Origin: Candidatus Latescibacterota bacterium | GTDB taxonomy: Bacteria > Latescibacterota > UBA2968 > UBA8231 | Direction of reading: 5' to 3' | Length of the DNA: 64,000 nucleotides | Assembly: GCA_965261395.1 (NCBI GenBank) | Contig: OZ253462.1 | Location: 3,040,001-3,104,000, forward strand | Shown: in pieces, positions 1 to 64,000 of the stretch | How the letters are laid out: each line of letters opens with the position of its first letter | How positions within the stretch are numbered: position 1 is the first letter of the stretch | The notes under the pieces: generated by a model | What the model was told of the DNA's origin: nothing | Seen by the model: only the letters and a program-made list of their open reading frames with translations | The model's database searches: none | Translations under genes and position numbers: made by a program

Positions 1-1
1 G

Positions 2-589
2 GGCTTGTACGACCGCCGCCGCTACTCAGTGGCGTGGTCGGTGGTGGGTGTGACGCTGGGGTTTGCCTGCATCGTGATGCTGGTCTTCTTCTTTAAGGCA
101 TACAACTTCTCGCGGCTGGCCGTGGTCGCGGCTTGGTTTTGCAACTTGGTGTTAATCGCCGGTTGGCGCTTGGTCGCGCGTTGGTTTCTGCACCAGCGCG
201 GCCGCGAGGGCCGGCTGCGCACCCTGCTGGTGGGAACCGATGCGGTCGCAGTGGATTTCGTCGCGCAGCTAGAGCGAGCGGGTATGGCCCACTGCAATCT
301 GATCGGCGTGGTGGGAGAGGTTCCCGAGCAGCGCGATCGCCCGCTGGCCGGTCGCCCGGTGGTCGGTCACGTTGGCGAGCTGGAGGAGCTGGTGAACGAC
401 TTTGCCATCGATCACCTCGTGTTCACCCCGAGTGCCATGGCGTCGTTCTTAGAGCAGCCAGTGCAGTCGCAGGGGTCGCGAGGTTTGTGCGTTAGCATGG
501 TGCCGATTGCGTTTGCCGAGATGGTTGCCGATCGCGGCGCACACGGCTCTGCGCCCCTGCCCCTCGTGGAGATTAGGAGGGGCAGTTGA
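2..589 (+). CDS. 5'-truncated membrane protein with Rossmann-like (CoA-binding-type) domain, as in the N-terminal part of WcaJ-type sugar transferases
   Basis: Frame open from the window edge; TM helices, then RTLLVGT..., LIGVV, PVVG...LEELV. Confidence 0.6.
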   Translation, partial: GLYDRRRYSVAWSVVGVTLGFACIVMLVFFFKAYNFSRLAVVAAWFCNLVLIAGWRLVARWFLHQRGREGRLRTLLVGTDAVAVDFVAQLERAGMAHCNLIGVVGEVPEQRDRPLAGRPVVGHVGELEELVNDFAIDHLVFTPSAMASFLEQPVQSQGSRGLCVSMVPIAFAEMVADRGAHGSAPLPLVEIRRGS

Positions 590-658
590 GTCGGGTAGTG
601 TTGATTTCTTGCCTTTATTTACGTATTGTGAACGCGAGCATTCGCTGGGAGAATAACT

Positions 659-1360
659 ATGTCTGAGATGCGTTTGGCAGGCGGTCGGGAGATCGTGTTG
701 CCGATGAGCAGAGCAGTGGAAATTAGTTTTCGCAGCCTGAAAATTCGCTTTGGCCGCTCGCTGATCACCACTAGCGGCGTGGTTCTGGCCATTGCCTTTT
801 TAATGTCGGTGTGGAGCAGCAACGAAATCGTCAGTAGTCTGCGGAGCGCGGACAAAAGCGAGATCAACTTGCTGTTGCAAAAAAACGGCATTGAGACCGG
901 CGTCACCGAGGCCGGTGACGCTTCCGCAGAGGCCGAGGCCCGCCTACAGGAAGAGCGATCCAAGCAGACTTGGCTCATTAGTCTCTCGCTCTTGGTCTGC
1001 GTCGTCGGCATTGCCAACGCTATGTTGATGTCGGTGACCGAGCGGTTCCGCGAGATCGGCACCATGAAGTGCCTTGGGGCCTTGGACACCTTTATTGTCA
1101 AGCTCTTCCTCCTCGAATCGACCTTTCAGGGGTTGGCGGGAACTTCGGCGGGGATCATCATCGGCTTCGCGCTGACGCTGGGGTTGGCGCTGCTTGATTA
1201 CGGCGGCTACGCGCTGGCCTATTTCCCGCTGGGCGGCATCGTCGAATCGGCCGGTTACGCCTTGGTGGTGGGGACCCTGCTTTCGCTAGTCGGCGCCATG
1301 TTGCCGGCGTATCGCGCAGCCAAGATGGAGCCGGTCGAGGCCATGCGTTCCGACACTTGA
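659..1360 (+). CDS. FtsX/MacB-like ABC transporter permease
   Basis: GIANAMLMSVTERFREIGTMKCLGA and PAYRAAKMEPVEAMR motifs. Confidence 0.9.
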   Translation: MSEMRLAGGREIVLPMSRAVEISFRSLKIRFGRSLITTSGVVLAIAFLMSVWSSNEIVSSLRSADKSEINLLLQKNGIETGVTEAGDASAEAEARLQEERSKQTWLISLSLLVCVVGIANAMLMSVTERFREIGTMKCLGALDTFIVKLFLLESTFQGLAGTSAGIIIGFALTLGLALLDYGGYALAYFPLGGIVESAGYALVVGTLLSLVGAMLPAYRAAKMEPVEAMRSDT

Positions 1361-1380
1361 TTCCTTAGAGGAGATCTGAA

Positions 1381-2151
1381 ATGACCGCAACCGCCCCGGG
1401 CGAGGTCGCTGTCCAAGAAGCGGAAAAACGCACGGTAGTACGGACTCAGCAGGTAAAGAAAATTTACTTGATGGGCGAGATTGAGGTTCACGCCCTGCGC
1501 GGGGTGGACATGGAGATCTACACCGGCGAGTACCTGTCGATCATGGGGCCTTCGGGCTCGGGCAAGAGCACTTTCTTCAACATGGTCGGCGGACTCGACA
1601 AGCCCACGGAGGGCAAGGTGTACATCGACGAAGTGGACGTCGCCCAGCTCGACGCGTATGAGCTGGCTTGGCTGCGCTGCCGCAAGATCGGCTACATCTT
1701 CCAGTCGTTCAACTTGATCCCGGTGATGACCGCGCTCGAAAACGTCACCTTGCCGATGGTCTTCGCTGGCCTGACCAGCGACGAGGCCCGCGACAAGGGC
1801 ATGGAGTTGTTGGGCAAGGTGGGCCTTGGCGAGCGGTACTCGCACAAGCCCTACGAGCTTTCGGGTGGCCAGCAGCAGCGCGTGGCCGTCGCTCGCGCCT
1901 TGGCCAACGACCCAGCCGTCGTCCTCGCCGACGAGCCGACGGGGAATCTGGACCTGCGCACGGGCACCGAAATCATCGAATTGCTCAAAGAGATGAACGA
2001 GAATTCCGGTGTGACGGTCATCTCGGCGACCCATGACCACAAGATGCTCAGCGTTTCCGACCGCGTGGTGTGGATCAAGGACGGCCAAGTCGATCACGTG
2101 CGCAAACGCGAAGAGCTCGATATCGAAGTAACTCAGGTAGAAGGCGAGTAG
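1381..2151 (+). CDS. ABC transporter ATP-binding protein (LolD/MacB family)
   Basis: GPSGSGKS, LSGGQQQR, LADEPTGNLD; GAGGAG RBS. Confidence 0.95.
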   Translation: MTATAPGEVAVQEAEKRTVVRTQQVKKIYLMGEIEVHALRGVDMEIYTGEYLSIMGPSGSGKSTFFNMVGGLDKPTEGKVYIDEVDVAQLDAYELAWLRCRKIGYIFQSFNLIPVMTALENVTLPMVFAGLTSDEARDKGMELLGKVGLGERYSHKPYELSGGQQQRVAVARALANDPAVVLADEPTGNLDLRTGTEIIELLKEMNENSGVTVISATHDHKMLSVSDRVVWIKDGQVDHVRKREELDIEVTQVEGE

Positions 2152-2939
2152 TGCTGCCGACCTACCCGCCCGCCTTCTGGGTCTGCGCGGTGGGGGCAGT
2201 GTTATTGATGGGGGTGGCCAAGGCCGGCTTTGGCGGCGGCATCGGGATTTTGGCCACCCCGCTTTTGGCGCTGATGGTTTCGGTAGCGGACGCGGTGGCC
2301 CTGTTGTTGCCGCTGTTGATTGCCTGTGATGTGTTCGCCGTCCGGCACTACCGCCGCACCTTTGACAAAACGAGCGTCCAACGGCTCCTGCCCGGTTCTG
2401 TCTTGGGGATCGGCGCTGGGGCTTTTTTTTTCGGCTACTTCAGTCAGCACGAGCGCGTCCTAGAGGTGGGCTTGGGCTGCATGGCCTTGCTGTTTGTCGC
2501 ATTCCAGTTCGGGCGGGCGGCGATTGTCGGAGCCGTGCGGAAGCAGCGCCCGGGGCCACTCGCTGGCGTGGTGATGGGCGCAATCTCGGGCTTTACCTCG
2601 ACAATTGCCCACGCCGGGGCACCGCCGGTGGTCATCTACCTGCTGCCGCAGCAGCTATCGCGCCACGTCTTCGTCGGCACCACGGTCATCTTCTTCGCCG
2701 CGCTCAACTTGCTCAAACTGCCGCCCTATTGGGGCTTGGGGCTTTTTCACGCCGACATTTTTAAGACCACTTTGCTGCTGGCTCCGCTGGCATACGCCGG
2801 GGTGAAATTGGGCGTGTTTTTGAATCAGCGGTTTAGCGACGTGTGGTTCAATCGAGTGGTGTATGGGATGTTGCTGGCGACGGCGGTGCAGTTGATTACC
2901 GGAGATAATTTACTGGAGGAAATGCTCAATGGACGATAG
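2151..2939 (+). CDS. Sulfite exporter TauE/SafE family membrane protein
   Basis: KAGFGGG and GFTSTIAHAGAPP motifs; GTG start overlaps the upstream TAG. Confidence 0.85.
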   Translation: MLPTYPPAFWVCAVGAVLLMGVAKAGFGGGIGILATPLLALMVSVADAVALLLPLLIACDVFAVRHYRRTFDKTSVQRLLPGSVLGIGAGAFFFGYFSQHERVLEVGLGCMALLFVAFQFGRAAIVGAVRKQRPGPLAGVVMGAISGFTSTIAHAGAPPVVIYLLPQQLSRHVFVGTTVIFFAALNLLKLPPYWGLGLFHADIFKTTLLLAPLAYAGVKLGVFLNQRFSDVWFNRVVYGMLLATAVQLITGDNLLEEMLNGR

Positions 2940-3882
2940 ACCCTATTCCCGCCGCACCTTCCTCAAACTCTCGACCGCGGCGGCCGCCGGCCTTTCTATA
3001 AGCGCCGCTCCAAACCACAGCGACATGCCCCGCCGAATTTTGGGCCGCACCGGCGAAGCCGTTTCCCTGCTCGGCTTGGGCGGCGCGCATATAGCCCACT
3101 ACGGCAACATGGAAGAAAAGGCGGCCATCGCCTTGATGCACGCGGCCATCGACGAGGGGATCAACTTCTTCGACAATGCTTGGGGCTACTCCGACGGCGA
3201 GAGTGAGATACGCATGGGCAAGGCGTTGAGCGGCGGCCATCGCGACCGCGTATTTCTAATGACCAAGGACACGAGCCGCCACCCCAAGAGGGCGATTGCC
3301 CACCTCGAAGAGAGCTTGCGCCGGCTGCAAACCGACGCGATTGACCTCTGGCAGTTTCACAGTATCAGACAGCCCGACGACCCAGAGCGGATTTACGAGC
3401 AGGGCCTGCTAGAGGCCGCGCTTAAAGCGAAAGAGGAGGGCAAGATCCGCTACATCGGCTTCACCGGCCATACCTTGCCCGCTCTGCACGTGGAGATGAT
3501 CGAGCGCGGCTTTGCTTGGGACGCCACGCAAATGCCGATCAACGTGTTCGACCCGCACTACCTCAGCTTTGTCGAGCAGGTGCTGCCGGTCGCAGTAGAA
3601 AAAAACATCGGGGTCATCGCCATGAAGACCTTGGCGGGTTCGCCCGGAGCGATCCTCGCAACGGGTGCGGCAACGGCGGCAGAATGCTTGCGCTACGCCA
3701 TGAGCCTGCCGGTGACTACCGTGTGCTCCGGGATGGATTCGCTGGAAAAGCTGCGGCAGAATGCGGACATCGCTCGCCAGTTCGCGCCCTTGGCCGACGA
3801 CGAGCAACTCGCGCTTTTATCGCGCACGGAAGAGCTAGGGGCGCAGGGCGCACACGAATCGTACAAGGCTCGCCAACCCTGA
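2929..3882 (+). CDS. Aldo/keto reductase with Tat-like signal
   Basis: SRRTFLK; FFDNAWGY, TK, LQTDAIDLWQFH, GKIRYIGFTGH. Confidence 0.9.
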   Translation: MDDRPYSRRTFLKLSTAAAAGLSISAAPNHSDMPRRILGRTGEAVSLLGLGGAHIAHYGNMEEKAAIALMHAAIDEGINFFDNAWGYSDGESEIRMGKALSGGHRDRVFLMTKDTSRHPKRAIAHLEESLRRLQTDAIDLWQFHSIRQPDDPERIYEQGLLEAALKAKEEGKIRYIGFTGHTLPALHVEMIERGFAWDATQMPINVFDPHYLSFVEQVLPVAVEKNIGVIAMKTLAGSPGAILATGAATAAECLRYAMSLPVTTVCSGMDSLEKLRQNADIARQFAPLADDEQLALLSRTEELGAQGAHESYKARQP

Positions 3883-3887
3883 TCGTC

Positions 3888-6872
3888 GTGCGCCATATTT
3901 TTTTCTTCCTCTTTTTTGCTGTACCTCTGTGGGGACAAGACCTAGGTTCCGCTCCGGTCAAACCCGCTGGTCCTCCCAAGATGGAAAGTGCGCTGTGGGA
4001 ACTGGCCGCGCCCTCGGCGGCCAAGCCGACCCGCGCCGCAGACGGCTCAGATGTGGTCGTCATTTTGGTCCCTGCCGGGGGAGTGGCGGCCACTATTGAC
4101 ACTGCGTCTTTTGCCGACCTCGGCGTCGCAATCTTGGCTCGGTCCAAGAGCCTGATGCGCGTGTCGGTGCCGACCGCATCACTGCGGGCGGTATCTGAGT
4201 TGCCGAGCGTGGCCTTTGTCCGCAGGCCGTACCGTCCGCACTCGCAACAAACCCTTAGCGAGGGCTTAGCTCGCATCCGCGCGCTCGAACATCACGTCGC
4301 TGGGGCGAAGGGCCAAGGGGTCAAGGTGGCGATTATCGACGGCGGATTTAAGGGGGCCGATAAATTAAAGGAAGACATGCCGTCGCGTTGGTGGCACCGC
4401 GACTATACGGGCGCGGGGATATACGCTGGTACGGACGCCCACGGCACGGCGTGTGCCGAGATCATCCACGACGTGGCCCCGGAAGCTGAACTCTATCTGT
4501 ACAAGGTCGAGGATATAGTGGATATGGAGAATGCCAAAGACCGCTGCATACAAAACGGAGTCGCCATCGTAAACTACTCGGCGACTTGGGTGAACGAGGG
4601 CTTTGGGGACGGGCGCGGGATCATCTGCGACATCGTAAATGACGCGGCCGACAACGGCATTCTCTGGGTCAACGCCGTTGGCAACTACGCCCACAAGCAC
4701 TACGCGGGTTTTTGGCACGATAGCGACGCCGACGATCGGCACAATTTTGCCGCTGGCGACGACGCAGTGAATTTTGTCGCCGAGATCGGTGACTTCGTAA
4801 GAGTGACGCTGACTTGGGACGATTGGCCCACCACCACGGCGGACTACGACCTCTATCTCTACCATCAAGACGCATTCGGCAACATCAAGGAAGTCGCCAA
4901 AAGCACAGATGTTCAGGGGGACGGCGGCGCTCCTGTGGAGTTTATAGAATACTTTGCCGTGCAAGAGGGCACGTATGGCATTTCCGTCGTCCGCGTCGGC
5001 GAGGCAGAGCCCAAGAAGCTGCGAGTGTGGTCTTGGCACCACGACATCGAATATCCGGTCCCAGCTAGCAGCTTGGGGATTCCGTCGGACGCTCGCGGTG
5101 CGCTGAGCGTTGGGGCGATCCACCACGACCAATGGGATTTGGGCATACTGGCAAGCTATAGCTCGCGCGGCCCCACCGCCGATGGCCGCATCAAGCCCGA
5201 CCTCGTCGCGCCTTCGGGCGTGACAACGGCTTCTTACGGTGCAGATAAGTTGTTTGGGGGGACCTCGGCTGCGGCTCCTCATGTGGCCGGCGCGGCCGCC
5301 CTGCTCAAATCGGCCAATCCTTCGCTCTCGCGCGACGATCTGTGGAATGCCCTCGTCGAGGCCACCGTCGATTTGGGAGCACCGGGCAAGGACGACAGCA
5401 CGGGATACGGCAAACTCGTGTTGTCGGTTTCAGCGCCGCAAATTACGAGCGTCTCGCCTGCCCGCGCTCAATACCGCCAAACCGTTACCATCGTCGGCCA
5501 GGATTTCGGCGGTACCAAAGGGACGAGCAAAGTGGTCTTTTTTGCGGGAAAGGAACCGAGCGATTCCGACTATCTCACTTGGAGCGATGTGCAGATCCAA
5601 GTGCGCGTGCCAACCGGCGCGCGCACCGGCAAGGTGCAGGTGATAACCGGCGGCGGCAGCGACAGTGCGCAGGTAGTCGTCACATCCCCTTACATTGATG
5701 CGATCACCAATCACACGCGCATGGATGCGGGGGCCAAGACAGACGATCTCATCCAAATTACCGGGGACAATTTCGGCATCTCGCGGGACAGCAGTTCCGT
5801 GTGGATTGATTCGGTCGCGGTGTCTTCGTTTGAGGCTTGGTCGGATAAGACGATACGGTTCCGCGTTCCACTCAATGTGCCCTCGGGCGACGTGACCGTT
5901 GCGACGCTTGAAGGCACCAGCAATGCCGTCCGCATGGAAATCGCCAGCCCATACCTAGTGCAACTTGCGCCAGCGCAAGTACAGGCTGGCGAGTACCTGA
6001 AGTTGACCGGCGGTAACTTTGGCCAGGAGCGCGGCACGGGGTACGTTTTGTTTAACCCCAATGTGCAAGCGGCGGCTGACGATTATGCGGTCTGGTCCAG
6101 CGGCGTCATCGTCGTCCGAGTCCCGTCTCAGGCCCGCAGTGGCGCGGTGCAGGTTTTCACCGCCGATGGAGCCACCGGGGCTACGCACGTTGAGATTGGC
6201 AGCGAATGGCTAGAGCCGCTGCCGAGCAGTGGGATTTTCGGCTATAGCCCACCCACAGTTAGCAAAAATCCCAAAAACGTCAAGTTCGGTTTTGAAGGCA
6301 TCAATAGCGATGTCCTGTGCCAATTTTCGACCAAGGAAATAAGCGACAACGAGGTCGTCGTTTTCCTCAACGAACAAAGGTACGAAGTGCTCCTAGCCGG
6401 AGAGGATTGGCGGACTTGGTGTCTGGTCCTCGATGAAACATACCTTCAGTCTGGTCAAAACGTCATCGAGTTCCGCAATATCATCAACCAAGACCGCGCG
6501 GCATCCTTCGTCCGCTGGCAGTTGAAGGACGTGGTAGTGCTGTGGAAGCCGTTTAGCGCTAAGCTCGCCGCCGGGACGCGGCTTCTATCCAAGTTGCCGG
6601 ATGGTTTGGGCGATCCCTTTCCCACGCCGTTCAACGCCGAAGTTACCATTCCCTTTACCTTGGCCGAGGCCGGCCCCGTGCAGATTTCCGTCTATAATTT
6701 GATGGGACAGCAGGTTCGCGTGTTGGCCGATGGCTGGGTGGCTGCTGGTGCGCACCGCGTGCGTTGGGACGGTCGCACGGCTGCGGGTACAGAGGCTGCT
6801 TCGGGGGTCTATTGGGCCGTGTTGCAAGCCGGTGGTGTCGTTCAAACGGCCAAAGTGGCGTTGATTCGCTGA
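3888..6872 (+). CDS. Secreted S8 subtilase with inserted beta domain, 3 IPT/TIG domains and FlgD-like C-terminal sorting domain
   Basis: Triad VAIIDGGF / HGTACA / GTSAAAPHVAG; signal peptide after GTG 3888; PTPFN...YNLMGQ...WDG tail. Confidence 0.9.
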   Translation: MRHIFFFLFFAVPLWGQDLGSAPVKPAGPPKMESALWELAAPSAAKPTRAADGSDVVVILVPAGGVAATIDTASFADLGVAILARSKSLMRVSVPTASLRAVSELPSVAFVRRPYRPHSQQTLSEGLARIRALEHHVAGAKGQGVKVAIIDGGFKGADKLKEDMPSRWWHRDYTGAGIYAGTDAHGTACAEIIHDVAPEAELYLYKVEDIVDMENAKDRCIQNGVAIVNYSATWVNEGFGDGRGIICDIVNDAADNGILWVNAVGNYAHKHYAGFWHDSDADDRHNFAAGDDAVNFVAEIGDFVRVTLTWDDWPTTTADYDLYLYHQDAFGNIKEVAKSTDVQGDGGAPVEFIEYFAVQEGTYGISVVRVGEAEPKKLRVWSWHHDIEYPVPASSLGIPSDARGALSVGAIHHDQWDLGILASYSSRGPTADGRIKPDLVAPSGVTTASYGADKLFGGTSAAAPHVAGAAALLKSANPSLSRDDLWNALVEATVDLGAPGKDDSTGYGKLVLSVSAPQITSVSPARAQYRQTVTIVGQDFGGTKGTSKVVFFAGKEPSDSDYLTWSDVQIQVRVPTGARTGKVQVITGGGSDSAQVVVTSPYIDAITNHTRMDAGAKTDDLIQITGDNFGISRDSSSVWIDSVAVSSFEAWSDKTIRFRVPLNVPSGDVTVATLEGTSNAVRMEIASPYLVQLAPAQVQAGEYLKLTGGNFGQERGTGYVLFNPNVQAAADDYAVWSSGVIVVRVPSQARSGAVQVFTADGATGATHVEIGSEWLEPLPSSGIFGYSPPTVSKNPKNVKFGFEGINSDVLCQFSTKEISDNEVVVFLNEQRYEVLLAGEDWRTWCLVLDETYLQSGQNVIEFRNIINQDRAASFVRWQLKDVVVLWKPFSAKLAAGTRLLSKLPDGLGDPFPTPFNAEVTIPFTLAEAGPVQISVYNLMGQQVRVLADGWVAAGAHRVRWDGRTAAGTEAASGVYWAVLQAGGVVQTAKVALIR

Positions 6873-6903
6873 GTCGAATAGTGCCTACCGCAAATTCCTT
6901 GAT

Positions 6904-6931
6904 TTGACGCCTCGTTTTGAGGGCGTATTAT
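6904..6931 (+). promoter_or_regulatory. Possible sigma70 promoter with an overlapping palindrome
   Basis: TTGACG-16 nt-TATTAT; ACGCCTC...GAGGGCGT inverted repeat spans the spacer. Confidence 0.4.
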
Positions 6932-6940
6932 AGCTCCATC

Positions 6941-7003
6941 GCACTCAGCATGACCGGCAAACATAGTACTATCACCTGTCATGCTGAGCGCAGCGAAGCA
7001 TCT
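6941..7003. repeat. REP/MITE-like inverted repeat element
   Basis: CTCAGCATGAC (6944-6954) and GTCATGCTGAG (6978-6988) form a perfect IR, continuing as CGCAGCGAAGCATCT. Confidence 0.6.
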
Positions 7004-7101
7004 CATACCGCTTCTACTGTCATGTACGTAGGCCGCTGCCAATCCGCGTTGGTTGGCATACCACCTGCTATATACACCCACCCCTAAAACATGGAGCGAC
7101 G

Positions 7102-10100
7102 GTGAAACTAATTAATCGTTATAGAATTATGACTGCCCTTTTCTTGGGCGTTTTTGGCTATGTACCCCTCTGGGGACAAGACATAGACTTTACACCTGAC
7201 AGGCCCGACGGCCCTGCCAAGATACAGAGTGCGTTGTGGGAGTTGGCAATACCGGGGGCGGCCAAACCGACTCGCGATTTACAGGATACTGTCGTCGTCA
7301 TCTTGGTTCCACATCCTGGCCAAGCGTCGGCTTCGATTGATACCTCGTCGCTGGCTGCACTTGGCGGGAGGGTTCTGGCGCAGTCCAAGAGTCTGATGCG
7401 GGTTTCGGTGCCAGCGTCGTCGTTGCTGGCGGTTTCGGAACTACCGGGGGTTCGCTTTGTCCGCAGGCCGTACCGGCCACACGCGCAACAGATCATCTTT
7501 AGTGAAGGTGGGAATCTCATCAAAGCGTATGATAATTACTTCGAGGGTGTGAAAGGACAAGGGGTCAAGGTGGCCGTTATTGACGGAGGATTTAAGGGGG
7601 CGGACGAACTACCTGGAAACATGCCGGACTCTTGGCGGTATCTCGACCATACGAGCGAGGGGATATATGCTGGCGAGAGCGTCCACGGCACGGCGTGTGC
7701 AGAGATAGTCCACGATGTGGCCCCGGAAGCCGAACTCACGCTTCTGAAAGTGGGGAACTTAGTTGACTTGGAAAATGCTAAGGATCTTTGCATACGAGAG
7801 GGTATTGACATAATCAATCATTCCATGACTTGGTATGGAACAGGCATTGGCGACGGGGAAGGAATAGCCTGCGACATTGTAGATGACGCCGCCGATAAGG
7901 GTATTCTCTGGGTAAATGCAGCAAGCAATAGCGCAAAAAGCCATTACTACCAGCCTTGGTCTGATCGCGATTCTGATCGTTGGCACAACTTTAAAGGCGA
8001 CGACGAGACGATAGGATTTGAAGCTGAGAAAGGGACTGAGATATCCGTTTACTTGACATGGAATGATTGGCCCGAAACCCGTGATGACTATGATCTGTAC
8101 CTCTATTTTTCTAACTCCTCCGGCGAGCTCGAAAGCGTTGACCAAAGTACAGATGTTCAAAGTGGTTCCGGTCGTGAACCTGTAGAATGGATCGAATACA
8201 CTGCAGAGAGATCGGGACAGTATCATATTCTTGTTCGTAAAAGCCCAGACGCCCGATCTAGAAGGCTGAAAATATGGTCATTTCATCGTAATCTCGATTT
8301 TGAATATTCGAGCCCGGAGGGCAGCATCGGGATTCCTGCGGACGCCGAAGGAGCCATGAGCGTTGGAGCGATCTATCATGATTATTATAACTTGGGTAGA
8401 ATTGAAGATTACAGCTCCCGAGGTCCCACCCTTGATGGCCGTATTAAGCCTGAACTCGTCGCCCCTACAGGGGTATCAACCGTTTCTTATGCACCGGATG
8501 GTTTTTTCGGAACATCCGCCGCTGCGCCTCACGTCGCCGGCGCGGCGGCCCTGATCAAGTCAGCTAATCCCTCGTACTCACGCACTCAATTGTGGGATGC
8601 ACTTGTCGATGCAACAGTTGACATAGGACCCCGGGGAAGGGACAACGACAGCGGATACGGCAAACTCGTGTTGCCGATTATGCAAGTTTCCGCAAACACC
8701 TCTCCTCGCATCAGCAGCGTCTCTCCGCAGACGGTACAGACGAATGGGATTGTTACCGTAAGCGGGAGTAATTTCGGTTCGTCGCGGGGGAGTAGTTCCG
8801 TGCGGATAGGTTCGGTCGTGATCCCTTCCTCTGCGTTTACCTCTTGGTCGAGTAGCAGGATACGCTTCCGCATTCCCGTCAATACGCCCCCCGGCAACCT
8901 GACCGTTAGAACGTCCCAAGGCACCAGTAATGCCATCCGCCTACAAATAACGAGCCCGTATCTGACGAGGATCTCGCCGACGCGAATCGAAACAGGGAAT
9001 CGCCTGACATTAACGGGCGGTAATTTTGGCGATAGACGGAGCACGGGATACGTTTTATTTATTTCCAATGTACGACCCTCTGCTGCGGACTATGTGAGTT
9101 GGTCCAACAGCAGAATTGTCGTCAAGGTTCCGGCTAGAGCGCGAAGTGGCAATGTACAGGTTACTACTTCGAATGGGACATCGGGGACGAAGCTGCTTCA
9201 AATCGAAAGCAGGTCTCCTCAAATCTCGTCTGTCTCTCCCCGCCGAGTCCAGTACAATCAGGTCGTGACCGTCACCGGCAGCAACTTCGGCTCGTCGCGG
9301 GGAAGCAGTACGGTTCGGATAGGTTCGGTCGTGATCCCCTCCTCTTCGTTGGCTAGTTGGTCGAATACCCGCATCAGGTTTCGCGTTCCCACGAACATGC
9401 GCTCTGGCAATGTAACCGTCCGCACTTCGACAGGAACGAGTAACGCCATCCGCTTAGAGATAACAAGCCCCTACTTGGCCAGTGTTTCGCCGAGCAGAGT
9501 CAAGCCAGGGGACCGTTTGACACTGACCGGGGCCAATTTCGGGAGCAGGCGGGGGAGCGGTTACGTTTTGTTTGCGCCCAATGCCCGGCCGTTAGCCAGC
9601 AGCGATTACGTAGTTTGGAGCGGCAGCCGAATTGTGGTTAAGGTTCCGGCTAGGGCGCGAAGCGGAGACGTGAAAGTCGTTACGGGGGCTGGAACTTCCG
9701 GGGGCAAACGTATTGTGGTCGAGTCTGTAGCTCCTCAAATCTCGTCTGTCTCTCCTCGCCAAGTGCTGTACAATCAGGTCGTGACGGTCACTGGAATCAA
9801 TTTCGGCTCGTCGCGGGGAAGCAGTACGGTTCGGATAGGTTCGGTCGTGATCCCTTCCTCTTGGTTGGATAGTTGGTCGAATACCATAATCAGGTTTCGC
9901 GTTCCCACGAATATGCGCTCTGGAAATCTCGTCGTCAGAACCTCGAAAGGTACGAGCAACGCCATCCTCTTGGAGATAATAAGCCCCTACTTGGGCAGTG
10001 TTTCTCCGAGCAGAGTCAAACCCGGAGACCGCCTGACGTTGACCGGGGCCAATTTCAGGAGCAGCCGGGGGAGTAGTTACGTCCTATTTGCACCCAATGT

Positions 10101-11445
10101 CAGGCCATCGTCCGGCGATTATGTGACTTGGAACGACAGCCGAATCGTGGTTAGGGTTCCGGCTGGGGCACAAAGCGGAGACGTGAAGGTGGCCGTTATA
10201 GGGGCTGGAGTTTCCGGAACCAAGCGCGTTGTAGTGGAGTCCGCCTCCTCTCCTCAAATCACTTCTGTCTCTCCCCGCCAAGTGCAGTACAATCAGGTCG
10301 TGACCGTTATCGGAAGCAACTTCGGCTCGTCGCGGGGGAGTAGTTCGGTGCGAATTGGCTCGGTTGCGATCTCTTCGTTCACCACTTGGTCGAATACCAT
10401 AATCAGGTTTCGCGTTCCCACGAATGTGCGCTCTGGCAATGTCACCGTCCGCACCTCGGCAGGAACGAGCAACGCTATCCGCTTAGAGATAACAAGCCCC
10501 TACTTGGCCAGTGTTTCGCCGAGCAGAGTCAAGCCAGGGGACCGTTTGACACTGACCGGGGCCAATTTCAAGAGTAGCCGGGGGAGCGGTTACGTCCTGT
10601 TCACGCCTAATGTCCGGCCAACGTCCGGCGATTACGTGACTTGGAGCGATAGCCGAATCGTGGTTAGGGTTCCGATTGGGGCGCAAAGCGGAGACGTGAA
10701 GGTCGTCGCTACCGGGTCTCAGTCTTCCGGGACTAAGCGCATTATTGTTGAGGGCGATGAAGGCGAAGTGGTGGAGTCACTGCCGAGTAGAGGACTTTTC
10801 GGCTACAGTCCGCCTGCGGTTACCAAAAATCCCAAAAACGTCAAGTTCGGCCTTGGGGGGGCTAGTCGCGATCTCGCGTGTTATTTTTCGGTAAAGGAAA
10901 TAAGCGATGGCGAAATCGATATTTTTCTTAACGAACAATCTTACGCCTATATTCCAGCGAGCGAGGATTGGACGCATTGGTATATCATCTTAGACCGCGC
11001 AGACCTGCGTTCTGGCACAAACATTATCGAGTTCCGCAATCTCTTCAACCAAAACCGCACCTCATCTTTCGCTCGCTGGCAGTTGAAGGATGTGTGGGTG
11101 GGGGAACCACCACCCAGTGCTAAGCCCGTCGCAGGGGCGCAGCTCTTGTCCAAGTTGCCGGATGGACTGGTTTCCGGCCTAAACGATCCCTTTCCCACGC
11201 CATTCAACGCGGAAGTGACCATCCCTTTTGCCTTGGCCGAGGCCGGCCCCGTGCGGCTTGTCGTCTATAATTTGATGGGACAGCAGGTTCGCGTGTTGGC
11301 CGATGGATGGGTGGATGCTGGCGCGCACAGTATGCGCTGGGACGGTCGTACGGCGGCGGGTGTAGAGGCTGCTTCGGGGGTCTATTGGGCTGTGTTGCAT
11401 GTCGGTGGTGCGGTTCAAACGGCTAAGTTGGCGTTGATTCGCTGA
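7102..11445 (+). CDS. Secreted S8 subtilase paralog with 8 IPT/TIG domains and FlgD-like C-terminal domain
   Basis: Same D/H/S triad; four two-domain repeats; C-terminus nearly identical to 3888..6872. Confidence 0.92.
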   Translation: MKLINRYRIMTALFLGVFGYVPLWGQDIDFTPDRPDGPAKIQSALWELAIPGAAKPTRDLQDTVVVILVPHPGQASASIDTSSLAALGGRVLAQSKSLMRVSVPASSLLAVSELPGVRFVRRPYRPHAQQIIFSEGGNLIKAYDNYFEGVKGQGVKVAVIDGGFKGADELPGNMPDSWRYLDHTSEGIYAGESVHGTACAEIVHDVAPEAELTLLKVGNLVDLENAKDLCIREGIDIINHSMTWYGTGIGDGEGIACDIVDDAADKGILWVNAASNSAKSHYYQPWSDRDSDRWHNFKGDDETIGFEAEKGTEISVYLTWNDWPETRDDYDLYLYFSNSSGELESVDQSTDVQSGSGREPVEWIEYTAERSGQYHILVRKSPDARSRRLKIWSFHRNLDFEYSSPEGSIGIPADAEGAMSVGAIYHDYYNLGRIEDYSSRGPTLDGRIKPELVAPTGVSTVSYAPDGFFGTSAAAPHVAGAAALIKSANPSYSRTQLWDALVDATVDIGPRGRDNDSGYGKLVLPIMQVSANTSPRISSVSPQTVQTNGIVTVSGSNFGSSRGSSSVRIGSVVIPSSAFTSWSSSRIRFRIPVNTPPGNLTVRTSQGTSNAIRLQITSPYLTRISPTRIETGNRLTLTGGNFGDRRSTGYVLFISNVRPSAADYVSWSNSRIVVKVPARARSGNVQVTTSNGTSGTKLLQIESRSPQISSVSPRRVQYNQVVTVTGSNFGSSRGSSTVRIGSVVIPSSSLASWSNTRIRFRVPTNMRSGNVTVRTSTGTSNAIRLEITSPYLASVSPSRVKPGDRLTLTGANFGSRRGSGYVLFAPNARPLASSDYVVWSGSRIVVKVPARARSGDVKVVTGAGTSGGKRIVVESVAPQISSVSPRQVLYNQVVTVTGINFGSSRGSSTVRIGSVVIPSSWLDSWSNTIIRFRVPTNMRSGNLVVRTSKGTSNAILLEIISPYLGSVSPSRVKPGDRLTLTGANFRSSRGSSYVLFAPNVRPSSGDYVTWNDSRIVVRVPAGAQSGDVKVAVIGAGVSGTKRVVVESASSPQITSVSPRQVQYNQVVTVIGSNFGSSRGSSSVRIGSVAISSFTTWSNTIIRFRVPTNVRSGNVTVRTSAGTSNAIRLEITSPYLASVSPSRVKPGDRLTLTGANFKSSRGSGYVLFTPNVRPTSGDYVTWSDSRIVVRVPIGAQSGDVKVVATGSQSSGTKRIIVEGDEGEVVESLPSRGLFGYSPPAVTKNPKNVKFGLGGASRDLACYFSVKEISDGEIDIFLNEQSYAYIPASEDWTHWYIILDRADLRSGTNIIEFRNLFNQNRTSSFARWQLKDVWVGEPPPSAKPVAGAQLLSKLPDGLVSGLNDPFPTPFNAEVTIPFALAEAGPVRLVVYNLMGQQVRVLADGWVDAGAHSMRWDGRTAAGVEAASGVYWAVLHVGGAVQTAKLALIR
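8701..10750 (+). repeat. Intragenic tandem repeat, 4 units of ~515 bp (paired IPT domains)
   Basis: Units begin ~8701, 9214, 9730, 10249 (xPxI[ST]SVSP...SPYL...). Confidence 0.9.
11430..11445 (+). repeat. Direct repeat: subtilase 3' end GGCGTTGATTCGCTGA (also 6857-6872)
   Basis: Matches 12163-12178 at 15/16. Confidence 0.75.
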
Positions 11446-11535
11446 GCCGAATCGTTGTCGCCACCAAGCGGACTTGGGTTGACAACGTGAAAACGACTCT
11501 TGAATCTCCTACATAGTCCTAAAGAGGAGATAATC

Positions 11536-12096
11536 ATGTTTAACGAAGAAAAGGCTACTGAACTCGCTGCTAGCATTCTGTCGTGGGGCGGCTCGATGAA
11601 GTTTATCAAGCTGCTCAAACTCATCTACCTAGCTGATCGCGAGGCGCTGGACCGGGAAGGGCATAGCATCTCCACTGATCGCTGGGTATCGATGAAACAC
11701 GGCCCGGTGCCCATTCAGACGTACAATCTGATACACCAAGAAGACGACCCCGATCGCCATCCTGTGTGGAACCAGTACATCGAGAACCAAGCAGATTACT
11801 GCATCGGTCTAAAGAAAGAGATAGGAATAAACCACCTGTCTGAAGCGGAACAGGCGATCGCCGAGGATATCTGGAAGCAGTACGGCCATCTACCCCCTTG
11901 GGGTTCCAATGGTATCGTCGAGCTTACTCACCGTCTCCCCGAGTGGGAAAATCCCGAAGAAGATCCGCACGGTCCCCAAGCGACACCCATTCCTGTCCGA
12001 CGCATCCTGCTCGCCTTGAAGAAGAGCGACGAAGAAATCCAAGCTATCTTAGAGCTGGAACAGACGGACGCTTGGCTGGATGGGATCTTGGCGTGA
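11536..12096 (+). CDS. Panacea/SocA (DUF4065) family antitoxin
   Basis: KLLKLIYLAD, HGPVP, LTHRLPEW motifs; GAGGAG RBS. Confidence 0.88.
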   Translation: MFNEEKATELAASILSWGGSMKFIKLLKLIYLADREALDREGHSISTDRWVSMKHGPVPIQTYNLIHQEDDPDRHPVWNQYIENQADYCIGLKKEIGINHLSEAEQAIAEDIWKQYGHLPPWGSNGIVELTHRLPEWENPEEDPHGPQATPIPVRRILLALKKSDEEIQAILELEQTDAWLDGILA

Positions 12097-12146
12097 TACG
12101 GGCTGGCACCGTCGTCCAGTCGAAAGTCGAACCCTACCTTGAATAG
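12093..12146 (+). pseudogene. 17-codon ORF coupled to the antitoxin, possibly a toxin remnant
   Basis: GTGA overlap; MIRAGTVVQSKVEPYLE*. Confidence 0.35.
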
Positions 12147-12162
12147 ACGATCTGCCATAGAC

Positions 12163-12178
12163 GGTGTTGATTCGCTGA
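12163..12178 (+). repeat. Orphan copy of the subtilase 3' end (GGTGTTGATTCGCTGA)
   Basis: 13 bp perfect and 15/16 match to 11430-11445, including the stop codon. Confidence 0.75.
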
Positions 12179-12183
12179 ACAGC

Positions 12184-12212
12184 TTGACAGGTGCGAGCGG
12201 CCCTTTTACTTT
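12184..12212 (+). promoter_or_regulatory. sigma70 promoter of the trp/aro operon
   Basis: TTGACA-17 nt-TACTTT. Confidence 0.7.
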
Positions 12213-12221
12213 TGGCTCGTT

Positions 12222-12302
12222 ATGAATTTTTCGCCTTACATTCGTCGCTGGTGGCGCGCTTGGTATTCCCCGATCAGAGAGAAAGGTGCGTCCATCCGCT
12301 AG
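12222..12302 (+). CDS. trpL: Trp attenuation leader peptide MNFSPYIRRWWRAWYSPIREKGASIR
   Basis: 26 aa with tandem TGG-TGG plus a third Trp, located between the promoter and the terminator upstream of trpE. Confidence 0.85.
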   Translation: MNFSPYIRRWWRAWYSPIREKGASIR

Positions 12303-12328
12303 ACTGCGACGAGATGAATTTTCAATCC

Positions 12329-12360
12329 AACGCGGACGCCCTCGGGTGTCCGCGTTTTTT
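12329..12360 (+). terminator. Attenuator terminator
   Basis: AACGCGGACGCC-ctcg-GGTGTCCGCGTT plus T run; upstream GCGTCC (12288-12293) can pair with GGACGC as an antiterminator. Confidence 0.88.
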
Positions 12361-12378
12361 ATGTACTTGGAGAACGCC

Positions 12379-14556
12379 ATGACCATTCACACGGAAACCT
12401 TTCGCACGGCTGGCGGCGTCGAAGTCAAGCGCCAGACCGAGGAATTGTCCATAGAAAGGCCACTAAAGTTCCTGCTCGAACGGCTCAATACCCACCGGGG
12501 TGCCGTCTTTGCCAGCGGCTACGAGTATCCAGGGCGCTATAGCCGCTGGGACATTGGCTTCGTCGATCCGCCGCTGGAGCTGGTGGCGCGTCAGCGCGCC
12601 TTTGCCTTCCGGGCGCTCAACGCACGCGGCGAGATGCTGCTGGAGACCTTTCGCCGCAGCCTCGCCAAGCACGAGCATGTGATGGAGCTGGAGCTAACCG
12701 ATGGCCAGCTCAAAGGCACAGTGGCCCCCATGCCCGAGTACTTCCCCGAAGAGGAGCGCTCCAAGCAGCCGACGATCTTCAGCGTCCTGCGCGCCCTGGT
12801 GGCACAGATGCGAGCCGAGGGCGAAAATCACTTGGGCTTTTACGGGGCGCTGGGCTACGACCTGGTACTCCAGTTTGAGCCGCTCCAACTGCACCATCCG
12901 CGCCGCGAGGACCGACCCGATCTGCACCTTTTTTTGCCAGACGAACTAGTCGTCGTCGATCACCGCAAGGAGCAGGCGCGGCGTTACCGCTATGAATTTG
13001 CCGCCGACGGGTTGTCAACCGAGGGCATGGAGCGAGGCACGGACGCCGTGCCCTATGTGCGCGGCGCGGCAACCGAGATCTCGTGCGACCACGCCCCCGG
13101 GGAATACGCCGACAAGGTGCGCGAGGTCATCGCCGGTACTGAGCGCGGCGACTTCTTTGAGGTGACGCCGAGCCAAGTGCTCAGCGCTGGCTATGCGGGC
13201 AGCCCGCACATCCTCTTTGAGAATATCCGCCGCAATAGCCCCAGTCCCTATGAATTCTTCATCAACCTCGGCGACGAGTATCTGATCGGTGCTTCACCCG
13301 AGATGTTCGTGCGAGTTAGCGGGTCATTCGTCGAGACTTGTCCGATTGCCGGGACCATCGGCCGCGGCAAAACCGTGATGGAGGACGCCGAGCAGATCCG
13401 CGACTTGCTCAACTCAAAAAAGGACGAGGCCGAGCTGAACATGTGTACGGACGTCGACCGCAACGACAAAGCGCGGATTTGCAAGGAAGGCTCGGTGCGG
13501 GTGGTCGGGCGGCGGATGATCGAAAAGTACTCAAAGGTCTTTCACACCGTGGACCAAGTCGTCGGCGAGCTGAAGGACGACTGCGACGGATTCGACGCCC
13601 TGCTTTCGCATATGTGGGCGGTAACGCTGACCGGCGCGCCCAAACCGGCGGCCATGCAGAAGATCGAGGAACTGGAAAACTCGGCGCGGCGCTGGTACGG
13701 CGGCTGCATCGGCATGCTGATGTTTAGCGGCGAGATCAACACCGGGATCACCATCCGCACCGTACACTTGGAGGACGGCATCGCCCGAGTGCGGGTCGGG
13801 GCGACTCTACTCTGCGACTCGGACCCCGACGCCGAGGAGCGCGAAACTCGGGCCAAGGCCGAGACTTTTATCAACGCGGTGACCGGTGCCGCCGACGCCA
13901 AGAAGAAGAGCACCCAAATCGCGACCACCGGGCAGGGCAAGCGGGTACTCTTCGTCGATAACCGCGACTCCTTCGTGCATACGCTCGGCGATTACGTGCG
14001 GCAGACGGGAGCGGAGGTGGTGACGGTGCGCGCCGCGAGGTCGCGCGACGGCAGCGGCGCGCGGGGCCTGCGCGATCCCCAGCGCGTCTTCGCCGAGTTT
14101 GATCCCGATCTGGTCTTCATCTCGCCGGGGCCAGGCACGCCGAGAGAATTTGGAGTGCCGGAGCTGGTCAACGAGTGCGTACGGCGCGCGCTCCCGGTGT
14201 TCGGCGTGTGTCTGGGATTGCAGGGCATCGTCGAGGCTCTCGGTGGCGAGCTAGGGGTGCTTTCCTACCCGATGCACGGCAAGGAATCGACGATCCGCTG
14301 CACGCCGGAAGGAATTTTTGACGGGTTCCCCGCGGAGTTTGTCGCTGGGCGCTACCATTCGCTCTACGCCGTGCCAGAAAAGTTGCCCGAGTGCTTGCAG
14401 GTCTTGGCGCAGACCGACGATGGGGTCATCATGGCCGTGGAGCATCGCGATTTGCCGATAGCGGCCGTGCAGTTTCACCCCGAGTCGATTTTGACGCTCA
14501 AGGGCGATCTCGGCTTGCGGCTGATCGCCCAAGTAATAGGGAGTTTAGCGCGTTGA
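12379..14556 (+). CDS. trpE: Anthranilate synthase, fused TrpE(G)
   Basis: YEYPGRYSRWD, TGAPK, chorismate-binding domain; C-terminal GATase SPGPG, GVCLG, QFHPES. Confidence 0.92.
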   Translation: MTIHTETFRTAGGVEVKRQTEELSIERPLKFLLERLNTHRGAVFASGYEYPGRYSRWDIGFVDPPLELVARQRAFAFRALNARGEMLLETFRRSLAKHEHVMELELTDGQLKGTVAPMPEYFPEEERSKQPTIFSVLRALVAQMRAEGENHLGFYGALGYDLVLQFEPLQLHHPRREDRPDLHLFLPDELVVVDHRKEQARRYRYEFAADGLSTEGMERGTDAVPYVRGAATEISCDHAPGEYADKVREVIAGTERGDFFEVTPSQVLSAGYAGSPHILFENIRRNSPSPYEFFINLGDEYLIGASPEMFVRVSGSFVETCPIAGTIGRGKTVMEDAEQIRDLLNSKKDEAELNMCTDVDRNDKARICKEGSVRVVGRRMIEKYSKVFHTVDQVVGELKDDCDGFDALLSHMWAVTLTGAPKPAAMQKIEELENSARRWYGGCIGMLMFSGEINTGITIRTVHLEDGIARVRVGATLLCDSDPDAEERETRAKAETFINAVTGAADAKKKSTQIATTGQGKRVLFVDNRDSFVHTLGDYVRQTGAEVVTVRAARSRDGSGARGLRDPQRVFAEFDPDLVFISPGPGTPREFGVPELVNECVRRALPVFGVCLGLQGIVEALGGELGVLSYPMHGKESTIRCTPEGIFDGFPAEFVAGRYHSLYAVPEKLPECLQVLAQTDDGVIMAVEHRDLPIAAVQFHPESILTLKGDLGLRLIAQVIGSLAR

Positions 14557-14560
14557 AGAC

Positions 14561-15124
14561 ATGTTGCTGATACTTGATAACTACGACTCCTTTACCTACA
14601 ATTTGGTGCATTATTTAGAGGAATTAGGGGCTGCAACCAAGGTCTTGCGCAACGACCAATTGACGGTCGCCGAAGCGGTTGCACTCGCGCCAGAGCGCGT
14701 CGTTATCTCGCCTGGTCCTGGCGGCCCAGATCAAGCTGGAATTTCGTGTGCGCTCGTCGAGCGGTTGGCCGGTGTGATTCCCATTTTGGGCGTGTGCCTA
14801 GGGCACCAAGTTATCGCCCAAGTTTGCGGCGGGCGCATCGTGCGGGCCGGTGAGATCGTCCACGGTCGCGCGACGCCGGTGCAACACGACGGCCGCACGC
14901 TCTTTGCGGGGTTGCCCAACCCGCTCGTCGCCACCCGCTATCACTCGCTGGCCGTGGAGCAGGAGAGTTTGCCTGAGTGCCTCGAAGTATCGGCCACGAG
15001 TGAGGATGGGACGATCATGGGGATTCGGCACCGGCGATGGCCTCTCGAAGGGGTGCAGTTCCATCCCGAATCGATTTTGACCATAGAAGGCAAACACCTA
15101 CTGGCCAATTTTCTTCGCTTATGA
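14561..15124 (+). CDS. trpG: Stand-alone glutamine amidotransferase (TrpG/PabA)
   Basis: DNYDSFTYNL, ISPGPG, GVCLGHQ, QFHPES. Confidence 0.9.
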   Translation: MLLILDNYDSFTYNLVHYLEELGAATKVLRNDQLTVAEAVALAPERVVISPGPGGPDQAGISCALVERLAGVIPILGVCLGHQVIAQVCGGRIVRAGEIVHGRATPVQHDGRTLFAGLPNPLVATRYHSLAVEQESLPECLEVSATSEDGTIMGIRHRRWPLEGVQFHPESILTIEGKHLLANFLRL

Positions 15125-15135
15125 GGAGCGCAAGC

Positions 15136-16146
15136 ATGATACAAGAAGCTATAAAAGACCTGATCGCCGGAGCGGACTTGGGCCGCGCTAGGACACGGGC
15201 GGTGATGGAGCAGATTATGAGTGGCCAAGCTACGGACGCTCAGATCGGCGCGTTTCTCGTCGCCCTGCGGATCAAGGGCGAGACCATCGACGAGATCGCC
15301 GGTGGCGCCGAAGCCATGCGTGAGAAAGCCACGCCGATAGTGACGGTGCGCCCCGATCTCATCGACACCTGCGGCACCGGTGGCGATGATTCGGGGACCT
15401 TCAATATCTCTACGACGGTAGCCTTTGTCGCTTGTGGTGCCGGCCTAGCGGTGGCCAAACACGGTGCCCGCTCCATATCGAGCCAGTGCGGCTCGGCGGA
15501 CGTGCTAGCCGCGTTAGGGGTCAACGTCGAAGCCACGCCGGAAAAGGTCGGCGAGTGCATCGACGAAGTCGGCATCGGCTTCCTCTTCGCGGTAGCCTTG
15601 CACGGAGCGATGAAACACGCCATTGGTCCGCGCAGGGAGTTAGCTACCCGCACGGTTTTTAACATCTTGGGGCCGCTGACCAATCCGGCCGGGGCCAAAA
15701 GGCAATTGCTCGGCGTGTTCGACGGCGCGTTGACCGAGGCGCTCGCCGGGGTGCTGCGCGAGTTGGGATCGGAGCGGGCCTTGGTGGTACACGGCTCGGA
15801 CGGGCTGGACGAGATCACGCTGACGGGGCCGACGCAGGTCAGCGAGCTTAGAGACGGGCAGATCAGTACGCGCCAGATCCATCCGGAGGATTTTGGCTTG
15901 CAAGTAGTCTCCGCCGAGGCGCTCAAAGGCGGCGACGCGGACTACAATGCGTGCATCCTGCGCGAGGTACTCGACGGCAGGGAGGGGCCGCAGCGCGACG
16001 TGGTGCTGCTCAACGCGGCGGCGGCGATGGTCGTTGGCGGGCTGGCCGAGGATATAACCGCTGGTCTCGAACTGGCCCGAGCGTCCATCGACTCAGGCAA
16101 GGCACGCCAAGCCCTCGATCGGCTGGTCGAGGTAAGCAACTCCTGA
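15136..16146 (+). CDS. trpD: Anthranilate phosphoribosyltransferase
   Basis: DTCGTGGD, FNISTT, KHG, GSADVL. Confidence 0.96.
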   Translation: MIQEAIKDLIAGADLGRARTRAVMEQIMSGQATDAQIGAFLVALRIKGETIDEIAGGAEAMREKATPIVTVRPDLIDTCGTGGDDSGTFNISTTVAFVACGAGLAVAKHGARSISSQCGSADVLAALGVNVEATPEKVGECIDEVGIGFLFAVALHGAMKHAIGPRRELATRTVFNILGPLTNPAGAKRQLLGVFDGALTEALAGVLRELGSERALVVHGSDGLDEITLTGPTQVSELRDGQISTRQIHPEDFGLQVVSAEALKGGDADYNACILREVLDGREGPQRDVVLLNAAAAMVVGGLAEDITAGLELARASIDSGKARQALDRLVEVSNS

Positions 16147-16147
16147 G

Positions 16148-16927
16148 ATGGCGGATATCTTAAGCGAAATAGCCGAGTACAAGCGCGAGTTCGTCGCCGA
16201 CCGCCAGCGTCAGCGCAGTTTGGCCGATGTGCGCGCGCACGCCCGCGACACGCCCGCGCCAGCCGATTTTGCGGGTGCGTTGGCTGCGGACGGGATCGCG
16301 CTGATCGCCGAGGTGAAAAAAGCCTCGCCGTCCAAGGGCGTCATCCGCGCCGACTTCGACCCAGAGTGGATCGCCGATGCGTATGCCGCCAACGGCGCGC
16401 GCTGTCTTTCGGTATTGACGGACGAGGCGTATTTTCAGGGGTGTGATGCTTATGTACAGATGGCTAAAGAGGTTGCGGGCTTGCCGGTGTTGCGCAAGGA
16501 CTTCACCATCGACGAATACCAGCTCTACGAAGCCCGCGTCATCGGTGCCGATGCCATTTTGCTGATCGCAGCACTGATGGACTCCAGCCAGCTCGACGAC
16601 TACCTTGGCCTAGCTGGCGAGTTGGGGTTAGGCGCGCTGGTGGAAGTTCACGACGACGACGAGCTTTTGCGCGCCAAAGTAGCCGGGGCCGGCTTAGTGG
16701 GCATCAACAACCGCGACCTGCGAACTTTTGCGACGACTCTAGAAACCACTTTCGCTCTCTTGCCCCAAGTGCCCAAAGGCGCGGTCGTGGTCAGCGAGAG
16801 CGGAATTGGGGATCGCGGCGATGTGGAGCGGCTTGAGGCTGCGGGCGTCGATGCGATCTTGGTCGGCGAATCCCTGATGCGCGAAGCCGATATCGGGGCT
16901 AAAGTGAGGGAGTTACTAGGCACGTGA
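16148..16927 (+). CDS. trpC: Indole-3-glycerol-phosphate synthase
   Basis: IAEVKKASPSKG, LRKDF, GINNRDL, SESG. Confidence 0.96.
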   Translation: MADILSEIAEYKREFVADRQRQRSLADVRAHARDTPAPADFAGALAADGIALIAEVKKASPSKGVIRADFDPEWIADAYAANGARCLSVLTDEAYFQGCDAYVQMAKEVAGLPVLRKDFTIDEYQLYEARVIGADAILLIAALMDSSQLDDYLGLAGELGLGALVEVHDDDELLRAKVAGAGLVGINNRDLRTFATTLETTFALLPQVPKGAVVVSESGIGDRGDVERLEAAGVDAILVGESLMREADIGAKVRELLGT

Positions 16928-17907
16928 AAAAACGAGTGTTTTCGGGCATTCAGCCTTCGGGCCATATCCATATCGGCAACTACATCGGGGCCGTCCGCAA
17001 TTGGTTGGCCAACCTAGAGGACCGCGACAACATCTTCTGCGTGGTCGATCAGCACGCGATCACCGGGCCCTACGACCCGGAGGCTTTGCGCCGTGGCACG
17101 CGTGAGGCCGTGGCCCTGTACATCGCCTGCGGCCTCGATCCACAAAAGTGCCACCTCTTCGTGCAGTCGCACATTCCGGCGCACACCGAGTTGGCGTGGC
17201 TTTTGACTTGTATCACGCCCATGGGCTGGCTGGAGCGGATGACTCAGTTCAAGGATCGGGTGGGTGCGCGGCGCGAGCGCGTCGGCACGGGGCTGTTCGT
17301 CTATCCGACGTTGATGGCCGCCGATATCCTGCTCTATCAGGCGCACGAGGTGCCCGTCGGCGACGACCAAAAACAGCACGTGGAACTGACGCGCGACATT
17401 GCCGAGCGCTTCAATCGTCAGTTCGGCGAGGTATTCACCGTGCCCGAGCCGGTCATTCCCACGGTTGGTGCGCGGATCATGGGGCTCGACGATCCGACTG
17501 CGAAAATGTCTAAGTCCGCCGAGGGTCGGTTTCACAGCGTCGGCTTGCTCGACGACCCGGATAAGGTGCGCAAGACGATCATGCGCGCGGTGACGGATTC
17601 GCAGCGGGACATTGTCTTCGATCCGCAGCGCCCCGGGCTTTACAACCTGCTGACGATCTATCAGTCGTTGACCGGCCTAGGGCACGCCGAGATCGAGGCA
17701 CATTTTGCCGGCAAGGGGTACGGAGACTTAAAAAAGGAACTGGCCGAAGTGGTCATCGCCGAGATCGAGCCGATCCAGACTCGCTATCGGGAGTTGACGG
17801 CGGATCCCGCATATATCGACGAGGTGCTCAGGCACAGCGTCGAGCAGTTGCGCCCGATCGCGGACGCGACCATGGACGCGGTCCGTCGGGCCATGGGACA
17901 TCGGTAA
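16924..17907 (+). CDS. trpS: Tryptophanyl-tRNA synthetase
   Basis: SGIQPSG, HIGNY, KMSKS. Confidence 0.97.
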   Translation: MKKRVFSGIQPSGHIHIGNYIGAVRNWLANLEDRDNIFCVVDQHAITGPYDPEALRRGTREAVALYIACGLDPQKCHLFVQSHIPAHTELAWLLTCITPMGWLERMTQFKDRVGARRERVGTGLFVYPTLMAADILLYQAHEVPVGDDQKQHVELTRDIAERFNRQFGEVFTVPEPVIPTVGARIMGLDDPTAKMSKSAEGRFHSVGLLDDPDKVRKTIMRAVTDSQRDIVFDPQRPGLYNLLTIYQSLTGLGHAEIEAHFAGKGYGDLKKELAEVVIAEIEPIQTRYRELTADPAYIDEVLRHSVEQLRPIADATMDAVRRAMGHR

Positions 17908-17917
17908 GGGAGAAACT

Positions 17918-18190
17918 GTGGAACTGAGTGACTGGCGCGAACGCATAGATAATATCGACCATCAACTGATTGATCTGCTCAACGAGCGCATGCAGTGCGC
18001 ACAAGAGGTCGGACGGATTAAAAAGGCTGCGGGAAAACCAATACGCGATCCCGAGCGTGAGCTCGATGTGATCGCCAAGATCAAAGCCTACAACCAAGGA
18101 CTCCAAGGGCTGGTTAAGGACGAGGCCCTAGAGGAACTCTACTGGCTGCTCATCGAACTGACCACCAACTTCGAGATCGAGGAGGATTAG
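17918..18190 (+). CDS. Chorismate mutase (AroQ class)
   Basis: RERIDNID..LLNER, GRIK, DPERE. Confidence 0.88.
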   Translation: MELSDWRERIDNIDHQLIDLLNERMQCAQEVGRIKKAAGKPIRDPERELDVIAKIKAYNQGLQGLVKDEALEELYWLLIELTTNFEIEED

Positions 18191-19287
18191 TCTTCTTCCG
18201 GCGGGCAGTCATCGTCGGCGTGGGCCTGATTGGCGGCTCGATAGGCTTGGCGCTCAAGCGCACCGGCTTTGGCGGGCGGCTTGTGGGCGTCAGTCGCCCC
18301 GCAACCATTGCCCGCGCGCTGGAGTTGGGCGTGGTGGACGAGGGCTGGGGTTACGACGAGCTGGAACGCGCGCTTAAAGGGGCCGACCTAGTCTTTATCT
18401 GCACCCCGATCAAGCGAATTCTCACGCTGATTGCAGAGGTGGGTCAGCTCGCCGAGCCGGGGACGTTGGTTACCGATGTGGGGAGCACCAAGCGGCGCAT
18501 CGTCGCGGCGGCCCAAGCCCATTTCAGCGACGAGGTGTACTTTGTCGGCGGCCACCCGATGGCCGGCTCCGAGAAGGCGGGCGTGGCCGCGGCCGATCCG
18601 TTCCTCTTCCAGAATGCGATCTATATTTTGGTCCCCGATCAGCAGGTGCCAGCCGACCGCTACCAAGCATTGACCGCGCTCTTGCGGCAGCTTGGAGCGC
18701 GGGTGATGGAACTAGACGCTGGGGCACACGACCGGGCGGTCGCCGCTATTAGCCACCTGCCGCAGATGTTGGCGACCTCGCTGGTGGGCATGGTCGGGCG
18801 GCTAAATGCCGAGCGCGATCACTTCCTGCCGCTGGCTGCTGGTGGTTTCCGCGATTTGACGCGGATTGCCTCCAGCCCGTTCGCGCCGGTGTGGGAGGAT
18901 ATCTGCGCGACCAATGCCGACGAGATCCGCGCGATGATTGACCGCTACATTGCCGCGCTCGCGGATGTGAGAGAGCGGCTGGAGGCAGCGGAGCTAAAGG
19001 CGGATTTCGATTTTGCCAATGAGATTCGGGGTTCCATCCCGAGGGATTCAAAGGGGTTTATCCACGTGCTGCACGAGATCTTGGTGCTCGCCGAGGACCG
19101 GCCGGGCGTCATCGCCGAGATCGGGCAGGCGCTGGGCGCGGAAGGGGTAAACATCAACGATATTGAGGTGATGAAGGTGCGCGAGGGCGAAGGAGGGACG
19201 CTGCGGCTGGGGTTTGACAGCGCGGAGAGCGCGGAGCACGCGCTGGGAATTTTGGCGCGGCTCGGGTATGTGGCACGGAGACCCTAG
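18190..19287 (+). CDS. tyrA: Prephenate/arogenate dehydrogenase with C-terminal ACT domain (start uncertain)
   Basis: VIVGVGLIGGS, TDVGSTK, GGHPMAGSE, SHLP, DRPGVIA; first canonical start (18220) lies inside the Rossmann motif. Confidence 0.88.
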   Translation, partial: VFFRRAVIVGVGLIGGSIGLALKRTGFGGRLVGVSRPATIARALELGVVDEGWGYDELERALKGADLVFICTPIKRILTLIAEVGQLAEPGTLVTDVGSTKRRIVAAAQAHFSDEVYFVGGHPMAGSEKAGVAAADPFLFQNAIYILVPDQQVPADRYQALTALLRQLGARVMELDAGAHDRAVAAISHLPQMLATSLVGMVGRLNAERDHFLPLAAGGFRDLTRIASSPFAPVWEDICATNADEIRAMIDRYIAALADVRERLEAAELKADFDFANEIRGSIPRDSKGFIHVLHEILVLAEDRPGVIAEIGQALGAEGVNINDIEVMKVREGEGGTLRLGFDSAESAEHALGILARLGYVARRP

Positions 19288-19290
19288 GCG

Positions 19291-20514
19291 ATGGAAGCAA
19301 TCGTAAGCCCAGCCAAGAAAATTGCCGGGCAAGTCTCGGTGCCCGGCGAGCGGGAGCCAGCCGCGCGCGCGCTCGTGTTGGCCGCGCTGAGCGAAGGAGA
19401 TAGCGTTGTCCGCAACGCGCCCATTGCCGCTGGCCGCGTGGTCGCTTTGTTGCGCGAGCTAGGTGTTGACATTGCCGAGCGCGCAGGCACCCATGAGGTG
19501 CGCGGCGTTGGGTTGCTGGGGTTTCAGCGCGTAGAGGCTCCACTCGACCTAGAAGGATTGGGGGATACCGTGCTGTTGTTGCTCCCCCTGCTCGCCGGAC
19601 AAACATTTCGTTCGCGGGTGAAGTTGGGAATGGAAGCCGAGCGGTGTCGGCCACTGCTCGACCTGCTGGCTCAGCTCGGGTTCGCCGTCGAACAGGAGAG
19701 TGCGGGCACCTTTGTAACCGGGGGTCAGCAGGCCAAAGGGTTCGTCCTCTCCGAGGTACCGCCGACCGACGCCCTAGCGCTGGGCTCGATGGTGGCCGCG
19801 CTCTTTGCCGAGGGGACGACTGCGCTGAAAGTCGGCAGCCGCGTGGAGCGGTTGTTGCGCGGGCGCGGGGTTGTCGTCGAGCGGCGCAAACTGCTGTCGG
19901 TAGAGGGCGGGCAGGCGTTACAGGCGACTGACGTAGAGGTGCCTGGGCAGCTCGCGTTGGCTTATCCGCTCATGGGGGCCGCGCTGTGCCGCAAGAGGTC
20001 GGAGCTAACCATCAGGCGCGTGGCCATTCGCCCTGGGCAGCGGGCCTTCTTGGATTTGCTGCGGCAGATTGGGGCACAGATCGCCGCGGAAGATCGCGGT
20101 CAAAACGAGTGCGATTTGCACGTGAGCGCCAGCCCGTTAAAGGCCACGCGCGTGGCTGGGGGGCGGGCAGCCAAAGTCGTCGACCAGATCGCGCTGCTAG
20201 CAGTCTTGACGACTCAGGCGACGGGGACGACGGTCATCCGCGATGTCGAAGGTGTGCCGCACGTGGAGCATTTGTGCGCCGCGCTGCGCTCGCTCGGTGC
20301 GCGGATTGGCCAGTTCCCGGAGGGGCTCGTCGTCAAAGGCGGCTTTCCGCTCCAGGGCGGTCAGCTCGACGGCAAGGGCGATCCCGGTTTAACCATGGCT
20401 TTTGCCGTGGCCGGGCTGTTGGCCGAAGGGGAGCTGACCATCCAAGGAAGCGAGTGCCTGACGCCCGTCTGGCCCGATTTTTTTAAGATCGTACAATCTA
20501 TTCGAGGAGATTGA
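19291..20514 (+). CDS. EPSP-synthase (AroA)-fold protein with degenerate active site
   Basis: AroA-like length and motif order, but PGEREPAAR replaces PGDKSISHR and DPGLTMAF replaces DHRIAMAF. Confidence 0.75.
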   Translation: MEAIVSPAKKIAGQVSVPGEREPAARALVLAALSEGDSVVRNAPIAAGRVVALLRELGVDIAERAGTHEVRGVGLLGFQRVEAPLDLEGLGDTVLLLLPLLAGQTFRSRVKLGMEAERCRPLLDLLAQLGFAVEQESAGTFVTGGQQAKGFVLSEVPPTDALALGSMVAALFAEGTTALKVGSRVERLLRGRGVVVERRKLLSVEGGQALQATDVEVPGQLALAYPLMGAALCRKRSELTIRRVAIRPGQRAFLDLLRQIGAQIAAEDRGQNECDLHVSASPLKATRVAGGRAAKVVDQIALLAVLTTQATGTTVIRDVEGVPHVEHLCAALRSLGARIGQFPEGLVVKGGFPLQGGQLDGKGDPGLTMAFAVAGLLAEGELTIQGSECLTPVWPDFFKIVQSIRGD

Positions 20515-20516
20515 AT

Positions 20517-20669
20517 ATGAGAGGAATCTTTCGGCTTTTTGTGTGCTCGGCCGTGATGTTGTGCGGCGGCCTACTCGCCATTCGCCTGCTCTACGGAAAA
20601 TCGTGGCGCGAATCCTTCGAGATTGCCAACTGCTTCATTGAGGATTTGATTGAGGATTTGTTGGAGTGA
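20517..20669 (+). CDS. 50-aa small membrane protein (not in the ORF track)
   Basis: GAGGAG RBS; MRGIFRLFVCSAVMLCGGLLAIRLLY...EDLIEDLLE*; TGA overlaps the aroE GTG. Confidence 0.7.
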   Translation: MRGIFRLFVCSAVMLCGGLLAIRLLYGKSWRESFEIANCFIEDLIEDLLE

Positions 20670-21514
20670 TTTCCGGGACGACGCGGGTGCTCGGCGTCAT
20701 CGGCGATCCGGTCGCACACACGGCGTCGCCGGCTATGCACAACGCCGCGCTTAGGGCGCTGAATCTCAACTATGTGTACGCGGCGTTCCGCGTCGCTCCC
20801 GCAGCCTTGCCCCAAGCCCTAGCCGGAATGCGCGCGCTCGGCATGGTCGGACTGAATGTAACCGTGCCGCACAAACAGGGCGTCATGGCGCATCTCGACG
20901 AGATTTCCGCAGAGGCCCAAAGCATTGGAGCGGTCAATACTATTGCCAACCGCGATGGCCGGCTCGTTGGGTACAACACCGACGCCTTTGGGATCGTCCA
21001 AAGTCTCAAGGCCGATGGCGGCTTGGACCCGCTGCCGTCCAAGGTCGCGCTCCTCGGTGCAGGCGGCGCGGCGCGGGCCGTGCTCTACGCGCTGCTGGCG
21101 CGGGACGAGGTGGAGGAGGTGCTGCTGCTCAACCGCACGGTGGAAAAGGCCGCAGCCCTCGCTGGCGACCTCGACAGTGCTGGCAAGGTGCGGGTTGGGT
21201 CGCTGGCAGAGACCGGGCCGATTGGGGATGCTGGTTTGCTCATCAACGCCACGGCGCTGGGGATGCACCCCCGCGAAGACGTTTCGCCGCTGGCGGACCC
21301 GTCGTGCCTGCACGAGCGCATGCTGGTTGCCGACATTGTGTACAACCCGTTGGAGACCGTGCTCATGCGGCAGGCTGCTGCCGCTGGCGCGCCCGCGATT
21401 AACGGCTTGGGTATGCTCGCTTGGCAGGGAGCGCGCTCGTTTGAGATCTGGACGGGTGTCGAGCCGCCAGTCGAGGCGATGATTGCGGCCGCACTGGAGC
21501 ATTTCCCCGATTAG
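20666..21514 (+). CDS. aroE: Shikimate dehydrogenase
   Basis: HTASPAMHN, NVTVPHK, GAVNT, NTD, GAGGAAR. Confidence 0.95.
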   Translation: MISGTTRVLGVIGDPVAHTASPAMHNAALRALNLNYVYAAFRVAPAALPQALAGMRALGMVGLNVTVPHKQGVMAHLDEISAEAQSIGAVNTIANRDGRLVGYNTDAFGIVQSLKADGGLDPLPSKVALLGAGGAARAVLYALLARDEVEEVLLLNRTVEKAAALAGDLDSAGKVRVGSLAETGPIGDAGLLINATALGMHPREDVSPLADPSCLHERMLVADIVYNPLETVLMRQAAAAGAPAINGLGMLAWQGARSFEIWTGVEPPVEAMIAAALEHFPD

Positions 21515-21561
21515 ACCGTTGGTTGGATGGACGGAATAACGACAAACAACATAGATAACGC

Positions 21562-23277
21562 ATGATAACCGAATTATTAGAAACGCGCATCAGCGCGGCA
21601 CTGGCCCGAGCGGGCGCACCCGAGGATTCCCCGGCTCTCGTCGGTCCGGCCACTCGCCCGGAGTTCGGCGACTACCAAGCCAACGGCGTGATGGCCGCGG
21701 CCAAGAAGCTGAAGACCAACCCCCGCGTGCTCGCCACCCAAGTCGTGGAGGAACTGGATCTGGAGGACATGGCCGCGTCCGTAGATATCGCCGGCCCGGG
21801 CTTTATCAACATCCAGCTCAAAGGCGAGTGGCTGGCCGCTCAGCTAGGCAATGTGCTGACCGATCCGCGACTCGGCGTGCCCAAGGCCGCGCCGCAAAAG
21901 GTCGTAATCGACTACTCGCATCCCAACTTGGCCAAGGAAATGCACATCGGCCATCTGCGCAGCACGGTCATCGGCGACGCCATCGCCCGCGTCCTCAAAT
22001 TCTCGGGCCACGAGGTCGTACGCCACAATCACGTGGGCGACTGGGGGACGCAGTTTGGGATGCTCATCGCCCACTTGGACCAACTCGCGGACCCGGCCAC
22101 GGAATTGGCCGATCTAGAAATATTCTACCAATCGGCGCGTCAGCGCTTTGACCAGGACGCAGCCTTCGCCGACCTGTCGCGGGAATACGTGGTCAAGCTG
22201 CAAGGCGGCGATCCGCACGTGCTGCAGATGTGGCAGCAGTTCATCGACGAGTCGCTCGTCCACGGCCAGCGCGTGTACTCTACGCTAGGGGTCGGTCTTG
22301 AGCCCGAAGACGTGCGGGGCGAGAGCGCGTACAACGACGACTTACCTCGCGTGGTCGAGGATTTGCGAGCCAAGGGCCTGCTGGTGGAGTCCAACGGCGC
22401 GCAGTGCGTCTTTTTGGAGGAATTCAAAAACAAGGACGGCCAGATCACGCCGGTGATCGTGCAGAAGTCGGACGGCGGCTACCTCTATGCGACGAGCGAC
22501 CTCGCGGCCGTGCGCTATCGGGCCGGTGCGCTTGCTGCCGACCGCATCCTCTACATCGTCGATGCGCGCCAGTCTCTTCACTTGCAGCAGGTTTTCGCGG
22601 TGGCACGGGCGGCTGGGTACGCGCCCGCGACGACCGCTTTGGAGCACCACGCTTTTGGCGCGATTCTCGGCGCGGACAACCGGCCGTTCAGGACGCGAGT
22701 CGGCGGCACGGTCAAGCTGATGGATGTGTTGGAGGAAGGCGTGGAGCGGGCCTTTGCCCAAGTGAGCGAGAAAAACCCCGCGTTGGACGAGGCCGAACGG
22801 CGGCAGATCGCCCGCGTGGTTGGCATTGGCAGCGTCAAGTACATGGAGTTGTCGTTCAACCGCACCTCGGACTACGTGTTCGACTGGGACAAGATGCTGG
22901 CCCTCGACGGCAACACCGCTCCGTACATGCTCTACTCGTATGCTCGCATCAAGAGCATGTTTCGCCGCGCCGCCGTGGATGAAAGCGCGCTCGGCGGCGC
23001 GATAACGCTCGGCGAAAGGGCCGAGAGTGTACTCGCCATCAAGCTGTTGCAGTTTCCCGAGGTGGTCGCGGCCGTGGCCCACCAGTGCTATCCGCACTTG
23101 CTCTGTAACTATCTCTACGAGTTGTCCGACGCCTTTATGAAGTTCTACGAGCAGTGCCCGGTCCTCCGCGCGGACGAGCCGTTGCGCACGAGTCGGCTGC
23201 TGCTGGCGCTGCTGACCGCGCGCATCCTGCGCCAGGGTCTCGACCTGCTCGGCATTGAGACCCTTGAGAGAATGTGA
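21562..23277 (+). CDS. argS: Arginyl-tRNA synthetase
   Basis: FGDYQAN, PNLAKEMHIGHLRST, GDWGTQFG, C-terminal ERM. Confidence 0.97.
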   Translation: MITELLETRISAALARAGAPEDSPALVGPATRPEFGDYQANGVMAAAKKLKTNPRVLATQVVEELDLEDMAASVDIAGPGFINIQLKGEWLAAQLGNVLTDPRLGVPKAAPQKVVIDYSHPNLAKEMHIGHLRSTVIGDAIARVLKFSGHEVVRHNHVGDWGTQFGMLIAHLDQLADPATELADLEIFYQSARQRFDQDAAFADLSREYVVKLQGGDPHVLQMWQQFIDESLVHGQRVYSTLGVGLEPEDVRGESAYNDDLPRVVEDLRAKGLLVESNGAQCVFLEEFKNKDGQITPVIVQKSDGGYLYATSDLAAVRYRAGALAADRILYIVDARQSLHLQQVFAVARAAGYAPATTALEHHAFGAILGADNRPFRTRVGGTVKLMDVLEEGVERAFAQVSEKNPALDEAERRQIARVVGIGSVKYMELSFNRTSDYVFDWDKMLALDGNTAPYMLYSYARIKSMFRRAAVDESALGGAITLGERAESVLAIKLLQFPEVVAAVAHQCYPHLLCNYLYELSDAFMKFYEQCPVLRADEPLRTSRLLLALLTARILRQGLDLLGIETLERM

Positions 23278-23287
23278 GACTTGGGCC

Positions 23288-23821
23288 ATGACGAGGGGGC
23301 CGGTATTTCTGACTGGTTTTATGGGCGTGGGCAAGACTCGGGTCGGGCGCATTCTGGCGCGGCAGCTAGGGCGTTGCTTCTTGGACACCGACCGGATGGT
23401 TGAGCAGCGCGCCGGCAAGTCCATTGCGGAGATTTTCGCCGACGAAGGCGAGGCGCACTTCCGCCAGCTAGAGCGCGACTGCGTCCTCGAAACTTGTCAG
23501 CGCCTAGATGCCGTAGTGGCCTTGGGCGGTGGGGCGATCACCCGCGCCGACAACGTCGAGGCCGTGCGCTGCGCCGGCGTCTTGGTGTGCCTCAAGGCCG
23601 ACGTGGATACGATTTTTGCCCGAATCAGTCGGCGCACCAACCGGCCTCTGCTCGCCGGATTGGAGCCGAGGGAACAGCGCGCCAAAATAGAATCCCTGCT
23701 CCGCGCGCGCGCTCCTTTCTACGACCAAGCCCACATCGAACTGTACACCACGCAGACGCAGATGCCTGAGGATACGGCCGAGCAACTCCGCGACTTGCTG
23801 GAGAGCTATGCAAAGAATTGA
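23288..23821 (+). CDS. aroK: Shikimate kinase
   Basis: GFMGVGKT, GEAHFRQLE, LGGG, RPLL. Confidence 0.95.
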   Translation: MTRGPVFLTGFMGVGKTRVGRILARQLGRCFLDTDRMVEQRAGKSIAEIFADEGEAHFRQLERDCVLETCQRLDAVVALGGGAITRADNVEAVRCAGVLVCLKADVDTIFARISRRTNRPLLAGLEPREQRAKIESLLRARAPFYDQAHIELYTTQTQMPEDTAEQLRDLLESYAKN

Positions 23822-24911
23822 CTTAGACATCACAGGGGCTGCATACCCCATCTTCGTCGGCCACGACATTCTCGGGGAACTGGGGCCGCGCTGCCGCGAC
23901 TTGGCCTTGGGCCGGCAGGTCGCGCTGGTGAGCGACGAGATCGTGGCGGCGCGCTATCTGCAACCTGCGGCCGCGAGCTTGCGCGCCGCTGGATTCGAGG
24001 TGTTGGAGATTGTCTATGCCGGGGGCGAGAGTGCCAAGAACTTGCTCGGGGCCGAGGGGATTTTCGCGCAGATGATCGCGGCCGAGTTCGACCGCGGCGC
24101 TTGGGTGGTGGCCCTCGGTGGGGGCGTAGTCGGCGACATGGCGGGCTTTGTGGCCTCTACTTATTTGCGCGGCGTGCCCTATGTGCAGGTGCCTACGACC
24201 ATTGTCTCGCAGGTAGATTCGAGCATCGGCGGCAAGACTGGGGTCAACCACGCGCTGGGCAAAAATCTGATCGGCACCTTTCACCAGCCGCGCTTGGTCT
24301 TGGCCGACACCAACGCGCTGCACTCGCTGCCGAGGCGGGAGCGGGTCGCGGGCATGGCCGAGGTGGTCAAACACGGGCTGATCCGCGACGCCGCGCTCTT
24401 CGCCTTTTTGGAGGAGCACTTGGAGGAAGTCGTGGATATGGCGCTAGCGCCGGAGACCTTGGACTGGCTGATCGGCCGCAATGTCGAGATCAAGGCCGAG
24501 GTGGTGGCTGCCGACGAGAAGGAGCACGGCTTGCGGGCCATCCTCAATTACGGGCACACCATTGGGCACGCGATTGAGGCAGCCACGGACTATGGCCGCT
24601 ACCGGCACGGGGAGGCGATAATTTTTGGCTTGATTGCCGCGGGCGAAATCGCCTGCCGCGAGGGTTTGTGGCCTGAAGCGGAAAGGCAGCGGCAGGACGC
24701 GTTGCTGGCGAGGTTGGGGGTGCCCGGAGGATTGGCCGAGGTGGATACGGAGCGGATTTTGGTCTGTGCCAAGGCCGACAAGAAGCGAGTGGATGGGCGG
24801 CTGCGGTTCGTGCTGGGTCGGCGGATCGGGGAGGTGGAGGTCGTGGAAGGAATAACCGATGCGATGGTGCGGTCGGCCATTGAATACGCGCAGCGCTTTT
24901 GCGAGGGATGA
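23808..24911 (+). CDS. aroB: 3-dehydroquinate synthase
   Basis: GGGVVGD, DSSIGGKT, LNYGHTIGHAIE. Confidence 0.96.
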   Translation: MQRIDLDITGAAYPIFVGHDILGELGPRCRDLALGRQVALVSDEIVAARYLQPAAASLRAAGFEVLEIVYAGGESAKNLLGAEGIFAQMIAAEFDRGAWVVALGGGVVGDMAGFVASTYLRGVPYVQVPTTIVSQVDSSIGGKTGVNHALGKNLIGTFHQPRLVLADTNALHSLPRRERVAGMAEVVKHGLIRDAALFAFLEEHLEEVVDMALAPETLDWLIGRNVEIKAEVVAADEKEHGLRAILNYGHTIGHAIEAATDYGRYRHGEAIIFGLIAAGEIACREGLWPEAERQRQDALLARLGVPGGLAEVDTERILVCAKADKKRVDGRLRFVLGRRIGEVEVVEGITDAMVRSAIEYAQRFCEG

Positions 24912-24916
24912 GATAA

Positions 24917-26236
24917 ATGAGTGAAAACCAGCCTCACAAAGTTCACCTAGTCAGCTTGGGGTGCCCGAAAAATACGGTCGATTCCGAGCGGATGCTGGGG
25001 CTTTTACAAGGCCATGCCTATCAGATGACGGACGTGCCGGAAGAAGCGGACGTGGTGGTGGTCAATACCTGCGGCTTTATCGAGCCGGCCAAAGAGGAAT
25101 CCCTCGCCGCGATTATGGACGCGCATCGGCTCAAACAAGAAGGTCAGTGCGAGGGAGTGATTGTCACGGGGTGTCTATCGACGCGCTACTACGAAGAGCT
25201 CGCGCAGGAGTTGGTGGAGGCCGACAAGCTGTTGACGATTGCCGACGAGGCCGACATCGTCCGCCATGTTGACGACGTGTTGGGCGTCCAGCGGCCCGGG
25301 TACTTGGCCAGCTTGCCGCGGACCTCGCTGACGCCCAAGCACTGGGCGTACCTGCGCATATCGGATGGCTGCGATCATAAATGCGCCTTTTGCGCCATTC
25401 CCGCCATTCGCGGGCGGCACGTGAGCGAGCCGGTCGAACAGCTCGTGGCCGAGGCCGAGCGGCTGGCTACGGCTGGGGTGCGGGAACTGGTCTTGGTCTC
25501 GCAGGACTCGGTGCGCTACGGGGCCGATCTCTACGGCCGGCCGCAGCTCGTGCGCCTCTTACAAGCGCTCGCCGAGGTGGAGGGCATTGAGTGGATGCGC
25601 TTGATGTACACCTATCCGGCGTTCTGGACCGAGGAACTGATCGACTTCTACGCCACGTACGACAAGATGTGTCTGTACATCGACATGCCGCTGCAACACA
25701 TCTCCGACCCAGTGCTCAAGCGCATGAAGCGGGCGACGACGCGCCAAAAGACACTCGATTTGTTGGCGCAACTGCGGGAGCGGCTGCCGGGGGCTGGGCT
25801 GCGCTCGACGTTCATCGTCGGTTTCCCCGGCGAGACCGAAGCCGATTTTGCCGCCTTGCTGGAGTTCGTGGCCGAGACGCGCTTTGACTACGCGACCGGC
25901 TTTCTCTACTCACCGGAAGATGGGACTTCGGCGTATGAGCTTGGCGATCCGGTCGCCGAGGAGGTCAAGCAGGAGCGCTACAGCCGCCTGACGCAACTAC
26001 AGGAGCGCGTGGGCACGGAGAAAAACGACGAGCTCGTCGGCACGCGGCAGCAGGTCTTGGTCGATGCGCGCGAGGGAGAGATGTGCTATGGGCGGATGGA
26101 GCGCGATGCCCCGGAAATCGACGGCCAAGTCGTCATCGCCGAGGGCACGCCTCCGGTGGGTTCTTTCGTCGAAGTGGAGATCACCGCAGCCGCGCCCTAC
26201 GAGCTGAGTGCTAAGGTGGTGGGAGAACCGCGTTGA
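24917..26236 (+). CDS. rimO: Ribosomal protein S12 methylthiotransferase
   Basis: LGCPKN, NTCGFI, CDHKCAFC, APEIDG. Confidence 0.95.
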   Translation: MSENQPHKVHLVSLGCPKNTVDSERMLGLLQGHAYQMTDVPEEADVVVVNTCGFIEPAKEESLAAIMDAHRLKQEGQCEGVIVTGCLSTRYYEELAQELVEADKLLTIADEADIVRHVDDVLGVQRPGYLASLPRTSLTPKHWAYLRISDGCDHKCAFCAIPAIRGRHVSEPVEQLVAEAERLATAGVRELVLVSQDSVRYGADLYGRPQLVRLLQALAEVEGIEWMRLMYTYPAFWTEELIDFYATYDKMCLYIDMPLQHISDPVLKRMKRATTRQKTLDLLAQLRERLPGAGLRSTFIVGFPGETEADFAALLEFVAETRFDYATGFLYSPEDGTSAYELGDPVAEEVKQERYSRLTQLQERVGTEKNDELVGTRQQVLVDAREGEMCYGRMERDAPEIDGQVVIAEGTPPVGSFVEVEITAAAPYELSAKVVGEPR

Positions 26237-26550
26237 ACAAGGTGAAGCCGCGCGACATCGCCGTGGACGGCCGGGCCGGCGAATTGGTCATCGCGTGGAG
26301 CGATGGCCGCGAGAGCCGCTACGACTTGGAGGGGTTGCGGCGCGAGTGTCCTTGCGCCCACTGCCGGGAATTGCGCGATACGAGCGAGGGCGGGTTGACG
26401 CTCTTGCAGCCCGAGGCGGTGTCGGCCACGGCCGAGGTGCTGGGGGTTAGCTACGTCGGGCGCTACGGCATTCGCATTGAATGGGCCGATGGGCACGATC
26501 ACGGCATTTATACGTTTGAGTTTTTTCGCGCCATAGACGCGGGCGGATGA
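26233..26550 (+). CDS. DUF971 / GBBH-N-like metal-binding protein
   Basis: LRRECPCAHC, VGRYG, WADGHDHGIY. Confidence 0.85.
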   Translation: MNKVKPRDIAVDGRAGELVIAWSDGRESRYDLEGLRRECPCAHCRELRDTSEGGLTLLQPEAVSATAEVLGVSYVGRYGIRIEWADGHDHGIYTFEFFRAIDAGG

Positions 26551-26576
26551 GGTAAGGCGGGTTTTTGGAAGCGAGC

Positions 26577-26604
26577 GACCACCCCTAATGGGGTGGTTTT
26601 TTTT
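26577..26604 (+). terminator. Rho-independent terminator between convergent genes
   Basis: GACCACCCC-taat-GGGGTGGTT plus T run. Confidence 0.85.
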
Positions 26605-28672
26605 ATGCCGCCTGGCGCGCCGGAACGTCGCGGGGGGCGCGGGCGATCCACTGTTCGGCGAGGAGGAGGGCGAGGGCCAAAATCAGGCATTCGCGCCACA
26701 GCTCGCGGCCGTGGCGGTTGCCCAAGACCGCGAGGCGCAGGTCGTCGCCCGGGTTGAGGAAATGGACTTCTGAGTCCGCGAAAACGCTCCGTACGTACTC
26801 GGGTACTACGGGTGCGAGCGCGGACTCACGGGCGTCGAGGTTGACGGCGAACGCATCGACCTCAGTGCCCGAAACGCGCAGTCGCCAGATGCCCGCCTCG
26901 CCGACTTGGGGAATTTTCCACAAGTATTGGCCACCGACGCGCTCCGGCTCCAAATGCAGTCGCTCGCCCGACGGCGTCTCGGCCTCTACCACAGCTTCCA
27001 TTGGCACATCGGCCAAGCGGCGATAGATCGTTTCCCCAACTAAGTAGGCGGTGTGACGCTCGGGTGGCAGGCTCAGCTCGCGCACCAAGCGGTGCAGGAG
27101 AGGGGCGAACAGCCCGCGTTGGTGCAGGTCGTTCCACTGCGGGTCGATGGGGAAGGCCGCGAGTGCGACGCGCCCCTGCCCCTTCCAAGCTAGCGCCATG
27201 GCGAGTTGTCCGTCGCCGAAGCGAGCCAAGGGCAAGAGGTCGGGTGCGGGGACCATGGCGAAATAGGCGTAGAAACGCGGTTGATCTTCGTCGCTGGCGA
27301 GGAGGTCGTTGAAAAGCCGGTGGTGCGGCTCATCTCCGTCTAGGACTTGATAGTTGGTCGCGTTGTCAGGCGCGCCGATCCGGTCTTTGAAGCGCCCTGG
27401 GGTCAGGCCGGGCAAGAGGTCGCGGTTGTAGTAGCCGAGGTCGCTGTGTGGCGCGGGAAAGAGGACCACGCCCCCGCCGTCGGCGACGAACTCGTCCAAG
27501 GCTGCCTTTTGCACCGTGCTCAGCCGCGCAAGGTTGCAGAGTACGATCACATCTACTCCAGCGAGGGTGCTGGCGTCGAGGTTGGCAAAGAGATCGGTGC
27601 GGATTTTTACGACCGGATCGGAGAGAGCCGCCGCCCCGAGTGCTCGGCGTGCATAGTACGCGTCTTCGGGCTGCTCGCCCAACAGCAGCACAGTGATGGC
27701 GGTGGGCAGGTCGAGGGTGAAGTAGCGGCGGTTGTCGAGTGCGAGGGCGTCGTCGGCGAGCGCGACGTGTCCGCTCAGCCGCCCGGGCCGTCGCGGTGAG
27801 AAGTTGAGTGGTACTTGGGTCGTGCCCGGTGCTCCGGGATCCACGCTCTGGCGGCGCACGCGCTGACCATCGACAAAAAGGTCGAGTGTTGTGCCCTCGC
27901 CGCTGTGCGCGATTTCCGTTTGCAAAGCAACCTTGGCGTCGGCAGCGAGCATCCAACTTGGGGCCGTGACTCGCTTGACGTAGGCATTCGGTCGAGTCTG
28001 GGCGCGAGGGCCAGCGACATAGACGCGCGTGCCGGCAAAGGACGGGACCGAGTCATCGAGTTGATCCCAGCTATATTGGGCTAAATCGGTAAAGATAAAA
28101 AGTTCGTGCGCTAGTGCGGATTCTTGGTCTAAGCGTTGGGCCGCCGCGTGCAAGGCGGCGCGCAGGTCCGTCGCCTCTTGCGTCGGCGCGAGTTCGGCAA
28201 TGCGCTCGGCCAAGTAGGCGCGGTCGCCCGCAAAAGGAGCATAGGGTCGTTGAGCAAAAGGCTGCACTGCCACTTGATCGCGCGAGGGCAAAATGGCCAG
28301 CAGGTCGCCGAGCTGACGCTGGAGCTGGTCGAAGAAGGAGTCGCTGGAAGGCCGCTGGTAGCGGGTGCTGTACGACAGATCCAAAAGCGCGTGAACGGCT
28401 ATTGGGCGATCTCCGCCTCCCCACCCGCCGCCGGCCTGATACGTCGGGCGGGCAAAGGCCGCGACGATGAGCGCGATGATGAGCGTGCGCAGCAAGAGGA
28501 CCAGCCACTGGCGTAGCTGGAGCCGCCGCATGCGGTTTTGCTGTAGTTGGCGCAGAAAGGCGAAATCGCTGAAAGGATGGGGCTGAGCGCGCCCTCGATG
28601 CAGCAGGTGGATGGCTAGAGGTAGGGCGGCCGCGACTAGTCCGAAGAGGATCGCGGGATTGAGAAACTGCAA
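26603..28672 (-). CDS. BatA N-terminal domain / vWA-like membrane protein
   Basis: MQFLNP..LPLAIHLL..F..LLLLRTL..FARP; DLSYS; DALALDN; C-terminal TM. Confidence 0.85.
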   Translation of the reverse strand: MQFLNPAILFGLVAAALPLAIHLLHRGRAQPHPFSDFAFLRQLQQNRMRRLQLRQWLVLLLRTLIIALIVAAFARPTYQAGGGWGGGDRPIAVHALLDLSYSTRYQRPSSDSFFDQLQRQLGDLLAILPSRDQVAVQPFAQRPYAPFAGDRAYLAERIAELAPTQEATDLRAALHAAAQRLDQESALAHELFIFTDLAQYSWDQLDDSVPSFAGTRVYVAGPRAQTRPNAYVKRVTAPSWMLAADAKVALQTEIAHSGEGTTLDLFVDGQRVRRQSVDPGAPGTTQVPLNFSPRRPGRLSGHVALADDALALDNRRYFTLDLPTAITVLLLGEQPEDAYYARRALGAAALSDPVVKIRTDLFANLDASTLAGVDVIVLCNLARLSTVQKAALDEFVADGGGVVLFPAPHSDLGYYNRDLLPGLTPGRFKDRIGAPDNATNYQVLDGDEPHHRLFNDLLASDEDQPRFYAYFAMVPAPDLLPLARFGDGQLAMALAWKGQGRVALAAFPIDPQWNDLHQRGLFAPLLHRLVRELSLPPERHTAYLVGETIYRRLADVPMEAVVEAETPSGERLHLEPERVGGQYLWKIPQVGEAGIWRLRVSGTEVDAFAVNLDARESALAPVVPEYVRSVFADSEVHFLNPGDDLRLAVLGNRHGRELWRECLILALALLLAEQWIARAPRDVPARQAA

Positions 28673-28690
28673 GACGGGGAAGGGGCCGCG

Positions 28691-29170
28691 CTAGTTCGCA
28701 GCAGGAATATCGCGCTCTGCAACTTCGATGGTAGCGATGATTTCCTCGGCCGAATTTGCTTCGATGAGCTTCTTTTTGAACGCGTCGTTTTTGAGCAAGC
28801 GCGAAATCCGCGCCAGCGCCTTGATGTGGGGGCCGGAGACATTGGCCGGGGAAACCAGCAGGAAGAACACAAAAGCTGGCTCGCCGTCGAGGGCGTCGAA
28901 ATCAACCCCGCGCCGCTGGGTGCCCATGGCTGCGACCAGCTCGGTCACCGCGGCCGACTTGCCGTGGGGGATGGCGATGCCGTCGCCGATGCCCGTGCTC
29001 ATGATCTTTTCGCGGTCGAGTACGGCTTGCAATACCTGGTCGCGGTCGGTGATGGAGTCGCCGACTACGAGCGAGTTGACCAGCTCGGAGATGATGTCCT
29101 CTTTGGATTCTCCTTTGAGGTCAACTATGGTTGATTCGGGCGACAGTATATCCAACAGGTTCATGCGCAT
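28691..29170 (-). CDS. PTS EIIA (fructose/Ntr type)
   Basis: REKIMSTGIGDGIAIPH, DFDALDG, HIKALARISR. Confidence 0.92.
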   Translation of the reverse strand: MRMNLLDILSPESTIVDLKGESKEDIISELVNSLVVGDSITDRDQVLQAVLDREKIMSTGIGDGIAIPHGKSAAVTELVAAMGTQRRGVDFDALDGEPAFVFFLLVSPANVSGPHIKALARISRLLKNDAFKKKLIEANSAEEIIATIEVAERDIPAAN

Positions 29171-29231
29171 TATCTCCGGGTGATTTGTTGAAAAATAAGC
29201 CATCTCCACAACATTCGTCAACTACTCATTA

Positions 29232-29729
29232 TCATTGAGTTATGGCTTTTACGAGTCGCGGCACCACGAAATAGAGCAAGCGCCCGCGACTGATTTCTTG
29301 CCAAGAGTGGATGCCCAATTCGACCGCGGCTAGACCCGCGGTCGGCAGGTGGATGTGTGCGCCGGTTAGCTCGCGGATCCACTCCTCCTGACCTGGGTTG
29401 TGGGCGATGATGAGGCCGATTTGCGCGCTGTCCGGCAAGCCGGCCGCCGCTTGGGTCAAGGTGCTGGGGGACGAGAGGTAAAGCGCGTCGTCCAAGTGCA
29501 AGACACTCGCCGGTAGGCCGAGGGATTCGACCAGGCCGGTGGCTGTCTGGTGCGCCCGGCGCGCGGCCGAGGCCAGCACTACCTCGGGGCGCGGGCCGTA
29601 CGCTGCGAGCAGGCGGGCGATGCGCGGCAAATCCGCGCGACCGCGCTTGTTGAGCGGACGGTCGAAATCGTCGCTTATCCCGGGGGGATAATCCGACTTG
29701 GCGTGGCGCATGATTAGCAAGGTCTTCAT
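29232..29729 (-). CDS. sixA: SixA-type phosphohistidine phosphatase
   Basis: MRHAKS, DFDRPL, RAHQT, HNPG. Confidence 0.85.
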   Translation of the reverse strand: MKTLLIMRHAKSDYPPGISDDFDRPLNKRGRADLPRIARLLAAYGPRPEVVLASAARRAHQTATGLVESLGLPASVLHLDDALYLSSPSTLTQAAAGLPDSAQIGLIIAHNPGQEEWIRELTGAHIHLPTAGLAAVELGIHSWQEISRGRLLYFVVPRLVKAITQ

Positions 29730-29731
29730 GG

Positions 29732-29765
29732 GAATTAGGAATTGAGAATTAGGAATTGAGAATTA
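29732..29765. repeat. Short tandem heptamer repeat (GAATTAG/GAATTGA)
   Basis: GAATTAGGAATTGA x ~2.4. Confidence 0.8.
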
Positions 29766-29889
29766 TTAACTCGTAATTCGCAATTGGGAACGTATTGGTT
29801 GCGTGAGCATTTACTAGAGGGTATTTTTGTTAGCAGCAAGATAGTGTGTGCCTGCACTTGATACAAACGCGACTCAGGATTTGTAATCT

Positions 29890-30960
29890 ATGGCTCCGCA
29901 ACCCGTAGAGCTCAATCTAACCATCCGCCCCCAGCGGCGCTTTGCAATCATCGACATCGCCGAGCTGATCCGCGAGCAAGTCGGCGACGAACTGCGCCCC
30001 TTTCGCAAAGCCGCGTACTGTTCGTTGCACACCACGGCTGGCTATATAGAGCAGGGCATGTGTAGGCGTTTGGGCCACAGCCGCAAGCAGATCGACCCAT
30101 TCATCCGCGCCATCAAAAAGATATTTCCCTACAACGCTGGCTATTTCCACGACCGCATGCAGCTACGCGACGAGCTCAGCGAAGGCGAAAAGGAGAAGGA
30201 GCCGGTCAACGCCGACTCGCACCTGACTTTTATCGCCGCGGGTCTCAAAAACTGCGTGACCTATATCCATCGCCCTGAGCAGCCGGTGTACTTCATTGAG
30301 CTAGACGGCATCTACAAGCACTACGTGCGCAGCAGGCACACCGCAGTCATGGCCTACAACCACACCGAAATCGTGCATCGCGGTCGGGTGGAGATTCCGG
30401 TGGGTGGCAGTCATGCGATTGACGCCTTCAACCTCAAGGACCCGCGCTACGGCCTCTTTGCAACGCTCGCCGAGCGGTTGCGGCAATCCGGCATAGACAA
30501 AGGCTGCATCGACATCCGCCTCGCCCCGGAGGAAAAGCACGTCGGCATGACCGTCAACGAGTACGAGACCTTGTTGATGCGCAACGACTTGCCCCAGGCC
30601 CTCAGCGATCCGCTGCGCTACGTGCTCCAGCACGGCAAGCGCCTCCTGCGGCACCCGGCCTCCATCCCCGGCAAAATGCACGCGTACGCGGCCTACGATT
30701 CCCTGCGCTTCTACAACGAATTGCTCGACCAAGTTCCGATGGGGCGGTCGGTCATCGACCGCATCTTTTCGGTGCTATCAACGCCGGCCCAGCGCATCTT
30801 GCGCCTGAAGCGCCACATCCGGCTGCTGATCTCAGACAGCGCGGGAGCCGGGGCAGATCGCATCCTGCAGGGCACCTACCAAAGCCCGATTCTGGTGCAG
30901 CACCAACCGGCGGCGGGCGGCGTGCGCGCGCTCGACATCACCCTGCGTCGCTTCGTCTGA
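29890..30960 (+). CDS. Hypothetical protein, probable tandem YjbQ (UPF0047)-like domains
   Basis: HTTAG, NADSHL, FIELDG in the first half; GMTVNE, GTYQS in the second half. Confidence 0.55.
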   Translation: MAPQPVELNLTIRPQRRFAIIDIAELIREQVGDELRPFRKAAYCSLHTTAGYIEQGMCRRLGHSRKQIDPFIRAIKKIFPYNAGYFHDRMQLRDELSEGEKEKEPVNADSHLTFIAAGLKNCVTYIHRPEQPVYFIELDGIYKHYVRSRHTAVMAYNHTEIVHRGRVEIPVGGSHAIDAFNLKDPRYGLFATLAERLRQSGIDKGCIDIRLAPEEKHVGMTVNEYETLLMRNDLPQALSDPLRYVLQHGKRLLRHPASIPGKMHAYAAYDSLRFYNELLDQVPMGRSVIDRIFSVLSTPAQRILRLKRHIRLLISDSAGAGADRILQGTYQSPILVQHQPAAGGVRALDITLRRFV

Positions 30961-30962
30961 GC

Positions 30963-32303
30963 ATGCAGGTCGATCCTTCCATCTTCAAAGCGTACGACAT
31001 CCGCGGCATCTATCCCGACCCCCTGAGCGAAGAAGTGGCCTACGCCATAGGCCGCGCCTTTGTGGCACTGCTGAAGTGCGAGGAGGTCGTCGTGGGGCGC
31101 GACATGCGCCTTTCGAGTCCGGCGATAAAAGAGCACCTCTTGCGCGGCCTCATCGATCAAGGCGCGGACGTCATCGACATCGGCATGGTCGGCACCGATC
31201 AATACTACTATGCTTGCGCCACCTTGGACCGTCCGGGAGCAATGGTGACGGCTTCGCACAACCCGCCCGAATACTGCGGCTTCAAGATGGTGCGCCAAAT
31301 GCCCTATTTGCTCAGCGGTGAATCCGGGATCCAAGACCTGCGCCGCCTCGTGGAGGAGGAAAGCTGGGGCGTGAGTCAGAGGCAGGGCGCGGTTCGGGCC
31401 GAGGACGTGGAACAGGGTTTTACCGACAAGGTGTTGAGCCTCGTAGATCTGGCCCGCATCAAGCCGCTCAAGGTGGTGGCCGACACGGGCAACGGCATGG
31501 TCGGGCCGATCCTGCAAGACGTGTATGAGCGGTTGCCCATCGAATTTATCGGCATGTATCTAGAGCCGGATGGCCGGCTGCCCAACCACGGCCTCGACCC
31601 CATGCAGCCGGAAAACCGCGCCGACTTGGAGCGCCGCGTCCTAGCCGAAGGCGCAGACGTTGGCTTTGCCTTTGACGGCGACGGCGACCGCTTTTTCATC
31701 ATTGATGACCGGGGCCGCTTCGTGCCCGGCGACTTTGTGACCGCGCTGATGGCCTGCTACATGCTAGAGCGCCATCCCAGCACCAAGATAGTGTACGATG
31801 TGCGCTGCTCGTGGGCCGTGCCCGACCTCGTAAAAGCAGCCGGTGGCACCCCACTGATCGAGCGCGTAGGGCATTCGTTCCTCAAGCCGCGGATGTTTGA
31901 GGAAGGAGCCGTTTTCGCGGGCGAGCTGAGCGGTCATTACTACTTCCGCGAGTTCTTTGGCGCGGATTCTGGCATCGTGCCCTCGCTGGTGATGCTGGAG
32001 TTGCTGTCGCAGCGCGGGGTTAAGCTCTCCGAGCTGCTCGCCCCGCTAGAGCGCCAGTACTTCCCGTCCTCTGAGATCAACTCCAAGGTTGCGGACCCCG
32101 CCGCCAAAATCGCGGCCCTAGCCGACCGCTACCAAGACGGCCGCATCCTGCGTCTCGACGGGATTTCGGTCAGCTACGACGACTGGCACTTCAACGTGCG
32201 ACCCTCCAATACCGAGCCGCTGTTGCGACTCAACCTAGAGGCCCTCTCTGCAGAGCGCATGGCCGAGAAGCGGGACGAGGTCCTCGCCTTTATTCGCGCG
32301 TAA
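30963..32303 (+). CDS. Phosphomannomutase/phosphoglucomutase
   Basis: FKAYDIRG, TASHNP, DGDGDR, GELSGH. Confidence 0.95.
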   Translation: MQVDPSIFKAYDIRGIYPDPLSEEVAYAIGRAFVALLKCEEVVVGRDMRLSSPAIKEHLLRGLIDQGADVIDIGMVGTDQYYYACATLDRPGAMVTASHNPPEYCGFKMVRQMPYLLSGESGIQDLRRLVEEESWGVSQRQGAVRAEDVEQGFTDKVLSLVDLARIKPLKVVADTGNGMVGPILQDVYERLPIEFIGMYLEPDGRLPNHGLDPMQPENRADLERRVLAEGADVGFAFDGDGDRFFIIDDRGRFVPGDFVTALMACYMLERHPSTKIVYDVRCSWAVPDLVKAAGGTPLIERVGHSFLKPRMFEEGAVFAGELSGHYYFREFFGADSGIVPSLVMLELLSQRGVKLSELLAPLERQYFPSSEINSKVADPAAKIAALADRYQDGRILRLDGISVSYDDWHFNVRPSNTEPLLRLNLEALSAERMAEKRDEVLAFIRA

Positions 32304-32306
32304 ATT

Positions 32307-33764
32307 ATGACGGCCCCCGCCCCTAAGATCCCGTGGGCTTTCGCCCTCGACCGCCGCTACTTTGCGGCATTTTTGGTTTTCCAAGGCGCGGTGGTCGCTG
32401 GCAGCATCTTCGTTTTCGAATTCCTCCCGGCCCTCCTCATCGGCGCGCTCTGCGTCGCGTTTTTTGTCGCGGGCCTGATGCTGAGGCCGTGGATCGTCGT
32501 CCCAATTTTGTTGCTGACGACGGCCCTCGACAGCACTGGTCGGCTGTTCGGCGAGTCCGGCCCTTCAAAAGACATCTTCTTGCTGACGGGGTTTCACTTG
32601 GCCTTCGGGCTGATGGTCGTCGGCTTGGCCGCCAACATCTGTCTGCGGCAACGCATGCACTTTCCCGACTTCGAGATTAAGGTACCGCTCTTTTTGTTCC
32701 TCGCGTCTATTGCGGTGTCGCTGACGTACACGCCCAATCAGCCGGCTGCAACCGTCAGCTTCTTGCGGATTTGCGCCCTCGTGCTCTTCACCTACATGGT
32801 GCAAATCACGCTCGACTCTAGGCGGACCGTGTCCGCGGTCTTATGGTCCCTAGTGGTCTTGACGATAGCGGGCTCAGTGATGGGGGCCTATCAGGTCATC
32901 ACCGGCCAATTCCACCTGCCGGCCAAGGTCATCACCGCCTTGGGCGGCAACGTGCCGCGGGCGACGGGGGCCTTTCACAACCCCAACATCTTTGCCTCGT
33001 TTGTAATGAGCGGCGTCCTGCCGCTGTTGGCCGTCTTGCTCAATTATCGACTGCCTAGGGGCCAGCGGGCGCTTTTTGCTTTGTCGATCGTCATCGGCAT
33101 TGGCGGGCTGTTGGCCTCGTTTAGCCGCTCTAGCTGGGTGTCAACCCTGGCCGGCGTGCTCGTCATCCTCTGGTTGAGCGGCAAGCTGCGCTATTTTTTT
33201 ATCGTAGTTTTTGCCTCTATCCTGCTGGTGCTCGGCCTCAAAGAATTCGTGCCTTATGCCGAGTACATCTTCGAGCGCTTCGCCTCCATCTTTACCTTGT
33301 TTGATGAGTTCGGCTCGACCGGCCGCGCTTCGAGTACGGCGCGCATTTATCTCGTCATGGCCTCGCTCGACATGTTTTTGGACCATCCGTTCTTGGGCGT
33401 TGGTTGGCGGGCCTTCCCGGTCGTATTCTCCGAATACGCGCCGCCCGGATATCCCCACTGGACCCTAGTAAAAGAGTCGCACACTATAGTGACTGCGGTC
33501 TTGGGCGAACTAGGCATCGTTGGTTTCGCGGCTTTTGTCTGGTTTGTCGGGAAGACGTTCTTTTTGAGCTTGGGGCGCTTGCAGCAGATGCAGGATTCCT
33601 ATTTACGCGCCGTAGCCATCGGCTTGATCGCCACGTTTGTCGCCTTCCAGGTCAATCAGTCGTTCAATGGCGACCTGCCCAGCAACATGTTTTGGTTCTA
33701 CATCGGCATGCTCTTCGCCGTGCAGCGGCTCGACGCGGACGCGCGTGCGCCGTTAAGGTCTTAG
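32307..33764 (+). CDS. O-antigen ligase/Wzy_C family polymerase
   Basis: Many TM helices; RATGAF.NPN, SRS, HPFLGVG. Confidence 0.85.
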   Translation: MTAPAPKIPWAFALDRRYFAAFLVFQGAVVAGSIFVFEFLPALLIGALCVAFFVAGLMLRPWIVVPILLLTTALDSTGRLFGESGPSKDIFLLTGFHLAFGLMVVGLAANICLRQRMHFPDFEIKVPLFLFLASIAVSLTYTPNQPAATVSFLRICALVLFTYMVQITLDSRRTVSAVLWSLVVLTIAGSVMGAYQVITGQFHLPAKVITALGGNVPRATGAFHNPNIFASFVMSGVLPLLAVLLNYRLPRGQRALFALSIVIGIGGLLASFSRSSWVSTLAGVLVILWLSGKLRYFFIVVFASILLVLGLKEFVPYAEYIFERFASIFTLFDEFGSTGRASSTARIYLVMASLDMFLDHPFLGVGWRAFPVVFSEYAPPGYPHWTLVKESHTIVTAVLGELGIVGFAAFVWFVGKTFFLSLGRLQQMQDSYLRAVAIGLIATFVAFQVNQSFNGDLPSNMFWFYIGMLFAVQRLDADARAPLRS

Positions 33765-33810
33765 TCCCCTGTTTGCCGTGCCGGCGCTTTGAAGAACGCG
33801 AGGATCAATC

Positions 33811-34968
33811 GTGAAAGTTTTGCTGCTATCGCACCTCTACCCCAACGTCATATCTAAGATCTACGGCAGTTTCGTCCACAACCAGGCGCGCTTCCTCAAA
33901 GAGCATTGTCAAATAGAGGTAGTGGCACCCGTACCTTGGTTTCCCCTGCCGGGGTTTGGGTTGTGGAGTGCCTATCGCCATGTCCCACGCCGCGAAGTGC
34001 TGGACGGGATCGAGGTGCGGCATCCCCGCCGCTTCGCCGTACCACGGCGGATTTTCTTTACCCAGCAGTGGCGTTTTCACCTCAAGGCTTTGCTCAACGC
34101 TGTTGAGGGTGTGCCGGACATCATCCACGCGCACTGCGCCTATCCCGACGGCCGGGCCGCTGTTGAGTACGGCGCACAAACCGGTCGGCCCGTAGTCATC
34201 ACGGTCCACGGTTCCGACATCAAGATCCTGCCCAAGCTCAAGTCCCAATGGCGACAACTGATCGCTGAGGCCCTAACGCAAGCCGCGGCCGTTATTGCCG
34301 TCAGCCAAGAGCTGCGCCGCGAGGTCCTGCAATTGGGCGTCCCGGCCGACAAGGTTCGCTGCATTCCCAACGGCGTTGACTGTCGGCTCTTTTCGGCGAC
34401 CGGGTCGCACCAGCCCGGTAAAGATGGGTGGCGCCTACTTTATGTGGGCCGATTTGTCGAGGCAAAGGGATTGCGCGTCTTGCTGGAGGCACTGGCTAAA
34501 GTGCGCAGTCAAGGCCGCGACGTCTCGTTGACCTTGATCGGCGGCCACCCTGCGACTGGGACCGCTCATCCTTTCCTACCTCAAGTCAAGGCCTTGAACC
34601 TGTCCGAGCACGTGTCGTTCGAGGACGCGGTGCCTTGGGAGGAACTACCCCCCTATATGGCCGCCGCCGATCTGTTCGTCCTGCCTAGTTTTAGCGAGGG
34701 CCTGACCACGTCGCTGGTCGAGGCCATGGCCTGTGGCCTGCCCGTGGTCGCCACGCGCTGCGGTGGGCCGGAGGAAGTCGTCAATGAGGAGGTCGGACGG
34801 CTAGTGGCGGTCGGCGACGCGGAGGACTTAGCGGCGGGCATCCTCGCGGTGCTAGAAAATTACGACCGCTACGACCGCGAGGCGATTCGCCAGCAGGCCG
34901 AGGCGCGCTACGACTATCGCCAAGTGGCGGCGCAGATCCACGCGCTGTACGAGGACGTGCTGCGTTAG
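33811..34968 (+). CDS. GT4 glycosyltransferase
   Basis: TVHGSD, IPNGVD, EG...VEAMACGLPVV. Confidence 0.92.
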   Translation: MKVLLLSHLYPNVISKIYGSFVHNQARFLKEHCQIEVVAPVPWFPLPGFGLWSAYRHVPRREVLDGIEVRHPRRFAVPRRIFFTQQWRFHLKALLNAVEGVPDIIHAHCAYPDGRAAVEYGAQTGRPVVITVHGSDIKILPKLKSQWRQLIAEALTQAAAVIAVSQELRREVLQLGVPADKVRCIPNGVDCRLFSATGSHQPGKDGWRLLYVGRFVEAKGLRVLLEALAKVRSQGRDVSLTLIGGHPATGTAHPFLPQVKALNLSEHVSFEDAVPWEELPPYMAAADLFVLPSFSEGLTTSLVEAMACGLPVVATRCGGPEEVVNEEVGRLVAVGDAEDLAAGILAVLENYDRYDREAIRQQAEARYDYRQVAAQIHALYEDVLR

Positions 34969-35044
34969 GACTGCTTGGGGACGCGGGTTTGGCCGGCAAA
35001 AGTGCGGTCGTGGAATTGGGCTTCTCGCCGCAAGCGGTCGTCGG

Positions 35045-36151
35045 TCATGGCAAAATTTCCGCGTACAAGTTCAGCAGCTTCTCGGCCTGCGTCTCCCAAT
35101 TGTAAGTCGTCCGCGCGGCCTCCCGCCCGTTTTCCCCCATTTGCTGTGCCGCTGCTGGATGTTCCCACAAATAGCGCACGGCCGCGGCCGCGGCGGCCCG
35201 ATCTTGTGGATCGACGCAAAGGCCGCACTCGGCCCCTTCGACGATCTGGCGCAGGTTGGGAAAATCCGCGCAGAGGACCGGGATGCCGTAGGCCATGTAC
35301 TCGAAAATTTTGGTCAGTTCCTTGCGGCGGGTGTGGGGGCTGGGCGGGAAAAGGGCCAAACCCGCGGTCCAACGCTCGCGGAGATAGTAGCGCACGATGC
35401 GCTGATGGGGCACGTACGAGCCGATGCCTTCAAAGTGGAGGCGCGGGCCGCGCAAGTCCGCGGCGAGCCTCGGGCTGCAGCGGCCGACGAAAAAAAGCTC
35501 GGCTTCGGGCACATCCTGCAAGAGCCGCGCGTGGTGGTGTGCACCGCGATACGCCTTGACGTTGCCGGTGTAGATCAGGCGCGGGTGCCCGGCGCTGGGG
35601 CGGGCCGCGAGTTGGGCGGGGTCTAGTGCTGGGAAGCGCGTGTAGTTGAGAACCGTCGCGCCGCGCGGGAAGCGCTCGGCGTAATAGCGCTCGGCCAAGA
35701 CGAGGTGAAAAAAGCGGCTGGTGCCTTGTTCGGCCCAAGCCATTGCCCGAGCGAACGCTGCACGCAAAAAGGCCGGTAGATATTCGCGCTCCTCGATGGC
35801 GGTGCGGTTGTCTTCGTGGATGTCGTACACCACGCGCTTGCCGAGCAGGCGGAGGAGGAGGCCGGCGGGGATGAGTTCCGGGTCGTGGAAGTGGTAGAGG
35901 TCTGCGCGCGTGGTTAAGGCCCGCCAAAAGGCCGCCCCCACGCCCAAGCTCATGCGGGCGAACCGCTTGCCGCAGTAGGGCAAGGCGATAAACTCAACGT
36001 CGTCAACCGGCCCGTCGCTCCCGCCGGGGGCCACGAGCACCACGTCGTACCCGGCCGCAGCCAAGGTCTTGCATTCGCGGTGAAAGATGCGGTTGTCAAA
36101 GGGGTTGTGGACGGTGGTGAGGTGGACGACTCTAGGCACGGCTAATTCCAT
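35045..36151 (-). CDS. GT4 glycosyltransferase
   Basis: DNRIF, HFHDPEL, YDIHED, KIFEYMAYGIP. Confidence 0.9.
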   Translation of the reverse strand: MELAVPRVVHLTTVHNPFDNRIFHRECKTLAAAGYDVVLVAPGGSDGPVDDVEFIALPYCGKRFARMSLGVGAAFWRALTTRADLYHFHDPELIPAGLLLRLLGKRVVYDIHEDNRTAIEEREYLPAFLRAAFARAMAWAEQGTSRFFHLVLAERYYAERFPRGATVLNYTRFPALDPAQLAARPSAGHPRLIYTGNVKAYRGAHHHARLLQDVPEAELFFVGRCSPRLAADLRGPRLHFEGIGSYVPHQRIVRYYLRERWTAGLALFPPSPHTRRKELTKIFEYMAYGIPVLCADFPNLRQIVEGAECGLCVDPQDRAAAAAAVRYLWEHPAAAQQMGENGREAARTTYNWETQAEKLLNLYAEILP

Positions 36152-36249
36152 CCAGCGCGATCGGCGCACGGTTGCATAAATGACTACAAATGACGAAAAT
36201 ATAATAAGATAAGATATATCGTAACACTGTTTTCTACCGCTGGATTCCC

Positions 36250-37389
36250 ATGCTCATTGCCGTTTTTTGGGTCGCTTTATTCCTCGTCGTCTATACCTAT
36301 TTAATCTACCCGGTTTTGCTTTGGCTCTTGGGGGCCGGCCGCAAGATGCCCGAGTACGCGCCGCTGAGCGAATGGCCCACGGCGTCGCTAATCATTGCCG
36401 CGCACAACGAAGAAGCCGTATTGCGCGCCAAGCTAGAAAACGCACTGGCCACAGATTACCCGGCCGAGCGGCTCGACATCATCGTCGTCTCAGACGCCTC
36501 GACCGATGGCACCGATCGCATTGCCGCCGAGTTTGCCGAGCGCGGGGTACGGCTGCACCGGCAGGAGACCCGCGGTGGCAAGACCGAGGCGCAAAACGCA
36601 GGGGTGCGCTTGGCGCGAGGGCAGTTTCTCGCGTTCTCAGACGCCAACAGCATGTACGCGCCCAGCGCACTCAAGCGGCTGTTGGCACCCTTTGCCGACG
36701 AGCGGATCGGCTGCGTCTGCGGTGAGTTGCAATACGCCAACCCAGACGAGCAAGGCGCTGGCAAGGGCGAAGGCCTGTACTGGCGCTACGAGCAATTTCT
36801 CAAGCGCCGGGAGAGCCTGCTCAGTTCCACGCTGGGTGCCAATGGGGCGATCTACGCGCTCCGACGCGAGCTGTTCGTCGAACTGCGCGGCGACATTATC
36901 AGCGACTTTGTCGCGCCCCTGCACGCATGGCGGCGCGGCTTTCGCATCGCGTACGAACCAACGGCCGTTGCCACCGAGTACAGCAGCGTCCGCTTTGGCG
37001 ACGAGTTCCACCGCCGCCGCCGGATTGTCTCGCGCTCGCTCTACGGGCTGTGGACCGAGGTCGGCGTGCTCAACCCGTTCGCGCACTTTTTTTTTGCGCT
37101 TCAGATGTCTTCCCACAAGCTGCTCCGCTGGCTCGTGCCGGTATGGCTGTTGGTGGTGCTCGCGGTCAATGTCCCGTTGGCCGCGAGCGAGTACTACGGC
37201 CTCTTGCTCGCGCTGCAAGTGGCTTTCTACGGCTTGGCCGCGTTGGGCCTCTTGCTGCCGGAGCGGCTCGGGCGCTATTGGCTTTTCTACGTACCGGCCT
37301 ATTTCACCGCCACCAATTTGGGCACCTTGCTGGGGCTGCTGAGCTTTCTAACGGGTCGCCGCCACCGCGTCTGGCAACCTGCGAGGTAG
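36250..37389 (+). CDS. GT2 glycosyltransferase
   Basis: AHNEE, SDASTD, FSDAN, GANGAIYALR. Confidence 0.92.
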   Translation: MLIAVFWVALFLVVYTYLIYPVLLWLLGAGRKMPEYAPLSEWPTASLIIAAHNEEAVLRAKLENALATDYPAERLDIIVVSDASTDGTDRIAAEFAERGVRLHRQETRGGKTEAQNAGVRLARGQFLAFSDANSMYAPSALKRLLAPFADERIGCVCGELQYANPDEQGAGKGEGLYWRYEQFLKRRESLLSSTLGANGAIYALRRELFVELRGDIISDFVAPLHAWRRGFRIAYEPTAVATEYSSVRFGDEFHRRRRIVSRSLYGLWTEVGVLNPFAHFFFALQMSSHKLLRWLVPVWLLVVLAVNVPLAASEYYGLLLALQVAFYGLAALGLLLPERLGRYWLFYVPAYFTATNLGTLLGLLSFLTGRRHRVWQPAR

Positions 37390-37396
37390 AGCGTTT

Positions 37397-38851
37397 ATGT
37401 CGCGTCTGAAACGCATTGTCCTGCTGCTGTTGAGCGATACTGCTGCCGTCAGTTTGGCGTCGGTTTTCTTTTTGTGGATGAAGTTGGCCGGTGGCGCGCT
37501 GGAGACCGTCCGCCACAACTACGAGCGGCTTTATCCAGACGCGGTGGACGGGCCGACCTTCTGGTATGCGCTGGGCTATTACTCGGACGTGTTGCCGCTG
37601 ATAAGCGGTTGCTGGCTGCTGCTGTTCCTGTTCTTTGGCTTCTATCAATCCTCGCCCTCTAGTTCGCGCTTCGACGAAATTTTCGAGGTCGTCAAGGTCG
37701 TCACCTTGGGCATCTTGCTGGCCATGATCGCCACCTTTGACCGCGACATCCGCCTCACTCGGTTGCTGGTCTTGTTCTACTGGCTGGGCATGGTCGCGTT
37801 GGTGGCGGGTGGGCGGGTGCTGGTGCGCAGCTTTGAGCGGCAGCTCTTGCTGCGCGGCATTGGCCTCCGGCGCACAGCCATTGTGGGCGTGAACGCGCGC
37901 GGCATACGGTTGCTGCGCGCGTTGCGCTCGGCACCGGCGCAGGGGTATGAGATCGTGGGCTTTGTGCGGGCGCGCGGCGAAAAAGATCGCGGGGCTATTG
38001 ACGGCCTGCCCGTGCTCGGCGAAGTAGGTGATCTGCGAACCATCCTCGCGGCCGAGGGCATTGAGGCCGTGCTCATCGCCCTGCAATCCAATTCACACGA
38101 AGAGATCATGCAGATCGTCGAGGAGGCCGAGGGGCTGCCGGTCTCCTTCGGCATCACGCCCGACCTGTACGACATTGTGACCGGCCACGTGCGCACGACG
38201 CAGATCTACGGCGTGCCGCTGATGGAGCTCAAGCCCGAGCTGATGCCGACTTGGCAGCGCACGGTCAAGCGGCTCATCGACGTGGTGGTGGCCGTCGTCG
38301 TGCTGGCGGGTTTGGCCCCATTGTGGCTGTTGGTGGCCGCGGCGATCAAGCTGACCTCCAAGGGGCCGATTTTCTTTCGCCAAGAGCGCGTCGGCGAGGG
38401 GGGGCGGACTTTTGCGATGCTTAAATTTCGCTCGATGTACGTGGATGCCGAGGAGAAGACCGGCCCGGTGTGGGCCAAGGGTGCAGACCCACGGGTGACC
38501 CCGGTTGGCCGGGTGCTGCGCGCCCTGCACTTAGACGAGATTCCCCAGTGCATCAACTTCCTGCGCGGCGATATGAGCTTGGTCGGCCCGCGGCCCGAAC
38601 GCCCGTTTTTCGTCGAGCAGTTCAAGAATCAGATTCCCTTGTACATGCGGCGTTTTAACGTCAAGCCTGGCCTATTGGGCTGGGCGCAGTCCAAGCACGA
38701 GTTCGACCTCGATTCCAAGGACGTGGTGGGCATTGCTCGCGAGCGGCTGGAATACGATTTCTACTACATCGAGAACATGTCGCTCAAGCTGGACTTCAAG
38801 ATCATGCTGCAAACGGTGTGGTTCGTGTTGACGGGCAAGAGCACGCGCTGA
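37397..38851 (+). CDS. Undecaprenyl-phosphate sugar phosphotransferase (WcaJ/WbaP family)
   Basis: KRLID, KFRSM, DPRVT, LDEIPQ, MSLVGPRPE. Confidence 0.95.
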   Translation: MSRLKRIVLLLLSDTAAVSLASVFFLWMKLAGGALETVRHNYERLYPDAVDGPTFWYALGYYSDVLPLISGCWLLLFLFFGFYQSSPSSSRFDEIFEVVKVVTLGILLAMIATFDRDIRLTRLLVLFYWLGMVALVAGGRVLVRSFERQLLLRGIGLRRTAIVGVNARGIRLLRALRSAPAQGYEIVGFVRARGEKDRGAIDGLPVLGEVGDLRTILAAEGIEAVLIALQSNSHEEIMQIVEEAEGLPVSFGITPDLYDIVTGHVRTTQIYGVPLMELKPELMPTWQRTVKRLIDVVVAVVVLAGLAPLWLLVAAAIKLTSKGPIFFRQERVGEGGRTFAMLKFRSMYVDAEEKTGPVWAKGADPRVTPVGRVLRALHLDEIPQCINFLRGDMSLVGPRPERPFFVEQFKNQIPLYMRRFNVKPGLLGWAQSKHEFDLDSKDVVGIARERLEYDFYYIENMSLKLDFKIMLQTVWFVLTGKSTR

Positions 38852-39274
38852 TCTTTCCTCTAGTTTCGATGACGAAAACGACGACGCGATCAACGGCCTA
38901 TCTCGCCGATCGAGATACTCGAGAGAGACAAAATCCTGCTCGATGTTGTTTTTGCTCTGCGACGCCGAGATCTCTAGGCGCAGGCGGCCGAGCGCGCGAC
39001 CGAAGGTGACTTCAAACCCGGTGCCGGCATCCGCATCGATGGTGTAGCGCCAGCGGTAGCCCGAAAGCGTGGGGACGGGATCGGCAACGAAACAGGGGTC
39101 CGTCGGATAGCACACTGTGTCCCGATTCCACCCCTCTTGGTCTATGCTCGAACTCAGTGCAAGACCGGTCCCGACGCTGAAGTACCAACCGGATTGATCC
39201 GCTTCTGCACTGGCAGCACCAGCCGCTGCACCGGCGCAGATGAGGGCACACAGCATGATAAACGCAAATCGCAT
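38852..39274 (-). pseudogene. Probably truncated secreted outer-membrane beta-barrel-like protein
   Basis: Signal peptide, then SGWYFSVGTG and RLRLE; frame runs ~180 nt into the convergent gene without its own stop. Confidence 0.45.
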
Positions 39275-39420
39275 AGAGGAATTTCCTAGTGATAAAGATG
39301 GACTTAACGCCTGTGAGTTATTGAACGTCGAAATGTCGAGGCAGGTTTCTATTGGCTGCTGACGATGTGGCATCGTCCACAGCTTGGAAGGCGATTTGCC
39401 GCGCTTGCCACGGCCTTACC

Positions 39421-39786
39421 TCACGCCTTGAGCGCCAGATGGACGAGTGCCCAGACGCGGCCTTTGGAAATCCTCCCGGCTAGGCGCAGCCAGCCGCCGT
39501 AGTGGGACACTCGCACAAAGGACGGCTTGTCGAGCGTATGCTGTTGTACGACTAAGTTCATACGCGATCCTTCGTCGCACCAGTGGATGCCGTCGGGCGA
39601 GATCTGCACCTGTAGCTCGACATCGATCAAAGGCTTGGGGGACGAGTCCGCCGCTTCAGCACGGAGTATTCGCACGAAGAAAATCGCCTCGTGGCTCCAG
39701 CCAGCCTCGTACGGCTCGGTAGCAAACTCTCCCTCCCAGAGCTGATTGCGCTCCACGACGGCGGTGTGGCTCTGTCGCATATTCAT
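39421..39786 (-). CDS. Hypothetical protein
   Basis: ATGA coupling to the upstream gene; TEPYEAGW, QISPDGIHWCDEG. Confidence 0.75.
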   Translation of the reverse strand: MNMRQSHTAVVERNQLWEGEFATEPYEAGWSHEAIFFVRILRAEAADSSPKPLIDVELQVQISPDGIHWCDEGSRMNLVVQQHTLDKPSFVRVSHYGGWLRLAGRISKGRVWALVHLALKA

Positions 39787-40643
39787 GACATAGACTCCCC
39801 GGATAACAACACCGAGTCGATGTAGAGAAAGGCCCGTTTATCCATGTCGGCTTCGACCCAAAAGGCCGCGTTGAGCATACACCACAAATTGGCCATGGCC
39901 GGCAGTTCAATGCAGTGCATCCCCTCCGGCCCGAAGGTGTGATCGTTGCACTGAAACCCGGTGAAGGCCCGCCTTCTGAGGTCCAAGCCGACGCGCAGAT
40001 AGTGCCAGTTCATTTTGGTGGCGATTTCGTTGTAACACAAAAGCTGCGGCTCGCCCGGGACATCCTCCCAGCTCTCCGGCCCCAAGTGGAAATGCGATAC
40101 GGTCTTGCCGCTTGGGCCAATGGGCTGTACCGACCGGGTGGCGGGCTTAGTCTGCCAGCGTGCCCGGCGCTGGCCGCTCTCGGCGTTGAGGTAGCGCAAG
40201 TGGGGCATCCAGCGCCGCCCTTGGGAATTGCCGTCCTGCACGTCGAAGAGCACACCCCAAGCGCGAACATCCATTTCGCCGAGCTTGAGTTCGGACGCTT
40301 CGGGTTTGAACGCGAAATAGCACTCCAACTGCACTTGGCCCAGCGCCCGAAAGGTGTGCCGCTTGATGCCTACGGAAAGGCCGCCGGCCTGCGGGCGGGT
40401 GGCCAGCTTGAGGGCGTAGGTGCCCTCCATCGAGCCAGCCGTGCCCGTGTCCCACATCGTCAAGTTGCTCAACATGGGGGGCCGCAGGTCTTGGTAGTCG
40501 GGCAGCATGGTGTCGAGCGAGTCCTCGTAATTGCCGATCAGTCCGGTCCAGCCGTTCAGCCCCGCGTCGAAATCGTTGTAGCACAGAATGAGCTCGAGGG
40601 GGTCAAAGCGGCTCAACCGAGGATTGGCTAGCAATGATTCCAC
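39783..40643 (-). CDS. Conserved hypothetical protein
   Basis: GGAG RBS before GTG 40643; globular, Trp-rich composition. Confidence 0.75.
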   Translation of the reverse strand: MESLLANPRLSRFDPLELILCYNDFDAGLNGWTGLIGNYEDSLDTMLPDYQDLRPPMLSNLTMWDTGTAGSMEGTYALKLATRPQAGGLSVGIKRHTFRALGQVQLECYFAFKPEASELKLGEMDVRAWGVLFDVQDGNSQGRRWMPHLRYLNAESGQRRARWQTKPATRSVQPIGPSGKTVSHFHLGPESWEDVPGEPQLLCYNEIATKMNWHYLRVGLDLRRRAFTGFQCNDHTFGPEGMHCIELPAMANLWCMLNAAFWVEADMDKRAFLYIDSVLLSGESMS

Positions 40644-40692
40644 AGTATGCTCCGGTATTGGGGTGGATGGGATTCGATGAGCTCGCGCCAAT

Positions 40693-40725
40693 AAAAAACC
40701 CCGCCGAACAGTGCGCTCGGCGGGG
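40693..40725 (-). terminator. Rho-independent terminator
   Basis: CCCCGCCGA...TCGGCGGGG followed by T6 on the minus strand. Confidence 0.85.
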
Positions 40726-40751
40726 TCAGGACGTCTGATGAGGCAAGCGTC

Positions 40752-41240
40752 CTACTCGGCGGCTGTTGCTTTGACTTGACCCCAGCTTACGGCCTCAACA
40801 GCCGTGCTTATCTGGGGATCAATCCAGCGCGCGGGCACGATCGGCGACGAAACCCAGCGGCCGTTAATCAGGGCCTCCGCAGACACGCCATAAACCGCGG
40901 ACTCGGGATTCGGCAGCTTCATACTGTACTGCTCCCGATCTGGCAAGGCTTCCACACGGCCCCACGACACGAAGGTGGGCTGTGCTTCGGCGGGATCAAC
41001 GATCTCTTCACTGGCTTCGACTTCGATCTCATCGGCGTCGAAAACCTGCAAATAGATCGCGTAGCGGGTCGCGTCTTCGACATCCTCCCACTCGACCAGC
41101 ACGAACTGGGAGTGGGGGCTAGCAAGGCTGACCCGTACGTCGTCCGGTCCCAGAAGCTCCATGGCACCGTGAGGACATTGCGCCCAAGCCGCGCTCGCGA
41201 ACGCGAGAGCAACACCGGCCATTAGCATCCGCTGTTTCAT
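40752..41240 (-). CDS. Secreted protein with C-terminal TAVEAVSWGQVK motif
   Basis: AAGGAGG RBS, signal peptide ending AWA. Confidence 0.8.
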   Translation of the reverse strand: MKQRMLMAGVALAFASAAWAQCPHGAMELLGPDDVRVSLASPHSQFVLVEWEDVEDATRYAIYLQVFDADEIEVEASEEIVDPAEAQPTFVSWGRVEALPDREQYSMKLPNPESAVYGVSAEALINGRWVSSPIVPARWIDPQISTAVEAVSWGQVKATAAE

Positions 41241-41367
41241 AAGGGCACCTCCTTAAAAAGAGTGGATACTGCTTGCCAAAATACCATTATTCTCGGCAAA
41301 TTCCAAATTTTTTATCTCCACGGCGGCGACCGCCGCCTTCAAGGACGCTGGCAGCCGCAATCCGCCC

Positions 41368-42144
41368 CTACTTGTCGCCGCGTGGATCGGCGCGCAAGGT
41401 CGCTAGGTGGTCGTCGAGGACTTGCACGCCGTAGCGGAGGGCATTGCCGACGTTGAGGAAGCGATACCCCCAGCGAATCTTCTCCTGGATCTGGTCTAAT
41501 TCCCCCAGCGTAGTGCCCACGGCGATCCCCGTATCGGCTAGCTGCTGCGGCACGTCGCGCATGATTTCCTGCACTTGCCGCGACTCAGTATCGGTGATTG
41601 TCCCCACGGTCGCCGAGAGATCCAACGGCCCGACAAAAATCACGTCAATGCCGGGCACGCGCCTGATTTCGTCCAAGTTGTCGTAGGCCCGCTGGCTTTC
41701 GAGCTGGAGGACGACGAGCGTCTCCTCGTTGGCGGTTTTGATGACCTCGTTCCAGTCCGCGCCCGCGATTTGGGTCCACATGGGCGAGAGGCCGCGCCGG
41801 CCTTCGGGTGCGTAGCGGGCGGCCTCGACCGCGGCTGCCGCTTCTGCGGCCGTATCGACTTGGGGTACCATCACGGCTACTGCGCCCGCGTCGTACGCCT
41901 TTTTGATTAGCGCGGGGTCGTTCCACGCGACGCGCACCATGGGGGCGACGCCGCGCATCCGCGCCAGCACCAAGATCGAGTCGAGCGCTTCGGTGTCGTG
42001 GGGCATGTGCTCGGTGTCGGCCCAGAGGAAATCGGGACCGGTGGAGATGACCGACCCGGCCACGTGTGGGGTGGGAGCCGGCAGGCTGGTGCCGAGGATG
42101 ATTTCGCCGCTGCGCAGACGCGCTTTTAGGTTGTTGGGATACAT
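41368..42144 (-). CDS. HpcH/HpaI aldolase family protein
   Basis: DTEH, MVRV, RYAPEGRRG, QLES, FVGPLDLS. Confidence 0.92.
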   Translation of the reverse strand: MYPNNLKARLRSGEIILGTSLPAPTPHVAGSVISTGPDFLWADTEHMPHDTEALDSILVLARMRGVAPMVRVAWNDPALIKKAYDAGAVAVMVPQVDTAAEAAAAVEAARYAPEGRRGLSPMWTQIAGADWNEVIKTANEETLVVLQLESQRAYDNLDEIRRVPGIDVIFVGPLDLSATVGTITDTESRQVQEIMRDVPQQLADTGIAVGTTLGELDQIQEKIRWGYRFLNVGNALRYGVQVLDDHLATLRADPRGDK

Positions 42145-42161
42145 GGATAGCTCCGTTAAAA

Positions 42162-42971
42162 TTAGCCGTACAGTGAGTAGAAGATGCCGCCGCCGAGCAG
42201 GATGCGATAGACGGCAAACGCATAGGTGCCGTGGCGCTGGAGGAAGCGGAGGAGGAAGCCGATGGACAGGTAGCCGCTAACCGCGGCGGCGAGGATCCCC
42301 AACCCCAAACTCAGCATCCCGGCACCGCCTAGGCCTCCTTCGAGTAGGGCGAACAGTTGCAGGAGGCCGCTGGCCCCAATGGCCGGCAAGCCGAGCAAAA
42401 AGGAGAAGCGGGCGGCGTCCGCGCGCTGGAGGCCGATAAAAAGCCCGCCCATAATCGTCGAACCCGACCGAGAGCATCCGGGAATCAGGGCGAGGGCTTG
42501 GCACAGGCCGATCCACTGGATTGACCAGAAGCCGAGGTCTTGCAGGGAGCGCTCGCGCCGCCCCACGCGCTCGGCGAGTATCAAGCACAGCGCGAGGACG
42601 ATCAAGCTCGCGGCGATGATGGGAAGCTGGCGGGCCTCGGTCTCGATAAAGTCGCGTCCCCCGAGGCCGAGCACGGCAATGGGCACGGTGCCCACGGCAA
42701 TGGACCACGCCATGCGGCAGTCTGGGCTGTGGTTGAAGTTGCGGTGCATCACCCCTTGCAGCGCAGCGACGACTAGCCTTTTGATATCGGCCGTGAAGTA
42801 CGCGAAGACAGCCGCGAGCGTCCCCAGTTGGATCACCGCGGAAAACGCCGTGCCTGGATCGTCCCAGCCGAGAAAATGGGGGACCACCCGCAGGTGAGCG
42901 GTGCTGCTGATGGGCAGGAATTCGGTCAGGCCTTGAACTAGGCCTAAGATGAGTGCTTGCAGCCAATCCAT
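42162..42971 (-). CDS. uppP: Undecaprenyl-diphosphatase
   Basis: QGLTEFLPISSTAH, PGCSRSG. Confidence 0.95.
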   Translation of the reverse strand: MDWLQALILGLVQGLTEFLPISSTAHLRVVPHFLGWDDPGTAFSAVIQLGTLAAVFAYFTADIKRLVVAALQGVMHRNFNHSPDCRMAWSIAVGTVPIAVLGLGGRDFIETEARQLPIIAASLIVLALCLILAERVGRRERSLQDLGFWSIQWIGLCQALALIPGCSRSGSTIMGGLFIGLQRADAARFSFLLGLPAIGASGLLQLFALLEGGLGGAGMLSLGLGILAAAVSGYLSIGFLLRFLQRHGTYAFAVYRILLGGGIFYSLYG

Positions 42972-43088
42972 GGGAGGACTTAAGCTAACCGCCGCCGCCG
43001 GCCCGGACAAGGACGGCGCGCCCCTTGACAAAAACGCGGGCTGGTGTGCAGAATACCCACTCATTTTCACCGACAAAAAGGAGACCTC

Positions 43089-44288
43089 ATGCCCGTTCTG
43101 ATCAAAGACGTTCAAACCATCCTCACCCAACCAGCCGGCTCCCGCTTGGTCATCGTCAAGATTATAACCTCGGACGACGGCCTATACGGGCTGGGTTGCG
43201 CCACCTTCACCCAGCGCTTCCACGCCGTGCATACGGCCATCGAACAACACCTCAAGCCCTTCCTCATTGGCCGCGACGTGGATCGCATTGAGGAGACTTG
43301 GCAGATGGCCATGGTCAACAGCTATTGGCGCAACGGCCCGGTGCTCAACAACGCCATCTCTGGAGTCGATCAGGCGCTGTGGGACATCAAAGGCAAGCGG
43401 GCGGGGATGCCGGTGTACCAATTGCTAGGCGGCAAGTGCCGCGAAGGGGCGGCCGTGTACGGCCATGCAGGTGGTGAGACGCCCGAGGCTGTCGTCGATA
43501 GCATCCGCCAGTTCCAAGAGCAAGGCTATCGCTATATCCGCTGCCAGATGGGCGGCTACGGCGGCAAGGCATCGACTTTGGTCAAGCCCGAGGGCGCACC
43601 CGAAGGCGCGTATTTTAACCGCAAAGAGTACATGATGAACCACCTGCGGATGTTCGAGCACATCCGCGCAGAACTGGGTTTTGAGGTGGAGCTGCTGCAC
43701 GACATTCACGAGCGGCTGCACCCGATTGAGGCCGTGGGCTTTGCCAAAGACATGGAGGAGTTCAAGCTATTCTTCTTGGAGGACGCGCTGGCGCCCGAAG
43801 ACATCGAGTGGTTCCGCCACATCCGCCAGCAGTGCGCGACGCCGCAGGCCATGGGCGAGCTGTTCAACCACCCTCACGAGTGGACGCCGCTCATCGAAGG
43901 GCGGCTCATCGATTTCATGCGCATGCACGTCAGCCAGATGGGCGGGATCACGCCGGCGCGCAATGTCGCGGCCTTTGGCCAGATGTACGGGGTGCGCACG
44001 GCTTGGCACGGCCCGGGCGACACCTCGCCAGTGGGACACGCGGCCAACCTGCACCTAGATCTTTGGGCACCCAACTTCGGGATCCAAGAGTGGTGCCGGT
44101 TCCCGGAGCACGTGTACGAGATGTTTCCGGGGCTGCCCGAGGTGCGCAACGGGTACATGTATCCGAGCGACGGTCCGGGGTTGGGGATCGATATCGACGA
44201 GGACTTGGCGGCTAAGTATCCTTGTGCGAATGAGGTCATTGGGTGGACCCAGACGCGCTTGCCCGACGGCAGTCCGGCGCGGCCCTAA
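43089..44288 (+). CDS. Enolase-superfamily acid-sugar dehydratase (RspA/ManD-like)
   Basis: YWRNGP, ALWDIKGK, LLHDIHER, AWHGPGD; TTGACA at 43025. Confidence 0.9.
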   Translation: MPVLIKDVQTILTQPAGSRLVIVKIITSDDGLYGLGCATFTQRFHAVHTAIEQHLKPFLIGRDVDRIEETWQMAMVNSYWRNGPVLNNAISGVDQALWDIKGKRAGMPVYQLLGGKCREGAAVYGHAGGETPEAVVDSIRQFQEQGYRYIRCQMGGYGGKASTLVKPEGAPEGAYFNRKEYMMNHLRMFEHIRAELGFEVELLHDIHERLHPIEAVGFAKDMEEFKLFFLEDALAPEDIEWFRHIRQQCATPQAMGELFNHPHEWTPLIEGRLIDFMRMHVSQMGGITPARNVAAFGQMYGVRTAWHGPGDTSPVGHAANLHLDLWAPNFGIQEWCRFPEHVYEMFPGLPEVRNGYMYPSDGPGLGIDIDEDLAAKYPCANEVIGWTQTRLPDGSPARP

Positions 44289-44289
44289 G

Positions 44290-45483
44290 ATGAAAGTCCT
44301 AGTTTCCAATCTCGGCAGTACCTCGTTTAAGTACAAGGTTTTTGCCATGCCCGAAGAAGTGGTTTTGGCGCGCGGTGGCATGGATCGGATTGGGGGTCAA
44401 GGCTCGGTACACACCTTCCAGATCGGCGGGGCTGACGAGGTTGAGCAGGCCGTGGATTTGCCCGACCACGCCAGCGCGATTGACGAGGCCCTCACGCGCT
44501 TGGCCGAGGGCGGGGTGTTGGCGTCGGTGGAGGAGCTGGACGCGGTGGGATTTAAGGCCGTACACGCGCGCGCGATTTCCGGGGTGGTCGAGCTCGACGA
44601 GGACGTGGTGGGGCGGATGGAGGATTTTTATCCGCTGGCCCCGGCGCACAATCCCGCGTACGTGGCGGCGATTCGGCAGTTTGCGCGGGTGGCCCCCAAG
44701 GCGCGGCGGGTCGGGTGCTTTGAGACGGCCTTTCACGGGGCGATGCCGCAGCGGCGCAAAATGTACGCAGTGCCCTACGCTTGGTATGAGCAATACGGCA
44801 TCCAGCGCTACGGCTTCCACGGGGCCAGCCACCGCTACGCTGCTGAGAAGGTCGTGGAACTGGAAGGGCGTGCTGACCTCAAACACGTCAACATGCACTT
44901 GGGCGGCTCCTCGTCGCTGTGCGCGATCAAGGACGGAGTCTCGCAGGGAGCGTCGCATGGGCTTAGCCCGCAGGGGGGCCTGCCGCAAAATAACCGCATT
45001 GGCGACTTGGACCCGTATGCTCTCGACTTGGTGATGCGCAACGAGGATCGCCCGTGGGCGGAGGTGCTGGAGCAGTGCGCCAGCGAGGGTGGCCTGTTGG
45101 GGATATGCGGGCACAGCGACATGCGCGATATTGAAGCGGGTGCGGCAAGCGGCGACGAGCGCTGTGCCTTGGCCATAGCCGTGCTGGCGACGTCGGCGCG
45201 CGACTGGCTGGGGGCTTTTGCGGTGGAGATGGGTGGGCTGGACGCGATTAGCTTTACTGGCGGCATTGGCGAGTATTCGGCTGCCGTGCGCGGCCAGATT
45301 CTGCGCGACTTGGAATTTCTGGGGGTGGTGATGGATGAGGCTAAAAATGAGGACGTGCAAGGCGAGGGTAGTCTGCACGCCGCGGCGAGCCGAGTGCCCA
45401 TTTACGTGCTGCGCACCGACGAGGAATTAGTGGTGGCGCGGCAGACGTGTGAGTTTTTGAGTGTGGGAACGGGGGAAGTATAA
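44290..45483 (+). CDS. ackA: Acetate/propionate kinase
   Basis: NLGSTSFK, APAHNP, RYGFHGASH, FTGGIGE, TDEE. Confidence 0.92.
   Translation: MKVLVSNLGSTSFKYKVFAMPEEVVLARGGMDRIGGQGSVHTFQIGGADEVEQAVDLPDHASAIDEALTRLAEGGVLASVEELDAVGFKAVHARAISGVVELDEDVVGRMEDFYPLAPAHNPAYVAAIRQFARVAPKARRVGCFETAFHGAMPQRRKMYAVPYAWYEQYGIQRYGFHGASHRYAAEKVVELEGRADLKHVNMHLGGSSSLCAIKDGVSQGASHGLSPQGGLPQNNRIGDLDPYALDLVMRNEDRPWAEVLEQCASEGGLLGICGHSDMRDIEAGAASGDERCALAIAVLATSARDWLGAFAVEMGGLDAISFTGGIGEYSAAVRGQILRDLEFLGVVMDEAKNEDVQGEGSLHAAASRVPIYVLRTDEELVVARQTCEFLSVGTGEV
45387..45461 (+). repeat. Direct repeat, copy 1 (ackA 3' region)
   Basis: 70/75 identical to 47629-47703. Confidence 0.95.
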
Positions 45484-45516
45484 GCGAGGTTATTTCCAGA
45501 CGAAGGAGGTGTACTT

Positions 45517-46782
45517 GTGAAACTGAAATCTGTGGATATTGAAAACTATCGCGCCATTGAAAAGCTCTCGTTGTCGCTCGACCCGTCGCTGACGGTGTTG
45601 TACGGCGACAATGGGTACGGCAAGACGAGCATTCTGAGCGCGATTGCGGTGGGAGTGGGGAAGAGCCCAGAAATGTTGTTCGATATATCGGAGATTGATT
45701 TCCACGAAGAGGATCTGCGCGAGGGCGCGGAACATTCGCGAGTTTCGATCACCCCAATGGATGGGACCTTTTGGGAACACCAATCGGGACGGGAGGACGA
45801 CCAGATGAAGAAGCAGAGGCAGATTACCTTGTCTCGTTTTTTGGAAAGCCAGATCACAGGCAAGGTGGTCGATCTGCCGATTGCCGCCTTCTATAGTACA
45901 GATCGCATTATCTCGGGTCTGTCGAAGGTGCCAAGCGATCCCAAAGTCAAAATTCCTCGTACCGCCGCACTGAAGGGGGCACTCGACGCTCGTACGGACT
46001 TCGGAGGTCTCTTTACTTGGTTCTATTATAAGGAGGCCGAGGAGTTAAAAATACAGAGGGACCGGCGCGACTTCGATTATCAGCTAAAGGATATATCCGC
46101 GGTGCGCCAAGCGATCTCGTCCATGCTCCCAGAGGTGTCCGATCCACGCACCGAGTTGCATCCGCCCCGTTTTGTGGTGTCCTGGAAATCGGAGCAAGGA
46201 CAGGTGGAAAAGCTCTCGATCGACCAGTTGAGCGGTGGCTATCGCATTGTGCTCGCGCTCGCCGCCGATCTTGCCCGACGGATGATTACAGGCAATCCAC
46301 ATCGCGACGACCCGCTCGAATCCGAGGCAGTTGTCCTGATTGACGAGGTGGAACTGCATCTGCATCCAAAATGGCAGCAACGCATCTTGGGCGATCTGCG
46401 GCGGACGTTCCCGAATGCTCAGTTTATCGTCTCTACTCACAGCCCGCAGGTGCTGACTACGGTCGAGCCGCAGCGCATTGTGGAACTTGCTCGAGAAGGT
46501 GACCGCATTGTTGCGGGGGCACCGGCAGGGGCGACGTATGGGGCCGAGGCGGGGGATGTGCTTTCCGTGGTGATGGGCGTGAAAGAACGGCCCGAGAACG
46601 AGTTCACAAAAGCACTGGAACAATACCGGTATCTGATCAGGGAGGGACAGTGGGAGTCCGAAGAAGCCTTGGCTCTGCGAGCGAGTCTGGAGAGCATGTC
46701 TCCCTACGATCCGGCCCTTGATCGAGCTGACCTTGAAATCCGACGACGCAAGCTGTTTAAGCAGCGGGCCGAGTCGCCATGA
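45517..46782 (+). CDS. ABC-type ATPase, Septu PtuA-like
   Basis: GDNGYGKTS, LSGGY, LIDEVELHLHPKWQ, STHSP; AAGGAGG RBS. Confidence 0.85.
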   Translation: MKLKSVDIENYRAIEKLSLSLDPSLTVLYGDNGYGKTSILSAIAVGVGKSPEMLFDISEIDFHEEDLREGAEHSRVSITPMDGTFWEHQSGREDDQMKKQRQITLSRFLESQITGKVVDLPIAAFYSTDRIISGLSKVPSDPKVKIPRTAALKGALDARTDFGGLFTWFYYKEAEELKIQRDRRDFDYQLKDISAVRQAISSMLPEVSDPRTELHPPRFVVSWKSEQGQVEKLSIDQLSGGYRIVLALAADLARRMITGNPHRDDPLESEAVVLIDEVELHLHPKWQQRILGDLRRTFPNAQFIVSTHSPQVLTTVEPQRIVELAREGDRIVAGAPAGATYGAEAGDVLSVVMGVKERPENEFTKALEQYRYLIREGQWESEEALALRASLESMSPYDPALDRADLEIRRRKLFKQRAESP

Positions 46783-47540
46783 AGAGGGTTCGCGAATTGA
46801 GTAACCCGACTCTTGGCCTTGACGAATACCTCGGTTGTATGGGTGAAGACGCGGATTGGGACGAATTTCGCTCTCACAATTCGGGGGCGTCGTACCGCGA
46901 ACTCAGGGAAGCCCTAACCCAAAACCAACACGGACTCTGCGCTTACTGCGAGATTGCGATCAGAGGATGGCGTCGTCAGATTGAGCATGTGATCCCGCAG
47001 AGCGATGATGAATTGGGCAAAGCGAAGGCCCTCGATATAGCCAACATGGTCGCCTGCTGTATGGGTGGAACCGTGCAGGATGATGAGGATCGTTATCGCA
47101 GGCCCGTGGGACATAACACGAGCTGTGGTCAGGCAAAGGGAAGTCAGAACGACGAAAATTTTATTGACCCTCGGATACTACCCGCGTTGCCATCGCTTAT
47201 GAGGGTACTTGACAATGGGCTGATTGAAGCAGACGAAAATGCCTGCCAAATGGCCGGTTTTTCCCCTGACCGCGTGACCCGCACCATTGAGCTGCTGAAC
47301 CTCAACGCGGAACGGCTCCGGTCGGCGCGGGAGAAGCGGTGGAATGGCCTTGAGGAAGAGTTGGGACAAATTGACGATCCAGACGATCCAGATATGGTGA
47401 GTGATTGGATACGCTCTGAGCTGACGCCAGATGAGGACGACCGATTGGTCTCCTTCTTCACGACGAGCCGGTCGTACTTTGGTACGTTTAGCCTGCTTGC
47501 CGAGCGCGTCCTCGAACAACAACCTCAAGCGTGGATATAA
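46779..47540 (+). CDS. HNH endonuclease, PtuB/TIGR02646-like
   Basis: QHGLCAYCE, IEHVIP, N...C, SCGQAK; ATGA coupling. Confidence 0.85.
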   Translation: MKRVRELSNPTLGLDEYLGCMGEDADWDEFRSHNSGASYRELREALTQNQHGLCAYCEIAIRGWRRQIEHVIPQSDDELGKAKALDIANMVACCMGGTVQDDEDRYRRPVGHNTSCGQAKGSQNDENFIDPRILPALPSLMRVLDNGLIEADENACQMAGFSPDRVTRTIELLNLNAERLRSAREKRWNGLEEELGQIDDPDDPDMVSDWIRSELTPDEDDRLVSFFTTSRSYFGTFSLLAERVLEQQPQAWI

Positions 47541-47628
47541 GTGATGTCCGGCACTCGTCCAATTGAGCAGTAGCCGTCGATTGCCGAGCATAAGCATTAC
47601 ATAAAAACAACGATAGAGTACTTCCATT

Positions 47629-47710
47629 GAGCCGAGTGCTCATTTACGTGCTGCGCACCGACGAGGAACTGGTGGTGACGCGGCAGACTTGTGAGTTTTT
47701 GAGCCTATGA
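47629..47710 (+). pseudogene. Orphan ackA 3' end (direct repeat copy 2) with its own stop
   Basis: Encodes SRVLIYVLRTDEELVVTRQTCEFLSL*; TGA overlaps the ATG at 47707. Confidence 0.9.
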
Positions 47711-50694
47711 ATACACCAACGATATTCGAGACTTGTCATCCGCGAACGGATGTGCTCCAAGGGGCGATCTCCGAGGCCGATTTTGCGGCGGATTTGGCTC
47801 AAGTCATCGCCGGAACCGGAAGCGCAGAGTACGTTGATCCGGTGCGGTTTTTTGCCCACACCTATCCGACGAGGGGCTTGAAGAACTTACTCGCCAACGT
47901 CATGAGTCGGTTAAGTGGCAGGGGTGGAGACGCGGCGATCTTCCGTCTCGACACGTCCTACGGCGGAGGCAAGACCCACGGGCTGATTGCGCTAACGCAT
48001 GCGGCACGTAGCGCGAAGGACGTGGAGACAATTAAGGAGTTTGTCGATCCGGCGTTGTTGCCGCCAAAGCGCGTGCGCGTTGCTGCATTTGATGGAGAGA
48101 ATGCTGATCCGGCCAATGGGCGGGATATGGGCGGCGGCGTTCTCGCTCACACGCCGTGGGGTGAGATCGCTTACGCCTTGGCTGGAAAGGAGGGCTATGA
48201 ACGGGTCCGGCCAAGCGACGAAAACCATATTGCCCCTGGTGCAGAGACCTTACGGACGTTGTTCGGAGGCGAGCCGACGCTGATCCTGCTCGACGAGCTT
48301 TCGATTTATCTGCGCAAGGTGCGTCGCCTCGACGACGCAGGCGATCAGCTAACCGCCTTCCTGACCTCGTTGTTTAAGGCCGTAGAAGGCGCACCGAACG
48401 CGGCCCTCGTCTATACGCTGGCGATCGGCAAGGACAACCGTGCAACCGACGCCTATGGCGAGGAACACCAGTTTATCGCCGACAAGATGGCAGAGGCCGA
48501 AAGCGTTTCGGCGCGCAAGGCTACGATTTTGAATCCGACTGAAGAAGACGAGACGGTCCAGGTGCTGCGGCGACGCCTGTTCGAGAAGATCGACGAGGCG
48601 CAGATTCCAGCGGTGGTGGATGCCTATCGCCAAGTGTGGACGGCCCATGGCGAGTCGCTTGCCGATGAAGCTACTCATTCCGAGACCGCGGAAAACTTCC
48701 GGTCGAGTTATCCGCTGCATCCAGAAGTGCTGAAAACGCTGACTGGCAAGACGGCGACACTGAGTAATTTTCAACGGGTGCGCGGCATGCTGCGGCTTTT
48801 AGCGGGCACGGTGGCCCAACTTTGGGAAAACCAGCCTGCGGACGCGACTGCGATTCACCTCCACCATATTGATCCGAGCCACGAGCCGATCCGCCGCGAG
48901 ATAGTCACCCGCCTAGGACAGGCCGCTTATACACCGGCGATTACCAACGATGTCGCCGGATCGCCCGATGCCAATGCACTGGCGCAGGAAATTGACGCAG
49001 AGTACCATCGCGACCTGCCACCCTATGCCGCATATATAGCGCGGACCATCTTTATGCACACGCTCGCCTTCAACGACCCGCTTAAGGGGCTTTCACCGGA
49101 GCAGTTGCGCTATTCGGTTCTGGGTCCTGCGACGGACATCAGCTTCATTGAGGAGGCGCGGGGGAAGTTCATCGCTGAGTCCGCCTATCTCGACGACCGG
49201 CCTGGTGCGCCGATGCGTTTTCTCGCCGAGGCCAATCTGAGTCAGATCATCCAGCGTGAGGATCAGCATGTCGATGCGGGTGAAGCCCGGGCGGAATTGA
49301 ACGACCGTATCCGGGAGATTTTCAACGGTCGGACGTTTGCGCTAGTGCCCTTTCCCGGCGGACCGTTCGACGTGCCAGACGAGGTCGGCGACGGTCGTCC
49401 CCAACTCGCTGTTTTGTCCTACGATGCCCTAAGCGTTGGGGACTCAGTAGAGTGCGTTCCTGAATTGGTCGAGGGCATCTATAACCGCAAAGGTGTGGAG
49501 GGCACTGCCCTGCGGGCGTTGCGCAACCATCTGGTCTTGGTGGTGGCCGATGAAGCTCGTAAGGAAGCGATGCGCCGCAATGTCCGCCGTCGGTTGGCCC
49601 TGCGGGCACTCAAGCGGCCCGAACACCTCGCCGATCTGGCAGAGCATCAGCAGGCTAAGGTTCACCAATTGGAAGCGGCTTCCGAGAAAGACTTGGCCAT
49701 CAGTATCCAGCAGTGTTATCGGCATGTCTTCTATCCGTCGCGGAACCGAGTTGGCTCGGGGACGGTCGATCTAGCACATACCGCAATGGAACTCCCATCG
49801 GTGTCCGATACGCCCGGCAGCGGACAACAACAGATTGTGCGGGCGCTGCGCGAACTCAACAAGCTGCGCTTGGCCGAAGATGAACCTGATTCGCCAGCGT
49901 ATGTACGTGATCGCACACCGCTAAAGAAGGGCCAAATCACCACGCTAGCCTTGCGCGATGAGTTCCGCCGCGATCCAGGACTGCCCATCCTGATAGGCGA
50001 CGACATCTTCCTTAGAGGGATTCGGCGCGGCGTTGAGCAGGGTGACTACATCTACCAGCGTGGCGATTTGCTATTTGGGCCGGACGATCCGTCGGCTAGC
50101 ATCGCCATTGACGAACAAGCCCTAGTCTTTACCATGGCCTACGCCCGTAATAAAGGGATATGGCCCCGCTCTGAACCGACTCCACCGCCGGAGAAGGAAG
50201 CCCTCGCCGCCGAGAAACAGTCGAATGAACCTCCGGTCTCGTCCCAAGAATCGTCGTTTGATTCCGAAGGTGTACTCAAGGAGGCGTTGATCAAGCTTTG
50301 GGAGCAGGCACGCGATAGGAAGGTGGAAGCGGTTGGCATCCTGACCATTCGCATGTTTGAGGCTAGCGACTCCTTCCGTCTGTTGAATGTTGTGGGTGCT
50401 GTATCGGGAGCGGAAAAGATTATTTCTATCACGGGAGGGTACGAAACCCACGCTGGCGGCTCGTTTGAACTAAAGTTCCGAGGACCGGTGCCGGACGTGC
50501 AACCGGTGAGGGAGTTTCTCGAACCACAACTGCGCGCCGCCAGCGCCAACACGCTGACGGTGGACTTTCAATTGACCTTTGGTGACGGCTTGGCGATGAA
50601 GGGTGATGCGGCGGAGAAACTCACCGAGCGTCTTGCCAAGTTCACGAGCGGAGTGGCTTATGTGTCCGCGACGCCGAAGGTTGAGACCCAATGA
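47707..50694 (+). CDS. DUF499 AAA+ ATPase of a restriction-like defence system
   Basis: FAADL, YGGGKTH, TPWGEIA, LLDEL, YPLHP, FQRVRG. Confidence 0.88.
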   Translation: MNTPTIFETCHPRTDVLQGAISEADFAADLAQVIAGTGSAEYVDPVRFFAHTYPTRGLKNLLANVMSRLSGRGGDAAIFRLDTSYGGGKTHGLIALTHAARSAKDVETIKEFVDPALLPPKRVRVAAFDGENADPANGRDMGGGVLAHTPWGEIAYALAGKEGYERVRPSDENHIAPGAETLRTLFGGEPTLILLDELSIYLRKVRRLDDAGDQLTAFLTSLFKAVEGAPNAALVYTLAIGKDNRATDAYGEEHQFIADKMAEAESVSARKATILNPTEEDETVQVLRRRLFEKIDEAQIPAVVDAYRQVWTAHGESLADEATHSETAENFRSSYPLHPEVLKTLTGKTATLSNFQRVRGMLRLLAGTVAQLWENQPADATAIHLHHIDPSHEPIRREIVTRLGQAAYTPAITNDVAGSPDANALAQEIDAEYHRDLPPYAAYIARTIFMHTLAFNDPLKGLSPEQLRYSVLGPATDISFIEEARGKFIAESAYLDDRPGAPMRFLAEANLSQIIQREDQHVDAGEARAELNDRIREIFNGRTFALVPFPGGPFDVPDEVGDGRPQLAVLSYDALSVGDSVECVPELVEGIYNRKGVEGTALRALRNHLVLVVADEARKEAMRRNVRRRLALRALKRPEHLADLAEHQQAKVHQLEAASEKDLAISIQQCYRHVFYPSRNRVGSGTVDLAHTAMELPSVSDTPGSGQQQIVRALRELNKLRLAEDEPDSPAYVRDRTPLKKGQITTLALRDEFRRDPGLPILIGDDIFLRGIRRGVEQGDYIYQRGDLLFGPDDPSASIAIDEQALVFTMAYARNKGIWPRSEPTPPPEKEALAAEKQSNEPPVSSQESSFDSEGVLKEALIKLWEQARDRKVEAVGILTIRMFEASDSFRLLNVVGAVSGAEKIISITGGYETHAGGSFELKFRGPVPDVQPVREFLEPQLRAASANTLTVDFQLTFGDGLAMKGDAAEKLTERLAKFTSGVAYVSATPKVETQ

Positions 50695-51167
50695 CGCGCT
50701 TGGAGAGGATTGCTCAGATCAAAACACCGGAATCGGTACCCCGGTACGAGTTGCGGGTGTGCCGGCACGGGCCGGCCGATACCGAATACGAAATTTGGCA
50801 GATGCCCGCACCAGCCACACCGCAGGTCACATCGGCGCTGCGCGTTGCAGGGCTTAGAGGCCGAAACTTCGAACTGGTGGAGCACTGGGTGTTGAAGCGG
50901 CTTGCGCAATCTGGCCTCAAGCTCGACCGTAGTGAGGATATTAGGAAACGCGGCTACGCGCTCAGCGAAGACTTGGCACTGACGCTGGGGCTGTTGTTCC
51001 GCACGCTGGCCCCGATGCGCAGCCGCGCCAACATGCGGGCGGTGACCGAAGGTATTGAGATGATGGGACGCGAGGAGGCCGCCTATTGGTTGGGCATGGC
51101 GATGCATCGCAAGCATCCGCGCCGCGTGCTGATGGCTCTACGCTTTCTGCTGACGGAGCCGAAGTGA
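50691..51167 (+). CDS. Small accessory protein (DUF3780 position) of the restriction-like system
   Basis: ATGA coupling; EEAAYW motif; gene order. Confidence 0.65.
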   Translation: MTRLERIAQIKTPESVPRYELRVCRHGPADTEYEIWQMPAPATPQVTSALRVAGLRGRNFELVEHWVLKRLAQSGLKLDRSEDIRKRGYALSEDLALTLGLLFRTLAPMRSRANMRAVTEGIEMMGREEAAYWLGMAMHRKHPRRVLMALRFLLTEPK

Positions 51168-52318
51168 TGAGTGAGCAAGCTAGTATGCAAAGGACACGGA
51201 GGGACGACACCATGGAAACTCAGCAATCCGGCTGGTCGGCCGATGATGAAGAAATTGAAGGTCTGGATTCCGGGGACGAATCTTTAGGAGACTATCCTAT
51301 TGACGATATCCTGATTCGGAAAGATGATCGGTCAATTTTCGAAACTATCCGGCGGATCGATCAGGGCAATTATGTAATGGACCCCGATTTCCAGCGCGAT
51401 TTCATCTGGCCGGAGGATAAGCAAAGCAAGCTGATCGAATCCGTGATCATGCGCATCCCGCTGCCCGTGTTCTACATGGCGGAAGACGATGAAGGACGCA
51501 TGGTGGTCGTGGACGGTTTGCAGCGCCTGTCTACATTCCGACGATTTGTGAAAAATGAATTATCGCTACGTCTTCCAGATCGGAGCGAACTTGACAGCAA
51601 ACGGTTCTCGGATTTGTCGTCCAAACTCCAGAATCGCATTGAAGACTGCAACCTTATCTTCTACATAATCGACTCAAAGGCGCCTGACCGTGCTCGTCTG
51701 GATATCTTCGAGAGAGTGAACAGCGGCGCACCCCTCACTAGACAACAGATGCGCAACTGCCTGTTCATGGGACAGGCGACTCGTTTTCTGAAGGAGGAAG
51801 TGCAAACAGAGATTTTCTTGGAGGCGACAGGCGGAAGTCTCAATTTTCGGACCATGCGGGATAGAGAATTCGTTAATCGGTTTTGCGCTTTTCAGCTTCT
51901 AACTCTCGATGGCTATCGCGGGGATATGGATGAGTTCCTGGCCCGATGTCTTCAACATATGAATGATCTGCCGGAGGACGAACTGTCGCGATTGCGTGAT
52001 GACTTCCATAGGAGTCTGGCTAATAACGTTATGCTATTCGGGGACCATGCTTTCAGAAAGCACACACCGGAACAAGAACGGCGCAGTGTCCTCAATGCGT
52101 CCCTCTGGGACGTGATGTCCACCGGTTTGTCTCATTACACCAAAGACCAGATCAAGAAGTGCGCTGATCCTCTTCGTCGAGCCATCTATGGCCTGCTTGC
52201 TAACGAGGAATTCGGCGACGCAATCACTTACGGCACGAACAGCGCCAGAAGGGTAAGGTGTCGGTTTCAGATGACTCGGGAAAAATTTGAGGAGATTCTC
52301 GGTGCTCACACGGATTGA
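51167..52318 (+). CDS. DUF262 (ParB-like) protein, Menshen NsnA-like
   Basis: PDFQRDFIW, LIES, VVDGLQRL, IFERVNSG; alternative start 51212. Confidence 0.88.
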   Translation: MSEQASMQRTRRDDTMETQQSGWSADDEEIEGLDSGDESLGDYPIDDILIRKDDRSIFETIRRIDQGNYVMDPDFQRDFIWPEDKQSKLIESVIMRIPLPVFYMAEDDEGRMVVVDGLQRLSTFRRFVKNELSLRLPDRSELDSKRFSDLSSKLQNRIEDCNLIFYIIDSKAPDRARLDIFERVNSGAPLTRQQMRNCLFMGQATRFLKEEVQTEIFLEATGGSLNFRTMRDREFVNRFCAFQLLTLDGYRGDMDEFLARCLQHMNDLPEDELSRLRDDFHRSLANNVMLFGDHAFRKHTPEQERRSVLNASLWDVMSTGLSHYTKDQIKKCADPLRRAIYGLLANEEFGDAITYGTNSARRVRCRFQMTREKFEEILGAHTD

Positions 52319-53510
52319 TCTACAGCATTTCAAGTGCTTCACATCACTGAATTTGCCGCTCCGCCCGTTGACCTTGCTGTCGGGTGCCAACGCATCGGGG
52401 AAATCGTCCGTGCTACAGGCACTTGTCCTGCTGCATCAGACGATGCATGAACATGAATGGTCGTCGCGCCTGATGCTCAACGGTGCCGCTATTCGGCTCG
52501 GCACCGTAGCCGATGTGGTTGATCAAGTGCACGGTCGCCGCACTTGCGAGATTGCGTTGCTGGACGGTGAGGAAGCGCGTTTTCAATGGGGATTCACGGG
52601 CGAACCCGATGAGATGTCGATGGCGGTGACGCACGTCCATGTCGATGGTGTTGACGGTATCGACATGGACGAATCCAAGTCGCTTCAACCCCCGCTACCG
52701 CTCGACCTACCAATATCCGAGCCGCTTCACTACTTGCTGCCGCACCGCCCGTCGCCGCCGTCGGGTGTAGAATCACTGACCGACTGTCTTCGTGGGCTTA
52801 CCTACCTGACCGCCGAGAGGCTAGGGCCGCGCGAGACTTATCCATTGGAGGATCCTCAGCATACATCCGTTGTCGGGCCAAGGGGAGAACACACAGTCAG
52901 CGTCCTGTACTCCCGCAGGGACGAGCATGTGCTGGATGGCTTGACGATTGCGGACGTACCGCCGACACGGCTGCGCCAAGTCGAAGCCCGGATGAACAGA
53001 TTCTTCCCGGGCTGTGAGTTGGTTGTCGAAAAGATTTCTCGAACCAACGCAGTGACTTTGGGAATTCGGACATCGAGGAGTACGGAATTCCATCGTCCGA
53101 TTCATACCGGCTTCGGGTTGACGCAGGTTCTCCCGATCGTGGTGGCGGCCTTGTCCACAGACAAGGGAGGCTTGCTGTTGATCGAGAATCCAGAAGTGCA
53201 TCTCCACCCCGCCGGGCAGGCGGCGATGGGCGAGTTTCTCGCTGAAGTCGCGGCTGCAGGCGTACAAGTCATCTTGGAGACGCATAGCGACCATGTGCTG
53301 AACGGCATTCGGCGGGCCGTCAAGAAAGAGGTCTTGGCTCCTGACGATGCCGCCTTGCACTTCTTTCGACTGCAGCAGGACGATGAACAGGAAGGTGCTG
53401 TGCTGGTGGAAAGCCCGATCCTAGACCGCGACGGCAATGTCGACATGTGGCCGGAGGGATTTTTCGACCAGTTCGACAAAGACATGAATTACTTCGCTGG
53501 CTGGAGTTGA
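52302..53510 (+). CDS. AAA/ABC ATPase with DUF3696, Menshen NsnB-like
   Basis: GANASGKS, GFGLTQVLP, IENPEVHLHP, ETHSDH, WPEGFFDQ. Confidence 0.88.
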   Translation: MLTRIDLQHFKCFTSLNLPLRPLTLLSGANASGKSSVLQALVLLHQTMHEHEWSSRLMLNGAAIRLGTVADVVDQVHGRRTCEIALLDGEEARFQWGFTGEPDEMSMAVTHVHVDGVDGIDMDESKSLQPPLPLDLPISEPLHYLLPHRPSPPSGVESLTDCLRGLTYLTAERLGPRETYPLEDPQHTSVVGPRGEHTVSVLYSRRDEHVLDGLTIADVPPTRLRQVEARMNRFFPGCELVVEKISRTNAVTLGIRTSRSTEFHRPIHTGFGLTQVLPIVVAALSTDKGGLLLIENPEVHLHPAGQAAMGEFLAEVAAAGVQVILETHSDHVLNGIRRAVKKEVLAPDDAALHFFRLQQDDEQEGAVLVESPILDRDGNVDMWPEGFFDQFDKDMNYFAGWS

Positions 53511-53511
53511 C

Positions 53512-54468
53512 GTGGAACTCTTCGCCAACGACCTGTCGATTCACGGGCAATTCTACGACATACCTTCGTTTCGCGATGAGCTTGCGCGGCTAATGGCCAT
53601 GCGCAATGTCGCCCAGCGCTTCGGACGGGAGGTGTATTGCCATCGTGCGCTCCTAACCGCCAATCCTATACCGAATATGTCAATGCAACAGGCGCTTGGG
53701 CGTCTTCGTGAAAGCGAACGACGGGCAGCGATGAGTTGGCTGACTCGTAGTGGTCCGTTCTGGGATGATCTGCGCTGCCATGGTGTCAACGACTGGCTCG
53801 AATGCTGTGGCGATGTAGTTACAGAATCCGCCGTGGGGGAAGCGGCATATCGAAAACTGCACGAGGTCGAATGTGGGCTAGTTAGCGTCATACCGTCCAA
53901 TTGGGATTTCTCTCCCGTAGAGGTGACCTGGAGACGAGAGGACGAGGGATTGGACGACCTGAGCTCAAAGCTCGAAAATTGGCGAGACGCTGCCGCGCTA
54001 GAAAACAGCCTACAAGCTGCAGCGGTGCCCCTCCAGTCGTGGGACGATTTGCGAGATAACTCGACGAGCCGGTTTAGGCACCTGATGTTCGCCGACAACT
54101 GTTTCGAGCCTCTTACAAGGTTCCCGTTCGCCAAAGGCGCGGCGGAGCGCTTTGTTGTGCTGCTCGGCATTCTGGACCGGCTTGCGTGCGCCTTCGATGC
54201 AGACGGTGTGCAGACGCCCGAAGCCCAACAGATTTACGAAAACTACTTCAAAGGTAAAAATGCGTTGTTTTCGGACTCGTCGGAGTCGGAGAAGAGCCGG
54301 TTTCGTAACAAATTGATGTTCCCCCACCCGGAAGAGCCGGGGAAATCCCTGTTCTGCACATGGCATGGCAAGGTGCGTTCCATGACGCTCCGCCTGCACT
54401 ATTGGTGGTCTGGGCAATCCGGTGATCCAGTTTACGTCGTATATGCTGGGCCAAAGAGAACCAAGTAG
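53512..54468 (+). CDS. Putative effector (NsnC-like), possible C-terminal RelE-like nuclease
   Basis: Third gene of the triad; WHGK...RLHYW...VYVVYAGPK C-terminus. Confidence 0.6.
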   Translation: MELFANDLSIHGQFYDIPSFRDELARLMAMRNVAQRFGREVYCHRALLTANPIPNMSMQQALGRLRESERRAAMSWLTRSGPFWDDLRCHGVNDWLECCGDVVTESAVGEAAYRKLHEVECGLVSVIPSNWDFSPVEVTWRREDEGLDDLSSKLENWRDAAALENSLQAAAVPLQSWDDLRDNSTSRFRHLMFADNCFEPLTRFPFAKGAAERFVVLLGILDRLACAFDADGVQTPEAQQIYENYFKGKNALFSDSSESEKSRFRNKLMFPHPEEPGKSLFCTWHGKVRSMTLRLHYWWSGQSGDPVYVVYAGPKRTK

Positions 54469-54469
54469 T

Positions 54470-54479
54470 GAAGTGATGA
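54470..54479 (+). repeat. 10-bp direct repeat GAAGTGATGA (other copy 51161-51170)
   Basis: The two copies lie exactly at the borders of the three-gene insert. Confidence 0.7.
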
Positions 54480-54501
54480 CGACACCGGTAGAAAGGGAAA
54501 C

Positions 54502-57486
54502 GTGACTGATACACGCCTTATAGAACGCTGGCTGCCGATCGCCGAGCTTGGCGAGGAGAGTATACGCGAGCGGACGCCCATGACACCGTTCCCAGCTCCG
54601 AATCGTCTTCACGTCTGGTGGGCGCGGCGGCCGTTGGTCGCAGCGCGAGCGGCGATCCTTGCGTCGCTGCTGCCGGCGGATGCCGACCGCGAGAAATTTT
54701 TGCATGTGCTGGGGATTCATGGAGATCCGGTGGCGGCACGGCGTAGGATTGATACTGCTCGCCGTCGAGGTGAACGATTTGAGGGAAAGGCTTATAGCTA
54801 TCCTCGGGCGTTCAGCTACGTTCCCGGTCCGGCTGACAAGAATTGGTTGAAGACTACTCTGAACGATTCTTTAGATAACTTCACGGTTCTCGACCCCACC
54901 GCTGGGGGAGGAAGCATTCCACTCGAGGTGGCGAGACTTGGTGCTGAAGCTACCGCGAATGATCTCAATCCGGTATCGACGTTGATAATGCGCGCTACGG
55001 TGAAATGGCCTTCCGAATACGGTGACGAACTCAAATCCGAATTTGAACATCTGTCAGAACGCTTTATTCGTACGAGAGAGGAGTGCCTCAAGCAATATTT
55101 TTCGCCAGAACCCAAATCAAACGCCATATCCACCAATTTCCTCTGGGCGCGCACCATCACCTGCCCCTATTGCGATGGTCTCGTGCCGCTGTCGCCGAAT
55201 TGGCGTCTCGCGCCCAGCGGTATTGGGGTCAGGCTGCGACCCAATCTCGAGTCTGGCCCTGGATCAACGGGTCGCGTCTGCTCGTTTGAGATCGTCGAGT
55301 CGGCGGCGGAACAGTCGCACGGCACGGTGTCGCGCGGCGACGGTACCTGCCCTTATGCCGATTGCGGGCGCGTCATTGATGGCGACCACATCAAGGCGCA
55401 GGCTCAAGCCGGGGACATGGGCGAGCAACTCTATGCGGTTGTTTACAAAGAACGGGTGCTCACCATCACCAAGACTGGGAAGACCCGCGAGAAATGGATT
55501 CGCGGCTACCGCGCGCCCCGGCCCGAGGACGACAACAGCGCCGAAATTGAGGAAGCACTCGCCGAGAAGCTGCCGGAGTGGGAAGCGCTGGACATGGTGC
55601 CGAGTGAGAGATTCCCCGAGGTGAGCAATGACGACCGCCCCATACAGTATGGGATGCCTTTGTGGCGAGACTTGTTTTCTCCGCGTCAGCTTCTTTGCCA
55701 TGGTACCAGCGTTGAGGTCTTTCGTGAAATGCTCGACGCCGACCGGGAAGCAGGCAAACTCGACGAGGTTCGGCAAGCGGCGTATGGGTACTTGGCTCTT
55801 TCACTGGACAAGTTGTTGAACTATAACTCACGCATGTCTGTCTGGATGCCGACTCGTGAAGTCGTTGCAAATACGTTTAACCGCCATGATTTTGCATTCT
55901 GCTGGTCCCATGCTGAAATGGCCCCTCTGATCGTCGGCCTCGGCTACGACTGGGCCATCGGACAAACAGCCAAGTGCATTAAGGAACTCGTCTCGCTGGT
56001 TCGCCCCGAAGCGAATGGTGCTGTCGGTGATCTATTCGGCAGCGCCGACGCGGCGGGATATACGCCCCCCCCGATCACCATCACTTGCAAGTCCGCCGAC
56101 AGCCTCGACCACATCGCCGATGGTAGCCTCGACGCGGTGATCATGGATCCACCCTACTACGATAATGTCATGTACGCTGAGCTATCGGACTTTTTCTATG
56201 TCTGGCTCAAGCGCACGGCCGGCTATGTCTTTCCCGAGTTGTTCCGCCGCCACCTGACGGACAAGGACAACGAGGCGGTCGCCAATCCCGCCAAGTTTCA
56301 AGGCCAGAAAGGTGCCTCTGCGCTGGCCGGGCGCGAGTATCAAGAGCGCATGGCTGCTATTTTTGCCGAGTGCCAGCGGGTGCTAAAGGCTGATGGGGTG
56401 ATGACTCTAATGTTTACCCACAAGGCGACCGGGGCGTGGGACGCGCTCACCAAGGGTCTGATGGAAGCGGGATTTGTCATCAGCGCGTCGTGGCCGATCA
56501 ACACCGAGGCCGAGGGTAGTCTGCACATCAAGGACAAGGCCGCGGCCAACAGCACCATCTTCTTGGTCTGCCGCCCACGCTCTCCCCGTGCAGAAGAGGA
56601 TACGCTAATGGTGCGCGAAGCACCGGCGGTTTACGGCGGAGCCACAACCTCGGTCTATTGGGAAGACGTGGAGCCGCAGGTTACGCGTGCGGTGCGGGCA
56701 CGGGTGGAGGAGTTTCAGCGAGCGGGCATTACCGGGGTTGATCTGTATCTCGCTTCCTTCGGTCCGGCTCTGGAGGAGTTTTCGCGCCACTGGCCATTGA
56801 AGCGAGGCTCGCCGCGTGAGGTTCCCAAGGAGCGTCGGCGACGGGTCCAGCAGGAATTGTTTGAAGAGGAATGGGATCCCTACGCCGCGACCCCGGAAGA
56901 CGCCCTCGACGTGGCTCGCCGCGAGGTCAAACGCTGGCGCTTGGAGCAACTGACTCATCTCAAGGCCAACGCCGATCTTGACCCTGCCACCGCCTTCTTC
57001 GTGCTTGCTTGGGACGCCTTCAAGGCACCGGTATTCTCCTATGACGAAGCACTGAGGCTCGCCCGCGCCGTCGGTATCGATCTCGACAACGACATCGTCG
57101 GGCGGCTCGCGCAGAAGAAAAGCAGCAATATCCTGCTGTGGGACAGCGCCCGCCGGGCGGCCAAGGGGGCACTCGGCCCGGCCGATGGTTCCCGAGGCAT
57201 GATCGACACCATCCACCATGCCGCCAATATGGCCCGCGTGCGCTCCCTTGAGGCCGCCCGGGAAATGCTCGCCGGTACTTTAGTGGACCAAGAGCCGCGT
57301 TTCTTCGCCGCCCTTGAAGCGGTGCTTGAGGTGCTACCGGTCTCCGGGGCCTTTACCGGCATTGAGCTTGAAGGCGACGCGGCGGCCTCGGGCAGTGACT
57401 TTGAGGCTCTCTACAACCTTGCCCGCCTCGCCTACGGCGACCAGATCGACGAGCCGGAGCAGCTCAAGCTATGGCGCGACGACTAG
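54502..57486 (+). CDS. DUF1156 amino-DNA methyltransferase
   Basis: LHVWWARRP, DPTAGGGSIP, Zn-ribbon CPYC, DPPYYDN. Confidence 0.92.
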   Translation: MTDTRLIERWLPIAELGEESIRERTPMTPFPAPNRLHVWWARRPLVAARAAILASLLPADADREKFLHVLGIHGDPVAARRRIDTARRRGERFEGKAYSYPRAFSYVPGPADKNWLKTTLNDSLDNFTVLDPTAGGGSIPLEVARLGAEATANDLNPVSTLIMRATVKWPSEYGDELKSEFEHLSERFIRTREECLKQYFSPEPKSNAISTNFLWARTITCPYCDGLVPLSPNWRLAPSGIGVRLRPNLESGPGSTGRVCSFEIVESAAEQSHGTVSRGDGTCPYADCGRVIDGDHIKAQAQAGDMGEQLYAVVYKERVLTITKTGKTREKWIRGYRAPRPEDDNSAEIEEALAEKLPEWEALDMVPSERFPEVSNDDRPIQYGMPLWRDLFSPRQLLCHGTSVEVFREMLDADREAGKLDEVRQAAYGYLALSLDKLLNYNSRMSVWMPTREVVANTFNRHDFAFCWSHAEMAPLIVGLGYDWAIGQTAKCIKELVSLVRPEANGAVGDLFGSADAAGYTPPPITITCKSADSLDHIADGSLDAVIMDPPYYDNVMYAELSDFFYVWLKRTAGYVFPELFRRHLTDKDNEAVANPAKFQGQKGASALAGREYQERMAAIFAECQRVLKADGVMTLMFTHKATGAWDALTKGLMEAGFVISASWPINTEAEGSLHIKDKAAANSTIFLVCRPRSPRAEEDTLMVREAPAVYGGATTSVYWEDVEPQVTRAVRARVEEFQRAGITGVDLYLASFGPALEEFSRHWPLKRGSPREVPKERRRRVQQELFEEEWDPYAATPEDALDVARREVKRWRLEQLTHLKANADLDPATAFFVLAWDAFKAPVFSYDEALRLARAVGIDLDNDIVGRLAQKKSSNILLWDSARRAAKGALGPADGSRGMIDTIHHAANMARVRSLEAAREMLAGTLVDQEPRFFAALEAVLEVLPVSGAFTGIELEGDAAASGSDFEALYNLARLAYGDQIDEPEQLKLWRDD

Positions 57487-60400
57487 CCGCTCGCGACTGG
57501 AAGCTCAAATACACTCCCGAAGACGGCGACCTCGTTCGGCTTTTCTACGTCCCGGCCCTTGAAGACGCTCGGCGCTACGATCGGCTAACGGGGTACTTCA
57601 ATGCGGGGGCATTGGCGTTAGCCGCACGCGGCATTGAGGGCTTGATACAAAACAAAGGCCGGATGCGGCTCATCGTCGGTTGCACGCTTGAGTCGCCGGA
57701 GATCGAAGCTATCGAGCGAGGCGAAAAACTGCGCGACCTCGTCCAACAACACTTGACTAGTCTGCCCCTAGACCCGCCCGACCCGGCCTCCTCTCAAGCA
57801 CTGGAACTCTTAGCTTGGATGATTGCCCGCGACTATCTCGAAGTTAAAGTCGCGGTACCGTGCAATAAGCGCCGGCAACCTGTTTGTAACGAAGCTCTAT
57901 TTCACGAAAAGGCGGGTACTATAAAAGACGGAGCCGGCGACCGGATTGCTTGGAACGGTAGTCTCAACGAGACCGTCGCTGGTTGGCAGCGCAACTGGGA
58001 AAGCATCAACGTCTATAGGAGTTGGGAAGAGCCGGAGCGAGTCGAGGTCGAAGAAGCGAATTTCGCCCACCTGTGGGCTGGCCAGTCCCAGCAAGTGATT
58101 GTGCTCAATGTGCCCGAGGCCGTGCGGCAAGATCTGCTGCGCTTCATGCCCACCACCGACCTGCCGACGAGGTTGATGGAACTCCCAGAGAGGATGTCCG
58201 ATGCGGATCGTCGCAACCGGGTATGGGCCCTTATCGAGCGCGCCCCGTCTCTGCCTAGGGGTGGCGCACGGGTCGGCGAGGCAACCGCAGCGGTAACTCC
58301 TTGGCCGCATCAGGTACAGGTGTTTGAGCGACTGTATAGCCAATGGCCGCCCAAACTACTCATCGCCGACGAGGTGGGGCTGGGCAAGACCATTGAGGCA
58401 GGGCTGCTCTTGCGCCAAGCGTGGCTGGCCGGACGAGCAAAGCGCATCCTGATCCTCGCCCCCAAGGCCGTACTCAAACAGTGGCAAATCGAGCTTCGAG
58501 AGAAGTTCAATCTCAATTGGCCCGTGTACGACAGCGCGGCAGGCAAGCTATTGTGGTATCCTTCGCCGGCAATGCGCGGGCGGCACGAGTGCCTAGTCAA
58601 TAGGCAAGACTGGCACCGAGAGCCGGTGGTAATTGCGTCTAGTCAACTCATGCGCCGGGACGACCGGTTGGGCCAGCTTCTCGAAGATGCCGAGCCGTGG
58701 GACTTGGTAGTACTCGACGAAGCCCATCACGCCCGCCGGCAATCCCCCGGCAACCCACCGTACGATCAACCCAATAAATTGCTTCGACTCATGCGGGGGC
58801 TCAAAGAGCGGACCGAGGGTTTGGTATTACTGACAGCGACGCCCATGCAGGTCCATCCCATTGAAGTGTGGGATTTATTGGACCTGTTGGGCTTGCCGCC
58901 GGAATGGACTGCCGAGGCGTTTCTCCGCTTCTTCGACGATATAGGGCAATCAAACCTCGCGCCGGAGGACATGGAGCGCGTGGCGCAGTTATTCCAGGCG
59001 ACGGAACGCTGTTTTGGTGAGGCCACGAAGGACGCTGCTCAACGCCTTACGGGCTTGTCTTCGCTAATGGCCAATAAGGTTCTGCACGCCTTGCGCGATC
59101 CTTCCAGTTACCCGCGCCGTCAGTTGGATACCAAGGAACGTCAGGCGGCGCGCAATCTCTTGTGCCGATACACGCCGATCCAACACTTGGTATCGCGGCA
59201 CACTCGAGACCTCTTGCGTCGATACTTCAAGGCTGGAATGCTCTCGACGCCTATCGCCGGTCGCCAAGTTGAAGATCGGTTCATCGATCTGACCGCCGCC
59301 GAACGCGCGCTCTACGAGGAGCTTGAGGAGTACATCGCTAGTACGTATAACCAAGCCAGCGCCCGAGATCGATCGGCTGTGGGCTTTGTGATGACTATCT
59401 ACCGCCGTCGGCTCGCCAGTAGCTTCCGTGCTTTGCACTATACGCTTAGTGGCCACCTTGCCGCCATGACCGCTGTCGACCAAAGTCAGTTGACGGGATC
59501 GGAAGAGGACGCGCCCGACGACGAAGCCGTTGATGAGGTGCTAGACGCCGACGAGGTGGCGGCTATGGAGCGCGAGGTTCTCGTCGCTGAGGAGACTGAC
59601 GCTATCGAGCACCTGCTCGACCTCATTGGCCGTCTGCCGCCGGATAGCAAGCTCGAAAGCCTCAAAGATGTGCTCGACGAGTTGCGTGCGGCTGGCTTTA
59701 AACAGGCGATGGTGTTTACCCAGTACACCGACACCATGGATTTCCTGCGCGAAGCCCTTGCCGCCGACACCAACCTGCGCCTAATGTGCTATTCGGGCCG
59801 GGGCGGCGAGATTCGCTCTGTGGACGGATCGTGGAACGGGGTATCCCGAGACGACGCCCGACGCCGGTTCCGCAGTGGGGAAGCCGATGTGCTGCTGTGT
59901 ACCGACGCTGCTGCCGAGGGGCTCAACTTTCAGTTCTGCGGTGCGCTGATCAACTACGATATGCCGTGGAATCCGATGCGAGTTGAACAGCGCATCGGAC
60001 GCATTGACCGCCTCGGCCAGGAGCATCCGACCATCCGCATTGTCAACTTGCACTACGAAGGCACAGTCGAGACCGACGTGTATCGGGTGCTCCGCGATCG
60101 CATCAGTTTATTCGAGTCGGTGGTTGGACGCTTACAGCCTATTCTGGCGCAGTTGCCGCGTACCATTGCCGATGCGGTGCTTTCACGGCGCGGTAATGTC
60201 TCCGAGATGATCAACCGACAGGTAGATGAGGCCCGAACCGACGGCTTTGACCTCGATACCGTATTGATTGAAGATGCCACCTTTCCAGAGCGTGCCCCGT
60301 CGCCGGTCGTACTCGATGACCTCACCCGAGTAATCACATCGCCCGACCTTATGCCGCCTGGAACCCGTGTCCAGCCATTGGGCCCCCGCGAATACGGCTT

Positions 60401-60581
60401 GTCAGTGCCAGGCGCACAAGAGCCCCTGCGGGTGACTACCGATCCTGACTACTACGGAGAGAACGCGGAGAGCATGGAACTGTGGTCGCCGGGCAATCCT
60501 TTGTTCCAAGCCCCCGAATCGGAGGCGCGAACGGAACATTTTTCAGCCGACGAGACCTTAAAAGATATTCTCGATAGTTGA
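57471..60581 (+). CDS. PLD-nuclease / SNF2 helicase fusion
   Basis: HEK..D...GSLNET, DEVGLGKT, DEAH, TATP, EGLNFQ, QRIGRIDR. Confidence 0.92.
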   Translation: MARRLAARDWKLKYTPEDGDLVRLFYVPALEDARRYDRLTGYFNAGALALAARGIEGLIQNKGRMRLIVGCTLESPEIEAIERGEKLRDLVQQHLTSLPLDPPDPASSQALELLAWMIARDYLEVKVAVPCNKRRQPVCNEALFHEKAGTIKDGAGDRIAWNGSLNETVAGWQRNWESINVYRSWEEPERVEVEEANFAHLWAGQSQQVIVLNVPEAVRQDLLRFMPTTDLPTRLMELPERMSDADRRNRVWALIERAPSLPRGGARVGEATAAVTPWPHQVQVFERLYSQWPPKLLIADEVGLGKTIEAGLLLRQAWLAGRAKRILILAPKAVLKQWQIELREKFNLNWPVYDSAAGKLLWYPSPAMRGRHECLVNRQDWHREPVVIASSQLMRRDDRLGQLLEDAEPWDLVVLDEAHHARRQSPGNPPYDQPNKLLRLMRGLKERTEGLVLLTATPMQVHPIEVWDLLDLLGLPPEWTAEAFLRFFDDIGQSNLAPEDMERVAQLFQATERCFGEATKDAAQRLTGLSSLMANKVLHALRDPSSYPRRQLDTKERQAARNLLCRYTPIQHLVSRHTRDLLRRYFKAGMLSTPIAGRQVEDRFIDLTAAERALYEELEEYIASTYNQASARDRSAVGFVMTIYRRRLASSFRALHYTLSGHLAAMTAVDQSQLTGSEEDAPDDEAVDEVLDADEVAAMEREVLVAEETDAIEHLLDLIGRLPPDSKLESLKDVLDELRAAGFKQAMVFTQYTDTMDFLREALAADTNLRLMCYSGRGGEIRSVDGSWNGVSRDDARRRFRSGEADVLLCTDAAAEGLNFQFCGALINYDMPWNPMRVEQRIGRIDRLGQEHPTIRIVNLHYEGTVETDVYRVLRDRISLFESVVGRLQPILAQLPRTIADAVLSRRGNVSEMINRQVDEARTDGFDLDTVLIEDATFPERAPSPVVLDDLTRVITSPDLMPPGTRVQPLGPREYGLSVPGAQEPLRVTTDPDYYGENAESMELWSPGNPLFQAPESEARTEHFSADETLKDILDS

Positions 60582-60666
60582 GATCTATGAGATCTATCGG
60601 TGAGCTTGTGTTTTCTTTAAATAGGATGCTTTTATAAACAATGCTTACAGCAGGTACCTGTGGAGG

Positions 60667-61395
60667 ATGAAACTCATGTTCGGAACCATTCGCAACCCGT
60701 CCGGCGAAGTGCTGGACTACACTTTTCACGCTGGCACGGAGGGATCGCGGCACATCGCCGTCTTGGGGCACGGTGTGACCGGCAACAAGGATCGCCCCTT
60801 TGTCGTAGCGCTCGCCGAGGGGCTAGCGGCCGCTGGCATCCACGCGCTGCGCTTTTCCTTTGCCGGTAACGGCGCGTCCGAAGGCCGCTTTGCCGACGCG
60901 ACGATCTCTAAAGAGGTCGGGGACCTCGGCGCGGTGCTCAGCGCCTTAGACGGCTACTCGGTTTGCTATGTCGGCCACAGCATGGGGGGGGCGGTCGGCG
61001 TCTTGCGCACCAGCCGCGACGAGCGCATCCGTCTGCTCGTCTCTTTGGCGGGCATGGTGCATACCCGCGCCTTTGCCGAGCGCGAGTTCGGCGAGGAGGT
61101 GCCCGACGAGGGCTGCATGTGGGACGAGCCAGACTGCCCGCTCTCGCGGGTCTATATGGACGACATGGCCCAGATCGACACCGTGGTGGAGCGTGGGGCC
61201 GAGATAGTAGTGCCTTGGCTGCTGATCCACGGCAGCGAGGACGACGTGGTGCCGATTGCCGACTCGCACGACATCCTCGCCCAAGCCAGCGACAACGCCG
61301 AACTCGTGGTCATCGACGGAGCCGACCACGTCTTTAGCGAACACGCTCAGGTCATGGTCGAAAGGGTCGTCGGCTGGCTACAAGGGCAGTCGTAG
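60667..61395 (+). CDS. Alpha/beta hydrolase
   Basis: HG, GHSMGG, HGSEDDVV, GADH; GGAGG RBS. Confidence 0.92.
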   Translation: MKLMFGTIRNPSGEVLDYTFHAGTEGSRHIAVLGHGVTGNKDRPFVVALAEGLAAAGIHALRFSFAGNGASEGRFADATISKEVGDLGAVLSALDGYSVCYVGHSMGGAVGVLRTSRDERIRLLVSLAGMVHTRAFAEREFGEEVPDEGCMWDEPDCPLSRVYMDDMAQIDTVVERGAEIVVPWLLIHGSEDDVVPIADSHDILAQASDNAELVVIDGADHVFSEHAQVMVERVVGWLQGQS

Positions 61396-61486
61396 ATCGC
61401 CGCCTACCAGAGATCGCGCTCAACTCCTATCTTTAAAGGAGTACGCCCGGCAATCCCGCCGGTCATGCGCGCTGCCAAGCTAAGCC

Positions 61487-64000
61487 ATGCAAAAGAAAAC
61501 GCCGAGTCGCCTGAGCGCTCGCCAGCAACGGACCTTGCTGGCGGTAGTGGCCTTGGGCGTCTTCATGGTCGCCGATACGCTCTATCTGCTGACCAACCGG
61601 CTGGCCGACGTCTTGGACTCGGGTTATTTCGCGGTCACCGACATTTCCCTGCCCAAGTTTTACCAGGGCATGGTGCTGTTGCATACGGGCGTCGGTCTGG
61701 TGCTGGTGGTGTTGGCGATGGGCTTTGTGGCTTGGCATTTACCGGCCGTGTGGCGCAGAAGCCGCAAGCGGGCCATCCTCACCGGCATCGCCACGCTGAC
61801 GCTGGGGATCTTACTGGCCATCAGCGGGCTGTTCATCCTCAGCGCGGCGAGCAACCGCGGCAATCCGGTGGCCTACTGGAGCCACGTGGCCGCGGCGGTT
61901 TTAGTCCCTCTCTTTTACTTGGCGCACCGCCGCCTCTCGCTGTGGAAACCCTCCGCGCGGAGCTATCGCATCGTGCCCGTAGCGGTGGTTGGGCTGTTGG
62001 CGCTAGCCGTGGTGCTACACGGGTTGACCTATAGCGGCGAGCAGTACACGCAGGCGGCCGAGCAGGCATTCGCCGCTGGCAAGCACACCGGCCCGGGTTC
62101 CAAGGCGCGGCAGGTCGCCGACTTTGCCCCAGACGACTTCGTACCCGCCAATTTCGTCCCCGCCGCAAGTCCCTTTTTCCCGGCGGCTACTACGACTACG
62201 ACCGGCGACATTCTGCCCTCGCGGATCATCACTCGCGGCGATCTTTCGCAGCCAGAGAAACTTGCCGGGGACCTCGACGAGTACGGCTTTGTGGTCAACG
62301 AGCCGATTGGCTCGGAGACTTGCGCCCGTTGCCACGCGGCGGTCGTCGAACAGTGGGCGACATCGGCGCATCGCTTTGCCTCGTTCAACAACCCCTTCTA
62401 CGAGGCGACGATCAACGACATGCGCAGCAACTCGACCGAGAGCAACGCGGAGGTCGCCGCCCATATCGCCTATTACAAGGGCTTGGCGGGCGAGGAGGGC
62501 AAAATTAAGTCCAAGTGGTGCTCGGGTTGCCACGATCCGGCGCTGATGCTGGCGGGCAAAATGACCGAAGAGATTGACCGCGCCTCGCCCCAAGCCCAAG
62601 CCGGGCTGACCTGTCTGGGCTGCCACGCCATTGACGAAATTCACGATCAGACCGGCAACGGCAACTACAACATCGCCGACGAGCAAGAGGATCCCTATCT
62701 GTTCGCCAAGGCCAAAGAAGGCGCTGGCCGCTTCGTGCACGACACTGCGCTGAAGGCGCGGCCCATCGTCCACAAAAAGCAGATGCTCAAGCCCTTCTTC
62801 CGCACCTCTGAGTTTTGCGCTACCTGCCACAAGGTCAGCCTCGACTCGCGCGTCAATGGCTACCGCTGGCTGCGCGGCCAAGACGAATATGACAATTGGC
62901 ACGACAGCGGCGTGGCGCTCAACGCCTCCAGGACTTTCTATCTGCCCGGTGTTAAGCGGGTCTGCCAGGACTGCCACATGCCGCTGGAGGAAGCGGTCGC
63001 CGGAGACGTGTCGGCGCGGGATGGGTACGTCAAGTCGCACCGCTTTTTGGCGGTCAACACGGCTTTGCCCTACATCCGCGGCGATGAGGAGACTATCGCG
63101 CGGATTGAGGAATTTCTGCAAGACGAAAAACTCAGCGTCGATGTGTTCGCGCTGCACCATCAAGAAGAAGCGCACTACGCGCTGGACAAGAGTCAGCCAA
63201 CGCTGATGCCCGGCGGCGAGTACGCATTTGACGTGGTGGTGCGCAACAAGGGCGTCGGGCACACCTTCCCAGGCGGGACCAACGATTCCAACGAGGGCTG
63301 GCTAGAGGTCTCGGTGGTAGGCAACGACGACGCAGTGCTAGCTTTGAACGGGGCGGTGCAAGACGATGGGCACGTCGATTTGGGGGCGCATTTTTACAAG
63401 GCGCTGATGGTCGATGCAAAAGGCCAAGCCATCCATCGGCGTAACGCCCAGGACATCGTCACGGCCGTGTACGTGCGCACCATTGGTCCGGGTACGGCGG
63501 ATGTAGCTCACTACAGCTTCCAGGTGCCCGCAGACTACGCGGGGCGCAAGCTGACGCTGCGGGCGCGGCTGCTGTGGCGCAAGTTCGACCGCGCCTATAC
63601 GGAGTTTGCCTTCAACAGCAACCGCCAGGGCTTCCGCCGCTTCGACCAAGTGCCGGAGTTGCCGATAACTGAAATCGCCCGCAGCGAGGTGGAGCTAATG
63701 GTGGGAGGGCCGCCCGCGACGGGTGCGCCGGATGCGGGCGACTGGATGCGCTTCAACGACTATGGGATTGGCTTGCTGCTCCAAGACGATACCCAAGGTG
63801 CTGCACGGGCCTTTGCGACGGTGGAACAGCTAGCGCCCAAGCGCCTAGACGGCTGCCGCAACTTGGCTAGGGTTGCGGTGCGCGACGGCCACCTGGAGCG
63901 GGCCTATGAGCATTTGGAGGACTGCGAGGGGTTAGTTAGCGGCGACGGGCAGACGGCTTGGGTCTGGGGGGTGGTATTGCAAGAGGACGGCCGCTACGAG
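61487..64000 (+). CDS. Membrane-anchored multiheme cytochrome c with TPR-like region (3'-partial, not in the ORF track)
   Basis: N-terminal TM helices; in-frame CARCH 62321, CSGCH 62519, CLGCH 62612, CATCH 62816, CQDCH 62963. Confidence 0.85.
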   Translation, partial: MQKKTPSRLSARQQRTLLAVVALGVFMVADTLYLLTNRLADVLDSGYFAVTDISLPKFYQGMVLLHTGVGLVLVVLAMGFVAWHLPAVWRRSRKRAILTGIATLTLGILLAISGLFILSAASNRGNPVAYWSHVAAAVLVPLFYLAHRRLSLWKPSARSYRIVPVAVVGLLALAVVLHGLTYSGEQYTQAAEQAFAAGKHTGPGSKARQVADFAPDDFVPANFVPAASPFFPAATTTTTGDILPSRIITRGDLSQPEKLAGDLDEYGFVVNEPIGSETCARCHAAVVEQWATSAHRFASFNNPFYEATINDMRSNSTESNAEVAAHIAYYKGLAGEEGKIKSKWCSGCHDPALMLAGKMTEEIDRASPQAQAGLTCLGCHAIDEIHDQTGNGNYNIADEQEDPYLFAKAKEGAGRFVHDTALKARPIVHKKQMLKPFFRTSEFCATCHKVSLDSRVNGYRWLRGQDEYDNWHDSGVALNASRTFYLPGVKRVCQDCHMPLEEAVAGDVSARDGYVKSHRFLAVNTALPYIRGDEETIARIEEFLQDEKLSVDVFALHHQEEAHYALDKSQPTLMPGGEYAFDVVVRNKGVGHTFPGGTNDSNEGWLEVSVVGNDDAVLALNGAVQDDGHVDLGAHFYKALMVDAKGQAIHRRNAQDIVTAVYVRTIGPGTADVAHYSFQVPADYAGRKLTLRARLLWRKFDRAYTEFAFNSNRQGFRRFDQVPELPITEIARSEVELMVGGPPATGAPDAGDWMRFNDYGIGLLLQDDTQGAARAFATVEQLAPKRLDGCRNLARVAVRDGHLERAYEHLEDCEGLVSGDGQTAWVWGVVLQEDGRYE

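Follow-up and report, generated by a model that had tools for sequence, protein, structure and literature searches.

Results

Genes and repeats in the window

The window, the whole stretch of DNA analyzed here (64,000 nt), corresponds to positions 3040001–3104000 of the genome of a sponge-associated bacterium, whose metagenome-derived assembly is a single contig with an estimated contamination of 8%. Genes were called crudely, as ORFs of 90 aa or more, and repeat coordinates below are counted from the window start (Table 1). L denotes a left-flank gene, R a right flank, S a duplicated gene-end segment, and A and B alternative cargos.

According to the first-pass annotation, three cassettes in this window each end in a second copy of the preceding gene's tail. 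All three repeat pairs lie where they were reported; the pairs flanking Panacea (15/16) and Septu (70/75) are real scars, but the pair flanking Menshen (10/10) is not above chance. The cassette labels, initially worded as Septu-like, Menshen-like, and Panacea, became firmer with PADLOC/Pfam E-values of 3e-20 to 3e-116.

Table 1 Features of the window relevant to the duplicated gene ends
Feature	Position	Strand	Basis or remark
Tandem peptidase paralog, upstream	3516-6872		Pfam; shared tail
S8 subtilase/TIG-repeat peptidase, owner of the duplicated tail	7102..11445	+	Pfam; tail common to the paralog
Repeat copy 1, 16 nt	11430..11445	+	Terminates in the peptidase stop codon
Panacea cassette: PanA antitoxin-domain gene (11536-12096) and 17-codon downstream-partner remnant (12093-12146)	11446..12162	+
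Orphan peptidase tail (15/16)	12163..12178	+	Comparison with empty-site relatives
Acetate kinase ackA, left flank (L) of the island	44224..45483	+	Pfam
ackA tail copy 1, 75 nt	45387..45461	+	Homology with most relatives' ackA stops at 45461
Septu: PtuA (45517-46782), PtuB (46779-47540)	45517..47540	+	PADLOC
Decayed N-terminus (fossil) of HmaB (DUF1156 methylase), 3' of PtuB	47544..47600	+
Joint: 21-nt diverged copy of the pre-hydrolase spacer (R head) and 7-nt filler	47601..47628	+
Orphan ackA tail (70/75)	47629..47703	+
HmaC (DUF499 ATPase, 47707-50694) and DUF7680 protein (50691-51167)	47707..51167	+	Pfam, PADLOC
Menshen NsnA, NsnB, NsnC in the DUF7680-HmaB slot	51086..54468	+	PADLOC
HmaB (DUF1156 N6-adenine methylase, 54502-57486) and HmaA (PLD + SNF2 helicase, 57471-60581)	54502..60581	+	Pfam, PADLOC
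Pre-hydrolase spacer and alpha/beta hydrolase (60667-61395), right flank (R) of the island	60634..61395	+

The Panacea cassette behind the peptidase

The 15 identities between the two 16-nt copies include a 13-nt exact core containing the TGA stop, and a third copy, at 6857, forms the tail of the upstream peptidase paralog. The orphan copy is followed by the same sequence that directly trails the peptidase in the empty-site relatives (G013, G002, G001, G012, and G003), each of which has one repeat copy. The ends of the cassette are identical behind two different peptidase paralogs. The PanA gene matches SocA_Panacea (E = 3e-20, Pfam), and the antitoxin domain is present in the window, but an adjacent toxin is not, only 17 codons of the partner being left; G041 has 282 nt extra in the cassette and a 96-aa ORF.

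The ackA-hydrolase island

In the ackA frame, the second tail copy ends with a stop that overlaps the HmaC start codon. Septu consists of PtuA (E = 3e-113) and the adjacent PtuB (E = 3e-57, PADLOC), whose genes overlap by 4 nt. The HmaB-head fossil behind PtuB is clearer in relatives G018 and G006, and HmaB-head fragments also come after PtuB in other phyla. The 21-nt part of the joint has its counterpart at 60634-60657, and the same joint is found in G046. The orphan ackA tail has two changes absent from the relatives' ackA tails shown, one position being common to the G046 orphan. The genes downstream encode a DUF499 ATPase, a DUF1156 methylase, and a helicase whose N-terminus is a PLD/HKD nuclease, which is the composition of a DUF499-centred BREX-related (Hma) operon of the HKD-helicase type, here broken by Menshen (type assignment according to PMC12839542, in part).

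Among the 12 relatives with 20-kb regions, the ackA-hydrolase interval holds Septu only (five), two STAND NTPases with Septu (two), STAND NTPases only (one), Hma remnants (three), or nothing (one); besides these, G007 carries ackA-Hma and G046 the stacked form. At polymorphic sites, each ackA tail copy of the window is like the tails belonging to whichever allele class comes after it, and the copies carry allele-class-specific synonymous differences, a pattern compatible with either a reciprocal-mosaic or a non-mosaic model. One contig of public run X1 joins 47618 to 60656; it represents the Septu-hydrolase allele, carried by a co-occurring relative or strain, and is no proof of excision. Among the contig joints listed, none runs from 45461 to 47703, and no excised or circular form was observed; these joints, coming from assembled contigs of the public runs that cover the window best, are silent on rare excision.

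Menshen and the Hma slot

Menshen is complete in one operon (NsnA, NsnB, and NsnC; E = 3e-116, 3e-105, and 5e-107, PADLOC). The 10-mers flanking it, 51161-51170 and 54470-54479, are identical at 10/10 positions. Gene tails matching a non-coding stretch 0.3–5 kb downstream over at least 10 nt were, however, found for 62/5194 genes (48/5194 in the upstream control), so that ~0.7 such matches are expected per window, and the match is not repeated in 4/4 orthologous Hma+Menshen loci examined; on both grounds it was rejected as an insertion scar.

The slot itself is a conserved position of the Hma operon, and in other genomes long orphan scars do occur there. Orphan DUF7680 tails or HmaB heads were found at 15/72 Hma loci from several phyla; the scars are therefore not lineage-specific, contrary to what had been supposed initially. 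[R head][L tail] junction modules lie between Septu and Menshen in G091, three are present in G103, and in G007, a duplication of at least 182 nt flanks a PIN/STAS/HATPase cassette. Menshen was probably not captured in the present genome and would be part of an old Hma+Menshen composite, with the DUF7680-HmaB slot a likely hotspot in many phyla.

Genome-wide scans and empty sites

The scar scans covered the whole genome of this one bacterium. The strict scan for non-coding orphan gene tails gave 54 pairs in the insertion-duplication geometry against 3 in the mirror image. The gapped scan gave 62 pairs at 50 loci for tails (mirror image, 25 at 20) and 42 pairs at 36 loci for heads (mirror image, 16 at 15). 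The recurrence of CDS tails thus exceeds the mirror geometry in both scans, and the proposed restriction to gene tails does not hold, since heads are duplicated too and some segments enter the intergenic region. The 3' ends of the repeats cluster 0–20 nt past stop codons in the insertion geometry only (70 vs 32, with a background of ~28–51 per bin). The scan lists contain at least two false positives, namely, CRISPR-like repeats at genome position 315552 and MacB paralogs in locus L076. The rule that the repeat stops exactly at the stop codon is partly an artefact of ungapped extension: at locus L068, the true duplicated segment is ~237 nt and reaches 118 nt beyond the stop, intergenic sequence included.

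Empty sites with a single repeat copy were present in relatives at 7/7 loci tested (Panacea, ackA, L068, L073 with a Fic gene, L082, L077, and L064), each of which combines a direct target duplication around the insert with a single-copy empty site. The duplications range from 16 to ~350 nt, and their sequences are unrelated between loci. An identity of 98% or more is reached by only 2/52 long tail pairs; the median identity of 0.87 is near the between-species identity in the genus. Judged by three informative 5' positions, the Fic locus has a donor-like copy 1 and a resident-like copy 2. The cargo of 15 sampled loci (30 proteins) was defence or DNA modification in five cases, secreted repeat proteins in six, and other in four, and the idea that this route is specific for defence genes is accordingly not supported by this sample.

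Recombinases and shared motifs

The searches with five Pfam families gave, genome-wide, 4 matches to Phage_integrase, 0 to Resolvase, 75 to DDE_Tnp_1, 6 to rve, and 8 to TnpB. None of these families has a match in 3040001-3104000, which bears out, for these families, the earlier statement that no recombinase or transposase is visible in the 64 kb. At the 50 tail loci, 46 have no match to DDE_Tnp_1, rve, TnpB, or an integrase; the signature of a transposon or IS element is also lacking in that the duplications are not of fixed length. Neither the window nor any of the 50 tail loci has a Phage_integrase or Resolvase match, and the cargo ends have no common 6-mer (at most 4/50, equal to random windows), so that an integrase-borne island is not indicated either. 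As regards an integron cassette, the window has no tyrosine recombinase match. The number of Ku matches in the whole genome is 0. Homologs of ComEC and DprA occur in the genome but do not prove competence.

Discussion

The duplicated gene ends are best read as scars of an integrase-free insertion-duplication, to which we assign a probability of about 70%. This is a known class of mechanism with an unusually clear natural footprint. The general, homology-anchored route without an integrase that had been proposed from the window alone is supported by the genome-wide excess, the empty sites at all seven loci, and the lack of a shared motif or recombinase.

We infer the recombination steps, the donor, and the direction of each event as follows. 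A related genome that carries the same gene (L) ahead of a different cargo would supply the incoming DNA. Two steps would integrate it, namely, a homologous exchange at or close to the gene end and an illegitimate joint. For the former, either a re-circularised fragment would undergo a single crossover or a one-ended invasion would be completed by end joining. The resident gene would be kept intact, with the cargo next and the displaced gene-end copy (S) behind it. An encounter between two alternative alleles, L-A-R and L-B-R, would yield L-A-[R head][L tail]-B-R as a stack, and the product in the window would be ackA - Septu - [21-nt hydrolase-spacer fragment + 7-nt filler][75-nt ackA tail] - Hma/Menshen - hydrolase. 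Either Septu or the Hma island may have been the newcomer at ackA, and the stacking event would have been inherited by, or be common to, G046. Once made, S could provide another homology arm, by which the cassette might reach further genomes or paralogs, as is suggested for Panacea, and precise loss could likewise proceed from it; the earlier suggestion that the repeats permit precise excision fits their placement, which is right for such a loss.

Several points speak against this reading or parts of it. The S of Panacea, at 16 nt, is short for RecA-dependent exchange. The mirror-image class of the gapped scan is populated (20 tail and 15 head loci) and contains real intergenic repeats and small overlaps with stops. 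A single crossover predicts a reciprocal mosaic, whereas the Fic locus shows the arrangement of copies described above, although this is weak evidence since it comes from a single locus with shared polymorphisms. Against canonical homology-facilitated illegitimate recombination (HFIR), finally, the ackA joint shows the 7-nt filler and no microhomology, and recipient DNA was duplicated, not lost.

An unlikely alternative is that a tandem duplication arose first in situ, as a merodiploidy over the gene end and its neighbour, and was followed by foreign insertion at the joint or by replacement of the content of one copy. It would lead to an identical end state (S-cargo-S or [R head][L tail]); the G007 segment (182 nt and further homology) covers a gene tail, the spacer, and the head of the next gene, the L068 segment takes in intergenic sequence, and transformation-induced merodiploids have been described (PMC3784515, in part). 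Two events would, however, be required per locus, and a steady supply of duplications should yield many young identical pairs, which the low share of near-identical copies and the median of 0.87 contradict; the allele-class-specific synonymous differences between the ackA copies also argue against it.

Site-specific integration, by a trans-acting recombinase or by since-lost integrases with the repeats as att sites, is very improbable. Integrative islands are classically recognised by direct repeats that rebuild the 3' end of a gene, the same 13–16 nt are used by the Panacea cassette behind two paralogs, and the genome encodes three to four tyrosine recombinases; yet no tyrosine recombinase match lies in any of the 50 tail loci, serine recombinases number 0, and the copies differ by 5–20%, which is atypical for att cores. 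Moreover, the repeats are too variable in sequence and length and the cargo ends too dissimilar for the trans-acting recombinase originally considered, and the junction modules hold fragments of both flanks, which is not a product of site-specific recombination.

Chance matches or assembly artefacts, the former sufficient for the Menshen pair and the latter a risk that might be feared in a contig of this origin, are hardly credible as a general explanation given the 54 to 3 asymmetry and are refuted for the 75-nt and 16-nt pairs, which are placed beyond chance by the relatives' single-copy empty sites joined at the repeat, recur with longer scars in independent assemblies (G046, G007, G091, G103, G002, and G041), and have window junctions spanned by public contigs.

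Insertion-duplication as preferred here resembles the Campbell-type integration of a circular or re-circularised fragment, which needs no recombinase, likewise leaves a direct duplication of the homologous segment around the insert, and is reversible; single crossover of re-circularised DNA gave duplications of 109–950 bp in 56/60 E. coli clones (PMC3240628, in part). In the present case, by contrast, the events are natural, the cargo consists of chromosomal genes of related genomes, and S goes down to 16–75 nt; the events are known from assembled sequence, the circular intermediate is hypothetical, and the sole mosaic test (Fic) lacked the expected reciprocal pattern. HFIR in transformable bacteria likewise combines one homologous anchor with one illegitimate joint and no integrase, but its canonical form is an insertion with a recipient deletion of similar size and 3–10 bp of microhomology at the joint (PMC3240628, in part), in contrast to the duplicated recipient sequence and the filler at the ackA joint, the one joint examined here. 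Integrase-borne genomic islands in gene 3' ends share the direct repeats that restore the end of the target gene, but here there is no integrase and no fixed att core.

Minimal mobile elements of Neisseria are alternative cassettes between conserved flanking genes, swapped by homologous recombination without a recombinase of their own; to our knowledge, the concept includes no duplicated flank fragments. In displacement arrays of orphan effector/immunity modules (T6SS E-I clusters, Rhs, and CDI), for which HFIR was proposed, a conserved upstream gene provides the anchor for the incoming module, and the old 3' part is pushed downstream (PMC5361080, in part). Those arrays, as described there, consist of toxin tips and immunity genes of one system, whereas the scars reported here are short dead tails and heads of housekeeping and defence genes, occur genome-wide, and accompany mixed cargo. 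Within the core of BREX loci and of the DUF499-centred BREX-related (Hma) loci, OLD-type ABC ATPase + HNH dyads have been recorded, as have GmrSD-type and PIN modules, an association for which roles as backup effectors were suggested (PMC12839542, in part). Septu and Menshen of the window fit the auxiliary nuclease modules catalogued there, but the part of its main text consulted mentions neither orphan flank fragments nor a route of module entry.

It is possible, though we advance it only tentatively, that gene-end-flanked cassettes are a class of recombinase-free mobile units, in which the orphan fragment would travel as a portable homology arm and permit entry wherever the same gene end exists; composite operons (Hma+Septu+Menshen) and defence islands might then grow by allele stacking instead of replacement and shrink via recombination between scars. 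This suggestion is drawn from the Panacea cassette behind two peptidase paralogs and from Septu with an HmaB-head fragment in several phyla.

Many defence islands and accessory hotspots have no visible mobile-element machinery, and the entry of their genes is usually put down to "homologous recombination of the flanks." Single events can be read from orphan gene ends, which tell the position of the joint and which two alleles were stacked, and they show that different systems can accumulate side by side without one displacing the other. Were the signature general, a simple scan for non-coding orphan gene ends could date and orient gene gain in uncultured bacteria, explain composite operons (for instance, BREX-related systems in which nuclease modules are embedded), and predict which cassettes are open to precise loss.

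Gene content of the window and its duplicated gene ends

The window (G000:C1:3040001-3104000) is part of a 6.55-Mb single-contig genome, G000, with a G+C content of 59%, and its sequence is present in public sponge metagenome runs. The gene order obtained with Pfam and PADLOC places Menshen inside the operon of Hma, a DUF499-centred BREX-related system, and Septu between ackA and this operon. The three repeat pairs described in the first-pass annotation, each consisting of a gene end (copy 1) and an orphan second copy behind the cargo (copy 2), were found as described. The HmaB segment that is replaced in contigs of two public runs may be a variable target-recognition segment.

Features of the window (window positions; genes assigned by Pfam and PADLOC)
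Feature	Positions	Remark
Two tandem S8/TIG peptidases	3516-6872, 7102-11445	
Repeats in second peptidase gene	8702-10709	four tandem 513-516-nt repeats (TIG-domain units), identity 64-88%
Panacea repeat pair	11430/12163	15/16 nt
Panacea-domain gene	11536-12096	
trpE-G	12286-14556	
ackA	44224-45483	
Septu repeat pair (ackA tail)	45387/47629	70/75 nt
Septu (PtuA, PtuB)	45517-47540	
Diverged spacer copy, 21 nt	47601-47621	counterpart before the hydrolase gene, 60634-60657
HmaC (DUF499)	47707-50694	
DUF7680 protein	50691-51167	
Menshen (NsnA, NsnB, NsnC)	51086-54468	
Menshen repeat pair	51161/54470	10/10 nt
HmaB (DUF1156 methylase)	54502-57486	
Segment of HmaB	56571-56654	82 nt swapped for 40 other letters in contigs of two public runs
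HmaA (PLD + SNF2 helicase)	57471-60581	
Alpha/beta hydrolase	60667-61395	
Large multihaem cytochrome	61487-64000	MtrC/MtrF-like domains; continues past the window end

Orphan gene ends throughout the genome

Cassette capture at gene 3' ends had been proposed to be recurrent, and a scan of one whole genome (G000) supported this. The scan used crude gene calls (5203 ORFs, minimum 90 aa) and started from every exact repeat on the same strand at a distance of 200-20000 nt; multi-copy families were then filtered out, and the matches were extended. Among repeats of at least 16 nt whose 3' end lay 0-20 nt past a stop codon, the tail-bearing gene was upstream of the other copy in 70 cases versus 32 in the mirror geometry, with a background for repeat 3' ends of ~28-51 per bin. 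When the other copy was required to be mostly non-coding, insertion geometry exceeded the mirror by 54 pairs to 3 (~40 loci). A gapped re-analysis with looser definitions gave 62 pairs at 50 loci versus 25 at 20 for gene tails, and 42 at 36 versus 16 at 15 for gene heads, with median duplicated length, identity and spacing of 84 nt, 0.89 and 2.9 kb, respectively; of the 52 long tail pairs, just two reached 98% identity. The strict candidate list also contained false positives at genome positions 315552-318972, outside the window, where the 37-41-nt identical repeats are CRISPR array-like.

Cargo was annotated in 15 loci: five carried defence or DNA-modification genes (methylases, PglZ with a helicase, Fic, a helicase with DprA/SLOG), six carried secreted repeat proteins (PD40, LRR, cadherin, FlgD_ig), and the last four comprise other cargo or a false positive.

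Empty sites joined at one repeat copy

The Panacea site was searched in 31 genomes of the genus, G000 included. Ten carry the cassette, and in five (G013, G002, G001, G012 and G003) a cassette-free site is found, at which the peptidase tail adjoins the trpE upstream region and the two flank matches overlap by 16-18 nt, that is, by a single repeat copy. Past the peptidase stop, the empty-site junctions read exactly as the window does after its orphan copy. G002 carries this cassette, with both ends unchanged, after the upstream peptidase paralog, and the spacer that comes next is the one belonging to that paralog; therefore, the cassette has occupied two paralogous sites sharing only the gene tail. 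The copy in the window is decayed, the gene behind PanA being a 17-codon stub, whereas the G041 sequence is longer by 282 nt and contains a 96-aa ORF.

The empty-site alleles predicted by the first-pass annotation were also seen at all five further loci tested, each of which has relatives with the host gene adjoining the downstream flank via a single segment copy. Locus L068 is empty in G019, G001, G020, G009, G012 and others, its segment of ~237 nt including intergenic sequence; L077 is empty in G018, G046 and G004 and occupied in G022; and L064 is empty in G004, G018, G006 and G046. L082 is empty in G006 and G004, its copies are 100% identical, and its insertion was seen in none of five relatives searched. 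The Fic cassette of L073 is present in eleven genomes, with an empty site in G021; six of the eleven were examined, and four of them (G009, G044, G002, G020) have an orphan of only 17 nt behind the same cargo end. Separately, a ~190-nt element adjoining an orphan tail (L064 6227-6419) has copies at many places in G022, with identity up to 99%, and looks like a small non-autonomous repeat.

The ackA-Septu-Hma stack

ackA was found in all 24 genus genomes of the first draw, and in most of them homology to the window gene stops at ~45461, the repeat end. Comparison of twelve 20-kb regions of relatives shows that the ackA-hydrolase interval is a hotspot with alternative contents: nothing except a 12-nt spacer (G009, also G013), Septu only (G018, G001, G012, G006, G003), two STAND-type NTPases with Septu (G022, G021), STAND-type NTPases only (G010), or Hma remnants that begin just as at the second copy in the window (G004, G008, G011). 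In G007, ackA is followed by HmaC and DUF7680, and G046 has the stacked arrangement of the window.

The joint in the window runs from the Septu end, with a fossil HmaB head, through the 21-nt spacer copy and a 7-nt filler to the 75-nt ackA tail and HmaC. With L and R as flank genes and A and B as alternative cassettes, the arrangement can be written L-A-[R head][L tail]-B-R. The G046 joint is the same, and one orphan-specific change is common to both orphan copies; thus, stacking happened once and was then inherited or transferred. In its synonymous polymorphisms, copy 1 is like the ackA tails of genomes with the Septu type, and copy 2 is like the tails found with the Hma type; two nonsynonymous changes in copy 2, absent from every relative's ackA tail among those compared, are as expected if it were a dead fragment. 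In one public run, contigs join 47618 to 60656 (depth 52) alongside Hma-covering contigs, so the Septu-hydrolase allele co-occurs with the stacked allele in nature.

The STAND-type NTPases (ATPase_2; AAA_16 + TPR) behind ackA in G022, G021 and G010 (L013 2313-6192, L016 2269-6951) are preceded by an orphan DUF7680 tail and gave only weak PADLOC matches to unrelated models (mad8, PglX, HEase, TPR; best E = 1e-5 to 2e-5).

Menshen and the slot between DUF7680 and HmaB

The 10-bp Menshen repeat did not stand up as a scar. A match of at least 10 nt between a gene tail and a non-coding stretch 0.3-5 kb downstream occurred for 62 of 5194 genes, versus 48 of 5194 in the control, or ~0.7 per window, which is chance level; the 10-mer match was not repeated at four loci (G103, G091, G134, G100), despite NsnC-HmaB spacers homologous to that of the window.

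Even so, the DUF7680-HmaB slot is a genuine hotspot. In each of seven Hma loci taken from other genera within the class, it is occupied. Among 72 usable Hma loci (Acidobacteriota, Binatia, Alpha- and Gammaproteobacteria, Entotheonella, Longimicrobiales, others), it is empty (at most 250 nt) in five, and the remainder have Septu or Menshen there, the two together, or different genes; 15 of the 72 contain an orphan DUF7680 tail or HmaB head. The G091 order is Septu, HmaB head, HmaC-tail fragment, DUF7680 tail, Menshen, HmaB, and G103 has three junction modules like those of G091. In G007, a PIN/STAS/HATPase cassette lies between duplicated copies of at least 182 nt, and in G022 and G010 an orphan DUF7680 tail is retained 75 nt behind ackA. 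A 2026 survey interprets as backup effectors the nuclease modules that are embedded in BREX and DUF499 systems, and its consulted sections make no mention of orphan-end scars (PMC12839542).

The G007 cassette (L057 5798-7449) comprises four genes: an 87-aa ORF and the genes for a protein weakly similar to HATPase_c, a DUF4325 protein resembling STAS, and a PIN protein. In G007 and G046 (L057 7694-10139, L058 8890-11270), three genes (~240 aa, ~200 aa and a ~370-aa metallo-beta-lactamase-fold protein) form a module behind DUF7680, where the methylase and helicase are absent. Identity of the small DUF7680 protein is 70-89% among MAGs labelled Latescibacterota, Acidobacteriota, Binatia, Alpha-/Gammaproteobacteria, Entotheonella and Longimicrobiales (L118-L197), which suggests that this Hma variant has recently spread widely by horizontal transfer.

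Recombinases and the proposed mechanism

No match to DDE_Tnp_1, rve, TnpB or Phage_integrase was found at 46 of the 50 tail loci; genome totals were 75, 6, 8 and 4 matches, respectively. None of the 75 DDE_Tnp_1 matches lies within the window, and they fall in a few identical-score groups, which points to several recently active IS families. Neither a resolvase nor Ku was found in the whole genome, and the cargo ends yielded no shared motif.

The anatomy would require one homology-guided exchange, within the gene end or close to it, plus one homology-free joint. One route would be the entry of a re-circularised fragment by a single crossover, with the circle closed at the [R head][L tail] module; the other would be HFIR-like, with one-ended invasion followed by end joining. 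According to the consulted parts of PMC3240628, the former gave 109-950-bp duplications in 56 of 60 clones, and HFIR products usually show deletions and microhomology; an HFIR-like route is proposed for orphan effector-immunity arrays in those of PMC5361080. At one locus, that of Fic, three 5' positions are donor-like in copy 1 and resident-like in copy 2, a pattern that weakly favours one-ended invasion with end joining over the single crossover. Since both known routes give the anatomy and the Fic evidence is one weak case, our commitment is to the class that covers both: the scars are probably (at roughly 0.7) the product of recombinase-free, homology-anchored insertion-duplication.
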